This document shows positions 1 to 64,000 of a stretch of 64,000 bases of DNA, in pieces. Positions within the stretch are counted from its first letter, which is position 1. Each line of letters begins with the position of its first letter. The stretch is from the IMG/VR virus record IMGVR_UViG_3300030118_003002, positions 1-64,000 of that record; one strand, given 5' to 3'. Under the pieces are notes generated by a model. The model was not told the origin of the DNA. It made no database searches and saw nothing but the letters and a program-made list of their open reading frames with translations. Source of the stretch: a virus. The translations under genes were made by a program, and so were the position numbers.

Positions 1-6
1 AAGAAA

Positions 7-219
7 ATGAAATCTGATTCTCAAATAGAAAAGGAGATACTTGCAGAAATTAAAAAAGAAGGTGGGGCATTAGGAATGAAAAACCTAAAAGCAATTGCGC
101 CTAGAAAAGATTTACTAAGAATATTGAATGCTATGCTAAGAAAGAAAGTAATATATCAGCATAATGACGGAGACATTTATACTCATAAACCAAGTAAAGG
201 TAGGGGATTCACTGCATAA
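7..219 (+). CDS. small basic protein, possible winged-helix; may be 5'-truncated by the window edge
   Basis: Frame is open to position 1; helix-helix-beta-hairpin pattern (LLRILNAMLRKKVIYQHNDGDIY). Confidence 0.5.
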   Translation: MKSDSQIEKEILAEIKKEGGALGMKNLKAIAPRKDLLRILNAMLRKKVIYQHNDGDIYTHKPSKGRGFTA

Positions 220-247
220 ATTGGGAAGAATAAACTGAGGTGATAAT

Positions 248-649
248 ATGGGTTGGCAAATTATCCTCAAACAATTGGCTTGTCCTAGAGCAACTCAAGA
301 TTTGATGCTTAATACTAAAAATAGAGATGCCGCAGTTAAAAACCCTAACATTAGATATGGCCCACTTAATCTAGAAGATGAAGAATATTGGGAAGAATAT
401 GCTGAAAGATGGAATACTACTGCTGATGTAGCAAAAGAATCTAATTGTAGTAATTGTATTGCATTTGATATATCCCCAAGAATGGATGATTGTATGCCTT
501 TAACTACCGATGAAGATGGTCGCTTAGGATATTGTTGGATGCATCATTTCAAATGTCATTCTGCTAGAACTTGTTATACTTGGGCTAAAGGTGGTCCAAT
601 TGATGATGATAAAACTTCTAAAGAAAATCAAATGAGGGGTGAAAAGTAA
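248..649 (+). CDS. Cys/His-rich conserved viral protein with N-terminal WxxILK tag
   Basis: GAGGTGA SD; MGWQIILKQ start; CSNC...C...CWMHHFKCH...C. Confidence 0.8.
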   Translation: MGWQIILKQLACPRATQDLMLNTKNRDAAVKNPNIRYGPLNLEDEEYWEEYAERWNTTADVAKESNCSNCIAFDISPRMDDCMPLTTDEDGRLGYCWMHHFKCHSARTCYTWAKGGPIDDDKTSKENQMRGEK

Positions 650-1134
650 TGACTTTACAACAAAGATATGATAGTCTTGATAGACATGGCAAAAAACTCT
701 TTGATTATTTACGAGCCATGAATGGGACAAGAGTAACTGATTATAAAAAATTGACTGAAAAACAAATGTTAGATGAAGTTGATAAAAAAATGAGAGTTAG
801 AGATAATCAAGAAGAAGCAAATCGAATATTTTCAAAACCACGAATGTTAAAATGGCAAGAAGTTCTAAAGAAGAAAAAGAAACCATTCAAAGGCTACAAT
901 AAAAAGATTCATGCAAGAACGGGTGGGCTAAGTGCTAAAGGTCGTGCTAAGTTTAAGCGTGAACAAGGCTCTAATCTAAAAGCCCCTGTTACTACTAAAC
1001 CAAGTAAATTGAAGCGTGGTAGTAAAGCCGCTAAAAGACGCAAATCTTTTTGTGCAAGGTCAAGAGGATTTAAGCGTGATGATGGGACATACAGTGAAAA
1101 AGCAAAAGCCGCTAGAAGAAGGTGGAATTGTTAA
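649..1134 (+). CDS. basic viral protein; C-terminal half resembles the phage DUF6321-type domain
   Basis: GGLSAKGRA...SNLKAPV...RRKSFCARS...RRRWNC; internal KWQEVLK motif. Confidence 0.7.
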   Translation: MTLQQRYDSLDRHGKKLFDYLRAMNGTRVTDYKKLTEKQMLDEVDKKMRVRDNQEEANRIFSKPRMLKWQEVLKKKKKPFKGYNKKIHARTGGLSAKGRAKFKREQGSNLKAPVTTKPSKLKRGSKAAKRRKSFCARSRGFKRDDGTYSEKAKAARRRWNC

Positions 1135-1601
1135 TGTGGAGAGATTTGCTAAAGGCTGATTTTGTTGTTAAAACAAATTACCCCGAAGCGGATTTTTGGC
1201 TACAAAAAAGAGGTTCTGAACAGAATGTCGGAAAGCCCATGAGAAAATTTAGTGAGGTTCAAGGTAAATACAACATAGGAATTAAAATTCCTGAAGGAAT
1301 GAATAAAGAATATGTGTATGCACAATTAGCCGCTTTGTTCAGAAAAGGATATTGGAGAACACATTCTTATGGAACTTTGAATTTGCAACATATTAGAACA
1401 GATGATGTTAAGAAGATTTTAGAATCATTTGAAGATAAAGCAGACTACAAAGATACTACATCAGATAAAATAGAAAAGATATATGATAAATGGTTGAAGG
1501 ATTCTAAATTAGTTAGTCAGTTATTAATGTCAAGTAACTCTCTAATTAGAGAGGGTCGAGAAATTAAAAGGTTCTTACAGAAAATGGAGGACATGAGATG
1601 A
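1134..1601 (+). CDS. hypothetical protein with WxxLLK tag; possible HsdS target-recognition-domain-like fragment
   Basis: Start ATG overlaps previous stop (TAATG); MWRDLLKA; ADFWL..RGS...VGKP...YVY...GTLNLQHIR. Confidence 0.65.
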   Translation: MWRDLLKADFVVKTNYPEADFWLQKRGSEQNVGKPMRKFSEVQGKYNIGIKIPEGMNKEYVYAQLAALFRKGYWRTHSYGTLNLQHIRTDDVKKILESFEDKADYKDTTSDKIEKIYDKWLKDSKLVSQLLMSSNSLIREGREIKRFLQKMEDMR

Positions 1602-1747
1602 AATACAAAGACTATCAATGGTGTGGTCGTTGTTATTGTGAACGGAATGATAGACCATACGGTTTCTGCGAATCATGTTGGATAAAGCATGGTCGCCCCA
1701 AACACATGAAAGCATCTATAAGAGAGTCCAAATCTAATGAAAACTAG
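1598..1747 (+). CDS. 49-aa zinc-finger microprotein (not in ORF track)
   Basis: ATGA overlap, GGAGG SD; MKYKDYQWCGRCYC...FCESCWIKHGRP. Confidence 0.6.
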   Translation: MKYKDYQWCGRCYCERNDRPYGFCESCWIKHGRPKHMKASIRESKSNEN

Positions 1748-1758
1748 GGGTGTAATTT

Positions 1759-3408
1759 ATGGCTGATGGCAAGAGGCGATTTTCGTTTAGGCAATTATTT
1801 AGGCGTTCAACTCCCAAACCTGCTGATAGACAGATATACAACATGGGTATTCAAGAAAGACAGAATAACTACATGATGACTGCGCCTATCATTTATTCTA
1901 TGGTTCAACAATCAGTTATTGTTAGAACCTGTATTACTCAATTGAAACAGGAAGTGTATAGGAGAGGATATGTTTGGGAAAAGGCATACGATTCTATATG
2001 CAAAAGTTGTGGTAAAAAACACAACAGACCTGTAACTCAATGCTCAAGATGTGGTTCAGAAGATTTGAAGATGCCCGATGTAAAGCAATTAGAATATGCT
2101 GAAAAGTTCCTAGAAGGATATGTTAACCCATCAGAACAATTATTCATAGATGTATTGAAAGAATTAGAAGACGATTTGAATACTATGGATGATGCATATA
2201 TTGTTCTTGTTAAAGAATACTTTATTGACGGTAATGGTAAAATTAGAATGCACCGTATCAAAGAAGTATTTAGAGGCGACCCTGTAACCATGTTTATCTA
2301 TGCAGATGAAGATGGAGTAAAGGGAACAAAAGGATTTACTTGTATTAATCATAGAGATGTATTGCATACTGAACCTCATCATTCTTGTGAACAGTGCGGA
2401 GGCAATTTATATCCTGTTCATTATGTTAATAGAGCGAATGGTGACGACCAATATTTCTTAGAAGGGGAAGTATTACACTTTAGTAAATACAGTCCTAGCC
2501 GTCTTTATGGTTTCTCTCCTGTAATTACATTATACAATCATATTATGACTCTTATTGCTATGGAGAATTATGTCAATTCAGCATATACTAAGAGCAGAAT
2601 GCCAAGAGGATTGTTGGCAGTTCAAACTCGTAATTTAGATTCAATGAGAGCCTTTTGGCGTGGTGTTAAAGAGAAGATGGAGTCCGACCCTCACTTTATT
2701 CCTGTTATGGGTGTTGAATCAGATAGTGGCGGTAAAGGTGCTATTGAATGGATTAAGTTCATGGACAGTCTGAAAGAAATGGATTATATGTCTGTAAAGG
2801 ATGATTTAAGAGATAGGATTTCAGCATTCTATGGTGTCAGTAAAGTTTTCATGGCTGATAACACTACAAGCGGTGGTTTGAACAATGAAGGTATGCAGAT
2901 TCTAGTTACTAATCGTGCAGTTCAAATGGCGCAGAATGTGTATAATAATTATGTATTCCCTTACTTAGTTAAGCAATTTGGAATAACAGATTGGGTTCTA
3001 AAACTTCCTCCATCAGAAGAAGAAGATGAAATTGCTGAATTAAGGAAAAGAGAAATAGAAGTCAATATTGCGGCTTCTATTAAGAATTTAGGATTTGAAG
3101 TTGATATGGATGAAGAAGGTAACTTTACCTTTGAAAAACCAGAACCCGTTGAAGGTGAAATGGGAGAAGGCGGTAAAGAAGATAAACCGGCTGAAAAAGA
3201 CCCATATGCGGGAACAAACATTGATGCATCACAATTAGGACAAATGCAAGAACAGGCATTAGCGGCAGGTTCTAAACCACAGGAAAATCCCCCAGCCACA
3301 AGGAATAAAGCCTCAATGAATGTAGGGCCAGATAAGCGAATGTCAGGATTACCAGCAGAAGCAGGTAATCAAAATGTGGATAAAAGAACAGAAAGGAGAG
3401 TTGGTTGA
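1759..3408 (+). CDS. portal protein with Zn-ribbon insertions
   Basis: Portal-like motifs (EVLHF..SP..LYGFSP, ISAFYGV...NNEG), 549 aa, first large gene of head module. Confidence 0.9.
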   Translation: MADGKRRFSFRQLFRRSTPKPADRQIYNMGIQERQNNYMMTAPIIYSMVQQSVIVRTCITQLKQEVYRRGYVWEKAYDSICKSCGKKHNRPVTQCSRCGSEDLKMPDVKQLEYAEKFLEGYVNPSEQLFIDVLKELEDDLNTMDDAYIVLVKEYFIDGNGKIRMHRIKEVFRGDPVTMFIYADEDGVKGTKGFTCINHRDVLHTEPHHSCEQCGGNLYPVHYVNRANGDDQYFLEGEVLHFSKYSPSRLYGFSPVITLYNHIMTLIAMENYVNSAYTKSRMPRGLLAVQTRNLDSMRAFWRGVKEKMESDPHFIPVMGVESDSGGKGAIEWIKFMDSLKEMDYMSVKDDLRDRISAFYGVSKVFMADNTTSGGLNNEGMQILVTNRAVQMAQNVYNNYVFPYLVKQFGITDWVLKLPPSEEEDEIAELRKREIEVNIAASIKNLGFEVDMDEEGNFTFEKPEPVEGEMGEGGKEDKPAEKDPYAGTNIDASQLGQMQEQALAAGSKPQENPPATRNKASMNVGPDKRMSGLPAEAGNQNVDKRTERRVG

Positions 3409-3409
3409 T

Positions 3410-3739
3410 ATGACTTGGGAAAATATATTGAGAATTGAAAAGTTTAGAAATCCTTTTAAATCACAAAAAAAGGGAAGAGAAAAAATGCCTATCGAACTTT
3501 TTCAACGAAGGCATAGATTAAGTCCCGAAGTTATGAAAGAAGTTAGACAAAAAATACGACCATTAACCAATTTATACAAACAAAAAGTTCCTGAATTTGA
3601 GGCTAATGAAGAAAGCACACTTTGGATAATTTCTAAACATTTGACGGGCAAACAATCAAGAAATCCTGATGCTGATACTATTAATACCATAGATGAAATT
3701 ATTAGGAATTTAACAGATATGATAAATAGAAAAAGGTGA
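3410..3739 (+). CDS. hypothetical protein with WxxILR tag
   Basis: ATG 3410 right after portal stop; MTWENILRIEK. Confidence 0.7.
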   Translation: MTWENILRIEKFRNPFKSQKKGREKMPIELFQRRHRLSPEVMKEVRQKIRPLTNLYKQKVPEFEANEESTLWIISKHLTGKQSRNPDADTINTIDEIIRNLTDMINRKR

Positions 3740-3743
3740 TTAA

Positions 3744-3971
3744 ATGTCAGAAGATTTGAAACAAAAAGAAATGAGACTGAAAAAAGAACTAGCAAAGGTC
3801 AGAACGCAGAATGCGGCAGATAATCGAAAGGTAACAGTTAGCCGTGATTATTCCGTTGGTGGACTTCCACCGGACACTTCACACAAACCTATCAATTCAT
3901 CTAACGATGTTCCTGATGTGGTTCTTTTACCAAAGCATAAAAGAGGAAAAAAAGAGAATATACCTTTCTGA
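3744..3971 (+). CDS. hypothetical head-module protein
   Basis: AGGTGA SD, 75 aa. Confidence 0.7.
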   Translation: MSEDLKQKEMRLKKELAKVRTQNAADNRKVTVSRDYSVGGLPPDTSHKPINSSNDVPDVVLLPKHKRGKKENIPF

Positions 3972-3980
3972 TGTGATAAT

Positions 3981-6900
3981 ATGTCATGGAAAGCGGTTTT
4001 GGCAGGGCGTGAAAACGACCCATCCTTTTTACTCAAATCATTAGTTGAGGATATAGAAAAGGCTATGGAAAGACAACCAAGACCTAGCCCATACCCTGCC
4101 GGTATGGGAGAAGGAAAGAATATAGAGGGAGGTATTAATGACATTAATGATTTCGCTAATAGAGCATTGTATCTTTACTTCAAAGGAAGACCTAAAGCAA
4201 AAGACGGATATGGCAGACCTAAAGACAAACCTAAGTTATCCCCCGAAGACAGCAGAAAGTTGAGAATACAAGTAAAAGAAGGTATCAAAAAAGATATTGA
4301 GAATTATTACGAAGAACTGAAAAAGAAAGTTAGTTCTGAAAAAATAGATTGGAAAGAACTGAAAGAAGAATGGTTAATTGATAATTTTTATTTCAGTGTT
4401 CCTAAAGGTGAAAAAAGAACAATTAATAGGAAATTTTTTGATGATAAAACTGCTGAACTCCCAAAGAAATTAAAACCTGAAAATTTAGACCCTTTATCCC
4501 AACCTATTAGGCAAAATATCATTAGAGTGTTAATTGTAGGAGATAGAGAACTACAACCCGAATACAAAAAAGCAAAAGAAGTTTTAGCAGAAAGAAAAAA
4601 AGAGTTAAAACAATGGGAAGATAGAGAAAAGGGAATCCGAGATTCTGACCTTGAAGATTATAAAAATACGCTAAGTAGGAAAAAATCAAATGTTATGTTG
4701 GCTACACAAGATGTTAAATGGTTAGAAGGCCAAATTGCAGAAGTTAAAAGTAAGCAATTTTCTAAAAAGCAATTATTTGCACAGTATGGTGGAGAGGCTA
4801 AATTCAAAAAAATAATTAAAGATTCTAAAAAAGCATTTATTGATAAAATGAAAGAACAAGAAATCAAAGTAATTGATGATGCTATCGAAAAAATACAAAA
4901 TGAAGTTGTAAGGTGGGTAACATCTTCCGAAAGAGATAACATTACCTTTATGGAAATTTATTCTGACCTTGAAGGAAAATCAGAATTGAAACAATTAAAG
5001 AAATTACTTCAAGATGAAGAAATGAAATCATTCTTTAATTCTCTTGAGAAGGTTAGATACGAACTCCCTAAAAAATGGAAGAAAATGACACCGAAGGAAA
5101 AGAATGATTGGAAACTTCAAAACAAAAGAAAATTCCAAGACAGTTATCAAAGAATACTCAAGAACTTAAAGGCTCTTAAAAATAAGTATTCTAAAATGGA
5201 AAGTAACACAACGATTAAAAGAAAGATTGATAACATAACTTCTGTCATTAATACTCTTGTTAAAAGATTCGATATGAAAAATTGGTCTAAAAGCGATAGA
5301 GAAGCAGAAGAAACAAAAAGAGAAAGAGGAACTTCTTTCAGAAGAACTAGCGATAGATTAACTGATGCACAAAGAAAAGAAAGTGAAAAATTTGAATTAA
5401 CTGCATTATACGAAGTCTTATTTAGTGACCCTGAATTGCTAGATAAAGGCAACATTAAAAGCAAATTTAAATCTTTTCTCTCTAGCGGTGATGTTGATGT
5501 GAGCGCACCAACTAAAAAATTATGGAAAGATTTCACTAGTAAATTAGAAGTATTTACTAAATCCCAAAATCCAGAAAAAGATTTTGTTAAGTTTATTGCT
5601 TCCAATGAATTATATCTTATTGATGTGGTTAATCTTCTTCAAACTAAAAGAAATAAAACGAAGATACCTGCAAAGAAATTAGTTCTTCAAAAACCTAAAA
5701 AAGAGAAAAAAGAAGAGATTGCAAGATTACCTCCAAGTAAGCGTAGGAAAGAAAAAGACCCTTTCAAAAAATCATATGTTCCTAGAGAACATGGAAGGAT
5801 GGGAGAATTAGCCTCACTTGGACAAGGCACAGGTTATGTTCCTAGAGCGCATGGCGCAAAACAAGAAGTCACCATAGCAGGGAAAAAAGAATCAAAGCCA
5901 ATTGGTAGCAATACAAAGGCTATGGAAGAAAGAATGAAGAAGTTAGGCAGACAATATAAACAAAAGATGCGAACTGATTTCAAAAAATTAAAAGAAAAAA
6001 TGAATACAATCAACACAGATGAATTTGATAAATATTTTAGTGAAGCAAAATCTGTCATGGATGCTGATTTATTTGCTTGGATTGACAAAACCAATAAAGG
6101 TATAGGATTACGGCCTTTTGCTTATGATAGTGAAGATAAAGGTTTTTCTGAGATTGAAGAATCTTCTAAAAAAATAATGAAGTTATTGAATAGCAAAATG
6201 CAATATGAAGGGGAAGAAATTAAAGTATTGAATTTAATCAATAAATTGGCAAGAAAGGTTTACAAAAAACAAGCAGGTGCGATTGTGTCTGCAAAAAGAA
6301 AGAGGATTTCTGAAGGATTGAAAGAAATTAAAGAATCAACAATTAGAAATATACAAAATCAAAAGAAAGTCGATTTCGAAATTCCTAGATTATTAAAATT
6401 AAAATTCAAGCAAGAAGGAATAAAACTTAAAAAATATTTCTATAATATTTTTGAAGCAACAGATACAAAAGATGGATTTGAGATAGATTTGCCTGAATTT
6501 AATTCCGGTAAAGCAAATAATTTTATTCGAATATCAGAAAATCTTAGTAACGAATTAACTGAAATTGAAAAGAAGTTATTTGATAAATGGAAAGAAATAT
6601 CTGAAAAACTAACGGAAGAATCAAAAGAAGAAGATGAAGCGAAAGAAAAAAGAACTGTTGGTCAAAGAGTTGGAGCATTATATATCGCAACGAGAGAATT
6701 AAACAAAATAGAAGATAATATCTATGAATATGATGAATTAATAGATAAAACTATGAGGCAAATCGGAATATTAGAAGTTGAAATTGAGGCTTTTATAGAA
6801 TTGTTTGAAAAAGCACAGAAGAAAGGGTTTATATCAGTAGCAACTAAAAGAACTTTACCCGACAAAGAACAGAAAGCATTAGCAGCCAAATATAATGAAA

Positions 6901-7049
6901 AAATACAAGATGCTAAAAGAAGCATGAAAAGAAAACTCAAGTTAATTCCTAACTTTAAAAAAGCAATTAAAAAATTAGATAAGTTAGGCGAAGGATGGAA
7001 AAAATCTCTTGAAAATATTAAAGAATCAACTAGGGGGAAAGAAGAATGA
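3981..7049 (+). CDS. large Lys/Glu-rich helical protein (1022 aa), possible internal head protein
   Basis: Long ORF; N-terminus MSWKAVL...FLLKS...IEKA; no catalytic motif recognised. Confidence 0.75.
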   Translation: MSWKAVLAGRENDPSFLLKSLVEDIEKAMERQPRPSPYPAGMGEGKNIEGGINDINDFANRALYLYFKGRPKAKDGYGRPKDKPKLSPEDSRKLRIQVKEGIKKDIENYYEELKKKVSSEKIDWKELKEEWLIDNFYFSVPKGEKRTINRKFFDDKTAELPKKLKPENLDPLSQPIRQNIIRVLIVGDRELQPEYKKAKEVLAERKKELKQWEDREKGIRDSDLEDYKNTLSRKKSNVMLATQDVKWLEGQIAEVKSKQFSKKQLFAQYGGEAKFKKIIKDSKKAFIDKMKEQEIKVIDDAIEKIQNEVVRWVTSSERDNITFMEIYSDLEGKSELKQLKKLLQDEEMKSFFNSLEKVRYELPKKWKKMTPKEKNDWKLQNKRKFQDSYQRILKNLKALKNKYSKMESNTTIKRKIDNITSVINTLVKRFDMKNWSKSDREAEETKRERGTSFRRTSDRLTDAQRKESEKFELTALYEVLFSDPELLDKGNIKSKFKSFLSSGDVDVSAPTKKLWKDFTSKLEVFTKSQNPEKDFVKFIASNELYLIDVVNLLQTKRNKTKIPAKKLVLQKPKKEKKEEIARLPPSKRRKEKDPFKKSYVPREHGRMGELASLGQGTGYVPRAHGAKQEVTIAGKKESKPIGSNTKAMEERMKKLGRQYKQKMRTDFKKLKEKMNTINTDEFDKYFSEAKSVMDADLFAWIDKTNKGIGLRPFAYDSEDKGFSEIEESSKKIMKLLNSKMQYEGEEIKVLNLINKLARKVYKKQAGAIVSAKRKRISEGLKEIKESTIRNIQNQKKVDFEIPRLLKLKFKQEGIKLKKYFYNIFEATDTKDGFEIDLPEFNSGKANNFIRISENLSNELTEIEKKLFDKWKEISEKLTEESKEEDEAKEKRTVGQRVGALYIATRELNKIEDNIYEYDELIDKTMRQIGILEVEIEAFIELFEKAQKKGFISVATKRTLPDKEQKALAAKYNEKIQDAKRSMKRKLKLIPNFKKAIKKLDKLGEGWKKSLENIKESTRGKEE

Positions 7050-7411
7050 CATGGGATTATTATGATGAACAGGAAGAATATATTCTAAAGGAGAAAAAAT
7101 CTCCGGAAAAAACTATTCTTAATAGTTTAGATAGCAAGCAAACTAAGAAACTAAAAAAGACTTTACAAGCGGCAGAACCTACTGAATTTTTTGGACAGGA
7201 CTTCACTAAAATGGGTGAACTGATAGATGTTCTAAAAGAATTAGATTTTATGAAGTCGGACAAAAAACTCAACAAGCGCATGAAAAGCATGGATGAGCGT
7301 AACCTTGATATTGTAGCCACTGCTACCAAACTCCGTAAGGATTACGAAACCTTGTATCGTCAATTGCGAGAAATGATTTATCCAAAGAAAAAAGGTGGAA
7401 AAAATGAGTGA
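7046..7411 (+). CDS. hypothetical head-module protein
   Basis: ATGA overlap, helical 121 aa. Confidence 0.75.
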   Translation: MTWDYYDEQEEYILKEKKSPEKTILNSLDSKQTKKLKKTLQAAEPTEFFGQDFTKMGELIDVLKELDFMKSDKKLNKRMKSMDERNLDIVATATKLRKDYETLYRQLREMIYPKKKGGKNE

Positions 7412-7643
7412 ATTAAATGAAGATGTATTGGCGATTTTGAAAGCCTTAACTGATAAAATAGAACAACTAGAACAGACCGTATATCATAAGGACAACCTTT
7501 TGATGAAATCCGGTCTTGTAGTTACAACAAGTCCAAGCCCTAAAATGAATAATACCATTGGTAGTGCTTCTGCTATTGGTGATGTTTCAAGCATGGATTG
7601 GTCAGATATTCATAAAATGATGGAAAAGGTAGGTGGACAATAA
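7404..7643 (+). CDS. small coiled-coil protein sharing the scaffold C-terminal motif (mini-scaffold/adaptor)
   Basis: Ends SSMDWSDIHKMMEKV versus protease/scaffold ASMEWSDIHKMVNNI. Confidence 0.75.
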   Translation: MSELNEDVLAILKALTDKIEQLEQTVYHKDNLLMKSGLVVTTSPSPKMNNTIGSASAIGDVSSMDWSDIHKMMEKVGGQ

Positions 7644-8113
7644 TGCCGGAAAGAGTAACTAAAGAAGAAAGAATTGTTAGTCTTGCAATTGAAAAAGCAA
7701 GAAGGGCAAAGGAATTATTGCAACAAGAAAGTGTTCACGAAAGGCTTCCTCTTGATGATGAAATAGAAGTTGAGAAAATTAAAAGACCTAAAGTAACTAA
7801 TGTAAAGCCTAAGAATCAAACCCAAAAGAAAGAAGGGTATGGTCTTGCTGGCGAAACTACTGAACATAAAATCAAAAAGGCTGAATCAAATTTACCGGAT
7901 GAAGTAAAAAAAGCGTTAGATAAAGTGGCCGAAGAAATAAGAAAGGCTTTTGACGATGTTGACCTTAAATCTTTATTACCGCTTGTAGCACCTCAAGGAA
8001 GGGCAAGGCAAAGGTATTTTGATAAAGAAGAAATGATTGAGACATTGGTTAAAAAAGCGATTGATGCACTAAAAAAACAAAAGAGAACAAGCCGTTTTGA
8101 TGGGAAATTGTGA
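7643..8113 (+). CDS. hypothetical head-module protein
   Basis: TAATG coupling; 156 aa. Confidence 0.7.
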   Translation: MPERVTKEERIVSLAIEKARRAKELLQQESVHERLPLDDEIEVEKIKRPKVTNVKPKNQTQKKEGYGLAGETTEHKIKKAESNLPDEVKKALDKVAEEIRKAFDDVDLKSLLPLVAPQGRARQRYFDKEEMIETLVKKAIDALKKQKRTSRFDGKL

Positions 8114-8119
8114 TGACCT

Positions 8120-11059
8120 ATGCCTAAATCCGGCCTTCTATTTGAGAAGAAGGGTAACGCTTCTAATCAAATACTTCAATTGTTTGAAAGAGTTAGGGTT
8201 GCCTATCTTTCTGCAAGAACCGACCCGAAAGAGTATGGTTCAAAATGGAGAAGTGCTATTGAATACATCAAAGAAGAATATGATGATTCGGGGAAGTTTG
8301 GAGAAGAATTGAAACGCTACATTGATGATAAGGATTTGAATAATGAAGATGCTTCCGATGTAACTACTACTATTGCTGAAAAGATATACGAAGCAGTAAA
8401 AAAACTTCGATATGCTTCTGATGAAGTTTCTGACCCTTTTGCTAAACACTTCAAAGATAATGTTCTTGAAGCGTTATTAGAATCACCGGAAACAATGGTT
8501 AAATTCTTGCATTATGCTATGAGAAATGACAATAAAGCACTTAATCCATCCATTTACAGCGTTAAAGACATGAAACCTGACACCATTACGGATGGTCTTA
8601 TGGGACTTGACCTAGAAGTGGATGATATTCCCCTCTATATTATTGAGCATTATGGGGATGGAAAAGACTCAAAGAAGGTGGAAAAGAAAGTTAAGTCTGC
8701 TATGGCTATGTTAGAACTATTATTCTTTTCTAAACACAATGAAGAAGATTGGGAAGAGTTAGAAGATATTGACATGGAAACTGATACACCTAAAAAAATG
8801 ATTGAAAAATCAGAAACAGAAAAGGGTAAGACAGATTTCATTACTCCTAACAAACCTATGTATAGAATATTTGACATTGAAGACATGGAAGAGTTAAAAG
8901 GATTTAGCGGTGAATATATTGTTCAAGAAAAATATGACGGTATGAGAATACAGGTTCATAAAATAGACAACAAGATTAAAGTTTATTCCTATAATGAAAA
9001 AGATATTACTGATAAATGTAAAGAAATTGTTGAAGAAATGAAGAAGAAACACTTTGGGGATTGTATTCTAGATGGTGAATTAATATTATTTGATGGAAAG
9101 GATGCACTACATAGAGCAGACACTATTGCTCATGTGTTTAAGGGTAAATATCCCGATGCTAAACTAAAAGCACATATGTTCGACATTATGCGACACAATG
9201 ATAAAAATATTGCAGATGAACCTTTGAGTGATAGATTGAACACAATGTTCAATAATTATTCTGTTCATTCGAGTGAATATCTAAACTTCCCTTCTAAGAA
9301 AGATACTCGATTAGCGGATTCGATTAAAGAAGTTGAACAGTATTCAAAAGAAATAATGGATATGCCTACTGCCGAAGGTGTAGTCATTAAAGATTCAACT
9401 TCCACATATTACATAGGGACTAAGAAAAATCCTAAATGGATTAAATGGAAGAAATTTGTTGATTTAGATTTAATTGTATTAGATAAAAAGAAAACTAAAT
9501 CTAAACTTTATTCATATACATTAGGGGCTGGACCGGCTGATGAAGGACAAGAAATTAATGGTCTTAAATATATGAATGTAGGAAAAGCATTGAATACTAA
9601 AATATCTGTTGATATTGGAGATATTGTTCGTGTAAAAGTTGATGAGGTAAAAAAGAAAGGAGATGCTTATTCGATTTATTCTGCTAAAGTAATAGAAGTT
9701 CCGGAAGTGGAATATCCTGATAAATTGGTCACACTTGAGTTGTTATCTAAAGATACAAAGAAATCTTTGAATTACGATGTAAAAGCATTAGAAAAGGGAG
9801 TAAGTGTTACTGATTATATTCACGGTGAAACTAATGTTATTATTAAAGGTGACATGGATGGGTTTACTATTTACGGGTTTGATGAAAGTAACTTAATGTC
9901 TAAAAATGCTTTAGCGAATTTAGATGAATGGAAAAGTCAAGCAGAAGCGATAATGAAAACAAAACAGTCTAGATTAACTGTTGCGGCTTTTCAACATCTA
10001 AAAGAAAGAGGTGCAAAAACCCCTAAAGAGTTACATGATTTCTTAGTTAAAAATCATTCTAAAATATATGAAGATATTTTAGAAAGTAAAATGAATAGAC
10101 TTTCTAATTGGATGGATGAAAGAGATGGTATTTCTTTTGATAAGAAAGAAAAGAAATTAATTGCAGACCCCGATAAGATTATGCAAGATGAAGAAGAAAT
10201 TAAAAAATCCTTTTTACTCAAAAATCAAAGACTTCTCCAAGAAGCAAAAGAATTAGAAGAAGAAGTTACTATTAGTGCTGATGCTGATATGGAAGGAGAC
10301 TGTTGTTCTAAACTTAAATCAGACTATTTATCTATACTTAAAGAAAGTTTAGATACATTAGTAAAAGAGTATGGTGGTTATAAAAAATATGTTAAAGCAC
10401 GAAGCAATCCTTCAAACACATATGATTATGCCCCGACATTAGAAGAAGAACATGAAGAAATGGAAACAACTGTTTTAGACTTGTCTTGTGAAGAATTAGT
10501 CAAGGAATTGACTGAATTCTTTGAAGAAGAAGGCTATGAAGACATAGGACAACTTCTCGATGAATATAAAAATTGTCAGTTCGGAGAAGGATTCTCAGAT
10601 AAATATGCTATGTTAAAAGCATATAAGACTCCAAAAAAACTTCAAGAGGGTAATTTCAAATTATATCTAAGGGATGATGAAAACTTAAACTTAGTAATTA
10701 AGTTAGAAGATGAAACACTTAATTGGTTAATAGACTTAGAAAAAGACGATGATATATTCAGATTGTTTGGAAAGGCGAATAAATACCCTGCCCAAATAGC
10801 AACTAACATTTCCAAGAAGAAAATTATAGATTCTGGAGAAATAGGACTCGGTGTTCAGAAAGAAGGCTATCACGAATATTTCTTGAGAGGTAATAAGTTT
10901 GAAACTAAACTGCACTTTAGAGTAATAGAAGTGGATGGAAAGGAAATGTGGTTGGCTTGGACAGGGTATAAACAGAAGCCAGCAGATAAAGACACTGATG
11001 CTGGATTATGGAATATTTACGAAGATAAGTATAAAAAATTGCCACTTCCACCTAAATGA
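8120..11059 (+). CDS. lig: multidomain ATP-dependent DNA ligase in the head module
   Basis: Motif I QEKYDGMR, III ILDGEL, IIIa MFDIM, IV EGVVIK, V WIKWK, OB domain; extra N- and C-terminal domains. Confidence 0.9.
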   Translation: MPKSGLLFEKKGNASNQILQLFERVRVAYLSARTDPKEYGSKWRSAIEYIKEEYDDSGKFGEELKRYIDDKDLNNEDASDVTTTIAEKIYEAVKKLRYASDEVSDPFAKHFKDNVLEALLESPETMVKFLHYAMRNDNKALNPSIYSVKDMKPDTITDGLMGLDLEVDDIPLYIIEHYGDGKDSKKVEKKVKSAMAMLELLFFSKHNEEDWEELEDIDMETDTPKKMIEKSETEKGKTDFITPNKPMYRIFDIEDMEELKGFSGEYIVQEKYDGMRIQVHKIDNKIKVYSYNEKDITDKCKEIVEEMKKKHFGDCILDGELILFDGKDALHRADTIAHVFKGKYPDAKLKAHMFDIMRHNDKNIADEPLSDRLNTMFNNYSVHSSEYLNFPSKKDTRLADSIKEVEQYSKEIMDMPTAEGVVIKDSTSTYYIGTKKNPKWIKWKKFVDLDLIVLDKKKTKSKLYSYTLGAGPADEGQEINGLKYMNVGKALNTKISVDIGDIVRVKVDEVKKKGDAYSIYSAKVIEVPEVEYPDKLVTLELLSKDTKKSLNYDVKALEKGVSVTDYIHGETNVIIKGDMDGFTIYGFDESNLMSKNALANLDEWKSQAEAIMKTKQSRLTVAAFQHLKERGAKTPKELHDFLVKNHSKIYEDILESKMNRLSNWMDERDGISFDKKEKKLIADPDKIMQDEEEIKKSFLLKNQRLLQEAKELEEEVTISADADMEGDCCSKLKSDYLSILKESLDTLVKEYGGYKKYVKARSNPSNTYDYAPTLEEEHEEMETTVLDLSCEELVKELTEFFEEEGYEDIGQLLDEYKNCQFGEGFSDKYAMLKAYKTPKKLQEGNFKLYLRDDENLNLVIKLEDETLNWLIDLEKDDDIFRLFGKANKYPAQIATNISKKKIIDSGEIGLGVQKEGYHEYFLRGNKFETKLHFRVIEVDGKEMWLAWTGYKQKPADKDTDAGLWNIYEDKYKKLPLPPK

Positions 11060-11079
11060 ACCGTGTCTTTAATATAGTG
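11059..11079 (+). promoter_or_regulatory. putative archaeal-type late promoter (AACCG-N4-TTTAATA)
   Basis: TATA-like box about 30 nt upstream of protease start in a rare intergenic gap; same layout at 14706. Confidence 0.5.
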
Positions 11080-11105
11080 AAAGAAATTACAAGGGGTTGA
11101 AGAAC

Positions 11106-12344
11106 ATGAGCATTAGTGTCATGGCAACAAGGAATGATGATTTCAGAATTCTAAAAAGCGATGATTTAATGATTGGAGGATATGCAAGTATTGAAATCGT
11201 GGATAAACAAAACGATTTAATTACATTAAATGCATTAAAAACCGCAGTTACAAAATTCATGGAAGATAAAAAATTCAGAAATGTAATGACAAATCATTCA
11301 AATGTTCAAGTTGGAGAAGTTGTGGACTCTTATAGAGATAAAACCGGAAAACTATGGAAATCGGAAGTTGATGATGTAGGATTCTTTGTAGTAATTAAAT
11401 TAAGAGATGACATAGAAAAAGCCAAAGAGGTTGGGAGAGGTATTCGCAAAGGCACATTAAGGTCTTTTAGCATAGGTGGACAGGCATTACAAAAAGTAAA
11501 GAAAAGCCACGGTGAATTAGGGGAGTATAACGAGATAAGCAAATTAGAACTCCATGAAGTAACAATATGTGAAAAAGGCATTAATCCCGAAGCGAAGTTT
11601 GATATTCTGAAACAAGATATTGGAGATGAAAAAATGAGTGATAAACTAGAAAAAGCACTAAATGAATTAGATACTCTTCTAAAAGAAGTTGAGAGTCTAA
11701 AGGGAGATGATGAGGAGTCTATGGATTCCAATTCTGAAATGATGGAAGAAAATGCTGAATACATGGAAATGGCTGATGATGGCGATATGGAGAGAGGCGA
11801 TTACATGAAAGGCGATGATGAAGATGATGAGAAAGAAGGAACACACCCTTCTTACAAGGATGATGCAGAAAAAGCATACCTAAGAACACTTGATGGAGCA
11901 GGTAATCAAATTGGTGAACCAGCAGATAGAATCGTCATTAACAACGGAAAGCCAACTGCTTCCGATATGCCGGTTGTAAAAGCATTTGAAAACAATGAAT
12001 TTGATACACTAAACCTATCAAATGCAAACATTGAGAAGGCTTACGAAGCATTCCGTCAAGAAAAACTTGAGGAACTAGCATACGATAACCTTCGCAAGTC
12101 TTTTGAAACTCGCTTTAGCAGTGAAGTTTCAAACCGTGAGAACATTCTCGCAAAGTCACAATATGACGCACAGGCTGAAATTGCTTCCATTAAAGAAGAA
12201 TTTAGCGAACTAAGAAAGTCTCTTACTGCTGAAAAGGAAACTATCCTAAAAGCACAAGAAGAGTCAGTAATTAAAATGCCATCAATTGATGATATTGCAT
12301 CAATGGAATGGAGCGATATTCACAAAATGGTGAACAATATTTGA
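11106..12344 (+). CDS. HK97-type prohead protease fused to C-terminal scaffold
   Basis: IGGYAS..IVDKQND, H in MTNHSN, RSFSIGG, LHEVTIC..GINPEA; acidic coiled-coil tail; directly upstream of MCP. Confidence 0.9.
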   Translation: MSISVMATRNDDFRILKSDDLMIGGYASIEIVDKQNDLITLNALKTAVTKFMEDKKFRNVMTNHSNVQVGEVVDSYRDKTGKLWKSEVDDVGFFVVIKLRDDIEKAKEVGRGIRKGTLRSFSIGGQALQKVKKSHGELGEYNEISKLELHEVTICEKGINPEAKFDILKQDIGDEKMSDKLEKALNELDTLLKEVESLKGDDEESMDSNSEMMEENAEYMEMADDGDMERGDYMKGDDEDDEKEGTHPSYKDDAEKAYLRTLDGAGNQIGEPADRIVINNGKPTASDMPVVKAFENNEFDTLNLSNANIEKAYEAFRQEKLEELAYDNLRKSFETRFSSEVSNRENILAKSQYDAQAEIASIKEEFSELRKSLTAEKETILKAQEESVIKMPSIDDIASMEWSDIHKMVNNI

Positions 12345-12354
12345 GGTGATTAAG

Positions 12355-13689
12355 ATGACAGGATATATTAACACAATAGCAGATTTAGAAGCACAAACAT
12401 ACGGAATGAATCTTCCAGCCGGAAATGCCTTGCTAAAGCAAGCAGGTATGGTTGGTGGAATACACACAGGACATGACGGTTCTCCGTCATTTAGCGGTTC
12501 AGCCGTTTCTGATGTGTCAGCACTATACAATGTCGTTTATGGACAAAAAGTTTGGTCTATGCTAAACCGTGAAGTAAACGCACTTTCAATGATTTCAAAG
12601 AGACCATACACTTCAAGCGGTTGGAGAGTATTAAAGAGCAGACCTGCTGGTGGTAGCGGTAATCTATTTACTGTTGATAAAGCAAATGTTTCCCTAACAT
12701 TGGGAGAATTGGGTTCAGACACACCAAGAGCAGATTCTATTGGTGGTGTTCCAGAAAATGCTGGACTTTCAACTGCACAAGATGGATTAGGGCCAATTGC
12801 GCCAACATACGCTCAATTGAACATGAGTCCTAAAGTCGTTGCACATCAATTTGATTTCAGCGAATTGGCTATGGAAATGGCACAGATTGATGATGGAATT
12901 GGCGATATTAGAGCGCAAATGCGTGAAGATATGGGTAAGCACCATGCTGAAGTGCAGAACAAAATGCTTGTAATGCCACTAGAGTTTTATGGTGAATCAG
13001 CACTATTGCCAAATATTGCTAACAATTACACTTCGCTATTGAAGGTTATTACTTCAAAGGCTGAATTAGACCTATTGGATGCACAATCTTCTCTAATGAC
13101 AGATGGTGCTACTGCAACAAATGTAAGCCACATTTACGGAACTAACCGTGATAGTGCTTCTTTCCTTGATGCAGAAGTGGATGCAGGTTCAACTTATGCG
13201 GCAACAGGAGTTAGAGCATTAACTCTAACTTTGCTAAATAACATGGTTCGAAATCTAAGACTTGCTGGTGGTTCACCAAAGGTTATTCTAACCGGATATG
13301 ATACCATTCAAGCACTTGCAGACCTATTGCAGAGTCAAGAAAGATTTATGGATAGAAAGGAAATTGTTCCAACAGTGAACGGTGTTCGTGGAACAAAGGG
13401 TCAAGAAGTAGGATTTAGAGTAGCAACATACTACGATATTCCGCTAATTCCTGTAAAGGACATGACAACTACCGGACTAGCATCATCTAAACTATCAGAC
13501 CTACTATTCCTTGATACAGACCATCTATGGCTATCAGTTATGAAGCCAACTCAATACTTTGAAGATGGTATCGCTAATGGAAACCCATTCGGTGTAGGAA
13601 CATTAGGTAACAGGGCTTTGTATAGAACAATCGGTGAAGTCGGTTGTTCTTTCTTCAAGGGTCAAGGAAAAATTACTAACATACAGTGA
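12355..13689 (+). CDS. major capsid protein (HK97 fold)
   Basis: Position after protease; about 445 aa; YGQKVWSMLN, GGSPKVILTG, YYDIPLIP, QGKITNI features typical of archaeal caudoviral MCPs. Confidence 0.9.
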   Translation: MTGYINTIADLEAQTYGMNLPAGNALLKQAGMVGGIHTGHDGSPSFSGSAVSDVSALYNVVYGQKVWSMLNREVNALSMISKRPYTSSGWRVLKSRPAGGSGNLFTVDKANVSLTLGELGSDTPRADSIGGVPENAGLSTAQDGLGPIAPTYAQLNMSPKVVAHQFDFSELAMEMAQIDDGIGDIRAQMREDMGKHHAEVQNKMLVMPLEFYGESALLPNIANNYTSLLKVITSKAELDLLDAQSSLMTDGATATNVSHIYGTNRDSASFLDAEVDAGSTYAATGVRALTLTLLNNMVRNLRLAGGSPKVILTGYDTIQALADLLQSQERFMDRKEIVPTVNGVRGTKGQEVGFRVATYYDIPLIPVKDMTTTGLASSKLSDLLFLDTDHLWLSVMKPTQYFEDGIANGNPFGVGTLGNRALYRTIGEVGCSFFKGQGKITNIQ

Positions 13690-13709
13690 GGAAATAAGGA
13701 GAGGATAAT

Positions 13710-13973
13710 ATGGCATTTGCAACAGAAATACATTTAGAAATGAATTTAGAAGGAAACAGGAGAATTGTTTGTGGTCAAACCACTAGCGATTCAACAGACG
13801 GAAATATCGAAACAGGGCTTTCAAGCGTTGATTCTCTAGTATTCACCCATAAGGGTTCTGCTGAAGAAGCAGCCGCAGCAGTAATTAACGCTGATTTGCC
13901 ACTTGCAAGCGGTGATGTAGCAATACATTGTGTTAGCGGTGATGTAGTATATTTCATGGCTATTGGTCAGTGA
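13710..13973 (+). CDS. putative capsid decoration/minor virion protein
   Basis: Small acidic beta-rich protein directly after MCP. Confidence 0.55.
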   Translation: MAFATEIHLEMNLEGNRRIVCGQTTSDSTDGNIETGLSSVDSLVFTHKGSAEEAAAAVINADLPLASGDVAIHCVSGDVVYFMAIGQ

Positions 13974-13983
13974 GGTGTTTTAA

Positions 13984-14343
13984 TTGGCACTAGAATATAC
14001 AGTAACTCTTTTGGGCGACCATAAAGGTATTACTCGCCCTAAAGTTAGTGGTGATGAATATGTGGTTGACGCACTATTAGATGTGACTTCTCATGTGCAG
14101 GCAGGGGCAGAAATCCCTGCTTCTGCATTTGGTCTATCAACAATACATTGTGTATCAATTACCGGACATGAGGGTGCTAACGATGTTTACCCACAGATTC
14201 TAACTTCAACAGGCGGTCTTTATGAATCAGACAGTTCTTTCTTGATTATATTTACTAATCTAGACGGAACAAACGCTACTGCGGCTTCTGATGATGGCGA
14301 CCCAACTTGTGCAACAAGACTTAGAATTTGGGGCAATCTTTGA
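13984..14343 (+). CDS. putative capsid decoration/minor virion protein
   Basis: GAGGTG SD + TTG start; beta-rich. Confidence 0.55.
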   Translation: MALEYTVTLLGDHKGITRPKVSGDEYVVDALLDVTSHVQAGAEIPASAFGLSTIHCVSITGHEGANDVYPQILTSTGGLYESDSSFLIIFTNLDGTNATAASDDGDPTCATRLRIWGNL

Positions 14344-14353
14344 GGTGAATTAA

Positions 14354-14701
14354 TTGGTTAAACTTAAATTAACCCCTAATTCAACAATAGGATTACTACA
14401 AGTTACACCAAACGATACTATCACAAGAGAAAAAGAAATAGAAGTTAGCGTTGCCTTTGCGATTAATCGCATTGGCGACCCTAACTATCTATTCACTTTT
14501 GAAGAATGTGACCGTTTGGATTTAGAAAAAGCCGATGAAAAATTATTGGCTAGTGCTTGTTCGGGATTAGGTAAAGACGAATTAACGGCAGAAATGCTGG
14601 TAAAAACTCTATTACCGCCTAAAGTAGTCCCTAAGAAAAAGACTACTACCAAAAAGACTACTGCTAGTAAATCTTCTAGCAAATCAAGTCTTACGGAATA
14701 A
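14354..14701 (+). CDS. hypothetical protein with Lys/Thr/Ser-rich tail
   Basis: GAGGTGA SD + TTG start. Confidence 0.65.
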   Translation: MVKLKLTPNSTIGLLQVTPNDTITREKEIEVSVAFAINRIGDPNYLFTFEECDRLDLEKADEKLLASACSGLGKDELTAEMLVKTLLPPKVVPKKKTTTKKTTASKSSSKSSLTE

Positions 14702-14705
14702 TAAC

Positions 14706-14724
14706 AACCGGCATATTAAATAGT
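14706..14724 (+). promoter_or_regulatory. putative promoter (AACCG-N4-ATTAAATA)
   Basis: Intergenic; same spacing as the 11059 element. Confidence 0.45.
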
Positions 14725-14753
14725 CAGCGTTAGCCTCGCTGTATTTAGAAGGG

Positions 14754-15062
14754 GTGATGAACATGGGTTATTCATGCAGGTCAAGCGGTGTTTTAGGTGC
14801 TAGCAAATTAATTGTTACAGGAAGAACAAAACTAGTTAGCGTTCACGCTGCTCTTTTTGTTACGGGCGGAGACGCAGTAACCATTAATGTATTCGATGGA
14901 ACTGATAATACAGGAACTAAAATAGCCATGATTTCAAGTGCAACCAACGGTTATCATAATTTAGAATATGATATGCATGGTGTTCTGTGCAATACAGGAT
15001 TATTCCTAGAAGTAGCAGAAGCCGGTTCATCCACCGTTAATGTTTCTATTGAATTTAACTGA
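14754..15062 (+). CDS. small beta-sandwich virion protein (putative)
   Basis: Alternating hydrophobic beta pattern; start could be 14757 or 14763. Confidence 0.6.
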   Translation: MMNMGYSCRSSGVLGASKLIVTGRTKLVSVHAALFVTGGDAVTINVFDGTDNTGTKIAMISSATNGYHNLEYDMHGVLCNTGLFLEVAEAGSSTVNVSIEFN

Positions 15063-15071
15063 GGTGGTCGG

Positions 15072-15461
15072 ATGGCGGCACTAAATCAAGATACTAGACT
15101 AATTATGACTATACTATTCGTTGGCACTGTTAGCGGTGCTAATGTATATTTTTATGCTAACTACGGAGTCAATTTCCCATACACTACATTAGCCCATGCG
15201 ACACTGTTTGGTCTAATTACTGTTGGTGGAATTATGTGCCTAAAGGCTATCTTTGATTTATCACTTAATGATAAGATAGAATTGAGATTGTTAGATAGAA
15301 GAATTAATGCTTATTGGGAGCGCAGGGCGAGAGATGAGCAACAAAGACAAAAACTTACAGAAACTATGAAGCAATACAATACTACTGTTATTGCACCAAG
15401 CACCACAATGTATGAAACCGAAAACACAATTTCAAATGACTTTTTGGCTAAACTACAATGA
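15072..15461 (+). CDS. membrane protein, 2 TM helices plus cytoplasmic coiled coil
   Basis: LIMTILFVGTVSGANVYFY and ATLFGLITVGGIMCL segments. Confidence 0.75.
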   Translation: MAALNQDTRLIMTILFVGTVSGANVYFYANYGVNFPYTTLAHATLFGLITVGGIMCLKAIFDLSLNDKIELRLLDRRINAYWERRARDEQQRQKLTETMKQYNTTVIAPSTTMYETENTISNDFLAKLQ

Positions 15462-15470
15462 GGTGGTTGA

Positions 15471-15686
15471 ATGTTTAATGACATAATGGGTTTTACAGAA
15501 ACCGACTATGTTTATAATCAAAGCAGAGCGCATTCTGCTGATATGTTTTTTATGAAGATGAGAATGTGGTTTTGGGTCACTTGCGCCTCTTTGTCATTTT
15601 TCTTCTTAGGAAACATAATGGGAGTTTTTGACATAAATGTTGTTGGTTGGCTATTAGACAACCTTTGGCATTCTTGGGAGGTTTAA
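15471..15686 (+). CDS. small membrane protein
   Basis: MWFWVTCASLSFFFLGNIMGVF hydrophobic segment; GAGGTGG SD. Confidence 0.7.
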   Translation: MFNDIMGFTETDYVYNQSRAHSADMFFMKMRMWFWVTCASLSFFFLGNIMGVFDINVVGWLLDNLWHSWEV

Positions 15687-15688
15687 TC

Positions 15689-16351
15689 TTGTCAGTGATG
15701 ACAGGTTTCGCTATTCTTGTTGGAGAAGCGATGATAGGTTTTTGGAAAAAAATACATGCAATTAATTTTGGAGTTTATGGCGCAACAATGGTAGGTAAAA
15801 CAACATTAAGCCATCAATTGAGAACAAGAGGAGAAGTGCAGCAAATTAATGAAAGGACTGTTGGATTACATAGACCAACAAGAAAAACAATTAAGATAGA
15901 TGGAGATATGCACACAATAAGAAGTTCTGATATAGGAGGAGAAGCGATATATTGGAAAGAATGGGCTAAAGACATGAGAATGAGAAAACCCAAATACATT
16001 ATTTTTATGATAGACCATAGACATTTAGATAGCGGAGTTAATTTAGACCATCAAGTAGCGTGGAAGTTTTTGGTTGATGTTATTATTAATCATAGATGGC
16101 CGAATGGTAAAAAGAAAAAAGAAAAGGACTATCCTTTAGCAGTAGGAATATGGGCTAATAAATATGATATATGGGGAGAAAAACATAAATCAGAAAAGTC
16201 TATTGAAAAACATGAAATTTTTGAACCTTTCAAATACGGAATGAGGCAACTAAATGATAAAGGAATACCGACATTCAAATACATAGTATCAGCAAAATCA
16301 GACCCCGAAATGGTGTATAAAGGAATCACTACAATGATAAAGGACTATTGA
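15689..16351 (+). CDS. Ras-superfamily (Arf/Sar-like) small GTPase
   Basis: G1 GATMVGKTT, G2 RTVG, G3 DIGGE, G4 NKYD, G5 SAK; hydrophobic N-terminal helix; GGAGGT SD before TTG 15689. Confidence 0.85.
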   Translation: MSVMTGFAILVGEAMIGFWKKIHAINFGVYGATMVGKTTLSHQLRTRGEVQQINERTVGLHRPTRKTIKIDGDMHTIRSSDIGGEAIYWKEWAKDMRMRKPKYIIFMIDHRHLDSGVNLDHQVAWKFLVDVIINHRWPNGKKKKEKDYPLAVGIWANKYDIWGEKHKSEKSIEKHEIFEPFKYGMRQLNDKGIPTFKYIVSAKSDPEMVYKGITTMIKDY

Positions 16352-16356
16352 TGATT

Positions 16357-16716
16357 ATGTGGAAGATGATTCTAAAAACAAACCATCTAGATAGTATTAA
16401 GGAAACTGCCGAACAATATTTTTTGAAGTTAAATAGTGGGGAGAAAGTAAAGATTTTTTTGACCAAACATTTTAGTGACAATTTACAATCAAGATTCCCC
16501 GATATTAAAATAAAAAGAATCAAAAACGCTATCGAAAGAAAACTTAATCGAGGACAACTACCGGAAAAAACTACAATCATTGTAAAATTAGTTAGGCAGA
16601 AAAAGAAAGACGCATATTTAGTAATTAAAAGATATAGCAGAAATATTCATGTAAAGACAATTAGACATATGCGAGAAGACCAAAAGAAACGATTTTCAAT
16701 AATAGAAGAAAACTGA
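16357..16716 (+). CDS. basic hypothetical protein with WxxILK tag
   Basis: MWKMILKT; C-terminal VKT motif. Confidence 0.65.
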   Translation: MWKMILKTNHLDSIKETAEQYFLKLNSGEKVKIFLTKHFSDNLQSRFPDIKIKRIKNAIERKLNRGQLPEKTTIIVKLVRQKKKDAYLVIKRYSRNIHVKTIRHMREDQKKRFSIIEEN

Positions 16717-16725
16717 GGAATAAAT

Positions 16726-17406
16726 ATGGCATATCAACAACCGAACCTAATAGGAACTAATGTTTCAATAACTCCTAATTCAAGCAACCCAAGTCAATTA
16801 AATTCATTTTCTATGAATAAGTTTTTACCTAAACTGCAACAATTTAGAGCAGGTGGAAACATAACAGAATACAAATATGATGCTATTAAACCTAAAAAGC
16901 AACTAAAAGAAATAAAAAAGATTCTATTACCGGAAAAGAAAAGTTTTCTCAAAATAAAATACGGTTATAAATTTAATTTCAAAGATGTATGTATTGTTTG
17001 TGGAACACATCATGTTTGGGAAGCCGGAGATTTTCTAAGACCGCCTATTCCTTTAGATAAAGTTACCAAAGGAAGGCCGATGAGAGGCACTTATTGTCCT
17101 AAACATGCAGCAATACACAAGCAGATGGAAATGCTGCAACAACAAATACTTGCTGATGAACATGGTTTAGACTTCAAGGCGTTTATTCCTAAATTAAAAA
17201 CTCCTCAACTTATGAAGAAAACTCCTCTTGTAACCCTAAGTAAAGAAGATGTTGCTAGTCTCACTTCAACCGGATGGCTTATTAAACCACCCACCTTAGC
17301 GGATAGTGAAACGACTATGGCAGAAATTGTCCGTTTGGTTGTTGAAATAGGATTATCAACGGAAAGATTAAATTATCTTTTAAGTAGCAACAATAAGGAG
17401 GAATGA
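16726..17406 (+). CDS. hypothetical protein with Zn-binding motif
   Basis: CIVC...CPKH. Confidence 0.7.
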   Translation: MAYQQPNLIGTNVSITPNSSNPSQLNSFSMNKFLPKLQQFRAGGNITEYKYDAIKPKKQLKEIKKILLPEKKSFLKIKYGYKFNFKDVCIVCGTHHVWEAGDFLRPPIPLDKVTKGRPMRGTYCPKHAAIHKQMEMLQQQILADEHGLDFKAFIPKLKTPQLMKKTPLVTLSKEDVASLTSTGWLIKPPTLADSETTMAEIVRLVVEIGLSTERLNYLLSSNNKEE

Positions 17407-18062
17407 ATATGGGATTTTTAGGAACAAGTAATGGGGCAGTAATGGGTGCAGTTCAAGCACAATCAGAACAACAATTCAAAAATGTTAGTAATTTACTTTC
17501 ATTACAAGAAAATCATGTTGAGGAGTTTTTCCAATATCATGGTCAACAATTTTTTGCTGCATTAGAACAATTGATGGAAGATGTAGTAGCAAGGTCGGTT
17601 AGTAAGATGCTAACTCAATTAGTATTTGTTCAAGATTCAACATCGGGAACAATGAAATTACAATCCGGTGCTTTGGCAGAATTTGAAAGAATTACAAAAG
17701 AAAACATTGATTTAGATTTAACAAGACTATTAGATTCAGCAATCAATACAGAAGTTATCAATCAAAGAAAGATGGCAAAACAACAATACCTAGAATCTCA
17801 AGGGTTCTCAACACCAAATGCACAGGTTTCTGCTGGTGCGGCAATTGCTGGTGTAACAGGTAATATGCAACAGTATAACCAAGTAAATAGCGCAGTAAAT
17901 AACGGTTCGGGCTACCCTGTCCCTCCAAATGGAACAGACGGATATGGCAGACCTTATTGGATTGATGCTAATGGTCAAATGTCATATGAACCCCCACAAA
18001 GCGGTTTAGGATTAGGTTCAGCAATACAAAAAGGTGCGGCTTGGGCTAAATGGCTAATGTGA
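17403..18062 (+). CDS. Gln/Gly-rich protein with amphipathic C-terminus
   Basis: ATGA coupling; ends GLGSAIQKGAAWAKWLM. Confidence 0.7.
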   Translation: MNMGFLGTSNGAVMGAVQAQSEQQFKNVSNLLSLQENHVEEFFQYHGQQFFAALEQLMEDVVARSVSKMLTQLVFVQDSTSGTMKLQSGALAEFERITKENIDLDLTRLLDSAINTEVINQRKMAKQQYLESQGFSTPNAQVSAGAAIAGVTGNMQQYNQVNSAVNNGSGYPVPPNGTDGYGRPYWIDANGQMSYEPPQSGLGLGSAIQKGAAWAKWLM

Positions 18063-18073
18063 GTTGATTCACA

Positions 18074-19846
18074 ATGGATATTATTTACAGTGGTGCTGGT
18101 GGTAGGTCTATTGATTGGACTACCAAATACGCCACAAGCGAAATGAAGAAATTCATTTTCGGCAGTAAATACTTAGAAACTAGAAAAAAGGACTATAATG
18201 ACATTAAAAATTATATTGAAGGCGTTCCTAAAATAAACGATACTTTAGATAAAAAGGAATTTGATAAAATTAATGATGATGCTATAACTAAAATTAAAGC
18301 AACTAAAATTAAAGATATGGCAGTTCCTTTTGACAATGTTTATTTTCTAGATTTAGTGGGAAAATATACAATACAACAATTAGGAAACGATAGAGTTTTA
18401 GATGAAATTACAGGAGAAACTAGCCGTGTTGATTTTGAAGATGTAATTCAAGATGGATGGCGTGGTGATATGGACACTTACTATAATGAATTATGGAAAA
18501 GTGGAAAGGTTAGTGAAAAAACTAGCAAAAATAAAGAAGTAAAAACTATTATTTTAGATGAAACAGATTTAGAATCAGTTACACCAAATGTAGGAAAACC
18601 TAGAACTAAAATAGAAAAAATCAGTAGTTTAGGTTTTGAGTATATTTATGGTGATAAAATAAATAGAAATATTAATTTAAGAGAAAAGGGTTTAGGAAAG
18701 GAAGGACAATCAATAAAACCTGCACAAAAATTTGGACTAGAAGGGAAAAAAGTTATCCCTGATGATTTAATGCAATCTTATGATAAGTTTTATCAAAGAG
18801 TAAAAATCAGTGATGAGGGAAAGGTAAAACGCACTACTTTTGACATACCTTATATTTTTACTAGAAGTCTTTATTTTGCAGAAGAAATGAAAGAATCTGT
18901 GGAAGAAAAAATATCCAAAGTAAATAAAATAATTAAGGATTTCAATATTACCTTTACAGACAAAGATGAAGATAAAACATATGAACAAAAAAAATTAGAA
19001 TCTTTAACTAAATCTCTTAAAAATGCAAAAAAATATTTAAGAATGACAGCCAATTTGCGAAAAGAAATAAAAGACCAAATGAAAGTTTATAATAAAACTG
19101 ATGATTTGCTAGATTCTGTTAGGGAAAAAATAGAAAATGCTGAACAATTAACAGATGAAGAATTAAACAGTATTAGCGAAATAGGTGAATTAGAAAGATT
19201 AATGGGTAAAAAGAAAGTAAAGATTAACTTTAAAGATGAATATCTTAAATTTACTGATAAAAAAACTATGCCCGAAGATGAATATTTGTTAGAACTTTTC
19301 GATGAATTAACTGATGTTTATGATAATGTAATTAATAAAAGAGTAGTTGAATGGTTGGAAAAATATGAGGAATTAGGTCTTAAACTTAATAAAGAATTTG
19401 AAAAGAATATGCCTGAATTACCTAAAACAAAATTAACTTCGAAGGAACAAAGAGAAGCATTTAATAATCCTAAATCATTTATTAAAAACGATAAAGACAT
19501 TATAAGAGCATTAAATGATTTAAAGGTAGTATATAGAATAGAATTAAAAGTTACTAAAGAAACAAAGAAAAACAAAGATAAAGAAGTAACTACCTACACT
19601 GTCAATACATTCATGTTAACTATGAAAGAAGAATTAGTTCCTCCTATTGTTCCTAAAGGAACGGGTGGGGGTTCAGAAGCCTCACCATTTAGACAAAGAG
19701 GCGTAACAAGGAGAGCCTCACCTAGTAAAGAAACCCCTAGTCCTTTAGCAATAGAAGGAAAAAAATCTTACGAAGTAAAAAACGATATTAATTTATTTGC
19801 AAAAAGAATTAATAAAAAATTAAGACAATTGGAGTTAGTGATATAA
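18074..19846 (+). CDS. Lys/Glu-rich hypothetical protein (590 aa)
   Basis: Long ORF, no motif recognised. Confidence 0.7.
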   Translation: MDIIYSGAGGRSIDWTTKYATSEMKKFIFGSKYLETRKKDYNDIKNYIEGVPKINDTLDKKEFDKINDDAITKIKATKIKDMAVPFDNVYFLDLVGKYTIQQLGNDRVLDEITGETSRVDFEDVIQDGWRGDMDTYYNELWKSGKVSEKTSKNKEVKTIILDETDLESVTPNVGKPRTKIEKISSLGFEYIYGDKINRNINLREKGLGKEGQSIKPAQKFGLEGKKVIPDDLMQSYDKFYQRVKISDEGKVKRTTFDIPYIFTRSLYFAEEMKESVEEKISKVNKIIKDFNITFTDKDEDKTYEQKKLESLTKSLKNAKKYLRMTANLRKEIKDQMKVYNKTDDLLDSVREKIENAEQLTDEELNSISEIGELERLMGKKKVKINFKDEYLKFTDKKTMPEDEYLLELFDELTDVYDNVINKRVVEWLEKYEELGLKLNKEFEKNMPELPKTKLTSKEQREAFNNPKSFIKNDKDIIRALNDLKVVYRIELKVTKETKKNKDKEVTTYTVNTFMLTMKEELVPPIVPKGTGGGSEASPFRQRGVTRRASPSKETPSPLAIEGKKSYEVKNDINLFAKRINKKLRQLELVI

Positions 19847-20961
19847 TGCCCGTAGCATCCTCCCCTAGTGACTATACCGCAATCAATGTTGACTATTCAA
19901 CAGGTAATGGATTTTATACAGATAAGGATGCCGTTTCTGATATGCTACAAGTTCCAGCATTTTCTTCTTCCACATATCCTTCTCAAGCACAAGTCGGTGC
20001 TATTATCAAAAACATAGAAGGTATTGTTGATGATAAAGTAAAGAGGTCATACAGACCAATTATTTATGAAAACGAATTCCATAACTTTGAGTTTATTCGT
20101 CATCCTATGCAATCTTATTATGGTGGCTATGTTGGATTCATTCAGTTAGATACTATGAAAGTTAAGAAGATTATTTCTCTAAAGGTTTGGCAAGGAAATC
20201 AATATCAAGAGTTAGCATCGGCTTCCGCATCTATTACATTAGACAGTAGCGGATATAATAATCTAAGAAGCATTACATTACAATTACCTAATAGTGGTGA
20301 TTCGTGGGTATTGTATCATCATGCAGAAGGAAGTTTAGCGGCACATAATACATTCCATAATGGCTTCGGTTCTAAAACAACCGCAAAGGAAATATGTCAT
20401 TTGATTAATGAAGAATACCCTGCTAGCACTGCACAATTTACAGGAGCAACAAGAGACAAAGTATTGACTTCTTCACCTAATGGTCTAAACATAAGTGACT
20501 TCTTTTATGCTAGCACAGACCCCGATAACAGTAATAAAATCAACATTTCTAGCCTTTTATCCGGTGAAGACGGTTCGGCTTGCACTCTTACAATAGCAGA
20601 TAAAGCAGGTCAAGATTCAAGCACTACATCAACGCCATTTACTGATATGCAAGATATGAAAAGACTTGGTTCTTTTTGGACTATTGGGGATGAAGGTCGA
20701 GTATTCTTCCTTAGAGATTATCCTTACCATACTCAAAATTCAATCATTGTGACCTATATTGCTGGCAGTAGCCGTGTTCCTTCCGCTATACACAAAGCAA
20801 CAACAATGTTAGTAGCGGCTGAAATATTACGACATGACGACCAAACAATAATGATTGCTGAAACAGGCGGTAATATTAGCACTAAAGAGAAATATGATAT
20901 TCTGACAAAAGAAGCGATGGATATACTGAAAGGTAAAGGTGACTTAGTGTTCTTACTTTGA
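19846..20961 (+). CDS. head-tail adaptor/connector protein
   Basis: N-terminal YT...V..ML and C-terminal IIVTYIAG...VPSAIHKA..MLVA pattern of gp6/gp15-like adaptors. Confidence 0.7.
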   Translation: MPVASSPSDYTAINVDYSTGNGFYTDKDAVSDMLQVPAFSSSTYPSQAQVGAIIKNIEGIVDDKVKRSYRPIIYENEFHNFEFIRHPMQSYYGGYVGFIQLDTMKVKKIISLKVWQGNQYQELASASASITLDSSGYNNLRSITLQLPNSGDSWVLYHHAEGSLAAHNTFHNGFGSKTTAKEICHLINEEYPASTAQFTGATRDKVLTSSPNGLNISDFFYASTDPDNSNKINISSLLSGEDGSACTLTIADKAGQDSSTTSTPFTDMQDMKRLGSFWTIGDEGRVFFLRDYPYHTQNSIIVTYIAGSSRVPSAIHKATTMLVAAEILRHDDQTIMIAETGGNISTKEKYDILTKEAMDILKGKGDLVFLL

Positions 20962-20973
20962 TTAGGTGTTATT

Positions 20974-21192
20974 ATGGCAAGAAGCATGGCGGTTTCACTT
21001 AAAGACTTCAATAGGTATTTAGCCATTGAAAAGGAAAGACAAGCCGCTTTACAAGAGGTATCAGAAATATTAGGATTCGATATTAGTTTCAGCGAAGAAG
21101 AAATGATTAACAATGCTAGTGAAAGTTACTCAAAAGCAGTTAGTGAACAAATAAAAAAGGAGGCGGCTGAATGGATGAAGTTTCGCTTTTGA
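20974..21192 (+). CDS. hypothetical neck-region protein
   Basis: AGGTG SD, 72 aa. Confidence 0.6.
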   Translation: MARSMAVSLKDFNRYLAIEKERQAALQEVSEILGFDISFSEEEMINNASESYSKAVSEQIKKEAAEWMKFRF

Positions 21193-21680
21193 TTGATTTA
21201 GTTAGCACTAATTGGGCTAGTTCCGCTACTACTTTACAAAGTGCTGGCACTATTTCAGCAGACCACGCTGGAACTCCTAACTTTGTTGATGTTAGAACAT
21301 TACAAAAAAATAGAGGAGTTAGGTATGATTTAACCGCTAAAGATGTAATTATATTCTTTGAGGATGGACAAAACCTAGAATATCCTACTACTCATTTTGA
21401 TGTTAGACATGAGACATATACATTTACTATGCACATTCGAACAATACATGATGAAAGGGCTGGAACTGACGCTGCATTTGGCAAAGATAGGCTAAGGGCT
21501 TTATACTTGATTGCTCGTCATGCAATTGAACGGGGGCGAAGGGGCTATACTGCAAGTGATGGTTCTAAGTTTAATCAAATATTTATTGGTTCTAGAAATG
21601 AAAGTAATGACCGTTCAAAACGATTATTTGGATATAAAGTAAACATTGAAGCAAAAAGATTCGCATTAACACTCCCTTAG
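21171..21680 (+). CDS. putative tail completion/terminator protein
   Basis: Size and position immediately before the tail tube. Confidence 0.55.
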   Translation: MDEVSLLIDLVSTNWASSATTLQSAGTISADHAGTPNFVDVRTLQKNRGVRYDLTAKDVIIFFEDGQNLEYPTTHFDVRHETYTFTMHIRTIHDERAGTDAAFGKDRLRALYLIARHAIERGRRGYTASDGSKFNQIFIGSRNESNDRSKRLFGYKVNIEAKRFALTLP

Positions 21681-21710
21681 TAAGTTTGTAAAGGAAAGGA
21701 GAGATTAATT

Positions 21711-23360
21711 ATGTCAGCAGAAGATATATTTTTAGGAAGTCAAGCAAGTTTAACGATGATTCCCGAAGTGGATTTATACATACCGTTAGACCATAGCAAT
21801 AGCACAGGAAGCGGAGAAAATTCAGGAAACACAAATACCATAAGAGCGCATAATGATTGGGAAGCGCACTTTTTGATGGTAAATAATTTATACACAGGAT
21901 GCACTGTTGAATTATATGCAACAGGCGCACCAACAACTGTAATTTCAACTCATACTATTTCCTCAAATACTGAAAAAGACATAGTTCTCTCTCCCGACCC
22001 AAGAACAATCGTTTCGGGTGATTTCATCCATATTAGAGGATATGGTGCGCCATGTGTCGGTTTATACACAGGCTCAACTAAAAGATTGAATGCTGATAAT
22101 TGGCTAGGTCTATTAGAAACAGGAACATTCCCTAATCTTGAAGTGGAAATGAAACAATTGAATCTTTCACTTGGAGGTTCAAGAAATTTTACTCATCAAT
22201 ATAAGGGAGTAAAAACTGCTTCCGGTGGTAATTTAGCAGTGATGGCTAATCATGGTGCTTGGCTTTACTATGCTTTAGGTAAATGCACAGAAATTACTGC
22301 TACCTTTGAGGCAAGTAATCCCGCTAACAAACTAACAGGTCATGGTGCAAATACAACAAAAGATGATAGAAGGAATGTTTATCTTGATACTACTAATGGC
22401 GGTGCTGAAACAGGAACGATTACTTCAAGCGAATTTTTGGAACAAGGGCCAATTTTCTATAAAACCGCAAGAGGTTCAAATACATTAGTTCCTCCTTTAC
22501 TACACGGTTTTGATTTGAACACTAATATGGAATTATTGAACAGACCTACATCATCTGCAACAAATGTAGCAAATCCTATCACATATAAGTTTGAAGAAGC
22601 AAACGGGGAAAAACTTCCTTCTTTTGCTCTTGAACAAACATTGGCTAAATCTAGCACATTGACTACTAGAACTTCTCCAAGCGGGGCTTCGGAAGATACT
22701 ACCTTCGTTAGAATTGCTACCGGAAATAGGGTAAATACATTCACTATGACCGCTAATGAAAATGAAGAAGTTAAAATGACTATGGATTTGAATACAAGAA
22801 CAGTTCATAAATTAGACCAAGACGAAAACTATGAAGCAAGGGGCGGGATAACAGATAATCGCCAATTGTTTAATTTCGAACAGGCCAATAATACTAGCAC
22901 AACTGATAAAGACGCTGAGTTTTTAGAGCCGTTTTTCTTCTCAAGTGGTGTGTTTAGTATCTTTGGGCAACAATTCCTAAAGGTTACTAACCTTACTTTA
23001 ACTATCAATAACAACTTACAAGATAAAAGATATATTGGTATTGGTAACAAAGACATAAAAGAAGGTATTCCCGCACAAAGAAATTATGAAGTTTCATTTA
23101 CTGCTATGGTAACTGATGATAAACTGTTTGAAGAATTGTTTAATGAAACAGAAACAGATAATACTTCTTCAACTCTTCTTACTTTACAATTTGATAAAGC
23201 AAATGGAGAACAAATACTTATTAAATTAGCAGATTATCACCTAAATGCTGCTAACTTTACTATTCCTGAAGATAAAGGGCCAATTACTGTTGAAGGAACA
23301 GTAATGCCTAGAAGTTTAGAATCATGCACAGTTAAAACTCATTGGGTATTGCAGGGGTGA
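21711..23360 (+). CDS. major tail (tube) protein
   Basis: LPSFALE...G..VNTFTM, LTLTINNNL...R.YEVSF tube motifs; upstream of chaperones and TMP. Confidence 0.8.
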   Translation: MSAEDIFLGSQASLTMIPEVDLYIPLDHSNSTGSGENSGNTNTIRAHNDWEAHFLMVNNLYTGCTVELYATGAPTTVISTHTISSNTEKDIVLSPDPRTIVSGDFIHIRGYGAPCVGLYTGSTKRLNADNWLGLLETGTFPNLEVEMKQLNLSLGGSRNFTHQYKGVKTASGGNLAVMANHGAWLYYALGKCTEITATFEASNPANKLTGHGANTTKDDRRNVYLDTTNGGAETGTITSSEFLEQGPIFYKTARGSNTLVPPLLHGFDLNTNMELLNRPTSSATNVANPITYKFEEANGEKLPSFALEQTLAKSSTLTTRTSPSGASEDTTFVRIATGNRVNTFTMTANENEEVKMTMDLNTRTVHKLDQDENYEARGGITDNRQLFNFEQANNTSTTDKDAEFLEPFFFSSGVFSIFGQQFLKVTNLTLTINNNLQDKRYIGIGNKDIKEGIPAQRNYEVSFTAMVTDDKLFEELFNETETDNTSSTLLTLQFDKANGEQILIKLADYHLNAANFTIPEDKGPITVEGTVMPRSLESCTVKTHWVLQG

Positions 23361-23365
23361 TTAAA

Positions 23366-23500
23366 ATGGTATCAAAATCAGAAAAAGGAATTTTAGTTCG
23401 AGAAAGACTAGAAGAAGCCTCTAAGAAAAAGAAACCTGCTAAAAAAGAAACTACTGAGGTAAAAAAAGAAGAACCTAAGAAGTCTAAATTAGCAGAATAA
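23366..23500 (+). CDS. 44-aa Lys/Glu-rich microprotein (not in ORF track)
   Basis: GGGGTGA SD; MVSKSEKGILVRERLEEASKKKK. Confidence 0.55.
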   Translation: MVSKSEKGILVRERLEEASKKKKPAKKETTEVKKEEPKKSKLAE

Positions 23501-23505
23501 TATTC

Positions 23506-23537
23506 CACCAACACCGTTTGTTTGTTTGTTGGTTTTG
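23506..23537 (+). terminator. possible hairpin/T-rich terminator after tail tube gene
   Basis: ACCAACA...TGTTGGT inverted repeat with TTTG repeats. Confidence 0.35.
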
Positions 23538-23549
23538 AAGGTGGATAAT

Positions 23550-23915
23550 ATGGAAAAGAAAATTATAAGTAATAAAAATGTGCTTTTTGCATTGAACGAA
23601 TCGACACTACATTATGTTAAAGTGTCAGCAGAATTAGACGAATATATCAAGGTATGGGTTAAAGAACCTACTTGGCTTGAAGCCGAAAAAGCCTTGAATT
23701 CCGTCATGAAAATTAACTCTCGCACTCAATCTTTCGACCTTGATATAAATGCCATGTATAGGTATATGGTCGAAAACTTCATTGAAAAGACAGAACCTTC
23801 ATTATCAACAATTGATATGTTGCGTCTTAGCCCTTATGTTGGCAACCAATTAAAAGAAATTCTTCCTAACCCTATGAGTCTGATGCAGGAGGATGAAGAA
23901 AAAAAGGATGATTAA
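23550..23915 (+). CDS. tail assembly chaperone
   Basis: Between tail tube and TMP; ends in A-run GAAAAAAAG. Confidence 0.7.
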   Translation: MEKKIISNKNVLFALNESTLHYVKVSAELDEYIKVWVKEPTWLEAEKALNSVMKINSRTQSFDLDINAMYRYMVENFIEKTEPSLSTIDMLRLSPYVGNQLKEILPNPMSLMQEDEEKKDD

Positions 23916-24123
23916 GGGTGCGTTTAAGGGAAAAGAAACTGACCCTAAAACAGCATCTTTAGTCACCGTATATATGCTTTCTAAGGCTTTAGCAATAAGT
24001 CCGTTAGAAGTGTATAAAATGCCTGTTAGTCTTGTTAAAGATTTATTACAGGTTCATTCAGTTGTTGAGGAATTTAAGTCAGAAGAAATAGATAAAGCAC
24101 AAAGAAAGGCAAAGGTGAGATAA
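23893..24123 (+). CDS. second tail assembly chaperone segment (gpT-like)
   Basis: Overlaps previous ORF in +1 frame; L..SP.EV..MP pattern. Confidence 0.65.
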   Translation: MKKKRMIKGAFKGKETDPKTASLVTVYMLSKALAISPLEVYKMPVSLVKDLLQVHSVVEEFKSEEIDKAQRKAKVR

Positions 24124-26300
24124 TGTCTGAGGCCGAGCAAAGCATCAATAATGTTTCACAATCTATTACTGATTTATCTGCAACACTTTCTGAAAATGCT
24201 AAAAGATTCGCATTAAGCAGTAGTAGGATTGTCGAATGGTCTAAATCAACAGGAAAAGCAGGTAAGCGTTGGACTACATTTAGTCGTTTAACTTCCGGAA
24301 CAGGTCTTTGGAAGTTTCAGAATTATTTGCGTGGAACACTAGAAGTTATTGGTGCTTTTGGTGAAAGAACTGATGAGGCTATTAAGGCTCAAACAGAACA
24401 AGAAAAGGCATTGGCTAAAAGTATTCAAGGAGTAAGAAATATCAGAAAAGAATACAATGCTTTAAGTGAAGTAGTTAAAAATCAAACTAATCTCGATAAG
24501 AATTTGATGAATCTTAAAAATAAAGAAGACAAAGAAATTAAAAAACGAAGGACAAACCAAATAAAAACACAAGGCGAAGTGAGAAAACAAAATAAATTGT
24601 TACAGGAAAGATTAGAAAGACAAAAAGAAATCCAAGAAGAGATTGCTAATGTGGAAAAAGGTCGAAATTTTGCAGGTAAAGTAAAGGAACTTAAAGAACT
24701 GAATAAGTTGGAAAAAATGGCAACTGCGCAATTAGAAGAATCAAAAAAATTACTTGAAGAGAAACAACAAAAATTAGATGATATGAAAAGTGTTGAATCT
24801 ATTCGAGAAGAATTTGAAGCACAAAGGCAAAATATTAAGGAATTAGCAAAATATAGTGATGCACAAATACAGGCTTTAGAATCCACCACCGCTTTTAATA
24901 CTGCTATAATTGCAGGGAAAACAGATGCAGAAGCCTATGCTGATGCTTTCAAACAAATAGGTGAAAATGTTGAATTAAACCAAAAATCATTCGATGCATT
25001 TAAGAAAAAGCAACAAGAAGTGTTGAAAATACAAGAAGCGTTTGATAAAGGAACTCAAAGTGCTGAATTTTCTAAGTTAGGAAAAGATGTTAGAGACCAA
25101 CGAGATAAACTCAAAGATACAAGAAAGAAAGAATCAGAAGAGTTTAAACAAAAGGTCGGAGAAGGAGCAAAAGGCACTTTTCAAGTAGCAAAAAAAGGAA
25201 CAGTAGGTCTGCTTAAAAATGTTAATCCTAAAACACTGTTTAAAAATGTTAAAAAATCTGCTAAATTTACAACAGAAACATACAAGAAAATTAGGAAGGC
25301 GGAAAGAATACAAAAAATGAGACTCAAATTACAGATGAAAGCCATAGCATTCCAACAATTTATGAAGCCGATTCTTAACATGGCATTTAAGTTCTTAATA
25401 TTTGGTATATTGGGAATGATTGCGGTGTTAGCAATTGCTAAAGTTGCTTATGATATTATGGGAGTAATGTCTAGTTTTGGAGTATTTGATGATATTAAAG
25501 AAATAATAGGTCATGTGATAACCATAGGAGGGGCAATATTCGGAATTATAGGGTCATTTTTATCTGGTGATTTTGAGTCTATGTTTGATTATTTAGGAAC
25601 TATAATGTCGTCTTTAATGAGTATAGGTTGGAATTTAATAACGATATTTGCAAAAGGGCTTTTCGCAATTGCGGTTGGTTTATTTTATTCTCTTATAGAA
25701 GGAATAACTTGGTTCTTTGGCGGTGGTTGGAAAGTAGCATTACCCGCAATTCTTAAATTAGGATTAATAATACTTGCTTTATACTTCGTAAAGTATCTAT
25801 TAAGTCAAGCATTACTAATAATAGCAATATACGCTTTACCTATTATGATGTGGGTATTGCTTGGTGCGCTCCTCACCGCATTATTTATGAAACTTTACAA
25901 AGAATTTGAAATGATTAGAAATATTGCTGATGGTGCTGTCGCTTATTTGGAAATGGCATGGGATTTTGTCACAGGCATTTGGAAAGCAATAAGAGGTTCT
26001 ATCAACGATGTATTAGATTGGTTCGGTGCAGATAAATTGGCAACGGGAGGTTTAACTGACGGTAATACAACATTAGTTGGAGAAAACGGGCCAGAAAGAG
26101 TAAGATTACCAGCAGGTTCAAGAGTTTATTCTAATTCACAAAGCAGGTCAATGACAGGCGGTTCAACAGTAATTAATAATCATATTACTATTAATGCAAA
26201 AGATACTTCTGATGCAGAATTAAGAAGAATTGCAGAAAAGATAGGCAATATGGTAAACAATAAAATGAACAGAACAGTATCTTCAAGAACATTAGGGTGA
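24123..26300 (+). CDS. tape measure protein
   Basis: Coiled coil, long hydrophobic repeat region, LATGG...LVGENGPE motif. Confidence 0.85.
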   Translation: MSEAEQSINNVSQSITDLSATLSENAKRFALSSSRIVEWSKSTGKAGKRWTTFSRLTSGTGLWKFQNYLRGTLEVIGAFGERTDEAIKAQTEQEKALAKSIQGVRNIRKEYNALSEVVKNQTNLDKNLMNLKNKEDKEIKKRRTNQIKTQGEVRKQNKLLQERLERQKEIQEEIANVEKGRNFAGKVKELKELNKLEKMATAQLEESKKLLEEKQQKLDDMKSVESIREEFEAQRQNIKELAKYSDAQIQALESTTAFNTAIIAGKTDAEAYADAFKQIGENVELNQKSFDAFKKKQQEVLKIQEAFDKGTQSAEFSKLGKDVRDQRDKLKDTRKKESEEFKQKVGEGAKGTFQVAKKGTVGLLKNVNPKTLFKNVKKSAKFTTETYKKIRKAERIQKMRLKLQMKAIAFQQFMKPILNMAFKFLIFGILGMIAVLAIAKVAYDIMGVMSSFGVFDDIKEIIGHVITIGGAIFGIIGSFLSGDFESMFDYLGTIMSSLMSIGWNLITIFAKGLFAIAVGLFYSLIEGITWFFGGGWKVALPAILKLGLIILALYFVKYLLSQALLIIAIYALPIMMWVLLGALLTALFMKLYKEFEMIRNIADGAVAYLEMAWDFVTGIWKAIRGSINDVLDWFGADKLATGGLTDGNTTLVGENGPERVRLPAGSRVYSNSQSRSMTGGSTVINNHITINAKDTSDAELRRIAEKIGNMVNNKMNRTVSSRTLG

Positions 26301-26304
26301 TTAA

Positions 26305-26943
26305 ATGACATATGTATATTTGAAATTTGGGCAGTATGCTGAACAGGAAACTAATGATTTAACAGTTAATACTATTCCGTTGAATGTTACATCGGTTGGA
26401 GTTTCTGTAAGTAAAACTATTCCTTCTTTTCCTATTCCTTTCTCCGGTGTTGTAACGGGTGAATCTGTAACGGCTGCTTTAGATTTAGGTATGGCTACTA
26501 AGCAAATAGATTTAAGCGGCTTTATTTCTGAAACAACAATCAAGAAAACAAAAACTGCTACTGATACTTCCGCAGAAGATGATGAGACGGCCTTAACTTA
26601 TACTGCTCATGAAATTGCACAAATGATTGCATCAAGTGTTGATTCAACAGGATTACAACCCAACCAAGCAATAAACGAATTAGTTATTCTTTATCCTTCT
26701 AAAGTAGGAAATAACTATGCCGCAAGAACAACAGAAACATTAGTTCCTTTTAATTTCGCATCAAGAGGAGAAGAAGGATTTGGAGACAATTTAGGAGTAT
26801 CATTCAAAGGTTCTGATTTCCCCGATTCTTCAACGGCTTCGGGAGTAGCAGGTTTTATTCGCAGTTTTAGTTTTAATATGGAAGCAGAAACAATTGATAT
26901 TAGTTTTTCAATGCAATTTGAAGTAGCAGTAGTTGGGCCGTGA
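26305..26943 (+). CDS. distal tail/baseplate protein (putative)
   Basis: Position after TMP; beta-rich. Confidence 0.55.
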   Translation: MTYVYLKFGQYAEQETNDLTVNTIPLNVTSVGVSVSKTIPSFPIPFSGVVTGESVTAALDLGMATKQIDLSGFISETTIKKTKTATDTSAEDDETALTYTAHEIAQMIASSVDSTGLQPNQAINELVILYPSKVGNNYAARTTETLVPFNFASRGEEGFGDNLGVSFKGSDFPDSSTASGVAGFIRSFSFNMEAETIDISFSMQFEVAVVGP

Positions 26944-26947
26944 TAAA

Positions 26948-28207
26948 ATGTATGAAGTTTTAACAGGAGAACAACGCTCATTGGTTTTTCCAATAATGTG
27001 TAATGCTTTTGTTAAAATGGATTATACAGATAATATACCAAATACAGGTAATGCAGCAACATTTGATGATGTAGCCTATGGTTTATGGGCGCATGAAGGT
27101 TCTTTTTCTTTTGAAGCATTAATTACTCCTTATGAGATTAATGGTAATAGCACTCATCAGACAGAAGTTGACCATTCTAATACTGCTTTAGGTGTAGGAA
27201 ATACTAGAAATGATAGTAAAAAAATAATGGCTGGTTTGTTACAAGAAACATTTGATTTAGGAGTAAGTGATGCTAATGACAGTGGAGAAATGCAAAATGA
27301 ATTGTATTTATCGAGAGCAAATAGAATGACACATGAAATGATGATTTTCAATAATGATAACTTTACAATATCTTTACTTAATTCAACTTCACATACCCAA
27401 AATAATCCGGCAGAATATAAGATTAAAACTACCGTCAAAATAGGAACTACAACCAAAACTACTACTTCTGATATTGTTATCAAGCCAAGTCAAGGACATT
27501 CTTTCAGATATAATAGCACTAACGGTTCTGATTTATTTGCTGGTTTCAATAAAGCAGGGAGGGTTATGTTTGCTAAAGTGGCTACTTCAACAAGCGCATT
27601 CAATAATGATGTTGGTTTTATTGTGGGAGCGACTAATCCAATAGTTGTCGGAAACGAGTTATTTGTTAAAACTTCTGACACTGATGCAAACGCTAACAAA
27701 GGAGCAGGTCACTTTACTTCTTTTGGCAAAGTCCATTCTTCAAGTAGCGGAGATATTGAAATGGTGAATGGTGTAGGGGTTGATGCTGGCTTTGGTGCTG
27801 GAACGGACATATACATACCAACATACAAACACGCATCATACATAGACCAAATGTTTCATGTGGGTTTTACCTTTAACAATAAAACCAAAAAGATTGGAAT
27901 ATATCTTAACGGAGCATTAATCAAAGAAGATACGCATACTGCAAGTGGAACATTTTCTTTTGCTAGAACAGATACTTACATGGGTTCTAATGGGTTGAAT
28001 GATAGAACAGTAAGCGGTATTAATGATGCACATAGTAGCGGAACTGCTTCGGGTAGTAGTGCCGCTACAACTTGCAAACAGTTTATGGGCGAATTTCACG
28101 AATTAGCAATAGTAGGTAAGGTTAGAAAATTTTCAGAAATAGATAATCTTATGCCTAATTTAGATGATACTTTGCTTTATCTAAGATTTGAGGAGGTGGA
28201 TTTATGA
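26948..28207 (+). CDS. tail protein with LamG/concanavalin-A-like domain
   Basis: FSFEALITP...FHVGFTF...IYLNG...YMG...FMGEFHELAI...LLYLRFEE. Confidence 0.75.
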   Translation: MYEVLTGEQRSLVFPIMCNAFVKMDYTDNIPNTGNAATFDDVAYGLWAHEGSFSFEALITPYEINGNSTHQTEVDHSNTALGVGNTRNDSKKIMAGLLQETFDLGVSDANDSGEMQNELYLSRANRMTHEMMIFNNDNFTISLLNSTSHTQNNPAEYKIKTTVKIGTTTKTTTSDIVIKPSQGHSFRYNSTNGSDLFAGFNKAGRVMFAKVATSTSAFNNDVGFIVGATNPIVVGNELFVKTSDTDANANKGAGHFTSFGKVHSSSSGDIEMVNGVGVDAGFGAGTDIYIPTYKHASYIDQMFHVGFTFNNKTKKIGIYLNGALIKEDTHTASGTFSFARTDTYMGSNGLNDRTVSGINDAHSSGTASGSSAATTCKQFMGEFHELAIVGKVRKFSEIDNLMPNLDDTLLYLRFEEVDL

Positions 28208-31200
28208 GTCGTATTTTTGCCGAAGGAAGCGGAGTAGTTAAAGAAATTACTGAACAAGTTACAACTAATGGAAATAACAGTTTAACAGATGTTGATGGAA
28301 CATATTATATTGGCATGGGAGTTACAGGAACAGGCATTCCCGACAATACATATATTACTGCTACTACATTAGGAAGTAATACATTAACCATTTCTAATAA
28401 TGCTACAACATCGGGACAAACCCCAACTCTTGCATTTAACAAAACTAATTATGATACTGCTACTAATCCTAGATTCAAAACATTTGGAGCATATTCGGGA
28501 AGTGAAAGGTTATACACTCTTGTCTATGAACAACCGCCAAATGGCAGTTCGGAAACATTTGTTCAGCAATTAGCAACAGGAGATAGTGCAGATACAGAAT
28601 ATCTTAATTTAGAAACAACAGAAGGGTATAAAATAGTATCTTATGATTTTAATACAGGGGCGGGTTTAGAGTTATCCCTTAATGCTAACTTTGACTATTT
28701 TGTTTTAGTTCATTCTGATGATTATACCAAACATCACTTTGCTAAAATAACTGATACTATTACAGAAAATAATACTAACTATTTAGGTAATATAGAAAAC
28801 ACTGTTGTAGGTTTTGAATTTGAACCAAAATTAGGAAATGAAATAGAAAGAAATACTAAATTTATGGTTTTTAAAGGGCCACCAAAGACTAATAATCTAA
28901 GAGGTTGTAAATTATTAGCAGTTTCAGCAGGTATTAAAGTGGATTTACAAAATGAATTAGTTTGTGCTAGACCGTTGTTTTATTTCTTTAACGATAACCT
29001 AGATAAAGATAATGAATTAGACCATAATACTAAATATTTTATGGAGTTTATTGGGGCGAATGCTACAACAATAACTCCGAATGTATCTAATACTTTTGTT
29101 ACAATTAATGATAATAAAGAAGTTATTAAAGATTATAGTAAATATACACATACAGTGAAAGTAGTTGATAATCTAAAACAGTTTGATTACCCTGCATATG
29201 CTGAATCTGGTAATCTTCCCTTTTCTTTACCTAATGAATCAAATGGTAGTAATTCCTATCCTCTTACTATACCTACTGTTTTTTCAGATTATAATGATTG
29301 TTTTCCTAATGCAAGAAGGGATAGTGATTTAGATATATCTTCAGTTGCTCATCCGGACTTTTCTCTTGGAAGTTCCGCATTAATTTTTACAGGGCCAAAA
29401 AGATACATTCATTATGATTTTTCACCAACAAGAGCAAATAAAACATACAATCTTTTTGATTTACATGTTTTGGATTCTGCTGATAATAGAGGTTCTTATT
29501 TTGAAGGCAAAATGATTGATAATAAAAATATGTTAGATAAAAAATTAAAAAGGCTAGATAAAGTTAGAGTTAGGCATAGATTACATAAAGGAAGGTTCAA
29601 TGATTGGTTTGCACTAAAAGCAAAAGTAAAATCTTCTTTAGGCTCAAATGAATATAGATTTACCACTGAATATGATTTAAGCACTATATTTAATGTAGGC
29701 GATGAAGTTAAATTAGGAAATTCTTTATTGTCTCCTATTCTGATTGTTGACACAATAGATGCTATCAATAATTTCGGCACTACGGGAAAAGAACAAGATA
29801 TTACCTTTAGAGCAGAAAGTCGAACAGAATTAGCAGAAGCCTTTACTAACACAGGATATACTTTGCCAGAAGGAGATGTTATTTACAGAAGGGCTTGGAA
29901 TACTACCGATGGAACATTATTAACTACTTTTGATATTATAGAAAATAGAAACAACAATTTGTATATTAAATTAATATCCAAAGATTTTGCTTTCTTAGAA
30001 GCAACAGTTACGGCTTCGGATGCAAATAAACAATTATTAACTTTAAGTTTCGGTTCAACCAGCCAAAGTAGCACAGAATCGGCTTTAGATTATATGGAAG
30101 GTTCTTATTACATAGAAGTTGAAAAGTTCACAGGTTCTATCGAAAAAATAGTTAAAGGTAAACAAGATGGACAAACTGTATTTACTATTTCAGGAAGGTC
30201 TGATATTAGGAAATTATTAGGCCCAATTATTAATAAAAATACATTACACTCAGAAGATATTATTTATTCCACAAGTAGTCCTTTTGAAAGATTAGGCCAT
30301 GTTCCTAAATATTCTTCTGTCGCAACAACGGTGGTTTGTTCTTTTGATAGTAAAGTTGTGAGTTTTGGGGCGGCACATAATTTAGCAGTAGGCGACCATA
30401 TTTACGCTAATCATGCTGAACACGGAACTATTTCATATATTGGTGAAGTGGCTTCTTTAGGAGAAATAGATGGTAGTAATGCTGATACGGCAGTTACTCT
30501 AAAGGATTTTTCTTTAGCACAAAGTAGCACTAATCCAACAGCAGAAGACTTCGGATTTGTAGCATTAACTGATTATTATGTTTTTAATAAAGCACTGTCT
30601 TCAAATACTGCAATTGATTCAGCAGCAACATTAGCAGGTGCTTCAACAAAAGGACTTTACTTTACAAGCGGAAAAAAAATATTATCCGATGGTTCAGAAA
30701 GCACTACACTAGTAGGTGCAAGTTGTAGCACTAATCCAAAAGCAGTGGGATATTACATAAGCGATACAGAATCAATTTTATCCGATGCTAAGTTTCAAGC
30801 AAGACTTGATGATAATGCTAGCGGAACAACCACTTCGACAGACAAAACTTACGAAGATTTTGATACGGTAAATACATTATTAGATTTTACAGTATTAAAA
30901 ACCATATCGGATGATAATAGAACTGTTGTTACTTTAGCACCATATATGCCTTTAACTTTAGGAAGAGTGGATATTAATTATGCTAATACACAAGACACTA
31001 CATTCAATGCAACTACTTTAGGCACAATAGATTCTATTCCTGTTAATGGTGATGGATGCAGCACTATTAGCGTAGGAACTTCTAGTTATAATGCTCTAAG
31101 CGGAACAGACCCTTTGAAGTATCATGGTGAACCTGTTTATGCTGATGATACTTTCATAGGAAGGTTTATTTTTTCTAAATTCAAAATGAGCAATAGTCAT

Positions 31201-34200
31201 TGTGAAATACATTTAGATGCTGAAGTTCCTTCTAGTATTATAGGTAAAACTGTTAAAACAATTTCGGCAACAGGAAACTTCGGTGAGACTACTAAACAAA
31301 CACATGAATTAAATTTATTAAATGGAGGACATTTACATGGAGGAAAAACGATAGGTGTTCTTCATCCGATGTATAGAAATCTTAGTTCTTCCGCAACGGG
31401 TAAAAATGAAGTTACTTTAATGAATTATTTATTTAATTATAAAAATGCAAGTAATGGAATAAATCAAGCAAGCGATGATATACAGTCTGTTACTTATATT
31501 GAAAAATTTGGCGCACCGTTGTATAGAATATACAATTTAGAAAAAGGTAATTATAATAGAGTCGGTAATTCTATTGCTATAACATTTAGAAGGGCGAATT
31601 TTCCTCTTAGCAGATATTATACAGAAACTCTCAGCAAAGTTCCCTTTTATGCGTCATCATATAAGATAAACTTTGGGAAAACGATAGATGCAACAAGCGG
31701 GTCGCTTGTTTACGATAGTCATATAACAGGTGTAGGTAAAACAGATAAAAATGCTAATAATCACATTTTACCAGAATCAAGAGGATTAACTAATGTTTTA
31801 GGTTCAAGATTTTTTAATACAGTTACTCGTCATAAGAATGCAAATCGGACAGATGTAGTTTTTGCTCCAGATATATCGCAAGACGGACAATATGGCAATC
31901 CGTTTGTTGCAGAGGCTTTTCTTTACCAAATAGACCCAAAAGTGAATAGAATGTTTTTGTTTGTAAATTCAGATAGGCAGCCCTATTCTGCAACAAGACA
32001 TGATAGCCTAATGTTAGCAGGTAAAGATATTACTAATTATAATTTCTTTGGTCTTCAAAAACCTTCCTTAACAGATATTTCGGAAGCAAAAGAATCAGTC
32101 ATGGGTTCAACAACTACGCTCAATTTAACTGACGATGATTTTATTTCCTCGACCATAGTTTCTTCAAGTAAAACAGTTTCTAGTTTAAGTCGCTTTTCTT
32201 TAATGAGATTAACAGAAGTAGTTATAGATTGGGCTTTTAATCAAATAGACCCCGAAAATATTCCATCTTCGGATAGAGCATTACCTTTCTTTACTTATGC
32301 TTCTTATGATTGGGATTTAATAACAGGCGGTTCGGGCTATTGGACAAGTAGCACAAATAACCAAGTGCAAGTCGCTGATTATTCAGGTGCAACATTAACT
32401 GCTGATGTTGATTTAACACCATTAAGCCTAAAGGAATTTGATATTATAGTTGACTCTAATGGGCGAATGTTAGGTAGGGTTAGTAGTGTAGGAGGGACAG
32501 GAAACAAAGTAATTACATTCAAATCGGATATTAAAAAGACCAACCAAAACGCCTACTTTGTTGGTGATTTGTATAGAATAAAAGCATTAGAAGATGGCGG
32601 CTTCCCTACTGAAAATTCCGCTAGAATATTAGGTCGTGGAAAGAAAACTAGTGCGTTTTTTGACAGCCCAATACATATGCTAAAGTCTATTGTAGTAAAT
32701 GATGTTGATGAATATGGAAAATCAGGTTCTCCTTGGCATGATTACCATAGCCATAGTTTAGACGCAGGTGCAGCAGACCATCACGAATTGAATACAATGC
32801 TTCCAATAGCGGTCTTTTTGAATAATGTAAATGAAGACCAAAGCGGAAATCTCGCAGATGCAGATATTATTAGTGGAACGGCTCATACTAAACACCCATT
32901 TACTTTATTTGCGAATATGGATAACATGGATGATAATACCGCTACTGCTACTATTGATGTTGAAAGCGCACTATACAACGGTTTTCTTCCTTTATTTTTA
33001 GATGATTTTGATATTGAAAACGGAGGGGGTAAGAAACAAAATCCAGCAGAAAAGGGTATGGTTGGACAACCTATTACTTCCACTACTAAGTATGAAATTG
33101 ATGGAGGGCTTTCAGCAGGTGATATTGGTCTATTCGGAATGAGAACATTCTTAAATTATGCTCATTTTGAAAATTCACGAAATGCCGGAAACGCTACAAC
33201 AGGGCAACATAGTTCAGTAAATAAAGAAACGGCTCAAGGAGTTATGTTAAGTTTCAAACCTAGATTGTATTTTGATGAAACCGCTACGGCTGTCAATGCT
33301 GCTGGAAACACATCATTCTATCATTACATTATTGATGTTGATGCTAATAAAACAGTAAATCATTTTGATGATTCAGATTCGGATGATTTAGTGGAGTTTT
33401 CAGGCGATTGGAAAAATTCCTATACTAAAAAATCTAGAGTTAATAGAATGAGTCTTAGACACATGAATGACTTAACAGGGTGTTATTTAGTTTCTGAAAA
33501 AGGCAAATATCTTGAAGAAGGTGCAGTTGTAACAAATAGCCTAGAAGTTGCTACTCCAATATCTTTAGATGAAGTTTCTCCTACCACAATAGCCTATGTT
33601 GTTTCTCACGAAGTTGAAACTACTAACACTAATTTAAGACATAATATAATTACCGATAAAGCCCTACCTAACGGGTTTTATAGAATAATGCAACCTAACC
33701 ATACTTGTTTTTATGACTTTTCACCCAAAGAAATAGTGCTTAATACTTTATCTTCAAAATATACAAAGAAAACGGGAGAAAATGCTTGCTATGCTGATAT
33801 TAATTCTTACATAACAACAGGAGAAAAAGCCCCTAGACAAGTAGGTAATTTCAATAATACAGGAGGTAATGAAGCCGCATTATCTATGTATGTTGTTGCT
33901 GATATTGATAGGCAAAGTAGTAGTTCTAACCATGTAGTATTAAGAGAAGGAAATCATTTTGAAAGCATTTTAGAAACAAAGGCGCATGATATGTGTGTAG
34001 CAGACGGAAATACTCATTTTAGAACTTCAATAGAATATATAGATAGCGGATTAGATATAGGGCATACTCTTAAATTTTCAGAAATGAAAGAACAATTAGG
34101 TGTAGTTTCTATTTCTGAAGTATTTGATTTGACTTTGGCTAAGGAACTAGATATAGATTTAGATAGGGCAACAATAGGAAGCACAGTTATTATCGGTAAT

Positions 34201-35097
34201 GAATCGGAAGATTTAATAAATGATTTATTGGAAGAACAAGGAATTGTGTTCGAAAACACTACTCCAGAATATCCTATATTTGTTGCTCCTAATTATCAAG
34301 GGATTGACTTATTTTCAGCAATTAATTATCTATTAGATAAAAAAGAAAAGGTCATATTTCACGATAATGACAATTTTAAGATAAAAGCAAAAGAAGATTC
34401 ATTCTTCGATACAGGAGTTTTTGTTAGCGATACTTCAGATGTTGAGTTATATGACTATGAAAAAAAGGAAGACTTATTTAATTTGAAAAATGAAATTGTA
34501 GTGTATGGTGCTAGACACAAAGCAGTTAGAAGCAATTTCCAAAGCATAAAAGAAGATGGAAAGAAAACTTTAGAAATATATGATGACAAATTAACAACGC
34601 AAGAAGAAGTTAATACCAGAGCAGACCAAGAATTAGAATTACATACTACTTTGAATGAAAATATAACAATAGAAGTAGGACATAAACATTTATCACAGAT
34701 AAGAGCAGGGGATTCGTTAGAATTAGAAATACCTAGAGAAAATATACCTAGAAATAAATACAAAGTAGTTCAAAATGAACATTTATTAACAGGAAATATG
34801 AGATTACAGTTAGGAAGATATAGTAAAATTTTAGAAGATAGATTTGCAGAATTAGCAATTGAGGCTAGAGAAATAAGAAGTTCTATTAGAGAAAAAAGAT
34901 TTGATGAAAGTAGCGTAGGTTTTGTTGACAATACTAAGGTTAAAATTAAACCTATCCGATTCATTATTAGAGAGAGAAGTAGCAGTGGTGGTGCAGTGTT
35001 AGGTTTTGGAACACATCTAAATACCAACACCCGACCACTAGGACATGAGGATGGACAAGGCGTTACTCACACAATATTATTGGAGGAAGAGTTTTGA
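28204..35097 (+). CDS. very large tail tip/baseplate hub protein (2297 aa)
   Basis: Thr/Ser/Asn-rich; hub-like C-terminus (NEIVVYG...A..EL...AGD.LEL). Confidence 0.7.
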   Translation: MSRIFAEGSGVVKEITEQVTTNGNNSLTDVDGTYYIGMGVTGTGIPDNTYITATTLGSNTLTISNNATTSGQTPTLAFNKTNYDTATNPRFKTFGAYSGSERLYTLVYEQPPNGSSETFVQQLATGDSADTEYLNLETTEGYKIVSYDFNTGAGLELSLNANFDYFVLVHSDDYTKHHFAKITDTITENNTNYLGNIENTVVGFEFEPKLGNEIERNTKFMVFKGPPKTNNLRGCKLLAVSAGIKVDLQNELVCARPLFYFFNDNLDKDNELDHNTKYFMEFIGANATTITPNVSNTFVTINDNKEVIKDYSKYTHTVKVVDNLKQFDYPAYAESGNLPFSLPNESNGSNSYPLTIPTVFSDYNDCFPNARRDSDLDISSVAHPDFSLGSSALIFTGPKRYIHYDFSPTRANKTYNLFDLHVLDSADNRGSYFEGKMIDNKNMLDKKLKRLDKVRVRHRLHKGRFNDWFALKAKVKSSLGSNEYRFTTEYDLSTIFNVGDEVKLGNSLLSPILIVDTIDAINNFGTTGKEQDITFRAESRTELAEAFTNTGYTLPEGDVIYRRAWNTTDGTLLTTFDIIENRNNNLYIKLISKDFAFLEATVTASDANKQLLTLSFGSTSQSSTESALDYMEGSYYIEVEKFTGSIEKIVKGKQDGQTVFTISGRSDIRKLLGPIINKNTLHSEDIIYSTSSPFERLGHVPKYSSVATTVVCSFDSKVVSFGAAHNLAVGDHIYANHAEHGTISYIGEVASLGEIDGSNADTAVTLKDFSLAQSSTNPTAEDFGFVALTDYYVFNKALSSNTAIDSAATLAGASTKGLYFTSGKKILSDGSESTTLVGASCSTNPKAVGYYISDTESILSDAKFQARLDDNASGTTTSTDKTYEDFDTVNTLLDFTVLKTISDDNRTVVTLAPYMPLTLGRVDINYANTQDTTFNATTLGTIDSIPVNGDGCSTISVGTSSYNALSGTDPLKYHGEPVYADDTFIGRFIFSKFKMSNSHCEIHLDAEVPSSIIGKTVKTISATGNFGETTKQTHELNLLNGGHLHGGKTIGVLHPMYRNLSSSATGKNEVTLMNYLFNYKNASNGINQASDDIQSVTYIEKFGAPLYRIYNLEKGNYNRVGNSIAITFRRANFPLSRYYTETLSKVPFYASSYKINFGKTIDATSGSLVYDSHITGVGKTDKNANNHILPESRGLTNVLGSRFFNTVTRHKNANRTDVVFAPDISQDGQYGNPFVAEAFLYQIDPKVNRMFLFVNSDRQPYSATRHDSLMLAGKDITNYNFFGLQKPSLTDISEAKESVMGSTTTLNLTDDDFISSTIVSSSKTVSSLSRFSLMRLTEVVIDWAFNQIDPENIPSSDRALPFFTYASYDWDLITGGSGYWTSSTNNQVQVADYSGATLTADVDLTPLSLKEFDIIVDSNGRMLGRVSSVGGTGNKVITFKSDIKKTNQNAYFVGDLYRIKALEDGGFPTENSARILGRGKKTSAFFDSPIHMLKSIVVNDVDEYGKSGSPWHDYHSHSLDAGAADHHELNTMLPIAVFLNNVNEDQSGNLADADIISGTAHTKHPFTLFANMDNMDDNTATATIDVESALYNGFLPLFLDDFDIENGGGKKQNPAEKGMVGQPITSTTKYEIDGGLSAGDIGLFGMRTFLNYAHFENSRNAGNATTGQHSSVNKETAQGVMLSFKPRLYFDETATAVNAAGNTSFYHYIIDVDANKTVNHFDDSDSDDLVEFSGDWKNSYTKKSRVNRMSLRHMNDLTGCYLVSEKGKYLEEGAVVTNSLEVATPISLDEVSPTTIAYVVSHEVETTNTNLRHNIITDKALPNGFYRIMQPNHTCFYDFSPKEIVLNTLSSKYTKKTGENACYADINSYITTGEKAPRQVGNFNNTGGNEAALSMYVVADIDRQSSSSNHVVLREGNHFESILETKAHDMCVADGNTHFRTSIEYIDSGLDIGHTLKFSEMKEQLGVVSISEVFDLTLAKELDIDLDRATIGSTVIIGNESEDLINDLLEEQGIVFENTTPEYPIFVAPNYQGIDLFSAINYLLDKKEKVIFHDNDNFKIKAKEDSFFDTGVFVSDTSDVELYDYEKKEDLFNLKNEIVVYGARHKAVRSNFQSIKEDGKKTLEIYDDKLTTQEEVNTRADQELELHTTLNENITIEVGHKHLSQIRAGDSLELEIPRENIPRNKYKVVQNEHLLTGNMRLQLGRYSKILEDRFAELAIEAREIRSSIREKRFDESSVGFVDNTKVKIKPIRFIIRERSSSGGAVLGFGTHLNTNTRPLGHEDGQGVTHTILLEEEF

Positions 35098-35447
35098 TAA
35101 CAAATAAATTCAAATCATTAATGGCAGACCAATTAGTTACACTACTAAGTAATGCTAGAATAGGGCAGGGTGGTAATTCAACAAGCCCTGCCGCAACGGA
35201 TTTAGATGTTGATATAGAGGCGGCTGATGGAGCATATACTAAATCAGCAATTAAATCCGGTGAAAATACTGTTGAGTATAGTTTAAGAATAGCAGGTTCT
35301 AATACTAATTTAACAGGTAAAAGTATTAGAGAAGCAGCCTTTTTCGATTCAAATGATAATATGTTGGCTAGATTAAATTTTAATGCAATCGGGCCAATAT
35401 CAAATACTAGTGATTTAGAAATATTTTTTATATTAGAGGTGGAATGA
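35094..35447 (+). CDS. small baseplate/tail-fibre attachment protein
   Basis: IGQGG.ST.P..TDL...IREAAFFD...MLAR pattern. Confidence 0.65.
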   Translation: MITNKFKSLMADQLVTLLSNARIGQGGNSTSPAATDLDVDIEAADGAYTKSAIKSGENTVEYSLRIAGSNTNLTGKSIREAAFFDSNDNMLARLNFNAIGPISNTSDLEIFFILEVE

Positions 35448-35448
35448 A

Positions 35449-37923
35449 ATGGCAATAGAAAACCCGCACCATTATAGCACTACATCAGGAGTAACTACAA
35501 CAACGCAAATATCTGACGATATTGATTATCCGCATTCTGGATTAATCAAAGCATTAAGTCAAGGTATTAGAGGAAACTATGCTATTAAGGGAAGTGCTAC
35601 TGATTTTGATATTACATTAACTTCTAGCACTTATACACAAATAGCAGTAACAACAGGTAAAGCATATAGGGATGGTAAATTAGTTACAATAACACAATTA
35701 AGTGCTACTAATTTAACAGGTGTCCATGCAACAGAAGATGTTTACCAATTGTTAGTTGCTCAAGCAAATAATACAATGACATTAAGAGGTTCTAATTCAG
35801 TTACTAACAGAATACCAGATTTAACAGATGGCGATATTCCTATTGCAGTGATTAAATTAGTTGCAGGTTCGGCTCAAGGTTCTAATGCTACTACTGATAG
35901 ATTAGTGCAATTTTTAACTACAAGTAAAGTTAGTAATGATTTAAGCATTGGCTATGATAATTCGGGATATACTGAAATGTCTAAAATAAGTGCTGCTTCT
36001 GGCGGAACAACCGTTGAAGTCCCTACTGCTGGTGGAGATTTTATTATTGATAATACAGATGCGGATAAAAAAATTGTAGCGAGATTAGGAAGCGATACTT
36101 CCGCTACTGCTTTTGAAGTTAGAAATAATTCTGATGCGGCTAAATTAACCGTTGGTGGAGATGGATTAGTAGCCACTGCTGGTAACATTAAAGTCGGTGG
36201 AAATGTAATTCAAGCATCTGACGGTGGTTCAACAATTACAATGGACACTTCTGATAATGTGACTATTGGTGGTGGATTAACCACTACAACCACTGCTACT
36301 GTTGGAACTGATTTAACAGTTACAGGTGGAGATATTAATTTAGGTAACGGGCAAGATGGAACAATAAATGTTAATGCTCTTGGTGCAGGTAATAATGCTA
36401 GAAACTTAACAATAACAAGCGGTAATGTTACTGCTGGTTCGGGAACTGCTGATAGAACAGGTGGTGATTTAACTTTATCTTCCGGTGCTGGTTCGGGAAC
36501 AGGGACTTCATCAATGATATTCAAAACTGCAATAGCAGGTTCTAGCGGAACTTCTGCTACAACGCCAGCAGAAAGAATGAGAATACATACTAATGGTAAT
36601 GTTGGTATTGGAACTGCTTCTCCTTCTGCGGAATTACATATTGAAGCGGCTTCTAATCCTACATTAAGAATACAAGAAACAGGGCAAACAGGCTATTTAG
36701 AATCCACTTCGGTAGTTGATTCACAAGCAAGAATAAAAGCAATTAATAATACTGCATCTGAACCTGTAACATTGGATATAAGCCCTGTTACGGCTTCAAC
36801 AGGAACAGAACAAAATATAAGAGTATTTAGAGATTCAGATGCAGCAGTTGATGGTAATTTTAGAATTCTTAGAGTCGGAACTACTGATTCTGTTGTTCAT
36901 GTTTATTCTGATAAAGATGGAACGGCACATACTATGACAGTGAACGGTGCAACAACAATTGAAACTGATTTGAAATTAAGCACTTCTTCTGATAATGCAA
37001 TTATCGAAAATGTAACTCAAGATAAAGATATTATATTTCAAGTAAATGATGGGGGTTCTGCAAATACAGAAGTAATGAGAATTGATGGTTCGACTTCAAG
37101 CGTAGGTATTGGCGAAACTTCTCCCGATGCACCACTTCATGTTACGCACTCAGGAACTACTAATTCAATGATTATTGAGTCAACAGACGGTAGTGCTACT
37201 TCTGCACCTGACTTAGTTTTGTATAGAAATAGTTCAACCGAGGCTGATAATGATGTATTAGGCGTTATAATTTTTAGAGGTAATGATTCTAACTCCGAAG
37301 AAGATTATGCGGCAATACAAACACAAGCAGCAGATGTTACCGATGGTTCAACGGATGCAAGAATGAAGGTTTATCTTAAAAAGGGCGGGACTAGTAGCAA
37401 TCATTCTTTTGAATTAGTAGGTCAAACACTTGGAATTAGGGAAACTAGTTCTGTTGATTCTTTACAAGCCAATGCGGGACACGGCAGAATATGGGTAAAA
37501 AATGATAATCCTAATCATTTATATTTTACAAACGATGCCGATGATGATATTAAACTATCAGAAGAAATTATTATTATTTCATTATCAGATGAAACAACTG
37601 CTTTGTCAACAGGAACAGGAAAAGCCTCTTTCCATATGCCTTTTGCTATGGATTTAACCGCAGTTAAAGCATCTGTAAATACTGCATCAGCAGGTCAGAC
37701 AATAACTGTTGATATTAACGAAGGCGGTTCAACAATATTAAGCACTAAATTAACAATAGATGCGGGAGAAAAAACATCTTCAACTGCTGCTACGGCTGCG
37801 GTAATTAGCGATGCGGCTTTAGCCGATAATGCAGAAATTACTTTTGATATAGACCAAGTGGGAAGTTCTGGTAATGAAGGAAAAGGGCTTAAAGTTACAT
37901 TGTATGGATATAGGACTTCGTGA
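35449..37923 (+). CDS. tail fibre / receptor-binding protein
   Basis: Gly/Thr-rich; two MRI...VGIG..SP...LH repeats. Confidence 0.8.
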   Translation: MAIENPHHYSTTSGVTTTTQISDDIDYPHSGLIKALSQGIRGNYAIKGSATDFDITLTSSTYTQIAVTTGKAYRDGKLVTITQLSATNLTGVHATEDVYQLLVAQANNTMTLRGSNSVTNRIPDLTDGDIPIAVIKLVAGSAQGSNATTDRLVQFLTTSKVSNDLSIGYDNSGYTEMSKISAASGGTTVEVPTAGGDFIIDNTDADKKIVARLGSDTSATAFEVRNNSDAAKLTVGGDGLVATAGNIKVGGNVIQASDGGSTITMDTSDNVTIGGGLTTTTTATVGTDLTVTGGDINLGNGQDGTINVNALGAGNNARNLTITSGNVTAGSGTADRTGGDLTLSSGAGSGTGTSSMIFKTAIAGSSGTSATTPAERMRIHTNGNVGIGTASPSAELHIEAASNPTLRIQETGQTGYLESTSVVDSQARIKAINNTASEPVTLDISPVTASTGTEQNIRVFRDSDAAVDGNFRILRVGTTDSVVHVYSDKDGTAHTMTVNGATTIETDLKLSTSSDNAIIENVTQDKDIIFQVNDGGSANTEVMRIDGSTSSVGIGETSPDAPLHVTHSGTTNSMIIESTDGSATSAPDLVLYRNSSTEADNDVLGVIIFRGNDSNSEEDYAAIQTQAADVTDGSTDARMKVYLKKGGTSSNHSFELVGQTLGIRETSSVDSLQANAGHGRIWVKNDNPNHLYFTNDADDDIKLSEEIIIISLSDETTALSTGTGKASFHMPFAMDLTAVKASVNTASAGQTITVDINEGGSTILSTKLTIDAGEKTSSTAATAAVISDAALADNAEITFDIDQVGSSGNEGKGLKVTLYGYRTS

Positions 37924-37927
37924 TAAA

Positions 37928-38350
37928 ATGGGAGTAATAATAATTAATTCTTATACAGGAGGAGGTTCAGCCCCTTTAGCGGTTTCTATTGATGAAGGTT
38001 CTATACAAGAATTAGCGGTAAATCCAGCACCAGCGACAGGTAGCCAAACTTCATTTACAACGGCTCAAGGAGATTTAAGTGCTACGGCAGTTGCAACAGG
38101 AGGAAGTGGAGTTTATACTTATACTTGGTCTGTTCTAAGAAAAGTCCTTGACACTTCCGGAAGTGGTTTTTCAGTTAATTCAACAGGAACTACAAATGCT
38201 GCAACATGGAATACTTTAACAATTGATGGTGTAAGACCCGCATCAGCAGGTGTTTTTGATGCAGTATTTGAAATTCAGTGTGTAGTGAATGATGGTTCTA
38301 GTAATGCTGCCGTTGTTAGAGACTTTATAGTTGTTGGAGAAGCATTGTGA
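37928..38350 (+). CDS. Ig/PKD-like fibre-associated protein
   Basis: ATGGSGVYTYTWS...CVVNDG motif; last + strand gene. Confidence 0.65.
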   Translation: MGVIIINSYTGGGSAPLAVSIDEGSIQELAVNPAPATGSQTSFTTAQGDLSATAVATGGSGVYTYTWSVLRKVLDTSGSGFSVNSTGTTNAATWNTLTIDGVRPASAGVFDAVFEIQCVVNDGSSNAAVVRDFIVVGEAL

Positions 38351-38374
38351 ATACTCCAATTTAGAGTATTTTTT
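38350..38374 (+). terminator. putative terminator of the structural operon
   Basis: AATACTC/GAGTATT inverted repeat running into a T-tract. Confidence 0.45.
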
Positions 38375-38378
38375 CAAG

Positions 38379-38432
38379 AAAAAAAATGACAAAAAAAATG
38401 GGGGAAGTAGCCTATTAAAGACTACCTCCCCC
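38379..38432 (-). terminator. hairpin + oligo-U terminator of the replication operon
   Basis: Minus strand GGGGGAGGTAGTC-loop-GGCTACTTCCCCC (13 bp with two G:U) followed by two T8 tracts. Confidence 0.75.
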
Positions 38433-38573
38433 TTTAGTTTTGTTAGACCAAATGCCGCCACATTCTCGGCATTCCCACAATTTAATTTTATCATTAGAAC
38501 CTATGTAAAATCCTAATATACGCTTCGCTAATGTAGGCGTATTACAATACTTACAAGTTTGCTTTAAACTCAT
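38415..38573 (-). CDS. 52-aa Zn-ribbon microprotein (not in ORF track)
   Basis: MSLKQTCKYC...WECRECGGIW; ATGA coupling. Confidence 0.65.
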   Translation of the reverse strand: MSLKQTCKYCNTPTLAKRILGFYIGSNDKIKLWECRECGGIWSNKTKGGGSL

Positions 38574-38725
38574 TTATTGTTGTCACCTTCTTTTTCTCCT
38601 ACTAATCTTCTCATATACTCTTCAACACTTTGGTCTGTAATATTATTACCACCAAAAGCAGCAAAGAACAATAATGTGATGACTACTAGGAAAATAAGTA
38701 GGCCAAACCATTCTGCTGTTGACAT
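38570..38725 (-). CDS. 51-aa single-pass membrane protein (not in ORF track)
   Basis: MSTAEWFGLLIFLVVITLLFFAAFGG; TAATG coupling. Confidence 0.65.
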   Translation of the reverse strand: MSTAEWFGLLIFLVVITLLFFAAFGGNNITDQSVEEYMRRLVGEKEGDNNK

Positions 38726-39327
38726 TACCATTCCACTCCTAATTCCACAAATTCTTCTTTTTCAATAGAAAACGCTTTAACAATACCATTATCCTGTCCA
38801 TACTTCCAAAGGTCATATACTAATTGAGTATCTTTCATGCAATACTCAACGACTTCATCGTATCTTCCCATTTTCCATAATTTAGGTGCATCAGCACTTT
38901 CCATTAGTTTAGCATCATCTAAAGAACATTTTACAAGGTTCTTTAATTGTATTCTTTCACCGTGTTCTTTGAGAATATATTTACTTGTATCAATATATTT
39001 TTCTTCATTTAGATATTTATGAATGCAATAAATATCCATAGAGTCTCTAAGAATAGGTAAATCAAAGGCCACTATATTATGACCTAGCACACTTCCTCCT
39101 TTTTGCAAATGATTATCTAAATCATATTTTAATTCAGAAAGAGGTTTAATTACATGACCAGACTTAGCAAAAGAATCAACAGGTTCATCAACATAAACAG
39201 TGCCATTTGAACCATCCCAAGTGGCAACAGTTGATACTTGAAACATGTGGGTATTACCAAACCCACCTATGTCATGTGACATATTCTTTGTTTCAATATC
39301 TAACGCTAATACAGACATTATAATCAC
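38725..39327 (-). CDS. DnaQ/RNase H-like 3'-5' exonuclease (DEDDy)
   Basis: LDIET, GHNIVAFD, YCMKD. Confidence 0.85.
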   Translation of the reverse strand: MIIMSVLALDIETKNMSHDIGGFGNTHMFQVSTVATWDGSNGTVYVDEPVDSFAKSGHVIKPLSELKYDLDNHLQKGGSVLGHNIVAFDLPILRDSMDIYCIHKYLNEEKYIDTSKYILKEHGERIQLKNLVKCSLDDAKLMESADAPKLWKMGRYDEVVEYCMKDTQLVYDLWKYGQDNGIVKAFSIEKEEFVELGVEW

Positions 39328-39554
39328 TCAGAACCATTAGACCACAGTTTAGAAATCTTCTTTGCTTCTGCATCTTCAACAGGTTCATTGTCGCCAATTC
39401 TTCTTTTTAGAAACGCAACAATGTTTGTCCCTGCAATACTTAGCATAGAACAGCATTCCCAGCCTTCATCTCCATATGTGTCTAAAGTCTCAATAATTAC
39501 TTTTGGCCCTTTAGTTACATCAAACACTACATATTGGTTTTCCCATTTTGTCAT
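39324..39554 (-). CDS. DUF4177-like small protein
   Basis: KWE.....LDTYGDEGWE...AFLKR. Confidence 0.6.
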   Translation of the reverse strand: MTKWENQYVVFDVTKGPKVIIETLDTYGDEGWECCSMLSIAGTNIVAFLKRRIGDNEPVEDAEAKKISKLWSNGSE

Positions 39555-41089
39555 TTTTTACCCTCCTTTAATCTAATAAATACAGACCTTCCCATTTTAT
39601 CTGTTTCAAAGTGATGTTCATTCTGATTCCACAATTCATATATTCTAGCCTTTTTAAGACCTACTTTATTCATAAGAGTATCAAGGAATAGTTTTTTACT
39701 AACATAACCTTCTTCATCTTTATCCATTTCTGTGAATACTTTAATAAATTGAGGTTCTTGTGCTTTTTCAGCCATGCCCCTTCGCCTTACTCTTAGGCTT
39801 CGTTCTAACCAATCCACAAGTGTCATATAACATTGTCGCACGATGGTAGCGGCTTGACGGACATTATAGCCGGTCACTAGGAAACGGTCTTGTTCTTTAG
39901 CAATAGACCGGCTTTGCGCTACGCTACAAAGAACAGACATTTTAATTAGAATTTTAAGCAAACGGGTAGTAAAATTAGATGCAATCTTTCTAACTTCGGG
40001 TGAAGCAGATTGAATATACAATTCCATACCTTCGTATTCTAATTCTAATACATCATTAAATTCAGGTGAAAACTTCATAACTTTAAGCCCGTTTTTATCC
40101 ACAGACTCCCATCTTTCTTTTACCATACAATATATCTTAAAGAACGCATTTGCGTGTTTTTCAATTGGCATGTCTGTATTCATAATTTTACCAGCATATG
40201 ATATTTGCTTTCTTCTCATTTTATCTTGAATAAAGTGAGGAACATCCCAAATAAACAGAAGCATTCTTTGAAGAACACCTTTTTCTGTCATTACTGATTC
40301 TAATTCATGTGGTGGATAAGTCATAGCCAAAACAGAACGCTCGCAAAAACACATCATTGTATCGCCTTCTTTCAACTTTTTAGATACAACCCAATTTTCA
40401 CCGTGTAATGTATTCATAAAAGTATTAAGCATTACAATAGCATCTTGTTTATGCTGGCTTTCCTTAAACACACCAGAATATTCGAATTCATCCCAATGCG
40501 CTAAACCACTACCTTCTAATTCACCTGCAACTCTTTTTTGTCTAAACTCACCCTTAGTTTCGCTATCTTCTTCTCTATCTAACTCTTCTTTGTAATGCCC
40601 AATTAATGCAGCATCGGTATAAAGAGTGGTTGAAAAGACATTAAAATTCTTAGGTTTCTTAGGCACAAAATCACCTTCGTATTCAGCAGGTATCAATTCT
40701 GCTAAAGGGTGGCTATTAGTGTCATTAATCTGCTTAAATACTCTATTAGCAACAGGGCCAACAAAATTGTATAATGTTGATTTACCCGTTCCAGAAGTTT
40801 GAATTTGACAGAAATGAACTCTTGAATCTTCAATACTGAAACCATTAGGAATACTAATATAATCTTTACATATTTGCCCTAAGATTACAAAGTAGCAAAT
40901 TGCCGCAGGTATTTCATTATAATGCGCTACATTAGTAGCATCTTTTTGAAACTCTTGAACAATTGCAGGTAATTGACCCGCAAAGAACTTTGTATTTTCT
41001 TCATACTGTTCCATGTATTTTTCTTCATTTTCGCCTTCATACATCAAGGCAGTTTTAACATCTTCAATTTTAATTATTTCATCATTCAT
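39551..41089 (-). CDS. AAA+ ATPase, probable MCM-like replicative helicase
   Basis: Walker A QTSGTGKST, Walker B HWDEFE, LQRM arginine finger, TTR sensor, C-terminal wHTH. Confidence 0.7.
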   Translation of the reverse strand: MNDEIIKIEDVKTALMYEGENEEKYMEQYEENTKFFAGQLPAIVQEFQKDATNVAHYNEIPAAICYFVILGQICKDYISIPNGFSIEDSRVHFCQIQTSGTGKSTLYNFVGPVANRVFKQINDTNSHPLAELIPAEYEGDFVPKKPKNFNVFSTTLYTDAALIGHYKEELDREEDSETKGEFRQKRVAGELEGSGLAHWDEFEYSGVFKESQHKQDAIVMLNTFMNTLHGENWVVSKKLKEGDTMMCFCERSVLAMTYPPHELESVMTEKGVLQRMLLFIWDVPHFIQDKMRRKQISYAGKIMNTDMPIEKHANAFFKIYCMVKERWESVDKNGLKVMKFSPEFNDVLELEYEGMELYIQSASPEVRKIASNFTTRLLKILIKMSVLCSVAQSRSIAKEQDRFLVTGYNVRQAATIVRQCYMTLVDWLERSLRVRRRGMAEKAQEPQFIKVFTEMDKDEEGYVSKKLFLDTLMNKVGLKKARIYELWNQNEHHFETDKMGRSVFIRLKEGKK

Positions 41090-41790
41090 ATTTTCACCTT
41101 ATCTTCACTGTTTAATGTGTCTAAAATTCTTTTAGCAGTTTTTTCTCCTATACCATCCATGTGACACAATTCATGGACAGACTGCTCTCCTATTTCCATA
41201 ATACAACCATACTCTTTAATTAGAGCCTTTGCTTTTTTATAGGAAACACCTTTAATGCTTGTTAAAACATCTAATCTTAAATCATCGGTAGTGATTCTTT
41301 TGAATACTTCCGGCCTAATTACATCTCTAATAATAGGTTTCATTTTACAAATAGCGGATATAATTAATGCCGCTTCTTCTTCAGAAGAAACCCAAAAAGC
41401 CTTTACATCAGTATCTAATGTAATTCTTCCTATTGCTCCTAGAAATTTATTATTTAACATTATTGTTCTAGCAGGTTCTTGAATCTTAGATTTTGTATGC
41501 CTTTTAACATTATAAATCGCTTCATCTAAAGAACCATAAATAATGACTATATTTGTTTTGTAGTGTCTATCCATATTATCTATCTGAGTCCATATTCTTT
41601 TATTCATTACTGAACCTAAAAAATCTGTTGATGATTTTGCTTCAAAACAAACATCATCAAAAACATAGTCTCCAATCTCAAGCCACTTTTTTTCTGTTTT
41701 GATTCCTAAACTCCTACATTTAGTCTCAACTAAATGCACTAATTTAGAACCTTGTCTTTCTCGACTATCTATTATCAACATAATTAACAA
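41086..41790 (-). CDS. ERCC4/XPF-family structure-specific nuclease with HhH domain
   Basis: IIDSRE, GDY, EAKS..DF, GIGEKTA. Confidence 0.85.
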   Translation of the reverse strand: MLIMLIIDSRERQGSKLVHLVETKCRSLGIKTEKKWLEIGDYVFDDVCFEAKSSTDFLGSVMNKRIWTQIDNMDRHYKTNIVIIYGSLDEAIYNVKRHTKSKIQEPARTIMLNNKFLGAIGRITLDTDVKAFWVSSEEEAALIISAICKMKPIIRDVIRPEVFKRITTDDLRLDVLTSIKGVSYKKAKALIKEYGCIMEIGEQSVHELCHMDGIGEKTAKRILDTLNSEDKVKI

Positions 41791-41953
41791 CCTTCCTTAT
41801 TTCTTCCATACATTCTTTAGCGATATAATATCTTTGTTTATAAGAATTAATAGTCTGTTTTCTATAATATTTAGAAATCTCTAAATCGTAAATATCAATG
41901 TATAATTTAATTTGCTCAAATGTTTTTTGAATATCTTCTTTCATATTACTCAC
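41765..41953 (-). CDS. hypothetical protein
   Basis: Fills gap in - strand operon. Confidence 0.55.
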   Translation of the reverse strand: MSNMKEDIQKTFEQIKLYIDIYDLEISKYYRKQTINSYKQRYYIAKECMEEIRKVVNYVDNR

Positions 41954-42989
41954 CTAAATAATCTGGGTATCTCCAACATTTACCAACACAATAACCATCA
42001 GAAATTAACTTATTACAGAAAGGAGTTTTATAATTCCCAAACACTGTAAATTTAGCATGTTTTCTTGTAGTGGCTTCATCCCAATCTAACCATATTTCGT
42101 CATTAGATTCGGCCAACTGTTTTATTTCAGCAACAACTAAGTCCAATACTTCTTGTTTTTCCTTTAAAGAATTGATAGGTCGTCTCCCTGTTAGCAAGTC
42201 TCTATACCAAGAAACAAGATATGCTCTAGCCATATGCGAAGGATTCTCCGTCATAATAGCACTATGTAAGCAGGGCAATATAGGCAATTTACCTGTGTAT
42301 TTTGCGACACTAATTTCGCCCTCGACTGTATCAATAGGGGGTGCTTTTGGAAAAACTACCTTCTTATTGCCGCCCATCTGAAACCGTAAAAGGCGGGGTT
42401 TGGTTGCTAACTCAAGAATATGCTCAAGATTAAAAGAAAGGTCATCAATAATTAAAGGAATGCAATAATACGGATTACCTTCTTTATCAGAAGATGACAT
42501 ATTAACTGTGTTAGGAACTCTTCTCAATCTTGTTGGTTGTCCTACTCTATCATCTAAAGTATTCTTTCCGCTAAAAGATTGTTTAAGCACTTCTTTCATT
42601 CCTCTAAAGAATGTTTGAATATCTCTAATACTTTCTGTTGGCTCTCCAAATAAAAATAAATGGAAACCTCTCCCCGAAAAGAAGATAGTATGCTTCCAAT
42701 CATTTTGGATAACCTTTTGCATTATCATTTGTAAATCTCTCCATGCTAATTCTAAATCATTATCATGTCCGTCAAAATCTAAAAAAATCCTATCAAGAAT
42801 AACTGATGATTCTATTTTTGCTGTTTCCGAAAAGTGTTCAAAGTCGTAAACGGTTGTATAAACATTTGTCCTATTATTTTGAGCATTAATAAACTTAACA
42901 TATTCATTCCTCGATGAGACTACTTTTCTTTTCATTTGTGGGGCGTTCTTTATGTGACTCCCCGCCCAAACTTCCCTCGGATATTTCAT
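41946..42989 (-). CDS. priS: archaeo-eukaryotic primase, PriS fused to PriL-like Fe-S domain
   Basis: FLDFD, SGRGFH, RLRRVPNT; C-terminal LPCL...H..R...C...C...C. Confidence 0.85.
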   Translation of the reverse strand: MKYPREVWAGSHIKNAPQMKRKVVSSRNEYVKFINAQNNRTNVYTTVYDFEHFSETAKIESSVILDRIFLDFDGHDNDLELAWRDLQMIMQKVIQNDWKHTIFFSGRGFHLFLFGEPTESIRDIQTFFRGMKEVLKQSFSGKNTLDDRVGQPTRLRRVPNTVNMSSSDKEGNPYYCIPLIIDDLSFNLEHILELATKPRLLRFQMGGNKKVVFPKAPPIDTVEGEISVAKYTGKLPILPCLHSAIMTENPSHMARAYLVSWYRDLLTGRRPINSLKEKQEVLDLVVAEIKQLAESNDEIWLDWDEATTRKHAKFTVFGNYKTPFCNKLISDGYCVGKCWRYPDYLGE

Positions 42990-43278
42990 TATTTTTACCT
43001 CCAAAATTCACTGTTGCCGTATTTAGCATATTTCTAATTACTCCGGCTATTTCACCAGATAGTTTAGCATAAATCGCTTCTCTCATTACATCTTCAAATG
43101 TATGACCTACGAAGTTTTCGTTTATTCTTACTTCTCTAACCAAATCAAATCTTTCAATTAGTTTTGATTCAGAATATATTTCATTACAAAGTTTATTGAT
43201 AGTATCTTTTAGATTAGATATTTCTGTAAATGTCCAATTTCTTGACAATACTTTTTCTTTTATCATATCTTCATTCAT
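42904..43278 (-). CDS. hypothetical protein
   Basis: ATGA coupling; 3' end overlaps primase start. Confidence 0.6.
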   Translation of the reverse strand: MNEDMIKEKVLSRNWTFTEISNLKDTINKLCNEIYSESKLIERFDLVREVRINENFVGHTFEDVMREAIYAKLSGEIAGVIRNMLNTATVNFGGKNNEISEGSLGGESHKERPTNEKKSSLIEE

Positions 43279-43457
43279 TCATTTCCCTCCTTGCGATTTA
43301 AATATTCTTGTATTCTTACAGGAATAACAATATTACTATTGCATTTATCACAACATCTCCCATTTGTTACGGGTTGAGCATTATGTCCACTATCCCAATA
43401 AACTTCGCCATTATGGTATTTCTTTTCTATTTCTTCTTTACATATACTACATTTCAT
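43275..43457 (-). CDS. small zinc-finger protein
   Basis: CSIC...HNAQP...GRCCDKCN. Confidence 0.7.
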   Translation of the reverse strand: MKCSICKEEIEKKYHNGEVYWDSGHNAQPVTNGRCCDKCNSNIVIPVRIQEYLNRKEGNE

Positions 43458-43461
43458 TTAA

Positions 43462-44367
43462 TCACACCCATGTATCAGTTTGTGCCGCATCACAAATACC
43501 AAAGAAAGAACAATGCGAACAAGTCTTATAGAAAAACTTTGCAGGGAAATGCGAGTTTTCATAAGACCAAATCAACTTAGCAATATTATTCATTACAGAA
43601 GTCATTGTTCTTTTCTTTACGCCTTCCGAAAATACATAATTAGAAACCGGATAATACCAGCCCCAATGAGTTACTTTCTTATTGGGGTCTAATCCGTTTT
43701 TAATCAATACTTCATCTTCTGCGCTTTCAATAAGTAATTGATAGAATGCCATTTCCTTTCTCATGCTTGTTGATTTGTAGTCTTTCCAAGCACCGGTTTT
43801 GTATTCAAAAGGAATATACCCTCCATCTTCTTCAAAGATTCTATCAATAATACCTTGAATATGTATTTTGTAGTCTCGCTTTAGAGGAAACTTAGGGTTT
43901 GTATCTTTATCAATTGTTATATTGGCATCGAATTTTCCTTCGTTACAAACAGGTAAGTATTCATCAATCTTATTTGCATCCCTCGCTTCAATGAACCTCT
44001 CGGCTTCAAACGCTGATTGAGTAATTGAAATATCCAAGTAATCATCAATAGGATGAAGACTTTGACAATACTCATACAACTCATTAGCAGTCATTGATTC
44101 TGCTTTCTTAACATCAAAGTCATTGAAAAAATTCTCTCTTGAATTGTGGCAAATTGTTCCTTTCAACATAGCCTCCGTTTGGTCTTGAGGCAATCTTTGA
44201 ATATAAGAAAAATCATACTTTTTAGCACACCAATCAAAAGAACCTAAAGAAGATTTAGTTATTTTTAATATAGGTTTGCTAGGGTCATCATAATTTTCAG
44301 GCTTCCAATCATAAGTAAAATCCTGCATAGCAGAAATTATTGCATTATATTTTTCATCGTTATTCAT
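43462..44367 (-). CDS. Cas4/RecB-like PD-(D/E)xK exonuclease with Fe-S cysteines
   Basis: WC, GTICH, GIIDRI, EYKTG, CSHCSFFGIC. Confidence 0.85.
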   Translation of the reverse strand: MNNDEKYNAIISAMQDFTYDWKPENYDDPSKPILKITKSSLGSFDWCAKKYDFSYIQRLPQDQTEAMLKGTICHNSRENFFNDFDVKKAESMTANELYEYCQSLHPIDDYLDISITQSAFEAERFIEARDANKIDEYLPVCNEGKFDANITIDKDTNPKFPLKRDYKIHIQGIIDRIFEEDGGYIPFEYKTGAWKDYKSTSMRKEMAFYQLLIESAEDEVLIKNGLDPNKKVTHWGWYYPVSNYVFSEGVKKRTMTSVMNNIAKLIWSYENSHFPAKFFYKTCSHCSFFGICDAAQTDTWV

Positions 44368-44368
44368 A

Positions 44369-45250
44369 TTACCACCAATCATCTAATTTCTTTTGTATTT
44401 TACCTGTTCTAATACTCGACAAATCCCAATCCATCGCCTTGTAAATAGGTTCGGCTTTCTTTATCACCTGTTCGGCATAATGTCGCCAATCGGGTTCATA
44501 ACTTTCAAGGTCTGCATAAGTAGTTCCGGAAACATATTCCGCTTGTCTTTTTTCTCCTGTTAGTGGATGAATGTATGTCTTATGCAAATTCCTTGCTTTC
44601 ATAAATAAATATGAATCATCAAACTCAGCATTTGTGTTTTGCCAAGCATATAATATACCAGCAATACCCTCACCAAAAGAGGGTTTTGCATTGTCTAATG
44701 TTCTGAATAATTTACCTTCCACACCGCATTTTTTACACCATTTAATGTGTTCTTTTATGCTATGCTTAGTTCCGCAATCCGGACATTTTACAGTAAGTCT
44801 ATTGCTCTTTAGTCTAGACCTTTTAATAATAGAATTAATAGGTATTTCGCCATTCAGAACAGAAGAATAAGTATTGTGTAAATACTTATTTATCTCGTCT
44901 TGAGTATTCTGATTCACCCACATTTTTAATACAGTAGTTTGAACTTCTTTTGCCATCTTAGTCTCACTAACTCTTTTAGCAGTAAAACCTGTCATGGTGA
45001 ATTTGGGTTCATCTAACCATACTCCATCTTCCCAAGATACTAACCCTGCATTACGATTCTTTACCGTTCCTACACCTAAAGCAGAAAAATACTTTTCAAA
45101 CTCTAACTGAACAGGGTGTTCATCTAAACCTAATACATTAGGAAAATGTTCTCTAACACTTGCTTCTATTTCTTTGATAGCAGTTTGAGCCTTTTCAACT
45201 GAATCAATCTGAACATAGATTGAATCCGTATGCCCATAAACTACTTTCAT
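44369..45250 (-). CDS. polB: family B DNA polymerase, C-terminal subunit (split gene)
   Basis: YGHTDS (motif C), LEFEK, KNRNAG, GFTAKR; CxxC..CxxC insertion. Confidence 0.85.
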   Translation of the reverse strand: MKVVYGHTDSIYVQIDSVEKAQTAIKEIEASVREHFPNVLGLDEHPVQLEFEKYFSALGVGTVKNRNAGLVSWEDGVWLDEPKFTMTGFTAKRVSETKMAKEVQTTVLKMWVNQNTQDEINKYLHNTYSSVLNGEIPINSIIKRSRLKSNRLTVKCPDCGTKHSIKEHIKWCKKCGVEGKLFRTLDNAKPSFGEGIAGILYAWQNTNAEFDDSYLFMKARNLHKTYIHPLTGEKRQAEYVSGTTYADLESYEPDWRHYAEQVIKKAEPIYKAMDWDLSSIRTGKIQKKLDDWW

Positions 45251-45531
45251 ACTCCGCCCACCTTATCGGGTGCATATATTAGATTATTGAATGTTAATTC
45301 GGGATGCAACTTTTGTAGGTCGTTTTGCATTTCGTGAATCGCTTTTGCTACATTGTATGTTTGCGAATCCTCATTATGTTGCCTATCCAACTCTATTTCC
45401 AATCTTTCAATTGTATTTTGCAATCTTTCAATCTTCTCATCCAATTCATCTATTCTATTAACAAGACCTTCATTTTCCATAGTCAGTCTTTTGATTTCTT
45501 CATTTAATTTATCTAATTCATATCTATTCAT
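45247..45531 (-). CDS. coiled-coil protein between polB halves
   Basis: Heptad pattern; ATGA overlaps at both ends. Confidence 0.7.
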   Translation of the reverse strand: MNRYELDKLNEEIKRLTMENEGLVNRIDELDEKIERLQNTIERLEIELDRQHNEDSQTYNVAKAIHEMQNDLQKLHPELTFNNLIYAPDKVGGV

Positions 45532-45659
45532 AATATCACCGTTACTATTGTTAAGATGGTTGCTATGTTCACGATATTTACCATCATCAATATCTTATTT
45601 GATTTTGCTATCATAGCCAGCAATTCTTCTAATAATTCATTCGTCTTGTCCATCATCAT
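45528..45659 (-). CDS. 43-aa tail-anchored membrane microprotein (not in ORF track)
   Basis: MMMDKTNELLEELLAMIAKSNKILMMVNIVNIATILTIVTVIL. Confidence 0.6.
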   Translation of the reverse strand: MMMDKTNELLEELLAMIAKSNKILMMVNIVNIATILTIVTVIL

Positions 45660-45807
45660 GGTTAACACCTTGTTCTATTTCGGTAATGATAGCATGACGC
45701 TTCAAGTTATTCATCATTTGAAATATCTCCTTTACTTCTTGTAAAGTAATATTCCAAGTTTCTTCTGTATCATACGATACTTTTACAGTTACATATTTAG
45801 TTTTCAT
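45637..45807 (-). CDS. 56-aa hypothetical protein (not in ORF track)
   Basis: TAATG coupling, GGAGG SD; MKTKYVTVKVSYDTEETW. Confidence 0.6.
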   Translation of the reverse strand: MKTKYVTVKVSYDTEETWNITLQEVKEIFQMMNNLKRHAIITEIEQGVNHDDGQDE

Positions 45808-46016
45808 TATCTTTTCCTCCTAGAATAAAGATTTCTGCCATCATGCATTCCTATTACATCACAATTTCTTTTAAGAAAATTAGCAATAGAACCAGAACAA
45901 GGAACGCAGTTAGTTCCATGTTTATCAACAAGCCTCTCTCTTACATGAACCGCAGTAAAGGGTTCATCCCAAAATTCAATCAAATTCATTATCCATTTTT
46001 TACATCTTTGTTTCAT
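45807..46016 (-). CDS. small wHTH-like protein
   Basis: FTA..V...L...VP...SIANFL pattern. Confidence 0.55.
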   Translation of the reverse strand: MKQRCKKWIMNLIEFWDEPFTAVHVRERLVDKHGTNCVPCSGSIANFLKRNCDVIGMHDGRNLYSRRKR

Positions 46017-46147
46017 TCAAACAACTCCTTATGACCGCAATTATTACATTGTAATTTTGCTTTATCTTTCATTAATCTATAACCTACTTTTGGTTTCTTA
46101 TACCAAACTATTTCCATTTTACCCTTCTTACAATAAATGCATTTCAT
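46013..46147 (-). CDS. 44-aa Zn-ribbon microprotein (not in ORF track)
   Basis: MKCIYC...LQCNNCGHKE; ATG overlaps the polB N-half stop. Confidence 0.65.
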   Translation of the reverse strand: MKCIYCKKGKMEIVWYKKPKVGYRLMKDKAKLQCNNCGHKELFE

Positions 46148-47814
46148 ATTTTCATCTCCTTTGCTTTGAAGGCAGCCAATCTAATTGCTTCTCTAGCACT
46201 AGCAGTAATACTAGCCGCTAAATCAGCATCAGCCCAACTAAAACCGGTATAGCCAATGATTCCGTAAAATGAAGCCATTAGTCTCTTTACTGCCATTTGA
46301 TTGTTATACCACTTGATATAGTCACTGTTATTATTGTTCTCTCTCGCCTCACGCATAAGTCGCTTATATTCATTTCGGAGTTGCTTTAACTCTAAAACAG
46401 ATTGAGGTAATAAGCCTAGTTTATCAGTTTTATAGAATCTATAATCTGATTCAGTTACTTCCGAGAAATCTCTAGGAGTAAGAAGATTGACCGATAATTC
46501 AGTTACTTCATTAGATTTAGTCTCCCATGAAATGTTTCTAGCAATCATCATAGCAGGGTATAGACCTGCATAATCAAAAGCCGCCACATTAAGATGTAGT
46601 CCGTTAGTGTTTTCACTTAATGGGTCATAAATCATAGCCCCTTGATAGGACTTCTTTTCTGCTTTCTTATTACCTGTTGGTGCTTTCCACCAAGCATTAC
46701 GCATGAAGTAAATAGAACCCATATGACTTGCATAAAAACAAGCATCAAATGGTGCTTTCAGTAATCTTTGTAGTGCAATAATCGCTTCGCTACAATAATT
46801 AGTTTCATCTATTTCAACAATTAATTCAACATCTTTTAGAGCATACTGCAAATAAGTTTCAGTATCTTCTAACCAAGCCCTACGATAGAATTCGTTTGGG
46901 TCGGGAAACTTTTCTGAAACTAACTTCTTCTTGTTAAGTAAAGATTCAGATACATAGTCCAAAGATAAAGAAGGTAATGTTCCTCTTTGCGAGTCATTCC
47001 ATTGTCTTTCAAAAGCCATGTCTAATGAGAGGGTTATGCGACCCCCTATGGGTTGTTCTATTGGTGAGAACCCCTTTTCACCTTTAGTATATTTGAAGCC
47101 CTTCTTAGTCTGTTTAACACCATCTATGCGGTTAATCGGTGACATTCTATTAGGGTTAATTCCTAAAGCACAACACCTTTCAAGCAATTTAGGTATATCA
47201 GCAAAGTTACCGAACCAAGCAATTAGCATATCGGGGTCTTTGTCTATCATTGTATTAATGAAATCTTCAAGCATATGTTTTTCATTACGACAATAATATA
47301 CATTATTTATCTCTAAAGAATTATCAAATATGTCTATTGGACATTTTTCAGTAGGAAACCATACCCATTGATGGTATTCTTCATCATAATTATCATACAT
47401 TACAATAGTAGTAATTTCATTATGGTGTTCTCCTCCTTGTTGCCATTCCATATCCCAATACCATTTACGCATTTTATACTCCGGCATTTCCGAAATACAA
47501 TCAACTGCATATCTAAATGTATATGGAACATCTGCTTCATATGTTTGCTTAAACATTTTTCTAGCAGAAAAAACATCAAAAGAGTTTTCAACATATACTC
47601 TCTTTAATCTATCACCATCTAGATTCACCCATTCTCCTCTTTCATATTCAAACTCTCGTTTGATATACTTAGAAGGAGAATATGTTGTATGTTCCTTTTC
47701 GTTTTCCTTCACATAAAAGTAGGGTCTAAATCTTTCCAATTCGAATTTTTTCTCGTTATTCTCTCTCCAAGATTTGTATATGTGTTTTCCATCTAAACAC
47801 CTACTAATTATCAT
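46144..47814 (-). CDS. polB: family B DNA polymerase, N-terminal subunit (exonuclease + motifs A, B)
   Basis: YEADV, WDME (ExoI), YALKD (ExoIII), FDYAGLYP (A), KRLMASFYG (B). Confidence 0.9.
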   Translation of the reverse strand: MIISRCLDGKHIYKSWRENNEKKFELERFRPYFYVKENEKEHTTYSPSKYIKREFEYERGEWVNLDGDRLKRVYVENSFDVFSARKMFKQTYEADVPYTFRYAVDCISEMPEYKMRKWYWDMEWQQGGEHHNEITTIVMYDNYDEEYHQWVWFPTEKCPIDIFDNSLEINNVYYCRNEKHMLEDFINTMIDKDPDMLIAWFGNFADIPKLLERCCALGINPNRMSPINRIDGVKQTKKGFKYTKGEKGFSPIEQPIGGRITLSLDMAFERQWNDSQRGTLPSLSLDYVSESLLNKKKLVSEKFPDPNEFYRRAWLEDTETYLQYALKDVELIVEIDETNYCSEAIIALQRLLKAPFDACFYASHMGSIYFMRNAWWKAPTGNKKAEKKSYQGAMIYDPLSENTNGLHLNVAAFDYAGLYPAMMIARNISWETKSNEVTELSVNLLTPRDFSEVTESDYRFYKTDKLGLLPQSVLELKQLRNEYKRLMREARENNNNSDYIKWYNNQMAVKRLMASFYGIIGYTGFSWADADLAASITASAREAIRLAAFKAKEMKI

Positions 47815-48609
47815 TCAGTCAACTCCTGTAAAGGGTGCTTTTACAATCATCTTATTTTCCCCAACAATCAAAAGAGGAAACTCATCCTTTACATAAAAGT
47901 TAAGCAATCCTTGTCCTCTCAAGAATCTATGAAGTGGACTTGAATACTGCAAAGTAGCAGCATCACCTATTGATTGAGTCGGGTGTAAAACCTGTTCATA
48001 ACTATTAGCAGTTCCATTTTCACTGCTAATCTGAACCGTAGCATGAACACCTGCGTCATTATCAACAGGTAAATAATTCAAAAGATAGACACCGCTTTTA
48101 ACCAATTCACAACCACTAACTGCTTCATCAAATGATATATCAGTTATTTGAAATGCACCTTCAAAGTTTGAAGAACCAAACTTCCATAGATTATTAATCA
48201 CAGGTTCATATGTTACATCAGCAACCATTTGTTTGATTCTTTCAATAGCATCAATGTTAGGATGATTAACTGCGGCTGGAATAGAAGCGGATTTATTTCC
48301 GCCACTAACTCCCAAAAAGTCACCATAACTAAGAGTAATAATACCATTAAACTTCTTCAAGTAAGGTATAATCATAGCGGCATTACCAATAAATGTGCCT
48401 TCTTCTAATGTTTCTTCAACAGGCAAAGATACCGTTAACCCAAATGTAGTGTCACCATTCCATAGGGTTAAGGTATCGTTTGCCAATTCCATTAAAACAT
48501 ATTCTCCTAACTTAGAGTTAGTTAAACCACTGTCTCCTAAATACATTCCTTTTCCTTGTATATCTTCTAATCCTTTTATTAATATCTTTGGTGTTATTCT
48601 AAACTTCAA
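47815..48609 (-). CDS. probable PCNA-like sliding clamp
   Basis: About 260 aa, two-domain beta/alpha pattern, ends FPLLI...MIVKAP; adjacent to polB and near RFC. Confidence 0.65.
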   Translation of the reverse strand: MKFRITPKILIKGLEDIQGKGMYLGDSGLTNSKLGEYVLMELANDTLTLWNGDTTFGLTVSLPVEETLEEGTFIGNAAMIIPYLKKFNGIITLSYGDFLGVSGGNKSASIPAAVNHPNIDAIERIKQMVADVTYEPVINNLWKFGSSNFEGAFQITDISFDEAVSGCELVKSGVYLLNYLPVDNDAGVHATVQISSENGTANSYEQVLHPTQSIGDAATLQYSSPLHRFLRGQGLLNFYVKDEFPLLIVGENKMIVKAPFTGVD

Positions 48610-49424
48610 ATGTTACCCTCCTTTAATTCAGGAATACCGTTCCAAACGATATTAGGCGGTGTGCCTTGTCTAATAGTCCAAGTAGTGCCAACCAAATTAC
48701 CATTTGTTCGGCTACCAACTAATTCAGCCAAATAGTGCATTTCGCCTTTTATTTTCTTTCTTGAACAATGTATTTCTTGTTCTAGTTTTCCTCCCCAATC
48801 TTTCCAATTAGCAATCATACCAATCGGAGAGCCGTCTTGATACTTTTCTGTTTCATGAGTAATATAAATTACATCACAATCAAGAAGATATATCGAATCT
48901 AATAGGTGATAGAAAGTCTTGTTTCTAGCACCATACTGATACGGCATAACCTTTGTGACTAAAGTAGGATTAGGGTTAATTTTCAATATACATGAATCTA
49001 ACCATGTATCAACACCGTCTAATACAAAAACGGGTCTTTCTCCTTCTTCAATCTTAGACCTAACATATTTGATAAACATATGCGAATTGTCTTCGCTCTT
49101 TGTTATATCAATTACATTGTCTTTATTCATTTCAATGGGACAGAACACTTGTATGCGCTCAGTCGCTTCGTGATGTTCACGCCATGTTGATTCAACACCT
49201 TTATCCCAATCTAAAACATAAATTGGTCTATCGGGGAAATCTAAAGCAATTCCTGTCTTTCCTGTTTTGGGATGACCCCAAATACCTAATACTAATCTTG
49301 AATTAACTTGCTTTCTTTTTTCAGCCATCATTTGCTGAAACTTGTTGTTAAAATCTTCTTGCGCTTTTCCAAAACTCATATTACTAGCATTACCTTGTCT
49401 GTTCGTTAAACTCATCTTCTTCAC
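48606..49424 (-). CDS. RecA-fold ATPase (RadA/Sak4-like recombinase)
   Basis: GHPKTGKT, VLDWDKG, FVLDGV, YITHE. Confidence 0.75.
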   Translation of the reverse strand: MKKMSLTNRQGNASNMSFGKAQEDFNNKFQQMMAEKRKQVNSRLVLGIWGHPKTGKTGIALDFPDRPIYVLDWDKGVESTWREHHEATERIQVFCPIEMNKDNVIDITKSEDNSHMFIKYVRSKIEEGERPVFVLDGVDTWLDSCILKINPNPTLVTKVMPYQYGARNKTFYHLLDSIYLLDCDVIYITHETEKYQDGSPIGMIANWKDWGGKLEQEIHCSRKKIKGEMHYLAELVGSRTNGNLVGTTWTIRQGTPPNIVWNGIPELKEGNI

Positions 49425-49665
49425 CTAATTCATCTATATCTATTTCTATTTTATTTCCATGAACCTTAGTCCATTCTTCTATTATTACTTTAAGTTCTTC
49501 TCTAGAGCAAACATATCTTGCTTCTTTCGAACCTATGTGCATCTTTAGCCAATAGGTTTCATATTCTGTTGCATTCTCTTTCCAAGTTAGGAAGTCAACA
49601 TTTATCAAATCAATGATATAACTATTACCCTTGATTAGAAACCTTCCTTCTAATATTCCATTCAT
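49390..49665 (-). CDS. hypothetical protein
   Basis: GAGGT SD before ATG 49665 (MNGILEG). Confidence 0.6.
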   Translation of the reverse strand: MNGILEGRFLIKGNSYIIDLINVDFLTWKENATEYETYWLKMHIGSKEARYVCSREELKVIIEEWTKVHGNKIEIDIDELGEEDEFNEQTR

Positions 49666-49684
49666 TTTAATACCTCTTAAATCT

Positions 49685-49765
49685 AAACAGGGCTTCGCAC
49701 CCATTTGAGCATCTATTTCTCCACAAGTTTATGCTTACACTTGTATGCCTCATTTGGAGTTAAAT
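49685..49765 (-). ncRNA. candidate structured RNA element (pseudoknot + T-loop-like hairpin)
   Basis: Several complementary segments in one of very few intergenic gaps. Confidence 0.35.
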
Positions 49766-50980
49766 TCAATAAGTTTCAAACCAATCAAAATCGGTTTCAA
49801 CCGGTTGGTTCACTTCAACAGGTGAACCTCTCTTTTCTGTTACATATAGTCCGGTAACATTAATTGTTACAGGGTCAGCCCCTTCATCAGTTATTCGCTG
49901 TGAAGTTCTTCCTACAATAATAACAGAAGAACCAATACCAAAGTCCAACTCAACATTAGACGGAATCCAACAAGTAGTCATATTGTTATCGTTATCATAG
50001 TCGAATTCAGCATTTAGGTCAGTTATATTCAAAATACGATTACCATTCTTTGTAGGCATCATATTCATATTACAGACTGTTCCATCAGTAATAACGAAAC
50101 GCTCACTAGTAGGTAGTGTCTGCCTAAGAATGTGCGCTCTATCAATTTCAACCAATGGTGTTAAATGGCTACCAAAGTTATTTGCTAGACATTCTTCGAA
50201 ATCGTAATTATCCATATTTCTATAATCAGAATTGTCTGGATTTAAGTCAGCATTTCTAATTAGACTTGCTTTAGTCACATCAGTCATACCATACAAATTA
50301 TTACCATCATCACTAGGAATTGCTACAAAGTGAACAAAATCATAGGTATTTGGAGTAAAGTCAACTCCACCTTGATTCTTATATGAGAAATTATATTTCT
50401 TCATTTCTCCACCTTCAACACTTCCATAAAATACCCCGCTTCTTCTAAATTGCTCCAAAGGAAGCGGCTTACCGTAGTTACGGTTTTCTCCGCCATTTTG
50501 GTATCTTTCTGTATTATCTAAAGGAATAACCCATACACCATCTTCCATTTCTTCAGCAGTGGCAGGTCTTTCAGTTACAGTCTTTTGTTGTAGTTCCCCT
50601 TTGTAGTAGCGGGTAATTTGCCAGCCCGTAGCAGTTTCTTCAACATTAGCAACAATACCTTCTTGCAAAGCATTATCGGCATCTCTCCTGTATTCTTCCT
50701 TAGCCTTATTTCTGTTCCAACTCATCATGTCTCTCGGTTCTTCAAGAGCCACAAAGAAACCAAATGCTTTCTTTACAAGTGAACCACTTGATGAATTGTT
50801 TGGTTTATTAGCCCTTTTACTTTGAGCAACATAATTACGCCAAAGTCCCTTTGCCAAAGGGTCGTCTGTTCCTATTCCATTTTCTGCACAAATGCTTTCA
50901 AATTTAGCAATTGCATCTTCAACGCTCATATCAATATATTGCACAGATTTTTCTATTTCATTCTTCATTTCTTCATTCAT
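49766..50980 (-). CDS. probable OB-fold ssDNA-binding protein (RPA-like)
   Basis: C-terminal OB-like segment (VITDGTV...CWIP...FGIGSSVIIVGR), acidic-aromatic tail DFDWF; start likely 50980. Confidence 0.6.
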   Translation of the reverse strand: MNEEMKNEIEKSVQYIDMSVEDAIAKFESICAENGIGTDDPLAKGLWRNYVAQSKRANKPNNSSSGSLVKKAFGFFVALEEPRDMMSWNRNKAKEEYRRDADNALQEGIVANVEETATGWQITRYYKGELQQKTVTERPATAEEMEDGVWVIPLDNTERYQNGGENRNYGKPLPLEQFRRSGVFYGSVEGGEMKKYNFSYKNQGGVDFTPNTYDFVHFVAIPSDDGNNLYGMTDVTKASLIRNADLNPDNSDYRNMDNYDFEECLANNFGSHLTPLVEIDRAHILRQTLPTSERFVITDGTVCNMNMMPTKNGNRILNITDLNAEFDYDNDNNMTTCWIPSNVELDFGIGSSVIIVGRTSQRITDEGADPVTINVTGLYVTEKRGSPVEVNQPVETDFDWFETY

Positions 50981-51000
50981 ATTTTTCCCTCTTTTTTTTC

Positions 51001-51915
51001 TCAAATTAATTGTCCTACCATCCAAGATAATATTACCTTTGGTGTCATGGTAGTGGAACGCCATTCGCTTTCTCCTATTGTTCTTAGTAACTTAAATTTA
51101 GTTAGATTATCTAATCCTTCTGAATTAATTATTGTATCGTGAATACCAACACAAATCTCTTTTACTGTTCTTCCTTCATAAATTAAATTATGAAGTAATG
51201 TAAGAGATTCATTTGGTTTTTTATCTAGTATTAGCATTAGTATTTTGTTATATTCTTGTAGTGAATTTTCTATTTGCTTTGTTAATGAAAAGCCGGATGA
51301 TTTAGCCGCTTGTAATTCCGTAATCGCCCTACGCATATCACCGTCTAAGGAGGCTATAAAGGGAGTCAACTCATCATCCGAAAAACTAGTCACCTGTTCA
51401 TTTCGAAGTATTTCCTTGATTACTTCTAATACTACTTCATTAGATAGTGGCTTAAAATGATAGTTAGCACACCGGCTTTGTAGTGGGTGAATAATCTTGC
51501 TTTTATCATTACAAGTAATAATGAAACGAATATTACCAGAATATCTTTCCATGATTCTTTTCAAAGCATTTTGAGCATCCTTTGTCATACCATCCATTTC
51601 ATCTAATAGACAAATCCTAAAGGGAACATCTCCAATAGTTCCGCTTTGAGCAACCCTTTTGATAGTGGTTCTAATTACTTCTAGTCGCCTATCATCAGAA
51701 GCATTTACTTCAACAAAATTATCTTTAGCATTTTCACCTAAGATACTTTTTGCCAAAGCCAAACCTGCTCCTGTTTTACCTGTCCCAGCATTACCATAAA
51801 GTAATACATTAGGCATATTTCTTTCTTCAACCCATACTTCCGCATCTAAAACAAAATGCTCTTGTCCTTTGATATTTCGCAAAGTCTTAGGTCTATATTT
51901 TTCAGTCCACAACAT
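51001..51915 (-). CDS. rfcS: replication factor C small subunit
   Basis: WTEKYRP, GNAGTGKT, EVNASDDR, LDEMD, AQNAL, LQSRC, GDMR. Confidence 0.95.
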   Translation of the reverse strand: MLWTEKYRPKTLRNIKGQEHFVLDAEVWVEERNMPNVLLYGNAGTGKTGAGLALAKSILGENAKDNFVEVNASDDRRLEVIRTTIKRVAQSGTIGDVPFRICLLDEMDGMTKDAQNALKRIMERYSGNIRFIITCNDKSKIIHPLQSRCANYHFKPLSNEVVLEVIKEILRNEQVTSFSDDELTPFIASLDGDMRRAITELQAAKSSGFSLTKQIENSLQEYNKILMLILDKKPNESLTLLHNLIYEGRTVKEICVGIHDTIINSEGLDNLTKFKLLRTIGESEWRSTTMTPKVILSWMVGQLI

Positions 51916-52195
51916 TTCTCTTCCTCCAATTTGGTAATACTGTTCCGCCAACTTCTCTCTTTACATCTATGTATTCGTAAGAAGGATTTGTTTTCCAAAG
52001 AGTTACTTTGGCATTTTTCCTTGACTTCACAAATAACTTATTCTTAGAAAGAATACAAGCGATTTGTTGAGTAGTAAAAGACCTACCCCTACTACTATGA
52101 CCGTATTCTTTCAATTCATGTATAATTTCTCCAACTCCTAATTCTCTATCTTGTAAGACATAAAACAAGGAATTTACTAACTGTTTATTTCTCAT
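51902..52195 (-). CDS. small wHTH-like protein
   Basis: EII..L...TTQQIACILSK...F pattern. Confidence 0.55.
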   Translation of the reverse strand: MRNKQLVNSLFYVLQDRELGVGEIIHELKEYGHSSRGRSFTTQQIACILSKNKLFVKSRKNAKVTLWKTNPSYEYIDVKREVGGTVLPNWRKRNVVD

Positions 52196-53043
52196 AAATA
52201 TTCCTCCAATGTATTCATTTTTACTTTTATTTTTTCCGTTCTTTTTCTTCTTTTCTTTTCACCTAAGTTAAGAATCCTACAATCAGCATTGTTAAACTTA
52301 GTTTTAACATACTTTACAAATTCTTCATCATTTTTCATCTGCGTAAAGATTCTTTTATCTCCATTCTTGATACCTATTCTTTTTAGAAGTCTAGGTATCT
52401 TAGAATAACTACCTCTTGATGGCATATTGATTCTTCCATAGACATTACCGCTATGGCAATAAGCCAACATCTCATAGAAATAGTTTTGACTCCATCTTCT
52501 TTTTACTACACCATCAATAAATAATATCTTATTAGGGTGAATGTTTTCAACAAGCCAAGACATAATCTGTGTGTCGGCTGGTTTATTGTGTTTCAATACT
52601 TCCGAAACAATGTCTCTATCAGTTTCTTTTAGATAGAACATAACCAAAGAGTAGGTGTCCATATCTAAAGCAAACGGTTCTTGACAATGCGGTGCTAATT
52701 CTTTGATTGATTCTGCTAAATAGTTATGAGAACCTGCTCTTTTGATTTGGCACTTAGCCTTGATTTCCTTTGGAACATCTTTCTCATTTATCGAAGTTAA
52801 AACTATTTCACCTCTATACCTTCTAATAACATTGAGAATAGAATCTTTATTAGGTTTGTAATGCACATCTTCTATAATAATACCATTCTCTTTAGGTAAA
52901 GAACCTAAATCTTGAATGTTCATTTCGTTTGCATATACAACTAAAGCGTTGGGTAACATACCTTTTGCCTTTGTTGTTTTTCCTGTTCCTGTTTTTCCTG
53001 TTATTAGTATTGGTCTATTGTTATTCAAATTACTCATACCCAT
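52192..53043 (-). CDS. degenerate AAA+ ATPase, probable RFC large-subunit-like
   Basis: ITGKTGTGKT, IIIEDVH; next to rfcS. Confidence 0.6.
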   Translation of the reverse strand: MGMSNLNNNRPILITGKTGTGKTTKAKGMLPNALVVYANEMNIQDLGSLPKENGIIIEDVHYKPNKDSILNVIRRYRGEIVLTSINEKDVPKEIKAKCQIKRAGSHNYLAESIKELAPHCQEPFALDMDTYSLVMFYLKETDRDIVSEVLKHNKPADTQIMSWLVENIHPNKILFIDGVVKRRWSQNYFYEMLAYCHSGNVYGRINMPSRGSYSKIPRLLKRIGIKNGDKRIFTQMKNDEEFVKYVKTKFNNADCRILNLGEKKRRKRTEKIKVKMNTLEEYL

Positions 53044-53447
53044 TATATCAATCCCTTTATACGGAATAATTCTTCCATACCTTCTAGCGTTAAGTGTTTA
53101 TTATCTGAAACTATTCCTACTGCTTTCCTAAACGGAGTCCATAGGTCATTCTTATCAATAAGATGAGGATGGATTAAAACCATCAATCTATACATATTTT
53201 TAATGCCACCAATTTTTAGTATTGGTGCAGGTCTTGATTTAGATTCCTGTTGTATTACAGAAGATTTTATTTCGTGTTGAAGAAGCGTTCTCGACACTGC
53301 TTCAACAAACTTCTCTCTTCCTCTTAACTTAACCATCAATCTAACTCTATAACCTATGTTAGAATTATCATCTCTTATGATTTGTATTTCAGGTTTTCCT
53401 ACACTTAACATAATTCCTACTATCATATCTTTACTATACATATTCAT
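53043..53447 (-). CDS. single-motif LAGLIDADG-fold protein, likely catalytically inactive
   Basis: IVGIMLSVG helix, GYRVRL strand, C-terminal HLTLEG..EL..IK. Confidence 0.6.
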   Translation of the reverse strand: MNMYSKDMIVGIMLSVGKPEIQIIRDDNSNIGYRVRLMVKLRGREKFVEAVSRTLLQHEIKSSVIQQESKSRPAPILKIGGIKNMYRLMVLIHPHLIDKNDLWTPFRKAVGIVSDNKHLTLEGMEELFRIKGLI

Positions 53448-53790
53448 TCGCTCCCATAACTCCTATGAAGTCATGCTTTAATCTCAAATATTCTAATCCT
53501 TCTGAAATTGTTGAAGTTATTAATTCTTCAACATCTGAATTGTCTCCTCGAAAAACGACATTGATTTGCGTTCCTCTATATTGCCCTAAAGCATTTGCTA
53601 ATTCCTCATTAATATATTCTTCAATCATTAACATTACATGGTCATGGCCTTTATGCACTAACCTAAGAGTTAGTCCTTGTTGAATCATCATTAAATCTCT
53701 ATTATCAACTTCTCCATAAACAAGATAAGTATAGGAAGTAACCCCTCCATACTCTTTAATCCATTCTTGGATATGTTCATCTTGAAGCAA
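53434..53790 (-). CDS. hypothetical protein
   Basis: AGGTGA SD + TTG. Confidence 0.6.
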   Translation of the reverse strand: MLQDEHIQEWIKEYGGVTSYTYLVYGEVDNRDLMMIQQGLTLRLVHKGHDHVMLMIEEYINEELANALGQYRGTQINVVFRGDNSDVEELITSTISEGLEYLRLKHDFIGVMGANEYV

Positions 53791-53794
53791 ATAA

Positions 53795-54241
53795 TCACCT
53801 TTCCTTTACATAATCTTCCTGTGAAGGCCAATGCCCGTTAGGTTCTTGGGTGTGACTCAACTCCCACCAATACAAATGTTGCGCTGAAATCCTTTGGTGA
53901 TTTTTAGCATTCGCATTATCTTCAGCCCACACTACCATATCGGAAATAGCACTTTCTAACCATTCAGACAATAAACTAACAAAAGACCTACTGACCGGCA
54001 TTTCAGTGCTATTATTAATCAATTGTTTAAGACTGATTCTAGAAGAGTATTTCTTCTTCTCCGGTTGTTTAGGTTCTATAAACTCACCATCTTCTGTAAA
54101 GTATGGAACAAGATGTTGAAGCATCTTTTTTGGTCTGCCTTGTTCGTGAAGAACATTTTTCAAATAAGCATATCCATCCTTTACATCAATGCAAGTATAT
54201 GTCTCCATATCAATAACTGTCAATTGTCCTTTCTGTATCAT
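53795..54241 (-). CDS. histone-fold protein with N-terminal extension
   Basis: SLKQLI...MPVSRSFVSLLSEWLESAISDMVVWAEDNANAKNHQRISAQHL aligns to the archaeal histone a1-L1-a2-L2-a3 fold. Confidence 0.7.
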   Translation of the reverse strand: MIQKGQLTVIDMETYTCIDVKDGYAYLKNVLHEQGRPKKMLQHLVPYFTEDGEFIEPKQPEKKKYSSRISLKQLINNSTEMPVSRSFVSLLSEWLESAISDMVVWAEDNANAKNHQRISAQHLYWWELSHTQEPNGHWPSQEDYVKER

Positions 54242-54675
54242 TCGGGTTCACTCCTTTGTGTTTGTTTTAACAGGTTCAAAATCAAATCATGGTCTGCACC
54301 ATTTTCTAATTGAACAATAGCCATGTTAACAAATGTCTTATGTCTAAGGATTTCTTGATGTTGTATATCTGCCTCTTTTATTTTAGCATGAATATTACGA
54401 AGGTCATCGTTCAATACAAAACCAGCCTCTTTACTAATCTTCTTATCTATTTTTGCCCTTTGGAATGCAGCATCTTTGGGATATTTTTTGCCTATAATAT
54501 CATATATTCTATGATGTAAATGTCTTAGTTTATTAATAGAAATCTTCATTCGTTTCTTGTATAACTCCAACATTCTTTCAGTTTGCCTTTTGTTTAACTG
54601 TTCTATTGAAAATATATTTCCCTTTTCATCTGCAACATATTTATCATGCGGCTTTGCATATTCATCACCCATCAC
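54238..54675 (-). CDS. hypothetical helical protein
   Basis: GTGA/ATGA coupling. Confidence 0.6.
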   Translation of the reverse strand: MMGDEYAKPHDKYVADEKGNIFSIEQLNKRQTERMLELYKKRMKISINKLRHLHHRIYDIIGKKYPKDAAFQRAKIDKKISKEAGFVLNDDLRNIHAKIKEADIQHQEILRHKTFVNMAIVQLENGADHDLILNLLKQTQRSEPE

Positions 54676-56201
54676 ACCATCTCCATTAAATCATCAAATG
54701 TATTAATATCTGCTACAAACTTATCATCTCTAATTCTAACTAGTCTTGGAAACCTTAATCCCCAATTACCTTGAGCATCTTGTGAAATTAAATCAGCAGT
54801 TACTTCAAGGACAATTCTTGGAATAAAGTGATAAGTGCCATTAGAATGACTATCAATATTTCTTCTTAAATCATTTGTCAATCTAACTAACTGCGAATCA
54901 CTGAAACCACTACCAATAGAACCTAAAGGAACATAATCACCATGTTCACTTCTAACTCCCATAGCGAATGAAGCAAATACATTTGCCCTTCTTCCTTCAC
55001 CATACTTTGCACTAAGAACAACTACATCTAGATTAATTCTAGGGGGTTTGTATTTAGCCCAACCAACGCTTCTTTTACCGGATTCATAAGGCAAAGAGGC
55101 ATCCTTAACTATAATACCTTCAAAGCCGTCATTGATTGCTCTATTGTAAAATGCTAAGGTATCTGTTCCTGTCATTCTATGTGCTTGGTCGGGTAATGTT
55201 TTAATCGCTATTAATCTATCAGAATACGGCAAGTCCATAATGGTGTCCTTACCAAACTTTAGACAATCGAAAATAACCCATTTTACTTTGACCCTTTCTC
55301 TTGCTTCTTCGTGATTCTTAGAATGGACTCTTGTTCCCATTAGTTTATGTTCAGCAGGTGAACCATCTTCATTGATAGGATATATTTCCCCATCAAGAAT
55401 ACAAGTGTGAACATTGTATTTTCTAACTTGTTCGACTACATCTTGAAACTGCGGAGTAACAATATTTCCTTTGCGATTAAAGATAATTACACTATCTCCT
55501 TCTTTGTGAATCTGATACCTATTACCATCATATTTGTAATCAACGATTCTATTAACAGGCCATTTGTTCATAGGTATTTCTTTTGCTAACATAGGTGCTA
55601 CAAAAGAACCATGTTCTAGATTAGTAGGTGGTTCAGAATTAGATTCATAATATCTTACCACATCAGAAATATTGTTAAAGTTACAATGCTTCTTAACTTC
55701 TGATACCTTCTTGTTGTAGTGCTTTGCTATTACTTTCTTAACAATACCACTGTTGATTCCGTTGCGTGGTGTCTTTAACCAATAACGGATAAACCAACGA
55801 CATTCTAATGCGCTCATATTAATAATAGCGTGTTGTATAGTTTTGAAAGATTCAGTTTTGATACCATCACAATCCATAGAAAGCAAACTCAATACACTTG
55901 ATAGCGGAGTTTGTTCTTTTGTTTCTGCTGATATATCCAAGTAATAGATAGCATCTCCTAAATCATCATGTGCTTTGTATTCGCTTTCTATTTCATCTTC
56001 AAAAACATCGTATATCTTAGCCATCCACTTTTTTGCTCTTGATAATCCTATGTTATTATTAGGATATTCTCTAGCCAAAATTGCGAATAGTGCTGGTTTA
56101 TTCTTGAATGTTCCCACTTGTTCCGTTATCATCGAAACTTGTTGTGTTGGTGTTTTCTGGTCTGTGCTTTCTAATAGTCTCGCTAGTCTGTTCATTGTCA
56201 T
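54672..56201 (-). CDS. lig: ATP-dependent DNA ligase (replicative type with N-terminal DNA-binding domain)
   Basis: PMLA, YKYDGNR, ILDGE, EGIIVKD, WAKYK, LRFPR...RDDK. Confidence 0.95.
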   Translation of the reverse strand: MTMNRLARLLESTDQKTPTQQVSMITEQVGTFKNKPALFAILAREYPNNNIGLSRAKKWMAKIYDVFEDEIESEYKAHDDLGDAIYYLDISAETKEQTPLSSVLSLLSMDCDGIKTESFKTIQHAIINMSALECRWFIRYWLKTPRNGINSGIVKKVIAKHYNKKVSEVKKHCNFNNISDVVRYYESNSEPPTNLEHGSFVAPMLAKEIPMNKWPVNRIVDYKYDGNRYQIHKEGDSVIIFNRKGNIVTPQFQDVVEQVRKYNVHTCILDGEIYPINEDGSPAEHKLMGTRVHSKNHEEARERVKVKWVIFDCLKFGKDTIMDLPYSDRLIAIKTLPDQAHRMTGTDTLAFYNRAINDGFEGIIVKDASLPYESGKRSVGWAKYKPPRINLDVVVLSAKYGEGRRANVFASFAMGVRSEHGDYVPLGSIGSGFSDSQLVRLTNDLRRNIDSHSNGTYHFIPRIVLEVTADLISQDAQGNWGLRFPRLVRIRDDKFVADINTFDDLMEMV

Positions 56202-56331
56202 TTATAATCATCTCCATATTTTTATTTACTGTCTTAACCAATTCTTTTAGAAGGCGGCTAATTTTACCTTCGTGCTTTTCAGCATAAGTCCACATAGCAT
56301 TTGCTAAGTAAATCCATTCATTCTTCTTCAT
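56098..56331 (-). CDS. hypothetical protein
   Basis: Fills operon gap. Confidence 0.5.
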   Translation of the reverse strand: MKKNEWIYLANAMWTYAEKHEGKISRLLKELVKTVNKNMEMIINDNEQTSETIRKHRPENTNTTSFDDNGTSGNIQE

Positions 56332-56686
56332 CAGAAGCCGCCCCTTGTTCTATACTATTCATCATTCTAACATAATTAATCATCATAGTCTGCATTACTG
56401 CTGACTCTTCATTTTTATTTTGTTCCATTAAACGATGTAGCATATGAATCATCGAGGCTTGACTGATAGCAGGTGCTAATCTAGCCAAATTGTCGGAATT
56501 AAACATTTCCCAATACATCACAAATGATGCTCTTGGTAAGAACATACCATTCCTAACTACGGCATAATTGCTCTCAAAATGACCCAATGCCGCAGGGTTG
56601 TTCTTAATTTTCTTTTTCATGGCTTTTGCCCATTCAATAAATCTTTTATCATTCGTTACATCTAAAAATATCTTATTCAAATTCAT
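56318..56686 (-). CDS. hypothetical protein
   Basis: ATGA coupling. Confidence 0.65.
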   Translation of the reverse strand: MNLNKIFLDVTNDKRFIEWAKAMKKKIKNNPAALGHFESNYAVVRNGMFLPRASFVMYWEMFNSDNLARLAPAISQASMIHMLHRLMEQNKNEESAVMQTMMINYVRMMNSIEQGAASDEEE

Positions 56687-56964
56687 TCTTCTTCATCTCC
56701 AAATAGTCTATTCAATAATAATAATTTCAACATATGTCCTTGAAACTTACTCCAAGATTTATCAATATGTTCCTTAGTTACTCTCGAACCCCTTCCTTCA
56801 CCCGCACCAACGGGCATTTCTAATTCTATGAATGCAGACCATAAATCAATCAATTCAGTTGAATATCTTCTATGTCTATCTAAAGCACCCATTTCAAATT
56901 GCCTATGCTTATTCGCTTTTCTAACGCTCGCTTTCGCTTGCACTTCACTAATTCTAAATTTCAT
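56683..56964 (-). CDS. hypothetical protein, possible divergent histone fold
   Basis: Short helix, about 27-aa helix, then SRVTKEHID. Confidence 0.55.
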   Translation of the reverse strand: MKFRISEVQAKASVRKANKHRQFEMGALDRHRRYSTELIDLWSAFIELEMPVGAGEGRGSRVTKEHIDKSWSKFQGHMLKLLLLNRLFGDEEE

Positions 56965-57158
56965 TCTAATTCCCTCTTTAATATGTTCAGTAATGTTTTG
57001 GCTTCCTCTATATTTAGACGAATACCTTTTGTTGGTTTGTCATTCTTATACCATCTAATATCCATAACTTCTATGTTCCAATAAATTCCTCTTTTAACAA
57101 GAACTTCATCATTGGCATTTCTAACAATTCTTCCTTTTATTTCCATTGGTTCACTCAC
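56961..57158 (-). CDS. PC4/Sub1-like ssDNA-binding protein
   Basis: MDIRWY...PTKGIRL..EE. Confidence 0.75.
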   Translation of the reverse strand: MSEPMEIKGRIVRNANDEVLVKRGIYWNIEVMDIRWYKNDKPTKGIRLNIEEAKTLLNILKRELE

Positions 57159-57558
57159 TAAACCATCCCTCCTTGAATTTCTCTAACTCCTTTCTTGAAG
57201 TAAAGTATCTCGGTGTATCTAATTCATCTAAACGATTAACAACCCAACAAGCACCACCTAAAGATGATACCTGAACTATTTCATATTGGCCTTCATTTAT
57301 TTCAATGACCTCGATAGTATTCACTTCGGGAACTAAGCCATAATTTCTAGTTATTTCGTTAGCAACATCATGTATATTCTCAATGACATATTTGATAATA
57401 TGCGCTCTTTGAATCGGTATCTTTGGTGCTACTTGAATAGATAACTTTCCGGTCATTTTACAAACCTTACACTTATTACCTTCACAAATAGGACATTTAA
57501 CCTCTGCCGCATGAGGAGCAGGTAAAGTTACAGTTACGGCTCTTTTCTTCATATTCAT
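57151..57558 (-). CDS. protein with DnaJ-type Zn-finger repeats
   Basis: CPICEG..CKVCKMTG. Confidence 0.65.
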   Translation of the reverse strand: MNMKKRAVTVTLPAPHAAEVKCPICEGNKCKVCKMTGKLSIQVAPKIPIQRAHIIKYVIENIHDVANEITRNYGLVPEVNTIEVIEINEGQYEIVQVSSLGGACWVVNRLDELDTPRYFTSRKELEKFKEGWFSE

Positions 57559-59072
57559 TCCTCTCTCAAAACTGCTACTTCGGTAGTTAGGAAAAGTTTT
57601 GCTATTGACATAGCCGCAAGGAAACTGTTTCTAGTTACCTTTACAGGGTCAACAATACCCAATTCAAACATATTTCCCACTTCACCTGTCATAGCATTTA
57701 TTGATTCATTTGTTTCTAAAGGAAGATAATGCAAATCATCAACACTACTGTTATCACATAAAGTAATAAACGGTGCAATTAACGATTCATACACTACATG
57801 ATGACCCTTCTTTGCTACATCTAAAGAATCTCTAGCATTAAGAAGTGCCTTACCTCCACCAATAACAATACCTTCGTCAAGTGCTGCTTTAGTAGCATTA
57901 AGCGCATCATCTAATCTTTCTTTAGTTTCACGCATTTCCATTTGTGAAGATGCACCAACTTGAATAGTAGCAATACCGCCATTCAATCTTGCTATCCGCT
58001 TTTTGTATCGCATCTTGTCATACTTGTCATCTGTTGATTCATACAACTCTTTCAATGAAAATACTTTGTGCTTCTTAGAATCTGAATCAGCATTACCTCC
58101 ACCGATGATAACTGTATTATCTTTTGAAATAATTACTCTATCAGCAGTTCCCAATTCATCTAAAGTAGCCATTGAAGGTTCATCTTCGCTTTCTTCGTTA
58201 AACATTTTACCGCCACAAACAGTTACAATATCGTCTAACTCATCTAATTGAGCATCACCGAAGTTTGGTGCTTTTACCACTGCTACTTCAATTGTCTTTT
58301 GAAGAACATTCATAATTACATTACTTAGTGCAGTGCCTTCCATACCACGACAAATGATTACCAATGGTTTCTTATTCTTAGCACATAATTCTAGCAACGG
58401 AAGTATTTCTTGAAAGTGTCTAATGTTCAGGTTAGATGAAAAGATAACGGGATTATCAAAGGTTACTTTGCCGTCTTCTCCATTACACATCATATGACTT
58501 AGATAGCCTTCATCAAACTCTAAACCGCTTCTTGTGACTATTTGTGTTTTATGAGTTTTAGATTCTTCAACAGTGATGATACCATCACGCCCTACCGCAC
58601 TGATAGCCTCTTGAATTAGAGAACCTAACTCATCATCATTATTAGCCGCAATAGTAGCAACATTCAGAATATCATCATCAAGAATAGGTATTGCGTTATC
58701 TATTAGATAAGAAGCAATAATTTCTTGAGCCTCTTGTAATTCATTTTGAAGCACTCTAATGTTATAATTCTCTTGTTTCTGAATATTCTCAACAAGTGCT
58801 TGAGCAATAATACAAGCAGTTGTTGTTCCATCGCCAGAATTATCTTGTGCTTTGCTTGCTAAGTTTTGCACCATTTGGACTCCCATTTGAACATAAGGGT
58901 CATTACTTGATACATACTTAGTAATTGTAACTCCGTCATTAATTATAACAGGAGGATTACCTTGCAAAATAACTGTTTTTGCTTGTGGCCCTAATGTTGG
59001 TTTAACGGTATTTGCTACTAAATCAATTCCTTCTTTCAATTTCTGTTTTACTTCTTCTCCATTAATTATCAT
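57555..59072 (-). CDS. groEL: group I chaperonin (GroEL-like)
   Basis: TLGP, NDGVTI, GDGTTT, GIITVEE, KAPNFGD, ATKAALDEGIVIGGG, GIVDPVKV. Confidence 0.92.
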   Translation of the reverse strand: MIINGEEVKQKLKEGIDLVANTVKPTLGPQAKTVILQGNPPVIINDGVTITKYVSSNDPYVQMGVQMVQNLASKAQDNSGDGTTTACIIAQALVENIQKQENYNIRVLQNELQEAQEIIASYLIDNAIPILDDDILNVATIAANNDDELGSLIQEAISAVGRDGIITVEESKTHKTQIVTRSGLEFDEGYLSHMMCNGEDGKVTFDNPVIFSSNLNIRHFQEILPLLELCAKNKKPLVIICRGMEGTALSNVIMNVLQKTIEVAVVKAPNFGDAQLDELDDIVTVCGGKMFNEESEDEPSMATLDELGTADRVIISKDNTVIIGGGNADSDSKKHKVFSLKELYESTDDKYDKMRYKKRIARLNGGIATIQVGASSQMEMRETKERLDDALNATKAALDEGIVIGGGKALLNARDSLDVAKKGHHVVYESLIAPFITLCDNSSVDDLHYLPLETNESINAMTGEVGNMFELGIVDPVKVTRNSFLAAMSIAKLFLTTEVAVLREE

Positions 59073-59218
59073 TATAATCTCTCCAATCCATAATATCCTT
59101 CTTCTTGAACAGGCATAGCATTAAAGTTAGCCCAGCATTTTTCGCTACAAAAATATCTCCAACCGGTAGCACCAAACGCTTTGTATCTAATTGCACTTTG
59201 TCCACAATTATCACACAT
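59072..59218 (-). CDS. 48-aa TRASH/treble-clef Zn-finger microprotein (not in ORF track)
   Basis: MCDNCG...YFCSEKC; TAATG coupling at both ends. Confidence 0.65.
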   Translation of the reverse strand: MCDNCGQSAIRYKAFGATGWRYFCSEKCWANFNAMPVQEEGYYGLERL

Positions 59219-59433
59219 TATACCACCGCCAAAATAAACTCATAGGGAATAAACAGAATATCGTTCTGCCTTGTATATTCTCTTTTATCATTAAAAAGAA
59301 CAACCTTATCTCTAAGGCTGGTATCAACCTTACAATCTATTACTCTCCCTTGATTAGCGGCTTTAGTCAAAATACCGCTTTCGCTTTTTGTTTCTTCTAT
59401 TTTCACAATTACATATTCTCCTACTGCTTTCAT
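59218..59433 (-). CDS. groES: co-chaperonin (GroES-like)
   Basis: MKAVGEYVIVK...SESGIL...G.V...DKVVLF...ILAVV. Confidence 0.8.
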   Translation of the reverse strand: MKAVGEYVIVKIEETKSESGILTKAANQGRVIDCKVDTSLRDKVVLFNDKREYTRQNDILFIPYEFILAVV

Positions 59434-59609
59434 TCCGCATCACCTAAAGGGGTTATTTCAAATGGCAACTGCCAAATTGTTTTTGTTCTGTTATTTAGCA
59501 AAAACTGAATAGCGTCATATTCATCTTGATGATGTTGACTATTCTCTCTCATAATATCCAAATAACTTATTATTTCATCTAATACTTCTGCCTTTATTTT
59601 TGTATTCAT
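59430..59609 (-). CDS. 59-aa hypothetical protein (not in ORF track)
   Basis: ATGA overlaps at both ends; MNTKIKAEVLDEII. Confidence 0.55.
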   Translation of the reverse strand: MNTKIKAEVLDEIISYLDIMRENSQHHQDEYDAIQFLLNNRTKTIWQLPFEITPLGDAE

Positions 59610-59878
59610 TCTTCTTCACCTTTGAATTTATTATTTCTCGCCACTTGGCAACATACTCTAATTTTCTGTGTTGACTGCAATCCCCAAAAAGAACCTTCAT
59701 CCCAGCCGAACTTAAATTCAACATAATTACATAATTCTCTTCTTGTCATTCTTTGAAAATCATCATCAATCTTAATACCTAAGATTTTATCATTATCTTC
59801 ATACTTTACAAACTTGTCTAATGTAACATAAACAAGACCCATAAACCATATTGTCTTTTTAAGCATCCATTGTATCAT
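59606..59878 (-). CDS. hypothetical protein
   Basis: ATGA coupling. Confidence 0.6.
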   Translation of the reverse strand: MIQWMLKKTIWFMGLVYVTLDKFVKYEDNDKILGIKIDDDFQRMTRRELCNYVEFKFGWDEGSFWGLQSTQKIRVCCQVARNNKFKGEEE

Positions 59879-60189
59879 TCTTCTTCACCACTGATGTTAA
59901 CCCATCCCTTATTCATATCAGCATCAATATATGTCCAAATATGATTCTTATGGAATTCCATTAAGTCTTTGTAAGAATTACCTTTCTTACCCCAATAAAC
60001 TCCCTTCTTTGGATTAGTAGTATTTTTATCATTAGGGTGTTTTGACATATGCCTTCGCTTTCTTTCACTTAGAGTTATTCTAGTGACTGCCTTAGCATCC
60101 GATTCGCCATATTGTGTTTCTTTATTGAACGGCTTTCCTTTGTATTGTCTAATTGCATTATTTCCACTTTTAATTTTTCTAAATCTCAT
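59875..60189 (-). CDS. basic hypothetical protein
   Basis: ATGA coupling. Confidence 0.6.
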   Translation of the reverse strand: MRFRKIKSGNNAIRQYKGKPFNKETQYGESDAKAVTRITLSERKRRHMSKHPNDKNTTNPKKGVYWGKKGNSYKDLMEFHKNHIWTYIDADMNKGWVNISGEEE

Positions 60190-60731
60190 TCTTCTTCATC
60201 TCCTTTTCTAACCCAAACTTGGGTTCTTTCATATTCATGGTTACGGTATATATCTAATAGATAAGGTTCTTTTTGACTCCAAGAACCATAATGCCCATCT
60301 CCACCTAACACATAAGCAGTCTTCATTAATGGTTGCCAAATACTAACTGTTCTAATATCAGTTCCACTGAAATAAGCACTACCGAATGGGTGTGTGTGAA
60401 TCCAGCACTTAATCGGCAATTTCATTCCAACAGGGTCAATTTGAAAATCAACATAACCGGCTGAACCTGACGAAATATGAATAGCATCATTAGAATCAAT
60501 AACAACTTGAACCTCTAAACCATTCAGTATTTCTGTTGAAGCAAACCAAATATGTTCAAATAAATCTTTTATTTCCATACCTTGTTTATAATAAGCATCA
60601 ATATGATTCTCCGCTTCTGCTCTTGCTATTTCTAAATCAGTTTCTAAATCAACCTTACAATCACACTTACCACCATAATATACTAAATTACCACAATCCA
60701 TGCACTGTTCCGCACTCCAATTTTTTCCCAT
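60186..60731 (-). CDS. JAB/MPN+ (JAMM) metallo-isopeptidase
   Basis: E (GLEVQV)...HTHPFGSAYFSGTD = H-x-H-x7-S-x2-D. Confidence 0.85.
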   Translation of the reverse strand: MGKNWSAEQCMDCGNLVYYGGKCDCKVDLETDLEIARAEAENHIDAYYKQGMEIKDLFEHIWFASTEILNGLEVQVVIDSNDAIHISSGSAGYVDFQIDPVGMKLPIKCWIHTHPFGSAYFSGTDIRTVSIWQPLMKTAYVLGGDGHYGSWSQKEPYLLDIYRNHEYERTQVWVRKGDEEE

Positions 60732-61814
60732 TTATTTCATCTCCATTTTCTTTAATTTTCTTTGGGTCTTTGCTAATTTCTTCTCTAACCGCTTTTGCTT
60801 TTTAGCGTTTCTCTTATCTCTCCAACGCTTCCTAAGCGAAGGTTTTCTTTCTGCTAACTTATTAGCCTCTAACTGTTTCTTGATACCTGCGGCCTCCATA
60901 AGCAACGATTTACTTTCAGCATATGTAAAGTCAAAATGCTTCTCGATATGTTTTGCTATTACCCAATATGGGCGACCAAACTTTTCTCTCGCATCATCAA
61001 TTGACATAGAATGCCACATTACCAACGCTTCTAATGATTCATCATATGTCCAAGGTTTGTTAGTATTAGGATATTCAATACTTTCATTATTCAAGCGAGT
61101 CCAATTTTTAGGTAATTTTCTTGTCGCTGACTCAGGTGCTTCGTGAGAGAATAATGTTCTCTCCGTAGGTATTTCATTTTGAAGAGTATATGTGCCATTC
61201 TTTCTAACTGTCTTAATAGAAGGCGTTAGATGTTTTAGGCTTCTTAACCATCTTTCACGACACGCTCTATGTGTTCTATTCAAATTAGGAGGAAAGCCTT
61301 GTTCTCCATCTTTATGTTCATTCATCCAATTAACCAAAAGAGCATCTTCTTTTGGAGTCCAACGGGTTGAATTACCACTGTATAACAAGTTGGTATTATT
61401 CTTCGCTTTAACATTAAAAGATTGAGTCTCTAATAGTGTAGTCTCTAATAGTTTAATCTGCTCATTAGCGGCCTCTTTATCGAATTCGCCACGCTTTGAG
61501 GCTTCTATTAACTCATTTGTTAATTTAGTAATTTCGCTAGTTTTAGCGTCAGGCAGTGTCATAGAAGCAATATACTTGCATTGTTTTCTTGTGGCAGGGT
61601 CACTTCTCCAATCACTTGTTTTAGGTTCATCATCAAAAGATATGTTATATTGATTGATACATCTTCTAATAGTAGCACCATAATTATCCACTGTTCTATC
61701 AGGATAGCCTTCTTTATCCATTTGAGCCTTAATTTCAGGCCAAGTTCTTTTTTCCACTAAACGCAAATATGCGCCTCTCATTATTTGTTCTGTTGTCCAT
61801 TTCTCTCCTTTCAT
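60732..61814 (-). CDS. Myb/SANT-like repeat DNA-binding protein
   Basis: KWTTEQ...RTVDN, RWTPKEDALL...NRTHRACRERW, PWTYDE...FGRP. Confidence 0.7.
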   Translation of the reverse strand: MKGEKWTTEQIMRGAYLRLVEKRTWPEIKAQMDKEGYPDRTVDNYGATIRRCINQYNISFDDEPKTSDWRSDPATRKQCKYIASMTLPDAKTSEITKLTNELIEASKRGEFDKEAANEQIKLLETTLLETQSFNVKAKNNTNLLYSGNSTRWTPKEDALLVNWMNEHKDGEQGFPPNLNRTHRACRERWLRSLKHLTPSIKTVRKNGTYTLQNEIPTERTLFSHEAPESATRKLPKNWTRLNNESIEYPNTNKPWTYDESLEALVMWHSMSIDDAREKFGRPYWVIAKHIEKHFDFTYAESKSLLMEAAGIKKQLEANKLAERKPSLRKRWRDKRNAKKQKRLEKKLAKTQRKLKKMEMK

Positions 61815-61825
61815 TTTTATTCCTC

Positions 61826-62386
61826 CTATACATTAATTACCATAAAGGATTTTACATCTTCTTTGTTAAACCATCTTTGAATCCATTGTGCGCCAATACC
61901 TGCAATAACAACTTGCATGAAATGAACGCCACTATTACTTCCATCCCATGAATCTCCTTGACAAGAAAATGAACCATCTGGCCCTGCTAATAAAGAATCA
62001 TACATTTTAGGGTCTGCATCAGAAGTAACAAAAGCCCCATTACGACCTTGCGCTCTTAAATCCAACCATTTAATATTTGAATTATACAATGTTCTTCTAA
62101 CTGATAAATTATCAACACAACATACAACTAAATCATATCCTTGCATTTGTTTAGCAGTTAGGATAGGAAACTTGCTTGCATTATTAACACTATTATATCG
62201 AGCATTCATCCTACTTACTTTGTGAAAATTAACATCTTCTTCTGTAAAGTTTTGATATGTTAAATTCTTAGTTTCGACCTTATCGGGGTCTGCTACTGAA
62301 ATATCATACATTCCTACTTTATCTAATAGTGGCACTAGGAAACTCCCAATACCACCTACTCCTATAATCAATATTTTTCTTTTCAT
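61826..62386 (-). CDS. ThiF/MoeB/E1-like adenylating enzyme
   Basis: GVGGIGS, DPDKVETKNL..Q, VDNLSVR, C-terminal SC. Confidence 0.85.
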   Translation of the reverse strand: MKRKILIIGVGGIGSFLVPLLDKVGMYDISVADPDKVETKNLTYQNFTEEDVNFHKVSRMNARYNSVNNASKFPILTAKQMQGYDLVVCCVDNLSVRRTLYNSNIKWLDLRAQGRNGAFVTSDADPKMYDSLLAGPDGSFSCQGDSWDGSNSGVHFMQVVIAGIGAQWIQRWFNKEDVKSFMVINV

Positions 62387-63018
62387 TCTAATCTCTCCAA
62401 TTTTGCATTCCATTTTTTATTATAATTATCTATTTCTTCGTTGTATTTGTTTTTGTAGTGGTCTTTAGGCCACCACTTTGGCATTCTTTTTGCCCTCCAT
62501 TCAGCAAACCTCCATTTACCTTGAAGGTAATAGTGTCTGTAACTATTAATTACGAAGTCCCAATCGGGAATCCTGTTATCTTTAACTAATCTATACTTAT
62601 CATCCATAGCAATAGTTACAGGTGTAGCAAACGACCAATTAGAATCTTCATCAATCGTATATGCTATATCTAGTATTCTAGATTGCGAACCATGAACCTT
62701 ACCGTAGCGATAGGTATATTCTTCACATAATGCTTTACCATGTTCATATAACCATCGAGTATTATGAGGGTTCTGTCTAGCCCATATTGTTGAAGGATGA
62801 TTCAACATAGCAGGTTTCATTAGTCTTGAATTAATATCTCTATGAAACTGCTTTACTTGTGCTAAAGTAGGTTCTTCACCATAATGTTCAATGTAGTCAA
62901 AATACAAAACATTTGTATGTAACATTTGACAAGTTTCCGTTGGCATTTTAACTATGTGTTTGTCTAACATTTCTAGTGCCGCTTCTTGCGGATTTCTTGA
63001 TAGTGCAAATATATTCAC
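62383..63018 (-). CDS. pyrimidine-dimer DNA glycosylase (DenV/endonuclease V)-like protein
   Basis: MNIF.L...DKHIVKMPTETCQML...HPSTIWAR...EYTYRYGKVH...YR.YY. Confidence 0.75.
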   Translation of the reverse strand: MNIFALSRNPQEAALEMLDKHIVKMPTETCQMLHTNVLYFDYIEHYGEEPTLAQVKQFHRDINSRLMKPAMLNHPSTIWARQNPHNTRWLYEHGKALCEEYTYRYGKVHGSQSRILDIAYTIDEDSNWSFATPVTIAMDDKYRLVKDNRIPDWDFVINSYRHYYLQGKWRFAEWRAKRMPKWWPKDHYKNKYNEEIDNYNKKWNAKLERLE

Positions 63019-63194
63019 TTAAATTTCCTCCTTGCTTCTTCAAATATATTATAGTGGTCTTTACGACCAGAAATAATTTGCTTTTTGCAATATTCCTTTC
63101 TTTTATTATTAGTAGTCACATAAGTATTTAGAAAATCCTTTTTCCAATATCTATGCTCGCTTGTCGGTATTACATCTCTCATTCTTATTGTCAT
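63015..63194 (-). CDS. 59-aa basic protein (not in ORF track)
   Basis: GGTGAT SD; GTGA overlap with next gene. Confidence 0.5.
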   Translation of the reverse strand: MTIRMRDVIPTSEHRYWKKDFLNTYVTTNNKRKEYCKKQIISGRKDHYNIFEEARRKFK

Positions 63195-64000
63195 TTATAT
63201 CACCATATTCTATTATATCTCGCCCTTTAATTTCGGACATTCTATTAAATCCTAACATTTGGATTAATTTTTTACTTGTCTTTCCTATTGCTGATAAGGA
63301 AATATCTGTGCTTTCAGAAATATCATTCTTAGTTACACCATAATATCTAAACATATTTGTCGCCACCCAGCATACACTTGCGTAATATGCCTTTGATTTA
63401 TGATAACAATGGTCTTCTATGATAGGTTCTAACTTTAACATCAAATCCATAGCATTAGAATAAAACATCACATCATCTGTTATTCTAGAACAGGTCTGCT
63501 TTAACATAAAAGAAGGGTCTGCTCCGTAAAGTATATTCTTACTCTTAAAGTGGTGAATCATTTTACGCACTAATCTATTCACTACTTTAGTTGAACATGA
63601 ATATTCAGAACATAATTCTTTCATAGGAACAGGTGTTCTATTTTCTTTCAGAACATAAAAGACAACAGCAGTGCATCTAGCCTCTAGTTTGATTTTACCA
63701 AACAAACCTTTCTTCTGTGCTTCTAAGTAACATTCCTTAACTCTATCTTTAAGAGGGTGGTTTATTTGAATAGAAGATAGAATCATATTACAGGTCTGCA
63801 AACCAGCAGTAATATGTCTAGGAATAACATTATTGTTTCCTCTCCTATTAAACTTAAATGAACCCTTTCCTGTTATTATAGAACCCAATTCTCCTCTTTC
63901 AGCAGAATGAACAACCTTTCCGTCATCTATCATTCTGACACTTTCTTCAAACAAATCTGTTACGACCACTAATCCGCAATCGCTACATTCTGTTTCTCCT
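63151..64000 (-). CDS. tfb: transcription factor B (TFIIB)-like protein, 5' end outside window
   Basis: Frame open to the edge: GETECSDCGLVV Zn ribbon, then two cyclin-like repeats with HTH. Confidence 0.8.
   Translation of the reverse strand, partial: GETECSDCGLVVVTDLFEESVRMIDDGKVVHSAERGELGSIITGKGSFKFNRRGNNNVIPRHITAGLQTCNMILSSIQINHPLKDRVKECYLEAQKKGLFGKIKLEARCTAVVFYVLKENRTPVPMKELCSEYSCSTKVVNRLVRKMIHHFKSKNILYGADPSFMLKQTCSRITDDVMFYSNAMDLMLKLEPIIEDHCYHKSKAYYASVCWVATNMFRYYGVTKNDISESTDISLSAIGKTSKKLIQMLGFNRMSEIKGRDIIEYGDINDNKNERCNTDKRA

Follow-up and report, generated by a model that had tools for sequence, protein, structure and literature searches.

The window analysed here (64,000 nucleotides) corresponds to bases 1-64000 of a 96,234-bp magrovirus genome which harbours a split PolB, a chaperonin and two DNA ligases and whose first 99 bases recur as its last 99 bases. 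The assignment to an archaeal virus, proposed in the first-pass annotation, is thereby borne out. Among the archaeal viruses of the surface ocean, magroviruses belong to the most abundant; to our knowledge, Marine Group II archaea cannot be grown, and we know of no magrovirus isolate. Within the window, genes of the head module are accompanied by genes whose products begin with a common eight-residue peptide of the consensus M-x-W-x-x-[IV]-[LI]-K, hereafter referred to as the tag (Table 1). Judged by the major capsid protein (MCP), the nearest cultured relative is Haloarcula virus HVTV-1 (25% identity), whose head genes follow the same order. Since no comparable tag was seen in HVTV-1 when we looked for one, the virion proteomics of HVTV-1 is not transferable to the magrovirus.

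Table 1. Tagged genes and head-module genes of the window (positions refer to the window unless indicated otherwise)
Feature	Position	Strand	Remarks
Tagged protein, C-terminal part	1..219	+	start MSWKDILKTEKAHCG at genome position 95962; 41 of 43 homologues in related loci tag-initiated
Tagged protein, 133 aa, Cys-rich	248..649	+	tag MGWQIILK 248-271; without Pfam family
Fusion protein	649..1134	+	67-aa N-terminal module, internal tag KWQEVLK (850-870), DUF6321 (residues 89-157)
Tagged protein, 155 aa	1134..1601	+	tag MWRDLLK 1134-1154; DUF6943 from residue 12, past the tag
Portal protein, head-module context gene	1759..3408	+	PF04860
Tagged protein, 109 aa	3410..3739	+	tag MTWENILR 3410-3433, Arg for Lys; homologues MTWQEILK, MTWENILK
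Large post-portal protein, 1022 aa	3981..7049	+	degraded tag MSWKAVL...FLLK 3981-4037
Conserved head-module protein, 121 aa	7046..7411	+	degraded tag MTWDYYDEQEEYILK 7046-7090
Small coiled-coil-like protein, 79 aa	7404..7643	+	ends MDWSDIHKMMEKVGGQ (7593-7640), including MDWSDIHKM, which copies the scaffold tail
156-aa protein	7643..8113	+	second most enriched in [ILVM]-x-K-[ASQ]: 6 observed, 0.9 expected
S78 prohead protease fused to scaffold region	11106..12344	+	13 [ILVM]-x-K-[ASQ] sites; tail MEWSDIHKMVNNI 12303-12341
Major capsid protein, HK97-like, SU10_MCP	12355..13689	+	conserved N-A-L-L-K-Q-A-G, residues 24-31; LLK = 12430-12438
Tagged protein, 119 aa	16357..16716	+	tag MWKMILK 16357-16377; amid head-completion and tail genes

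The motif M(x)W-x-x-[IV]-L-[KR] is found at the start of four genes of the window (248, 1134, 3410 and 16357), the copy at 3410 ending Arg-Ile. In addition, two degraded copies (3981 and 7046) and one internal copy (853) are present, while the ORF at 1-219 constitutes the end of a tagged gene. All peptides quoted in the first-pass annotation (248, 1134, 3410, 16357, 3981 and, internally, 850-870) are located where it had placed them. In the protein encoded at 248-649, M1, W3, I6 and K8 are invariant in 23 aligned homologues; its AlphaFold2 model (mean pLDDT 44) is too poor to place the tag. The fusion protein encoded at 649-1134 carries its internal KWQEVLK 18 residues before DUF6321, in line with the earlier notion of a portable tag of about eight residues that can precede a separate domain, and homologues of this protein elsewhere are tag-initiated. 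A homologue search with the DUF6943 protein yielded close magrovirus relatives only. The length of the large protein encoded at 3981-7049 is very variable among genomes, its positional counterparts in other clades starting with S-[FY]-M-D-I-L-[RK]. Counterparts of the adjacent protein (7046-7411) in other clades bear the canonical tag (MTWQEILKAS, MSWQSILKTN), and in one clade the large upstream protein carries this domain as a C-terminal fusion. The small protein encoded at 7404-7643, to which the first-pass annotation had not referred, is kept in all clades seen, and the one following it (7643-8113) is a candidate for a second core or scaffold protein.

Occurrence of the tag and nature of its carriers

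About one seventh of the genes of the 96-kb genome (~15%) have the tag at their start. A genome-wide count of the strict motif at residues 2-4 of called genes gave 15 cases, compared to 0.07 predicted by its internal frequency (Poisson P 1e-30), which confirms an excess over chance; a six-frame scan raises the number of N-terminal tags to about 21. All of these lie on the head-gene strand; copies of the strict motif are exclusively + strand copies (15 versus 0, Fisher P 3e-5), and none of the 64 - strand genes of the genome possesses an N-terminal tag, as had been noted for the - strand genes at the outset. The same holds for three further complete genomes, whose portals are 63-70% identical. 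Each of the four genomes contains 15-21 tags versus 0.03-0.07 expected; pooled, 49 tags reside on the + strand, which is the head-gene strand, and 1 on the - strand, the replication-module strand being nearly free of the tag (1 of 233 genes).

The interval from 248 to 16716, to which the system had initially been assigned, does contain copies, but understates the extent of the system, whose main arrays are found beyond the window (80.1-86.6 kb and 95.1-96.2 kb of the genome). The larger of these (80.1-86.6 kb) forms the beginning of the + strand block; the TerL gene follows 9-15 kb downstream, and the portal gene, with which the head module begins, about 10-16 kb downstream. This distance makes early expression of the array possible. 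The supposed confinement of the tag to the virion module holds with respect to the head-gene strand and block, although the largest array lies at a distance from the head genes. The opening of the + strand block is a placement also typical of early host-takeover genes.

The Trp of the tag is invariant and position +2 is acidic, while the residue following the Lys is A, S or Q in only about 31% of tags. Mostly the tag is N-terminal; less often it occupies a domain junction or the C-terminus. In the third of the clades, the more distant of which we reached by a search for related loci, it assumes the form F-[DE]-x-A-W-x-[LVI]-[VM]-K. No published description of the tag was found in the literature.

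The proteins bearing the tag are highly diverse. From related contigs we collected 369 distinct tagged proteins which form 119 families without BLAST similarity to one another (83 seen once), at loci whose portals are 63-99% identical; carrier genes are polymorphic between related genomes. Within the window, the tagged bodies show no mutual BLAST similarity (all E > 0.4), and the few Pfam matches of tagged proteins represent unrelated folds (PAP2, pentapeptide repeat, SUKH_6, DUF6943, DUF5754). The early observation of one motif on unrelated proteins extends well beyond the window, and a single paralogous family was ruled out as similarity does not extend beyond the tag. In 20 of 60 cases, the segment behind an internal tag is homologous to a protein that elsewhere stands alone with its own tag, the alignment beginning directly past the tag, and several ORFs are multiply tagged with one copy per domain junction (three in L055:2278-3663). 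Tagged proteins have a median length of 107 aa and a median pI of 9.3. A membrane-like segment is present in none of 325 tagged proteins compared to 5-9% of untagged ones, which, together with only three hydrophobic residues among charged ones in the tag itself, led us to discard a signal peptide or membrane anchor.

Protease-scaffold sites and scaffold tails

In the first-pass annotation, hydrophobic-x-K-[A/S/Q] sites had been described as dense in the protease and scaffold. Indeed, the protease-scaffold of the window contains 13 [ILVM]-x-K-[ASQ] sites versus 1.6 in composition-preserving shuffles, none of 2000 of which reaches 13. Ten protease-scaffolds from three clades contain 6-13 such sites each compared to 1.2-2.0 in shuffles (6-8x), the concentration being specific to the protease-scaffold; for nine of them the observed count is reached by 0 of 2000 shuffles, and for the tenth (L090, 6 sites) by about 1%. 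In each of four genomes the protease-scaffold is the top-ranked protein for this pattern, which is not enriched if Lys is replaced by Glu or Arg. Helix packing in the scaffold could be a partial cause of the pattern. The I-L-K end of the tag matches P3-P1 of the candidate site, P1' being A, S or Q only in the minority of tags given above. Two stretches of the protease, FxILKS (around residue 17) and FDILKQ (around residue 170), were considered as cut sites and rejected: they are probably strands of the protease fold, as distant homologues retain the hydrophobic pattern without the Lys. The LLK pointed out near the N-terminus of the MCP is present and conserved; the conservation, however, extends over this entire N-terminus, so that LLK is not conspicuous as a site. 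In the AlphaFold2 model of the MCP (pLDDT 52, too poor for placing LLK) this stretch is modelled without secondary structure.

The proposed resemblance between the scaffold end and the tag is found in the lineage of the window, where the tag profile places the two tails among the best-scoring 1.5% of Trp-centred windows. It is weaker in two other clades (top 6-10%) and absent in the third clade. Scaffold tails vary at +4 and +5, while the tag remains W-x-x-I-L-K in clades with differing tails. In a test for covariation of tag and tail, positions -1 and +2 shift jointly from the main clades to the third clade, for which the profile comparison gives no resemblance.

Proposed capsid targeting, its alternatives and known systems

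Taken together, our analysis suggests, as the best of the explanations considered, that the tag may be a capsid-targeting propeptide, similar to the capsid-targeting sequence (CTS) of phage T4, which directs accessory proteins that are small, soluble and mostly basic into the head; we put the probability of this reading at slightly below one half (roughly 0.48). Binding, cleavage and delivery of the tagged proteins are steps which we infer as follows. An amphipathic turn exposing W, I and L on one face would bind to the procapsid core, that is, either to the scaffold-protease or to the capsid protein on its inner face. Subsequently, the S78 prohead protease would cut past the Lys of hydrophobic-x-Lys, as it presumably does repeatedly in its own scaffold region, and the freed proteins would stay inside the head until they pass into the next cell together with the DNA. 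Capsid targeting is supported by canonical or degraded tags on two conserved genes of the head module (3981 and 7046) and on the counterparts of these genes, and further by the N-terminal excess, the portability of the tag, the selection on the peptide, the soluble and basic nature of its carriers, the site motif concentrated in the protease-scaffold and the tail resemblance in this lineage. Against it stand the constancy of the tag beside differing scaffold tails, the dissimilar tail of the third clade, the small share of tags with A, S or Q after the Lys, the Arg-Ile end at 3410, the remote largest array and the number of cargo species, twenty-odd being many for a capsid holding 96 kb of DNA.

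Among the alternatives, the one that fares best, albeit unlikely, is that the tag is a short linear motif addressing a hub other than the capsid, such as a host complex, the viral chaperonin or a degradation machine limiting protein lifetime, and that the tagged genes serve early host takeover. The location of the largest array at the head of the + strand block, far from TerL and portal, would suit this explanation, as would the small size and hypervariability of the tagged genes, nearly all of which lack an assigned function, the use of N-terminal, internal and C-terminal positions alike, as is typical of binding motifs, and the dissimilarity of the third-clade tag to the scaffold tail. It is at odds, though, with the nearly tag-free replication-module strand, with the tags on conserved head-module genes and with an I-L-K end coinciding with P3-P1 of the protease-scaffold motif; moreover, the hub itself is hypothetical. 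Quite improbable appears a mere processing signal, i.e. a propeptide or polyprotein-like linker which the viral protease removes for activation or separation without any capsid addressing. Both the multi-tag ORFs with their copies at domain junctions and the site enrichment in the protease-scaffold could be accommodated in this way. Yet in HK97-type assembly the activity of the S78 prohead protease is normally confined to the procapsid interior, so that its substrates must be there anyway, and the invariant Trp and the acidic +2 residue lie outside the scaffold site motif, which indicates a second function. Conservation at the nucleic-acid level, as a translation-start or recombination element, or descent of one fast-diverging family is largely excluded: the tight, translationally coupled arrays of tagged genes, the AGT codon used for 90% of the Ser residues at -1, which fits ATGA start/stop overlaps, and a conceivable benefit of common gene starts for cassette exchange would agree with it, but the Ile, Leu and Lys codons of the tag follow background synonymous usage with all six Leu codons present, which points to selection on the peptide and led us to reject a DNA-level explanation, and internal and C-terminal tags, unrelated Pfam folds and 119 unrelated families contradict it as well.

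Returning to capsid targeting, a more specific version is conceivable which we regard as tentative, the odds being somewhat against it. Here, the tag would be a two-part code whose [M]-S-W-x-D-I half, taken from the scaffold tail, docks in the procapsid and whose I-L-K half is the prohead-protease site. Any gene gaining the 24 bases would then encode a packaged and injected effector; in this way more than 100 unrelated, fast-turnover cargo families would have come about, which would plausibly act in counter-defence.

The internal proteins of T4 are diverse defence proteins with the CTS as their sole common part (PMC3012670). As in IPI-IPIII, Alt and the polymorphic internal-protein genes of T-even phages (PMC3012670), the N-terminal ~8-10 residues are all that diverse, fast-changing, small and often basic magrovirus proteins have in common; in both cases the peptide ends hydrophobic-x-charged, in the magrovirus in possible agreement with the prohead protease consensus, and the same type of site, putative in the magrovirus, is repeated in the scaffold. 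In contrast to T4, the magrovirus, whose host is an archaeon, has a tag without sequence similarity to the CTS, a candidate cut after Lys instead of Glu and, in place of gp21, an HK97-type protease (Pfam S78: Peptidase_S78, S78_2) fused to the scaffold. While T4 has a handful of such genes, the magrovirus has about 21 per genome and at least 119 families, and its tag, a putative packaging signal, also occurs internally and C-terminally. By these comparisons the magrovirus system would be an analogue of the T4 CTS and not a member by descent.

Phage scaffolding proteins and the HK97 protease possess C-terminal capsid-binding tails. Like these, the tag would form a short amphipathic terminal helix; in this lineage the scaffold-protease and the small protein encoded at 7404-7643 both end M-[DE]-W-S-D-I-H-K-M, of which M, the polar residue, W, x, D and I are common to the tag. 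The tail motif [ML][SDE]W-x-[DE][IV][HN]-x-[LM], however, is older and far more widespread than the tag, lacks the L-K end and drifts between clades while the tag stays constant. The giant phages SPN3US and phiKZ offer another parallel, as their prohead protease acts on many head-internal proteins at a short consensus motif (PMC10052503). The propeptides of these proteins, proposed to serve targeting, contain several motif copies (PMC10052503). Unlike the tag, these propeptides comprise 20-254 residues without a common portable element and are cut after Glu. Encapsulins, in turn, use a short terminal peptide to dock unrelated cargo inside an HK97-fold shell. Their peptides are usually C-terminal, follow another consensus and are uncleaved, whereas shell binding of the magrovirus tag is putative.

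Should the capsid reading be wrong, a conserved peptide on so many unrelated proteins would still indicate an undescribed hub interaction in archaeal virus infection. The two-part code, if true, would have no forerunner among archaeal viruses and would exceed the T4 system by far in size. If capsid targeting applies, an archaeal virus with an HK97-type protease would have evolved the T4 solution of a portable targeting peptide combined with a protease site on its own, and an eight-residue handle would be available for loading foreign proteins into HK97-fold capsids. As a loading signal, the tag would localize the products of roughly 15% of the genes in an abundant, uncultured group of viruses, and this location would be the first functional clue to them; the tagged proteins would then be candidates for effectors that are injected into Marine Group II archaea and act on them.

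Genome layout

The record comprises 96,234 bp, of which the window covers bases 1-64000. Its last 99 bases (96136-96234) are a copy of bases 1-99 with one mismatch. The repetition reflects either terminally repeated DNA or circularity of the assembly and, because the contig ends repeat, the ORF at 1-219 is a truncated view, namely the 3' part, of a gene whose start, encoding MSWKDILK, lies at genome position 95962. The gene arrangement (see table) agrees with published descriptions of magroviruses of Marine Group II archaea, including, in groups A and B, a ligase within the structural module (PMC5434244), which bears out the earlier assignment to an archaeal virus. Judged by the capsid protein, the haloarchaeal viruses HVTV-1 and HCTV-1 come closest among cultured viruses, at about 25% identity. 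For magrovirus group B1 split polymerases have been described. The ligase-domain protein of the head module is found at this place in every clade seen, with a length of 854-1155 aa, and harbours neither the N-terminal tag nor the C-terminal scaffold tail considered below.

Features of the record with their coordinates
Feature	Position	Strand	Remarks
Portal	1759-3408	+	tailed-virus morphogenesis module
979-aa protein with ATP-dependent DNA ligase domain (residues 259-444)	8120-11059	+	second ligase; in head module between portal and protease
S78 prohead protease fused to scaffold region	11106-12344	+	morphogenesis module
HK97-type major capsid protein	12355-13689	+	morphogenesis module
Tail tube protein	21711-23360	+	morphogenesis module
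Replication module	38.7-64 kb and beyond	-	split family-B DNA polymerase, chaperonin, PD-(D/E)XK nuclease, canonical ATP-dependent ligase
Family-B DNA polymerase, two ORFs	46144-47814 and 44369-45250	-	small ORFs at 45247-46016 in between
Tagged family (I)-[NK]-W-[RW]-x-I-L-K-A-K-S-K-R-Q-Q-D-L-T	genome 95350-95620 (outside window)		related loci, e.g. L048:8323-8670, L021:7940-8224

Occurrence and portability of the tag

The peptides which the first-pass annotation had quoted as a shared tag on unrelated proteins were all located where it had placed them. Among the real genes of the window, a six-frame scan with the pattern W-x-x-[ILVM]-[ILM]-[KR] yields four copies right behind a start codon (248, 1134, 3410 and 16357), each with a Shine-Dalgarno-like sequence upstream, and one internal copy at 853; two further internal matches, one in the major capsid protein and one in a minus strand gene, are unrelated. 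Most tags lie beyond the window in an array of 13-14 consecutive small genes (genome 80.1-86.6 kb), and four additional tagged genes at 95.1-96.2 kb are continuous with the window's first genes. The whole genome contains about 21 N-terminal tags among about 135 genes, gene counts being approximate as they derive from longest-ORF calls. When only strict matches on called genes are counted, 0.07 would be expected and 15 are present (P about 1e-30), every one on the plus strand (Fisher P 3e-5). The same bias recurs in three further complete genomes (portal identity 63-70%), which contain 9-16 tags each. The proposed enrichment at N-termini and restriction to one strand are thus confirmed.

The consensus reads M, [S/N/T], W, [K/Q/E/F], [D/E/N], I, L, K, and behind it comes a stretch rich in Lys, Ala or Pro. 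The Ile, Leu and Lys codons of the tag show synonymous usage at background frequencies, Leu being encoded by all six codons, and therefore it is the peptide which is conserved and not the DNA. The single codon bias concerns Ser at position -1 (AGT in 90%), which, together with the occurrence of Asn, Thr and Lys at this position, fits frequent ATGA start/stop overlap in tightly coupled genes. In the tagged family listed in the table ATG, GTG and TTG are all absent ahead of the tag. Since the codon at the second position ahead of the Trp is conserved as Ile and a GGTGG-like sequence is present upstream, ATT or ATA is suggested as the start codon of this family.

From 160 related loci, four genomes and the present genome 369 distinct tagged proteins were collected which, once the first ten residues are removed, fall into 119 families unrelated by BLAST, 83 of them seen only once; the tag is portable, as had been supposed. 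Pfam matches are found in only about seven families and concern unrelated folds (PAP2, pentapeptide repeat, SUKH_6, DUF6943, DUF5754), and a PHROGs search of the tagged families adds nothing to them. In the window DUF6943 begins behind a tag, and 18 residues separate the internal tag at 853 from DUF6321. As 20 of 60 internal tags precede a segment whose homologues occur as tagged proteins in their own right, and the alignments begin right behind the tag, internal tags represent junctions of a tagged module fused behind another protein; some ORFs contain three junctions, each with a tag. C-terminal copies of the motif occur in a conserved protein of ~370 aa and in the 176-aa protein just upstream of terminase. 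Directly ahead of the gene for the terminase large subunit (genome 91524-92054, corresponding to L177:12524-13051), the encoded protein has a conserved domain of ~180 aa ending in D-D-P-x-P-x-W-F-x-L-x-K. This motif is the end of the protein in some genomes, while elsewhere the protein extends into one to three variable segments (e.g. L055:2278-3663), an extra tag ahead of every one of them, in a polyprotein-like layout.

Tagged proteins have a median length of 107 aa and a median pI of 9.3, the pI exceeding 9 in 57%. This profile of size, charge and solubility fits soluble proteins travelling with DNA, comparable to the internal proteins of phage T4. A membrane-like hydrophobic segment is present in 0 of 325 tagged proteins compared to 5-9% of untagged plus strand ORFs, which disfavours a secretion or membrane signal.

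Scaffold tail and candidate protease site

Both the protease-scaffold and a 79-aa protein (7404-7643) terminate in M-[DE]-W-S-D-I-H-K-M, which is kept in all close relatives. Library-wide, tails of the form [ML]-[SDE]-W-x-[DE]-[IV]-[HN]-x-[LM] are common in S78 protease-scaffold fusions well beyond the present lineage. The resemblance between tag and scaffold tail claimed earlier is real in this lineage, where, among 1931 Trp-centred windows ranked with the tag profile, both tails of the window come within the top 1.5%; tails of two other W-x-x-I-L-K clades reach the top 6-10%. It is absent, however, from a third clade of more distant magroviruses (L179-L258), whose tail is unremarkable under this profile. 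The distinct tag of this clade, M-[ST]-x-F-[DE]-x-A-W-x-[LVI]-[VM]-K, differs in spacing, occurs at N-termini and internal junctions (e.g. L211:14613-14828, L205:4172-4684), often followed directly by a Cys-rich (CPxC) domain, and does not resemble the clade's own tail [LI]-[DE]-[GS]-W-R-A-x-E-x-L-A-R-R. Between clades, the evolution of the tag does not parallel that of the tail. Given their resemblance in the present lineage, the tail may be the source of the first half of the tag. The 79-aa protein is small and coiled-coil-like and copies the C-terminal tail of the scaffold; this protein and that encoded at 7643-8113 may serve either as additional scaffold or core components or as adaptors for the large head-module proteins.

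The asserted density of hydrophobic-x-Lys sites in the protease-scaffold was corroborated: it contains 13 [ILVM]-x-K-[ASQ] sites compared to 1.6 in composition-preserving shuffles, 13 being reached in 0 of 2000. Nine other protease-scaffold proteins from three clades contain 6-13 sites compared to 1.2-2.0 in shuffles, and the observed count is reached by 0 of 2000 shuffles in eight of them and by about 1% in the remaining one (L090, 6 sites). Replacing Lys by Glu or Arg in the pattern reveals no enrichment in these proteins, although Glu is more abundant. In all four genomes ranked for the motif the protease-scaffold comes out on top, followed in the present genome by the 156-aa protein at 7643-8113 (6 sites, 0.9 expected). 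Since the Lys motif is concentrated in the protease-scaffold, just as scaffold or propeptide regions of T4 and giant phages hold multiple protease sites (PMC10052503), the specificity of the protease is probably [ILVM]-x-K with a small or polar residue behind the Lys. Two of the motifs in the protease, around residues 17 and 170, probably form strands of its fold. I-L-K of the tag matches P3-P1, and Ala is about four-fold enriched at the next position; A, S or Q follows the tag Lys in only about 31% of tags. The LLK near the N-terminus of the major capsid protein is indeed conserved in all clades (residues 24-31, N-x-L-L-K-[QSA]-[AS]-G), but it is not distinctive as the whole N-terminus is conserved.

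Possible role of the tag

The best-supported reading, to which we assign a probability of about 0.48, is that of a putative analogue of the T4 capsid-targeting sequence: the short peptide would direct a variety of small proteins into the head during assembly, after which the head protease would remove it. In favour of it are the portability of the tag and its restriction to the head-gene strand, its presence on the conserved head-module genes at 3981 and 7046 and their counterparts, the solubility and basic charge of the tagged proteins, and, at the level of sequence motifs, the Lys-specific motif of the protease-scaffold and the tail resemblance. Against it stand the uncoupling of tag and tail between clades, the imperfect fit at P1' and the location of the biggest array, which opens the plus strand block, possibly an early-gene place too. 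That the tag is instead a binding motif for some different hub appears rather unlikely, and a pure processing signal is less probable still. DNA-level or paralogy explanations are highly improbable in view of the background codon usage and the 119 unrelated families, respectively.

The tag is not mentioned in the magrovirus literature searched; the tests applied to it here were codon usage, a shuffle-controlled site-motif test and the cross-clade comparison of tag and tail. In contrast to the T4 capsid-targeting sequence, it is of unrelated sequence, is associated with an S78 protease and has a much larger putative cargo set. If the reading as a capsid-targeting sequence, somewhat short of even odds, is correct, an archaeal virus would possess a targeting peptide like that of T4.

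Follow-up and report, generated by a model that had tools for sequence, protein, structure and literature searches.

Why does a tailed virus of archaea encode a small GTPase of an apparently membrane-directed kind, and what could this protein do for the virus? We examined this question in a window of 64,000 nucleotides, corresponding to positions 1 to 64,000 of the IMG/VR record IMGVR_UViG_3300030118_003002. The window comes from a complete magrovirus; the hosts of these tailed viruses are the Marine Group II archaea (Poseidoniales), which are abundant in the ocean. The genome record is 96,234 bp long and 100% complete, and it contains the tailed-virus genes for portal, prohead protease, SU10-type capsid protein and tube, together with PolB. 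The GTPase shares 77% identity with gp088 of Poseidoniales virus YSH_150918. Magroviruses count among the commonest viruses in the surface ocean, and their hosts are uncultivable. How tailed archaeal viruses leave the cell has yet to be explained (PMC10791045).

A five-gene cassette around the GTPase

The initial annotation, made from the DNA letters, had treated the region from 15072 to 18062 as one unit. A tight co-directional string was indeed found there, with gaps of 2-11 bp or overlaps between the genes. It comprises two membrane proteins (TM1 and TM2), the GTPase, a Cys/His protein and a Q-rich protein with a conserved tail (Table 1). These five genes are co-conserved, but the open reading frame (ORF) at 16348-16716 is foreign to the cassette. 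It has no homologue in the 80 closest loci, where the GTPase and Cys/His genes are spaced by 12 bp, and we therefore regard it as a genome-specific insertion outside the conserved cassette. The start of its product fits the pattern M-W-x-x-I-L-K.

Table 1. Positions of the features discussed, numbered from the first nucleotide of the window
Feature	Position	Strand	Description
Conserved intergenic element	14716..14741	+	TTAAATAG box 14716-14723; hairpin CAGCG 14725-14729 / loop / CGCTG 14737-14741
TM1	15072..15461	+	129 aa; two hydrophobic segments (~10-28, 39-66), charged helical region, short conserved C-terminal motif
TM2	15471..15686	+	71 aa; one hydrophobic segment (~34-62)
Small GTPase	15689..16351	+	220 aa from TTG 15689, or 217 aa from ATG 15698; predicted N-terminal anchor helix and divergent Arf-like G domain
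Inserted orphan ORF	16357..16716	+	119 aa from MWKMILKT (122-aa ORF from 16348); between GTPase and Cys/His gene
Cys/His protein	16726..17406	+	226 aa, orphan; C-x2-C ... C-P-K-H; always downstream of GTPase
Q-rich protein	17403..18062	+	Q/N/G-rich orphan; likely start ATG 17409 (MGFLGTSN)

All related loci with sufficient flanking sequence (110 of 110), which came from two virus groups (49/49 and 61/61), kept the order TM1-TM2-GTPase-Cys/His-Q-rich. It was also found in all nine inspected loci of a third, distant magrovirus group, whose capsid protein and GTPase are 44-49% and 31-35% identical, respectively, to those of the window virus. A lack of co-conserved neighbors had been named in the initial annotation as refuting its reading; the neighbors are co-conserved even in this deeply divergent group, and the reading therefore passes this check. 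In this third group, the cassette has moved as a unit. It lies ~24 kb from the capsid gene and directly behind a giant protein of ~2000 aa, and it includes an additional small 2-TM protein without a homologue in the genome of the window virus. The median identity of the GTPase was 82%, versus 84% for the capsid protein and 46-71% for the neighbors. When 185,579 species genomes were searched with the GTPase, one match was obtained, on a 12-kb contig binned as Maricaulis. The five cassette genes are restricted to viruses, and no description of the cassette was found in the literature searched.

Upstream, the segment from 14702 to 14753 is the sole real non-coding gap between the capsid and neck genes. 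It contains a TTAA(N)AG box and a hairpin that recur in most of 27 diverse loci, the hairpin stems being lineage specific with compensating changes. The box and hairpin, which lie upstream of the string with the cassette, are a candidate late promoter or regulatory element. A promoter had been proposed at 14706, within this gap; the role of the conserved element as a promoter is putative.

The GTPase is complete and very divergent

The GTPase gene lies within an ORF extending from 15647 to 16351 on the + strand. Its homologues are mostly 217-222 aa long, and translation therefore starts at either TTG 15689 or ATG 15698. The former has GGGAGG 6 nt upstream and stands directly behind the stop codon of the preceding gene. 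The complete G1-G5 set that had been read from the sequence was confirmed: GATMVGKTT (G1), the Thr of RTVG (G2), DIGGE (G3), NKYD (G4) and SAK (G5). These motifs occur in order on a Ras-like fold, as in the P-loop GTPases of the Ras superfamily (TRAFAC class). They are invariant in 21 relatives (72-86% identity) and retained in 227 of 240 related loci. The replacement of the G3 Gln by Glu had also been singled out. Glu is present here and in all of the closest 80 loci, but it is no peculiarity, since the residue toggles between Q, E and D among lineages (Q 42 and E 38 in the second virus group; Q 46, E 15 and D 6 in the third). Across the related loci it is never hydrophobic, which would fit a GTP-hydrolyzing enzyme.

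An AlphaFold2 model of the single GTPase (pLDDT, 92.7; pTM, 0.88) resembled GTP-bound Arf structures. Structural ranks 1 to 34 were all occupied by Arf/Arl proteins, with a margin over Rab of only ~1 Z unit. The first matches of the wider family profile were Arl3, G-alpha, Arl1, Arf1 and Sar1, and its top 60 consisted of chains of these proteins plus a few spurious P-loop matches (RecA and Der). With a profile built from magroviruses only, the best match was the Asgard protein GerdArfR1 (8OUN; E, 8e-7), followed by Rab33B (9e-5) and Arl8 (4e-4); the identity of 8OUN as GerdArfR1 is confirmed in 10.1101/2024.02.28.582541. By both profile and fold ranking, Arf/Arl/Sar proteins were nearer to the viral GTPase than Rab/Ras/Rho proteins.

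The Pfam Arf model (PF00025) did not match the window GTPase at an E value of ≤0.1; it matched only the distant non-magrovirus relatives P0161, P0178 and P0188 (best, 1.9e-15). The weak Pfam matches of the window GTPase, Roc and MMR_HSR1, were both below the cut-off, as was the generic small_GTP domain that was its only NCBIfam match. SRPRB was touched by 6 of 23 distant members of the GTPase family and not by the window GTPase itself. No match was found by phmmer between the single protein and PDB sequences at an E value of ≤10, or by tblastn in 50,697 phage records, a set that may be lacking near relatives. The distant singleton relatives P0175, P0187 and P0191 were not located in viral or metagenome contigs. 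Taken together, the protein is a complete, very divergent and virus-encoded small GTPase of Arf-like type, its Arf placement being drawn from profile and fold ranking only. The earlier assignment to the Arf side is thus favored by these rankings, although Pfam Arf does not reach the protein. The viral GTPase represents an old, virus-restricted and highly divergent lineage. A misannotated ORF or a pseudogene is excluded by its conservation and structure model, and a recent capture of a host Arf or Rab was rejected, as no close cellular homologue of the GTPase was found among the 185,579 species genomes.

A comparison with the Arf family (Arf1, Arf6, Arl1, Arl3, Arl6, Arl8 and Sar1, and the Asgard GerdArfR1 in 8OUN/8OUM) illustrates both sides of this placement. 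Common to both are a Ras-like G domain with G1-G5, the T-[IV]-G of switch I (R-T-V-G in the viral protein), the D-x-G-G-[QE] of switch II followed by a Trp that is invariant in the viral family, and the Asp after strand 4. Identity, however, is only 15-22%. The viral GTPase differs from Arf proteins in having Glu for Gln at G3 (in this lineage), an Arg immediately ahead of the G2 Thr, SAK at G5 and, preceding strand 5, a basic insert of the sequence W-P-N-G-K-K-K-K; it is also virus encoded, and no GEF, GAP or coat is known from its surroundings. The mimivirus Rab (PDB 5xc5) is a clear and recently acquired member of a host family. The same applies to the Arf GTPases encoded by an integrated element of Atabeyarchaeia (PMC11529989), whereas the viral GTPase is old and divergent, belongs to a tailed prokaryotic virus and has fixed partners.

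The N-terminal helix resembles a membrane anchor

In the model, residues 2-19 of the GTPase form an N-terminal helix of ~18 residues that contains a conserved Glu; the helix is followed by K-K. The helix is uniformly hydrophobic (Kyte-Doolittle, 1.6-2.3), and its hydrophobic moment is low (0.08-0.29). A hydrophobic helix like that of Arf/Sar1 had been reported at this place. It is present and, like the Arf helix, would be expected to bind membranes, but the helix of Arf proteins is short and amphipathic and packs back against the core when GDP is bound. Release of the Arf helix is coupled to an interswitch register shift of two residues. A short amphipathic helix of this kind was not found in the viral protein, whose helix, judged from its composition, is predicted to be membrane-anchor-like rather than of the amphipathic Arf/Sar1 type.

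The partners of the GTPase are orphans

No family was found in PHROGs for any cassette protein, and none of the four partners of the GTPase (TM1, TM2, Cys/His and Q-rich proteins) had a matching family or fold. The two membrane proteins reported ahead of the GTPase were borne out by the hydrophobic segments of TM1 (two) and TM2 (one). The architecture of TM1, which has no Pfam or PHROG family, was kept in an alignment of 20 orthologues from the three virus groups, and the distant group has a single-TM protein of ~80 aa at the place of TM2. Holins are small, late-expressed proteins that have 1-3 TM segments, end in a charged tail and cause a lethal membrane lesion. TM1 and TM2 fit holins in size, TM number and charged tail and have no family match. 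In the 96-kb genome, no match was found to Amidase_2 or Phage_lysozyme, the two lysin families covered. Hence, the statement that no holin or endolysin is recognizable holds for these lysin families, but for holins it is weaker than originally worded, because the topology of TM1 and TM2 is holin-like. The wall-less state of the host, on which the initial annotation had built, is an assumption. No other exit system was recognizable in the window virus. Holin cassettes of phages and the virus-associated pyramid proteins of archaeal viruses (PVAP) resemble TM1/TM2 in consisting of small membrane proteins (late expressed, as is presumed for TM1/TM2) with 1-2 TM segments and a charged cytoplasmic tail, adjoining virion genes; the viral cassette differs from them in having no sequence or family match and no endolysin. 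To our knowledge, a GTPase and two soluble orphans as fixed parts are unprecedented among the holin and PVAP systems described.

In each of the three virus groups, the Cys/His protein is encoded downstream of the GTPase. A Zn-binding protein had been predicted at this position. With a spacing of C-x2-C-x31-C-x2-H, the only Cys or His residues invariant across groups are C89, C124 (the end of an invariant G121-T-Y-C124) and H127; the second Cys varies, and there is no invariant Arg. With only these three invariant, Zn binding is no more than plausible, and the protein can be seen as a candidate GTPase partner that binds Zn. Its model was of moderate confidence only (pLDDT, 65), and no Pfam, PDB sequence or fold match was found. 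The ArfGAP zinc finger has the form C-x2-C-x16-17-C-x2-C-x4-R with a catalytic Arg. An ArfGAP-type partner was rejected, since the Cys/His protein has no ArfGAP motif, no invariant Arg and no Pfam match.

According to an alignment of 20 orthologues, the N-terminal half of the Q-rich protein is helical, whereas its C-terminal tail is conserved, rich in Gly and bears Trp. The amphipathic C terminus ascribed to it corresponds to this tail (G-L-G-L-G-S...W-A-K-W-L), which is only modestly amphipathic (moment, 0.27). Pfam searches with the 20 orthologues gave stray matches only, such as Phasin_2 in 2 of 20.

A late, membrane-directed switch as the main reading

We propose that the GTPase is a late, membrane-directed switch, most plausibly for egress, and we put the probability of this reading at about 0.45. 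The GTPase would be tethered to the host cytoplasmic membrane via its N-terminal hydrophobic helix. It would be made together with TM1, TM2, the Cys/His protein and the Q-rich protein with its membrane-seeking tail, from a cassette read, presumably late, from the virion-gene strand. Together, the five proteins may act as a membrane-bound machine, and whether the GTPase carries GTP or GDP would set the time or the place at which the partners work on the membrane. TM1 and TM2, with their holin-like topology, would be the membrane-active parts of the machine, and the Cys/His and Q-rich proteins would serve as regulator, effector or both. The most plausible task would be the release of progeny through a membrane lesion or a pyramid-like or vesicle-type exit. 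A more specific version is possible but tentative, namely, that the cassette is the exit machine of tailed archaeal viruses, with the anchored GTPase timing or localizing membrane rupture or vesicle-type release and the two holin-like proteins and the two soluble partners executing it.

The position in the virion-gene block, between capsid and neck genes, speaks against the egress reading insofar as it fits a virion or assembly role equally. The cassette products could instead travel with the virion as ejection or pilot proteins, which would be stored in the head or neck and enter the host envelope when infection begins. There, a DNA conduit would be built or primed by TM1, TM2 and the Q-rich protein, and the GTPase would act early at the membrane. 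The giant protein ahead of the cassette in the distant group is of a type that is often an internal virion protein, and other enzymes are seemingly packed via the head module, e.g., a ligase fusion before the protease. On the other hand, the cassette relocates without the capsid gene, a membrane-anchored, folded nucleotide switch would be an unusual capsid cargo, and none of the five conserved proteins starts with M-W-x-x-I-L-K, a proposed capsid-targeting tag. The nearest named look-alikes of the Q-rich protein in a language-model atlas were the T7_gp14 (0.82) and P22_gp7 (0.81) clusters, a weak likeness that suggests a function other than egress; both scores are below the lead threshold, values of <0.9 in this atlas are often due to chance, and no Pfam match to T7_gp14 or P22_gp7 was found in the 20 orthologues. 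We consider delivery with the virion unlikely.

Somewhat more doubtful is a membrane-associated assembly or packaging site, at which the GTPase and its partners would organize head-tail assembly or genome packaging without breaching the membrane. Small GTPases (Arf/Rab) commonly mark membrane assembly sites, the conservation of the GTPase equals that of the capsid protein, and in two virus groups the cassette is located among the morphogenesis genes and tightly coupled to them. However, a membrane requirement for assembly is not known in tailed viruses, the cassette of the third group is distant from the capsid gene, and the cassette proteins are unlike known scaffolds, chaperones and connectors.

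The least probable of these alternatives is a take-over of the host at the membrane, in which the GTPase would mirror or compete with host small GTPases (in ArvA-type vesiculation or SR-beta-type targeting) and serve for altered vesicle release, a superinfection block or redirected membrane-protein insertion. The anchor helix on an Arf-like G domain is the arrangement of SR-beta, the beta subunit of the signal recognition particle receptor, to which the SRPRB matches of the distant relatives also point. Unlike SR-beta, the viral cassette has no SR-alpha-like partner and stands in a viral, late-gene setting, and its orientation and packing with late genes argue against an early role. In ArvABC, the GTPase is followed by DUF2073 (ArvB) and then by the DUF2072/OapC Zn-ribbon (ArvC). 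The haloarchaeal vesicle precedent invoked in the initial annotation is real: ArvA, an Arf-like GTPase with a Zn-ribbon protein as an operon partner, drives vesicle formation in Haloferax (PMC10927574). Compared by description, ArvA-ArvB-ArvC (OapABC; Haloferax volcanii and other Euryarchaeota/DPANN; PMC10927574) and the viral cassette share an archaeal setting, an Arf-like GTPase with an N-terminal hydrophobic helix, an operon with a Cys-containing and presumed Zn-binding protein of unknown fold in an analogous order, and a proposed action on the cytoplasmic membrane; the viral cassette has two integral membrane proteins and the Q-rich protein in addition. Nevertheless, the set of GTPase, ArvB and ArvC was not found. 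The OapC model (PF09845) matched nothing in the 96-kb viral genome while being positive in three archaeal control genomes, it did not match the Cys/His protein family at an E value of ≤1, and no SepF-like ArvB candidate was recognized. The Cys/His protein has no sequence link to anything, and Thermoplasmatota and Poseidoniales are absent from the ArvA-bearing lineages given in PMC10927574.

Implications for archaeal viruses

The cassette provides a concrete and clonable candidate for the exit of tailed archaeal viruses: a virus-restricted, strongly conserved GTPase switch fixed to membrane proteins. Its GTPase would be a rare Arf-like membrane GTPase outside eukaryotes and Asgard archaea and, beside ArvA, speaks for old GTPase-driven membrane work in archaea and their viruses. 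Through the four partners without a known family, novel small-GTPase regulators or effectors could come to light. If the reading as an exit machine is true, the cassette would represent egress gated by GTP, to which nothing among the lysis systems of bacteriophages corresponds.

The GTPase gene and its virus

The window has a G+C content of about 34%. Virion genes are carried by the plus strand as far as about 38 kb, and the minus strand carries the replication genes. The record that holds it is a 96,234-bp virus genome with a completeness rating of 100%. A large protein collection contained 329 homologues of the GTPase, many of them on contigs of 85 to 96 kb, and gp088 of Poseidoniales virus YSH_150918 was one of the homologues, with 77% identity. 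Judged by its gene content, the gp088 homologue, the sizes of the homologue contigs and the complete record, the virus is a magrovirus, one of the tailed viruses that infect Marine Group II archaea. The DNA-ligase fusion was found within the head module, immediately 5' of the prohead protease gene, an odd site for a replication or repair enzyme.

Positions of the cassette genes and of landmark genes in the window
Feature	Position	Strand	Description	Source
Portal	1759-3408	+		Pfam / PHROGs
DNA-ligase fusion	8120-11059		979 aa, ATP-dependent DNA ligase domain	Pfam / PHROGs
Prohead protease	11097-12344			Pfam / PHROGs
SU10-type major capsid protein	12346-13689			Pfam / PHROGs
TM1	15072-15461	+	Hydrophobic segments at residues ~10-28 and 39-66, then charged helix	Hydropathy
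TM2	15471-15686	+	Single hydrophobic segment at residues ~34-62	Hydropathy
GTPase	15689/15698-16351	+
Inserted orphan ORF	16357-16716		Basic, 119 aa from MWKMILKT; between GTPase and Cys/His genes
Cys/His protein	16726-17406	+	226 aa
Q-rich protein	17403-18062	+
Tail tube-like protein	21711-23360			Pfam / PHROGs
Family B DNA polymerase	46144-47814	-		Pfam / PHROGs

The ORF at 15647-16351 is real, with homologues of 217 to 222 aa. A GGGAGG sequence lies 6 bases 5' of a TTG at 15689, which itself lies 2 bases past the stop of the preceding gene, and an ATG is found at 15698; on these sequence features, 15689 is most likely the start. The complete set of G1-G5 motifs reported in the initial annotation was recovered: GATMVGKTT (G1), the Thr in RTVG (G2), DIGGE (G3), NKYD (G4) and SAK (G5), without variation in 21 relatives of 72 to 86% identity. 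In a motif scan of three virus groups, namely the one closest to the window, a second with a GTPase about 59% identical and a distant third (31 to 35% identical), the set was complete in 80/80, 80/80 and 67/80 loci, respectively.

The GTPase is Arf-like

With the single GTPase sequence, Pfam gave only Roc (E 0.004) and MMR_HSR1 (0.01), both under the cut-off, and no PDB sequence matched; the Pfam Arf model had no match anywhere in the genome at E <=0.1. The matches to curated models were weak because the single sequence is too divergent. An exhaustive HMMER search yielded 71 family representatives, with full-length relatives at 59% and 29 to 40% identity. The whole-family profile matched Arl3 best among PDB sequences (1e-12), then G-alpha, Arl1, Arf1 and Sar1, besides a few spurious P-loop matches (RecA, Der). 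Because this profile takes in distant singletons that themselves match Pfam Arf, it was rebuilt from magrovirus lineages only. With the rebuilt profile, the Asgard Arf-related GTPase GerdArfR1 (8OUN; 10.1101/2024.02.28.582541) matched best, at 8e-7, ahead of Rab33B (9e-5) and Arl8 (4e-4).

The AlphaFold2 model (pLDDT 92.7, pTM 0.88) consisted of a helix at residues 2-19 followed by a Ras-like fold. Foldseek gave the best TM-scores to Arf6 (0.82 and 0.81), versus 0.65 to 0.75 for Rabs. The margin of Arf over Rab was about 1 Z unit, which ranks the folds but is not proof. In a language-model atlas, the GTPase fell first among viral clusters, followed by bacterial Arf-like clusters and one Asgard Arf cluster. 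The alignments contained several Arf-type traits: switch I holds T-V-G, D-x-G-G-[QE] is followed within a few residues by an invariant Trp, and an Asp lies past strand 4. Based on these traits and on the profile and fold rankings, we call the GTPase Arf-like, although by the curated model it falls outside the Arf family.

Departures from Arf

The N-terminal helix had been described as hydrophobic in the manner of Arf and Sar1. It is indeed hydrophobic, but evenly so (Kyte-Doolittle 1.6-2.3 over 18-19 residues), and its low moment (0.08-0.29) speaks against the Arf/Sar1 type. It carries an invariant Glu and is followed by K-K. The helix thus resembles the signal-anchor of SR-beta, unlike the short and amphipathic helices of Arf, Sar1, ArfR and ArvA.

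The replacement of the G3 Gln by Glu was confirmed for the window, but Glu is one state of a Gln/Glu/Asp toggle. The residue after D-x-G-G was Glu in all 80 closest loci, Gln (42) or Glu (38) in the second group, and Gln (46), Glu (15) or Asp (6) in the third, so that it varies both between and within magrovirus lineages. It was never hydrophobic in the related loci (L001-L241), and therefore the position keeps a polar side group that can hold the attacking water. In Ras, the Q61E form hydrolyzes GTP faster than the wild type. Nearly all members also have an Arg immediately before the G2 Thr, which might be a built-in arginine finger by analogy with G-alpha and MglA, where a switch I Arg acts in this way.

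The nearest functional precedent is the ArvA system of Haloferax. ArvA is an Arf-like GTPase whose N-terminal helix is required for vesicle formation, as deletion of the helix abolishes it, and its operon also holds ArvB (DUF2073) and the Zn-ribbon protein ArvC (DUF2072) (PMC10927574). The OapC model matched archaeal controls and nothing in the window genome, and the main ArvA-bearing lineages named are Halobacteriota, Methanobacteriota and DPANN, not Thermoplasmatota (PMC10927574). For these reasons, the likeness to ArvABC is one of arrangement, not of demonstrated homology. No GTPase is mentioned in the magrovirus papers (PMC5434244, PMC10160649 with supplements, PMC11706807), the ICTV profile of Aoguangviridae (PMC10768690) or a survey of archaeal tailed viruses (PMC8651126). 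Some JGI records automatically label homologues "GTPase SAR1 family protein". Arf GTPases reported from an integrated element of Asgard archaea (PMC11529989) are ordinary Arf members, unlike the viral GTPase.

A conserved five-gene cassette

The neighbours proved to be co-conserved. Among IMG/VR loci with enough flanking DNA, the order TM1, TM2, GTPase, Cys/His, Q-rich was found in 49/49 loci of the closest group and 61/61 of the second (110/110 in total), and it recurred in the 9 loci inspected out of 266 found for the third. In the third group, the TM1-like protein has 170-196 aa and the TM2-like protein 80 aa; after the GTPase come a longer Cys/His protein and a Q-rich protein whose tail is of a like kind. 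The cassette of this group also includes a small two-TM protein that has no homologue in the window genome. The third-group viruses are magrovirus relatives, with a capsid protein of 44-49% identity. Their cassette and capsid gene are separated by about 24 kb, and the cassette therefore travels as a unit. Directly 5' of the cassette lies a giant ORF, about 2000 aa long (for example, L116:19-6108, L086:48-6107 and L121:21-6071), which contains several C-x2-C pairs and matched no PHROG. On the other side of the cassette is a CxxC...CxxC protein; the window genome encodes a homologue of this protein beyond the window, at 84346-84990 of the whole record.

In the closest group, the GTPase matched the capsid protein in conservation (medians of 82% and 84%), and the neighbours stood at 46-71%. 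A search of 185,579 prokaryotic genomes, one per species, gave a single match, a 12.2-kb contig (L242, NZMJ01000024.1) in a MAG labelled Maricaulis sp., with a GTPase 80% identical to that of the window. This is almost certainly a magrovirus contig mistakenly binned as Maricaulis. At this level of similarity, the GTPase family is confined to viruses.

As initially annotated, two membrane proteins lie 5' of the GTPase, TM1 with two hydrophobic segments and TM2 with one. None of the four partners matched Pfam, PHROGs or PDB sequences. The Cys/His protein, modelled with moderate confidence (pLDDT 65), does have the motif suggestive of Zn binding (C-x2-C ... C-P-K-H), but only C89, C124 and H127, with G-T-Y before Cys, are invariant across all groups. 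An ArfGAP-type finger was excluded by the Cys/His spacing and the lack of an invariant Arg. In the Q-rich protein, the start MG-[LIF]-[FL]-GTSN and a Gly-rich, Trp-bearing tail are kept; the tail had been called amphipathic, and it is conserved but only modestly amphipathic. TM2 of the distant group starts M-G-R-I-F-K-T-P. The Gly-2 starts of this protein and of the Q-rich family resemble eukaryotic myristoylation sites; to our knowledge, they have no known meaning in archaea.

Insertions and a box-plus-hairpin element

The ORF at 16348-16716 lay within the range first assigned to the cassette, but it did not hold up as a member. None of the 80 closest loci contains it; in those loci the GTPase and Cys/His genes are 12 bp apart, and by this comparison the ORF is a genome-specific insertion. 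This genome and several others carry insertions of about 370-600 bp at the TM2-GTPase or GTPase-Cys/His junction (550-600 bp in L015, L026, L073 and L074). The inserted ORFs of the distant group bear A-W-x-x-L-K near the start (L129:7733-8164, L157:7710-8078). Orphan genes with a tag-like start seem to land at the cassette junctions.

Between 13689 and 20961, genes overlap or are separated by 2-20 bp, apart from 52 bp at 14702-14753; other apparent gaps on the plus strand contain small ORFs. Between the capsid and neck genes there is thus no other non-coding gap. The 52-bp gap holds an element (14716-14741) consisting of TTAAATAG and then a hairpin with a 5-bp stem. Most of 27 diverse loci had TTAA(N)AG at the same site with a hairpin directly after it, the stem sequence differing (e.g., GAGGC/GCCTC, GTGGAG/CTCCAT, GAGGG/CCCTC and GTTGAT/ATCAAC). 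The stems are lineage specific yet paired, and the element has thus been kept through compensating changes. One possibility is a late promoter next to a structure, another an attenuator that follows the strongly expressed capsid genes. The gene immediately past the element (14754-15062) does not encode a membrane protein and lies outside the cassette in the distant group.

Possible role of the cassette

The Arf-like nucleotide switch with intact motifs, the hydrophobic helix, TM1 and TM2, the two co-inherited soluble orphans and the late-strand placement form the basis for a mechanism. Its most economical task would be the release of progeny, because tailed archaeal viruses have no known exit system (PMC10791045), no Amidase_2 or Phage_lysozyme lysin was found in the genome, and TM1 and TM2 are holin-like in size, topology and charged tails. 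The initial annotation recognized neither holin nor endolysin; Amidase_2 and Phage_lysozyme, the two lysin families searched, were indeed not found in the genome, but the features of TM1 and TM2 weaken the first half of that statement.

Alternatively, the proteins could form a conduit or pilot set delivered with the virion. The closest named atlas clusters of the Q-rich protein, partly annotated T7_gp14 and P22_gp7 (0.82 and 0.81, scores that serve as leads only), point that way, but Pfam lends this resemblance no support, and we consider such a role unlikely. A membrane assembly site is a slightly less likely reading. Take-over of the host, or mimicry of its GTPase systems, is the least probable.

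We therefore tentatively favor, with a probability of roughly 45%, a GTPase-controlled membrane machine acting in progeny release. The GTPase would be a neighbour of TM1 and TM2 at the host membrane, on its cytoplasmic side. Whether it holds GTP or GDP, which the Cys/His protein may determine, would control when or where TM1, TM2 and the Q-rich protein act.

Follow-up and report, generated by a model that had tools for sequence, protein, structure and literature searches.

Virus-encoded histones have been studied mainly in giant viruses of eukaryotes. The description that comes closest to the proteins reported here is that of the viral KOW histone-fold proteins (VKHFP) of Caudoviricetes, a class recognized by computation on IMG/VR contigs and defined by a histone fold, a long loop, and a KOW-like barrel resembling Spt5 KOW6 (5OHQ) (Liu et al., hLife 2025; PMC13681535). 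In the accessible portion of that paper only a monomer model is presented, and no host, partner, or 'magrovirus' is named. The nucleosomal type of archaeal histone is represented by HMfA and HMfB (PF00808; 1b67, 1a7w, 5t5k), and a further relevant protein is HmvA (8bdk), a cellular protein of 96 residues. The alpha3-truncated histones (DUF1931 type; Bd0055/HBb; 'phage histones') have an alpha3 of 3–4 residues and an alpha2 shortened by 4–5 residues (Schwab et al., 2024; PMC11390915). In the eukaryotic non-nucleosomal heterodimers (NC2alpha/beta, CENP-S/X, which is MHF, CENP-T/W, Dpb3/Dpb4, and the TAFs), two different histone folds form a pair that binds DNA but does not wrap it.

We analyzed a window of 64,000 nucleotides from IMG/VR record IMGVR_UViG_3300030118_003002. 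The record is complete (96 kb), comes from a marine virus, and agrees in gene content with a magrovirus. Two genes of this virus, ORF A and ORF B, encode predicted histone-fold proteins. Judged against the accessible part of the VKHFP description, the architecture of ORF A has already been published as a class (by computation, in 2025); ORF B belongs to a cryptic family for which we found no description in the literature.

Table 1. Coordinates of ORF A, its parts, ORF B, and neighboring genes in the window
Feature	Coordinates	Strand	Description
PC4-like ORF, 65 aa	56961..57158	minus	PF02229 E 0.0025, below cut-off; stop overlaps ORF B start (ATGA)
ORF B, 93 aa	56683..56964	minus	Stand-alone predicted histone-fold protein; basic alpha1/L1/L2, long alpha3, acidic ...DEEE end
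ATP-dependent DNA ligase	54672..56201	minus	Between ORF B and ORF A; PF01068 E 1.4e-34, PF04679, PF04675
ORF A, 148 aa	53795..54241	minus	KOW-like barrel, basic linker, predicted histone fold, Trp-rich C-terminal extension (VKHFP-type)
ORF A residues 1–58	54068..54241	minus	Predicted SH3-like beta-barrel resembling Spt5 KOW domains
ORF A residues 59–69	54035..54067	minus	Basic Pro/Lys-rich linker; no regular secondary structure in model
ORF A residues 70–128	53858..54034	minus	Predicted histone fold: alpha1 71–78, L1, alpha2 85–112, L2, one-turn alpha3
ORF A residues 129–148	53798..53857	minus	Conserved G-x-W-P ... Y-V extension, short terminal helix

Both ORFs are real, conserved, and translationally coupled genes of the replication operon, and both contain the motifs from which an initial annotation had proposed histone folds. 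Each start codon overlaps the upstream stop (ATGA) and is preceded by a Shine-Dalgarno-like purine run, and the genes are single-copy, virus-only members of a tightly overlapped array that also encodes a clamp loader, the ligase, the PC4-like protein, and Cpn60. The description of the two genes as flanking the ligase is loosely right, in that the ligase lies between them, but one ORF (145 aa) separates it from ORF A and two (77 and 122 aa) separate it from ORF B, so that four ORFs, the ligase included, lie between ORF A and ORF B. Relatives of ORF A occur on 126 IMG/VR contigs (39 cluster representatives). A pattern scan of 185,579 prokaryote genomes, which requires a conserved peptide and could be escaped by distant relatives, returned none, and tblastn with ORF A and ORF B as queries gave no match among 50,697 annotated phage records.

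The AlphaFold2 model of ORF A (pLDDT 90.8) has strands within residues 7–41, helices at 71–78 and 85–112 (28 residues), a one-turn alpha3 at 120–122, and a last helix at 139–147. Residues 68–134 match histone-fold chains structurally; the comparison with HMfA (1b67) gives Z 5.9 and rmsd 1.6 Å (59/68 residues), and the best Foldseek match is HmvA (8bdk; rmsd 1.2 Å over 55 columns, 25% identity). The family profile searched against the PDB also finds HmvA, at E 1.4e-8, followed by H2B, NF-YB, NC2beta, and HMfA/B. PF00808 is matched by 11 of 29 family members (best E 5.2e-5), and hhalign aligns the family with archaeal histones, all of them real genes fetched with the HMfB sequence as bait, at E 3.5e-5 over 54 columns. 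The window's own ORF A scores below the PF00808 threshold when searched alone, as does ORF B, unlike HMfA/HMfB, and a PF00808 search of the virus's own genome yields no match. The geometry of the model and the sequence profiles both argue for a histone fold of Pfam clan CL0012 in ORF A, and the proposal of such a fold behind a beta-rich N-domain is upheld by model, structural matches, and profile matches alike.

Within this fold, ORF A departs from each of its relatives. Against HMfA/HMfB, with which it aligns over the whole chain (rmsd 1.6–1.8 Å, 58–59 residues, 19% identity), ORF A keeps S21 as the essentially invariant S84 (101/107 family members), and A110 (96/107) and H122 (92/107) are conserved as well. 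P82, R117, and H122 stand opposite HMfB R19, T54, and D59 in the hhalign register, confirming the annotated change of the alpha3 Asp to His, and just 2 of the 107 sequences of the family have T/D at the two L2/alpha3 positions; by this alignment ORF A lacks the L1 Arg/L2 Thr/alpha3 Asp signature of nucleosomal HMf-type histones. ORF A further differs from HMfA/HMfB in its barrel, linker, and C-terminal extension. HmvA, although the best match by sequence and by Foldseek, is matched through its residues 5–65 only and has no counterpart of the barrel. A one-turn alpha3 is shared with the alpha3-truncated histones, and HBb chains appear among the structural and profile matches; unlike those proteins, ORF A has a full-length alpha2 (28 residues) in the model, and DUF1931 is matched weakly by 6/29 members, the window's protein scoring 16.6 bits where the cut-off is 21.8. 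ORF A therefore falls outside the DUF1931 type.

The N-terminal barrel, which carries a conserved G-R-P-K-K loop (residues 35–39), matches Spt5 KOW5 (5xog_W: Z 6.2, rmsd 2.6, 53 aligned), Spt5 KOW6-7 (5ohq_A: Z 5.9, rmsd 2.5, 48 aligned), and archaeal Spt5 (4zn3: Z 5.1), with similar scores for Tudor and chromo barrels. At E <= 1 the KOW motif family PF00467 is matched neither by the window's ORF A nor in the family listings of 29 relatives, and on the model the domain seems to share with KOW the SH3-like barrel fold but not the sequence motif. Residues 42–70 are largely coil and include the linker, whose net charge is +4 in this protein and ranges from 0 to +9 in full-length members of the family; the histone-fold part, with –2 in this protein and –4 to +5 among its relatives, is neutral to acidic. 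The extension is conserved at G136 (89/107), W138 (84/107), and P139 (80/107). Since this predicted architecture matches the published description of VKHFP, as far as that is accessible, and both come from the same collection (IMG/VR tailed-virus contigs), we regard ORF A as essentially known and assign it to the VKHFP class by architecture rather than by sequence.

Like HMfA/HMfB, ORF B stands alone, is about as large as they are, and has its helices in the same order. Its model (pLDDT 90.4 in all five models, pTM 0.73) has helices at 7–17, 27–49, and 64–91, with atypical lengths of alpha2 (23 residues), L2 (14 residues), and alpha3 (28 residues); the long L2 and the long alpha3 set it apart from HMfA/HMfB. 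When 48,161 chains were compared with the model in an unbiased way and without Foldseek, histone-fold proteins took all of ranks 1–24, with Z about 6 (a middling range that common arrangements can also yield) and rmsd 2.5–3 Å over 70–75 residues, covering 65–85 of 93. The Foldseek list likewise holds nucleosome histones and other histone-fold complexes, at E-values of only 0.06–0.2. Eukaryotic heterodimer subunits are among the top structural matches of ORF B, and of ORF A too (Z 5.4–6.5), and no member stands out: NC2beta (1jfi_B; Z 6.3) ties with CENP-X (Z 6.2, rmsd 2.5, 72 aligned), H3, CENP-T/W, Dpb4, and TAFs (Z about 6).

The sequence of ORF B gave no significant match in Pfam, PHROGs, PDB sequences, or BFVD and bears no relation to any of these heterodimers. 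None of 25 diverse family members matches histone families, hhalign of the family against histones gives a probability of 0.2%, and hhalign of the ORF A family against the ORF B family aligns 10 columns at a probability of 0.7%, which is not significant. HAT/Suf repeat clusters surfaced as possible relatives in the ESM Atlas, where the leads fell below 0.9 and were taken as chance. ORF B thus has histone-fold geometry in its predicted model, without significant sequence-profile similarity to histone families. Near-invariant residues are R4, Q9, R15, A17, N18, R21, D40, G57, G59, and R61; the basic residues kept are R4, K/R11, R15, R21 (L1), and R58 and R61 (L2), and the charge is +2 to +7 in the alpha1–L1 segment and 0 to +4 in L2. 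Positions 61 and 66 read R...H in 50 of 65 members and T...D in 8 of 65 (a MAFFT column, unscored). In the T...D sub-lineage the spacing is that of HMfB T54/D59, the site lies just before alpha3, and both positions switch together, an alternation that is suggestive of histone homology and lends support to the annotated His for Asp in ORF B also.

The initial annotation can thus be taken as confirmed in its observation, a histone fold being predicted for both proteins; the doubt attached to it, that predicted structures might lack this fold, especially for ORF B, is countered by a model that matches almost only histone-fold chains. Its interpretation is supported in part. A takeover of host chromatin finds no support: the only histone-like protein reported for Poseidoniales, the presumed hosts, is an acidic four-fold one, which may lack DNA binding (PMC13260811). 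We lean, with modest confidence, toward ORF A and ORF B being divergent histone-fold proteins whose dimers bind viral double-stranded DNA and probably bend or bridge it, without nucleosome wrapping. Their genes are both fixed parts of the magrovirus replication/expression operon, and each protein would, by analogy with other histone folds, work as a handshake dimer, either with itself or with the other of the two. The dimers would act on viral DNA during replication and transcription, touching it through paired-loop sites and basic segments, and the ORF A barrel may add a further contact, either with nucleic acid or with a factor associated with a polymerase. Wrapping of the viral DNA into nucleosomes is argued against by the Pro at the L1 Arg position of ORF A, the replacement of T54/D59 in both proteins, and the one-turn alpha3 of ORF A.

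Whether ORF B belongs in this account depends on its model, and we think it quite unlikely that it is an unrelated basic three-helix protein drawn histone-like by AlphaFold2, leaving ORF A as the only viral histone fold. The silent profile and Pfam searches, the non-significant alignment with ORF A, the weak Foldseek E-values, and the atypical helix and loop lengths would all fit such a protein; the unbroken run of histone folds at the top of the structural ranking, the uniformly high pLDDT, and the T-x4-D/R-x4-H alternation at the expected site before alpha3 speak for homology. A different question is whether the two proteins are made for each other, as an obligate heterodimer that would work alongside the viral TFB and PC4-like proteins as a transcription cofactor of the NC2/TAF/NF-Y kind. 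Such a cofactor would suit the near-perfect co-occurrence of ORF A and ORF B in one operon (48/49 and 71/71 loci), the unusual R-x4-H for T-x4-D common to both, the coupling of ORF B to the PC4-like gene, the presence of NC2beta among the top ORF B matches and in the ORF A profile list, and the KOW domains carried by transcription elongation factors. We nevertheless judge it unlikely. The genes are not adjacent, the conserved synteny of the whole module suffices to explain co-occurrence without any binding, and in one lineage (L034) ORF A is present while ORF B is absent, both from the syntenic site and from 36.6 kb of sequence. Mirror-tree analysis of distance matrices for 71 non-redundant loci, a weak method, showed no specific co-evolution, the partial r for ORF A–ORF B being 0.22 against 0.63 for ORF A–ligase, 0.44 for ORF A–Zn-ribbon ORF, and 0.37 for ORF B–P122. 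Co-variation is thus no higher than with unrelated neighbors, and the annotated heterodimer is not supported; neither is an NC2/TAF-like role, NC2beta being one of several tied matches. The L2/alpha3 states of the two proteins across loci track lineage, with no obvious cross-protein rule, and a complex prediction for ORF A (residues 62–148) with ORF B scored 0.00 against a mark of 0.32, which counts neither for nor against binding. It is likewise doubtful that the two are halves of a virus-specific heterodimer with a coupled R-x4-H signature, tethered by the ORF A barrel to a transcribing or replicating polymerase.

The alpha1, L1, and L2 segments are those through which histone dimers contact DNA, and it is there that the near-invariant arginines of ORF B lie. 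They weigh against the folds being protein–protein modules that do not bind DNA, either a replisome accessory pair of the Dpb3-Dpb4/MHF kind or a decoy for host factors, as do the basic ORF A linker and the binding of dsDNA by Dpb3-Dpb4 and MHF themselves. This reading, which we hold to be rather improbable, draws on the position of the genes in a replication module beside the ligase and clamp loader, on the non-basic histone-fold part of ORF A, on its conserved Trp-rich extension as a possible docking surface, and on the Dpb4-Dpb3, CENP-S/X, and MHF chains among the structural matches. At the other extreme, ORF A and ORF B could package viral DNA into particles resembling nucleosomes, in virion or cell, as in Marseilleviridae. 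One virus does encode two different histone folds, and viral nucleosomes are established in giant viruses; head-tail viruses, however, package naked DNA through a portal. With ORF A not basic and lacking the L1 Arg, the T/D signature replaced in both proteins, and an alpha3 in ORF A so short that the usual dimer–dimer four-helix bundle would be lost, we consider packaging of this kind highly improbable.

A globally abundant archaeal virus group keeps two different genes for predicted histone folds fixed in its replication operon. The one histone-like protein reported for the presumed host order is an odd one that possibly does not bind DNA. Published surveys rely on HMM searches, which do not pick up ORF B, and have probably under-counted viral histone folds. 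If ORF A and ORF B pair, or if the barrel connects the fold with a polymerase, they would offer a compact, expressible system for the re-use of histone folds outside nucleosomes; were the tethered heterodimer real, it would provide an archaeal virus with its own minimal module for chromatin/elongation coupling, in hosts that lack DNA-wrapping histones.

Against the preferred reading stand the non-basic histone-fold part of ORF A, the lack of sequence-level support for ORF B, and the middling Z (about 6) of all structural matches of both proteins, a range that common arrangements can also yield. The histone-like proteins of the presumed host, which may not bind DNA, are moreover a precedent in this system for histone folds with other roles. 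Candidate DNA-contact residues are the basic residues on alpha1, L1, and L2 of ORF B and, in ORF A, positions 73, 76, and 117 together with the linker. Most ORF A family members carry K at 73, K/R at 76, and R/K at 117, the first two falling opposite HMfB R10 and K13 in the hhalign register; unlike this basic majority, the window's own ORF A has Q73 and N76.

A complete 96,234-bp IMG/VR virus record carries, as fixed members of its replication operon, two genes whose products are predicted to adopt histone folds; one of the two products also has a KOW-like barrel. Nearly all genes of this virus from ~38 kb onward lie on the minus strand, and a tightly overlapped gene array surrounds ORFs A and B. 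Both ORFs, which the initial annotation had put forward as viral histone-fold proteins near the ligase, exist at the coordinates and on the strand it gave, each with a start ATG overlapping the stop of the gene before it (ATGA) and a purine-rich ribosome-binding site in front; each is single-copy in the genome and belongs to a virus-only gene set. The GroEL-type chaperonin, the archaeal-type replisome and the marine origin fit the magroviruses of Marine Group II archaea (PMC5434244), and gene content would place the source virus among them. The stretch is present in marine metagenomes of nine studies.

Features of the gene array (numbered in order), of the ORF A model, and of related or neighboring sequences
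Feature	Position	Strand	Length	Match or remark
1, Cpn60 chaperonin				PF00118, E 1.4e-47
2, Zn-ribbon ORF
3, PC4-like ORF
4, ORF B	56683-56964	minus	93 aa
5, 122-aa ORF	56318-56686	minus	122 aa
6, 77-aa ORF	56098-56331	minus	77 aa
7, ATP-dependent DNA ligase	54672-56201	minus		PF01068, E 1.4e-34
8, 145-aa ORF			145 aa	precedes A
9, ORF A	53795-54241	minus	148 aa
10, 118-aa ORF			118 aa
11, 134-aa ORF	53043-53447	minus	134 aa
12, P-loop ORF
13, RFC-like clamp loader
71-aa ORF	59218-59433	minus	71 aa	just upstream of Cpn60
ORF A, four-stranded barrel	residues 7-41
ORF A, G-R-P-K-K loop	residues 35-39; 54125-54139	minus
ORF A, coil linker				between barrel and first helix
ORF A, helices	residues 71-78 and 85-112
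ORF A, one helical turn	residues 120-122			loop after
ORF A, last helix	residues 139-147
B homologues on record G003	29826-30086 and 119834-120103

The beta-rich N-domain seen earlier in ORF A is predicted by AlphaFold2 as a four-stranded barrel (pLDDT 90.8 for the whole model, 29-sequence alignment). It aligns with the Spt5 KOW domain 5xog_W (Z 6.2, rmsd 2.6 Å, 53 residues) and with 5ohq KOW6-7 (Z 5.9), but Tudor and chromo barrels score about the same and the KOW family is absent from the Pfam tables for A, so the KOW likeness of this SH3 barrel is one of fold alone. Its loop G-R-P-K-K is conserved, with family variants including RGRFKK, RGRLRK and RGRPRK; we take it to resemble an AT-hook core, and it could be a candidate minor-groove contact.

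Residues 68-134 of A superimpose on the archaeal histones HMfA (Z 5.9, rmsd 1.6 Å, 59 of 68 residues) and HMfB (rmsd 1.8 Å), and on 8bdk with an rmsd of 1.2 Å over 55 columns. Sequence matches agree independently with these structural ones. The family profile finds HmvA (E 1.4e-8), then H2B, NF-YB, NC2beta, HMfA/B and Bd0055; individual members match PF00808 (11/29), PF00125 (6/29) and DUF1931 (6/29); and hhalign aligns the family to 15 genuine archaeal histones taken from genome sequences (E 3.5e-5, 54 columns). In this alignment S84 corresponds to S21, P82 to R19, R117 to T54 and H122 to D59, bearing out the His-for-Asp exchange read earlier from the sequence. H122 is kept in 92 of 107 family members, and in 68 of the 107 it occurs together with R or K, the same majority replacement as in B. 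A word-index search returned five close relatives of A, and a profile run against 1.84 billion representatives returned 39 clusters. Pattern scans found relatives on 126 IMG/VR contigs and none in 185,579 prokaryote genomes.

By its architecture, ORF A belongs to an already described class. Mining IMG/VR 4, Liu et al. (hLife 2025, PMC13681535) defined ‘viral KOW histone-fold proteins’, which combine a histone fold, a long loop and a KOW-like barrel resembling Spt5 KOW6 (PDB 5OHQ); A agrees in architecture and structural match. In the text examined, that article presents a monomer model only, names neither host nor partner, and does not contain the word ‘magrovirus’; the word ‘histone’ is absent from the magrovirus papers examined, including PMC5434244. 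For A, the present analysis adds the placement in magroviruses and in the replication operon, a distribution confined to viruses, and a comparison residue by residue.

ORF B finds no histone match by sequence methods, and A and B likewise do not match each other. Its AlphaFold2 model (25 sequences; pLDDT 90.4, pTM 0.73) has helices at 7-17, 27-49 and 64-91. Against the PDB, Foldseek lists nucleosomal histones along with further histone-fold complexes (H2A, H3, NF-Y, TAF12, Asgard HHoB), with probabilities of 0.63-0.99 and E-values of only 0.06-0.2. Independently of Foldseek, VIA-align against 48,161 representative chains places histone-fold proteins at ranks 1-24, led by NC2beta (Z 6.3) and CENP-X (Z 6.2, rmsd 2.5 Å, 72 residues) and followed by H3, TAFs, CENP-T/W and Dpb4; a second comparison gave Z 6.0-6.5 with CENP-A/H3 (rmsd ~3 Å, 70-75 residues). 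These Z values are middling, a range about which the tool itself warns, so the case rests on the matches being so uniform and spanning most of the chain. Model, VIA-align ranking and Foldseek list together support the predicted histone fold that the initial annotation had offered as a possibility, and we judge it likely that B genuinely has this fold.

Moreover, positions 61/66 of B, at the L2/alpha3 junction, are R and H in 50 of 65 members and T and D in eight, spaced exactly as T54 and D59 are in archaeal histones; few members combine the two states, a pattern that, as far as sequence goes, would speak for histone homology. R4, K/R11, R15, R21, R58 and R61 are kept almost invariably, and the alpha1-L1 part is strongly basic. 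Direct searches found five close relatives, a B profile run against ORFs of A-centered loci 39 distinct sequences (down to ~22% identity), and a profile search of a big database 28 clusters, every one unnamed and without Pfam domains. We found this family described in no paper, and the HMM surveys used so far cannot find it.

B ends in GDEEE, and its stop lies within GAAGAAGAATGA (56683-56720, minus), overlapping the next start; the acidic tail may be a by-product of this coupling signal. The 122-aa ORF is coupled in translation to the 3' end of B, and its one family match, to DUF7824, is weak (E 0.0009); its distance matrix shows the highest co-variation with B among the neighbors (partial r 0.37), which makes this ORF a candidate for a functional partner.

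Of the 49 A loci whose upstream DNA is long enough, 48 have B 1.5-3.4 kb upstream, and A is found in all 71 B loci that extend far enough downstream; because the loci are related, many come from the same contigs and the whole module is syntenic, this co-occurrence is not proof of binding. The exception, locus L034 of one magrovirus lineage (5770-8444 of another record), keeps the gene order (Cpn60, Zn-ribbon, PC4-like, 121-aa ORF, 75-aa ORF, ligase, A) but has neither B nor the 145-aa ORF preceding A; no B was found in the 36.6 kb available from this 40%-complete record. A mirror-tree comparison gave no A-B co-evolution signal above background. Judged jointly, separate homodimers are the leading arrangement at a little short of an even chance, the heterodimer proposed by the initial annotation is a tenable, as yet unsupported and less probable one, and some other arrangement is rather improbable.

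We propose that A and B form handshake dimers that would contact dsDNA through loop pairs and through two basic segments, alpha1 in B and the linker in A, and that they may bend or bridge viral DNA as architectural factors during replication and transcription. Nucleosome-style wrapping is unlikely, given that A has lost the L1 arginine, both proteins have other residues in place of the T/D signature, and with its one-turn alpha3 A would lack the four-helix bundle through which dimers usually join. Nor do we favor competition with host histones, since the only histone-like protein reported from Poseidoniales is acidic, has four histone folds and may not bind DNA (PMC13260811). A real rival to the architectural role is a scaffold without DNA binding: A is not basic in its histone-fold part and has a conserved extension rich in Trp.

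The surrounding genes yielded further observations. The 77-aa ORF overlaps the annotated ligase start by 104 nt, reflecting either a ligase start at a later ATG or a true reading-frame overlap; the arrangement is the same in L034. The 134-aa ORF, two genes downstream of A, matches PHROG phrog_12980 ‘HNH endonuclease’ (E 1.4e-5) and, being found in 155 of the related loci, behaves as a fixed rather than a mobile gene. The 184,733-bp record G003, which holds related locus L049, carries two non-identical B homologues ~90 kb apart, which suggests two related ~92-kb genomes joined in one assembly, not one very large virus. Finally, no GroES was expected in magroviruses (PMC5434244, 2017); the 71-aa ORF has a weak Cpn10/GroES match (PF00166, E 0.008, 16.6 bits against a cut-off of 21.1) and merits a closer look as a putative, divergent co-chaperonin encoded by the virus.
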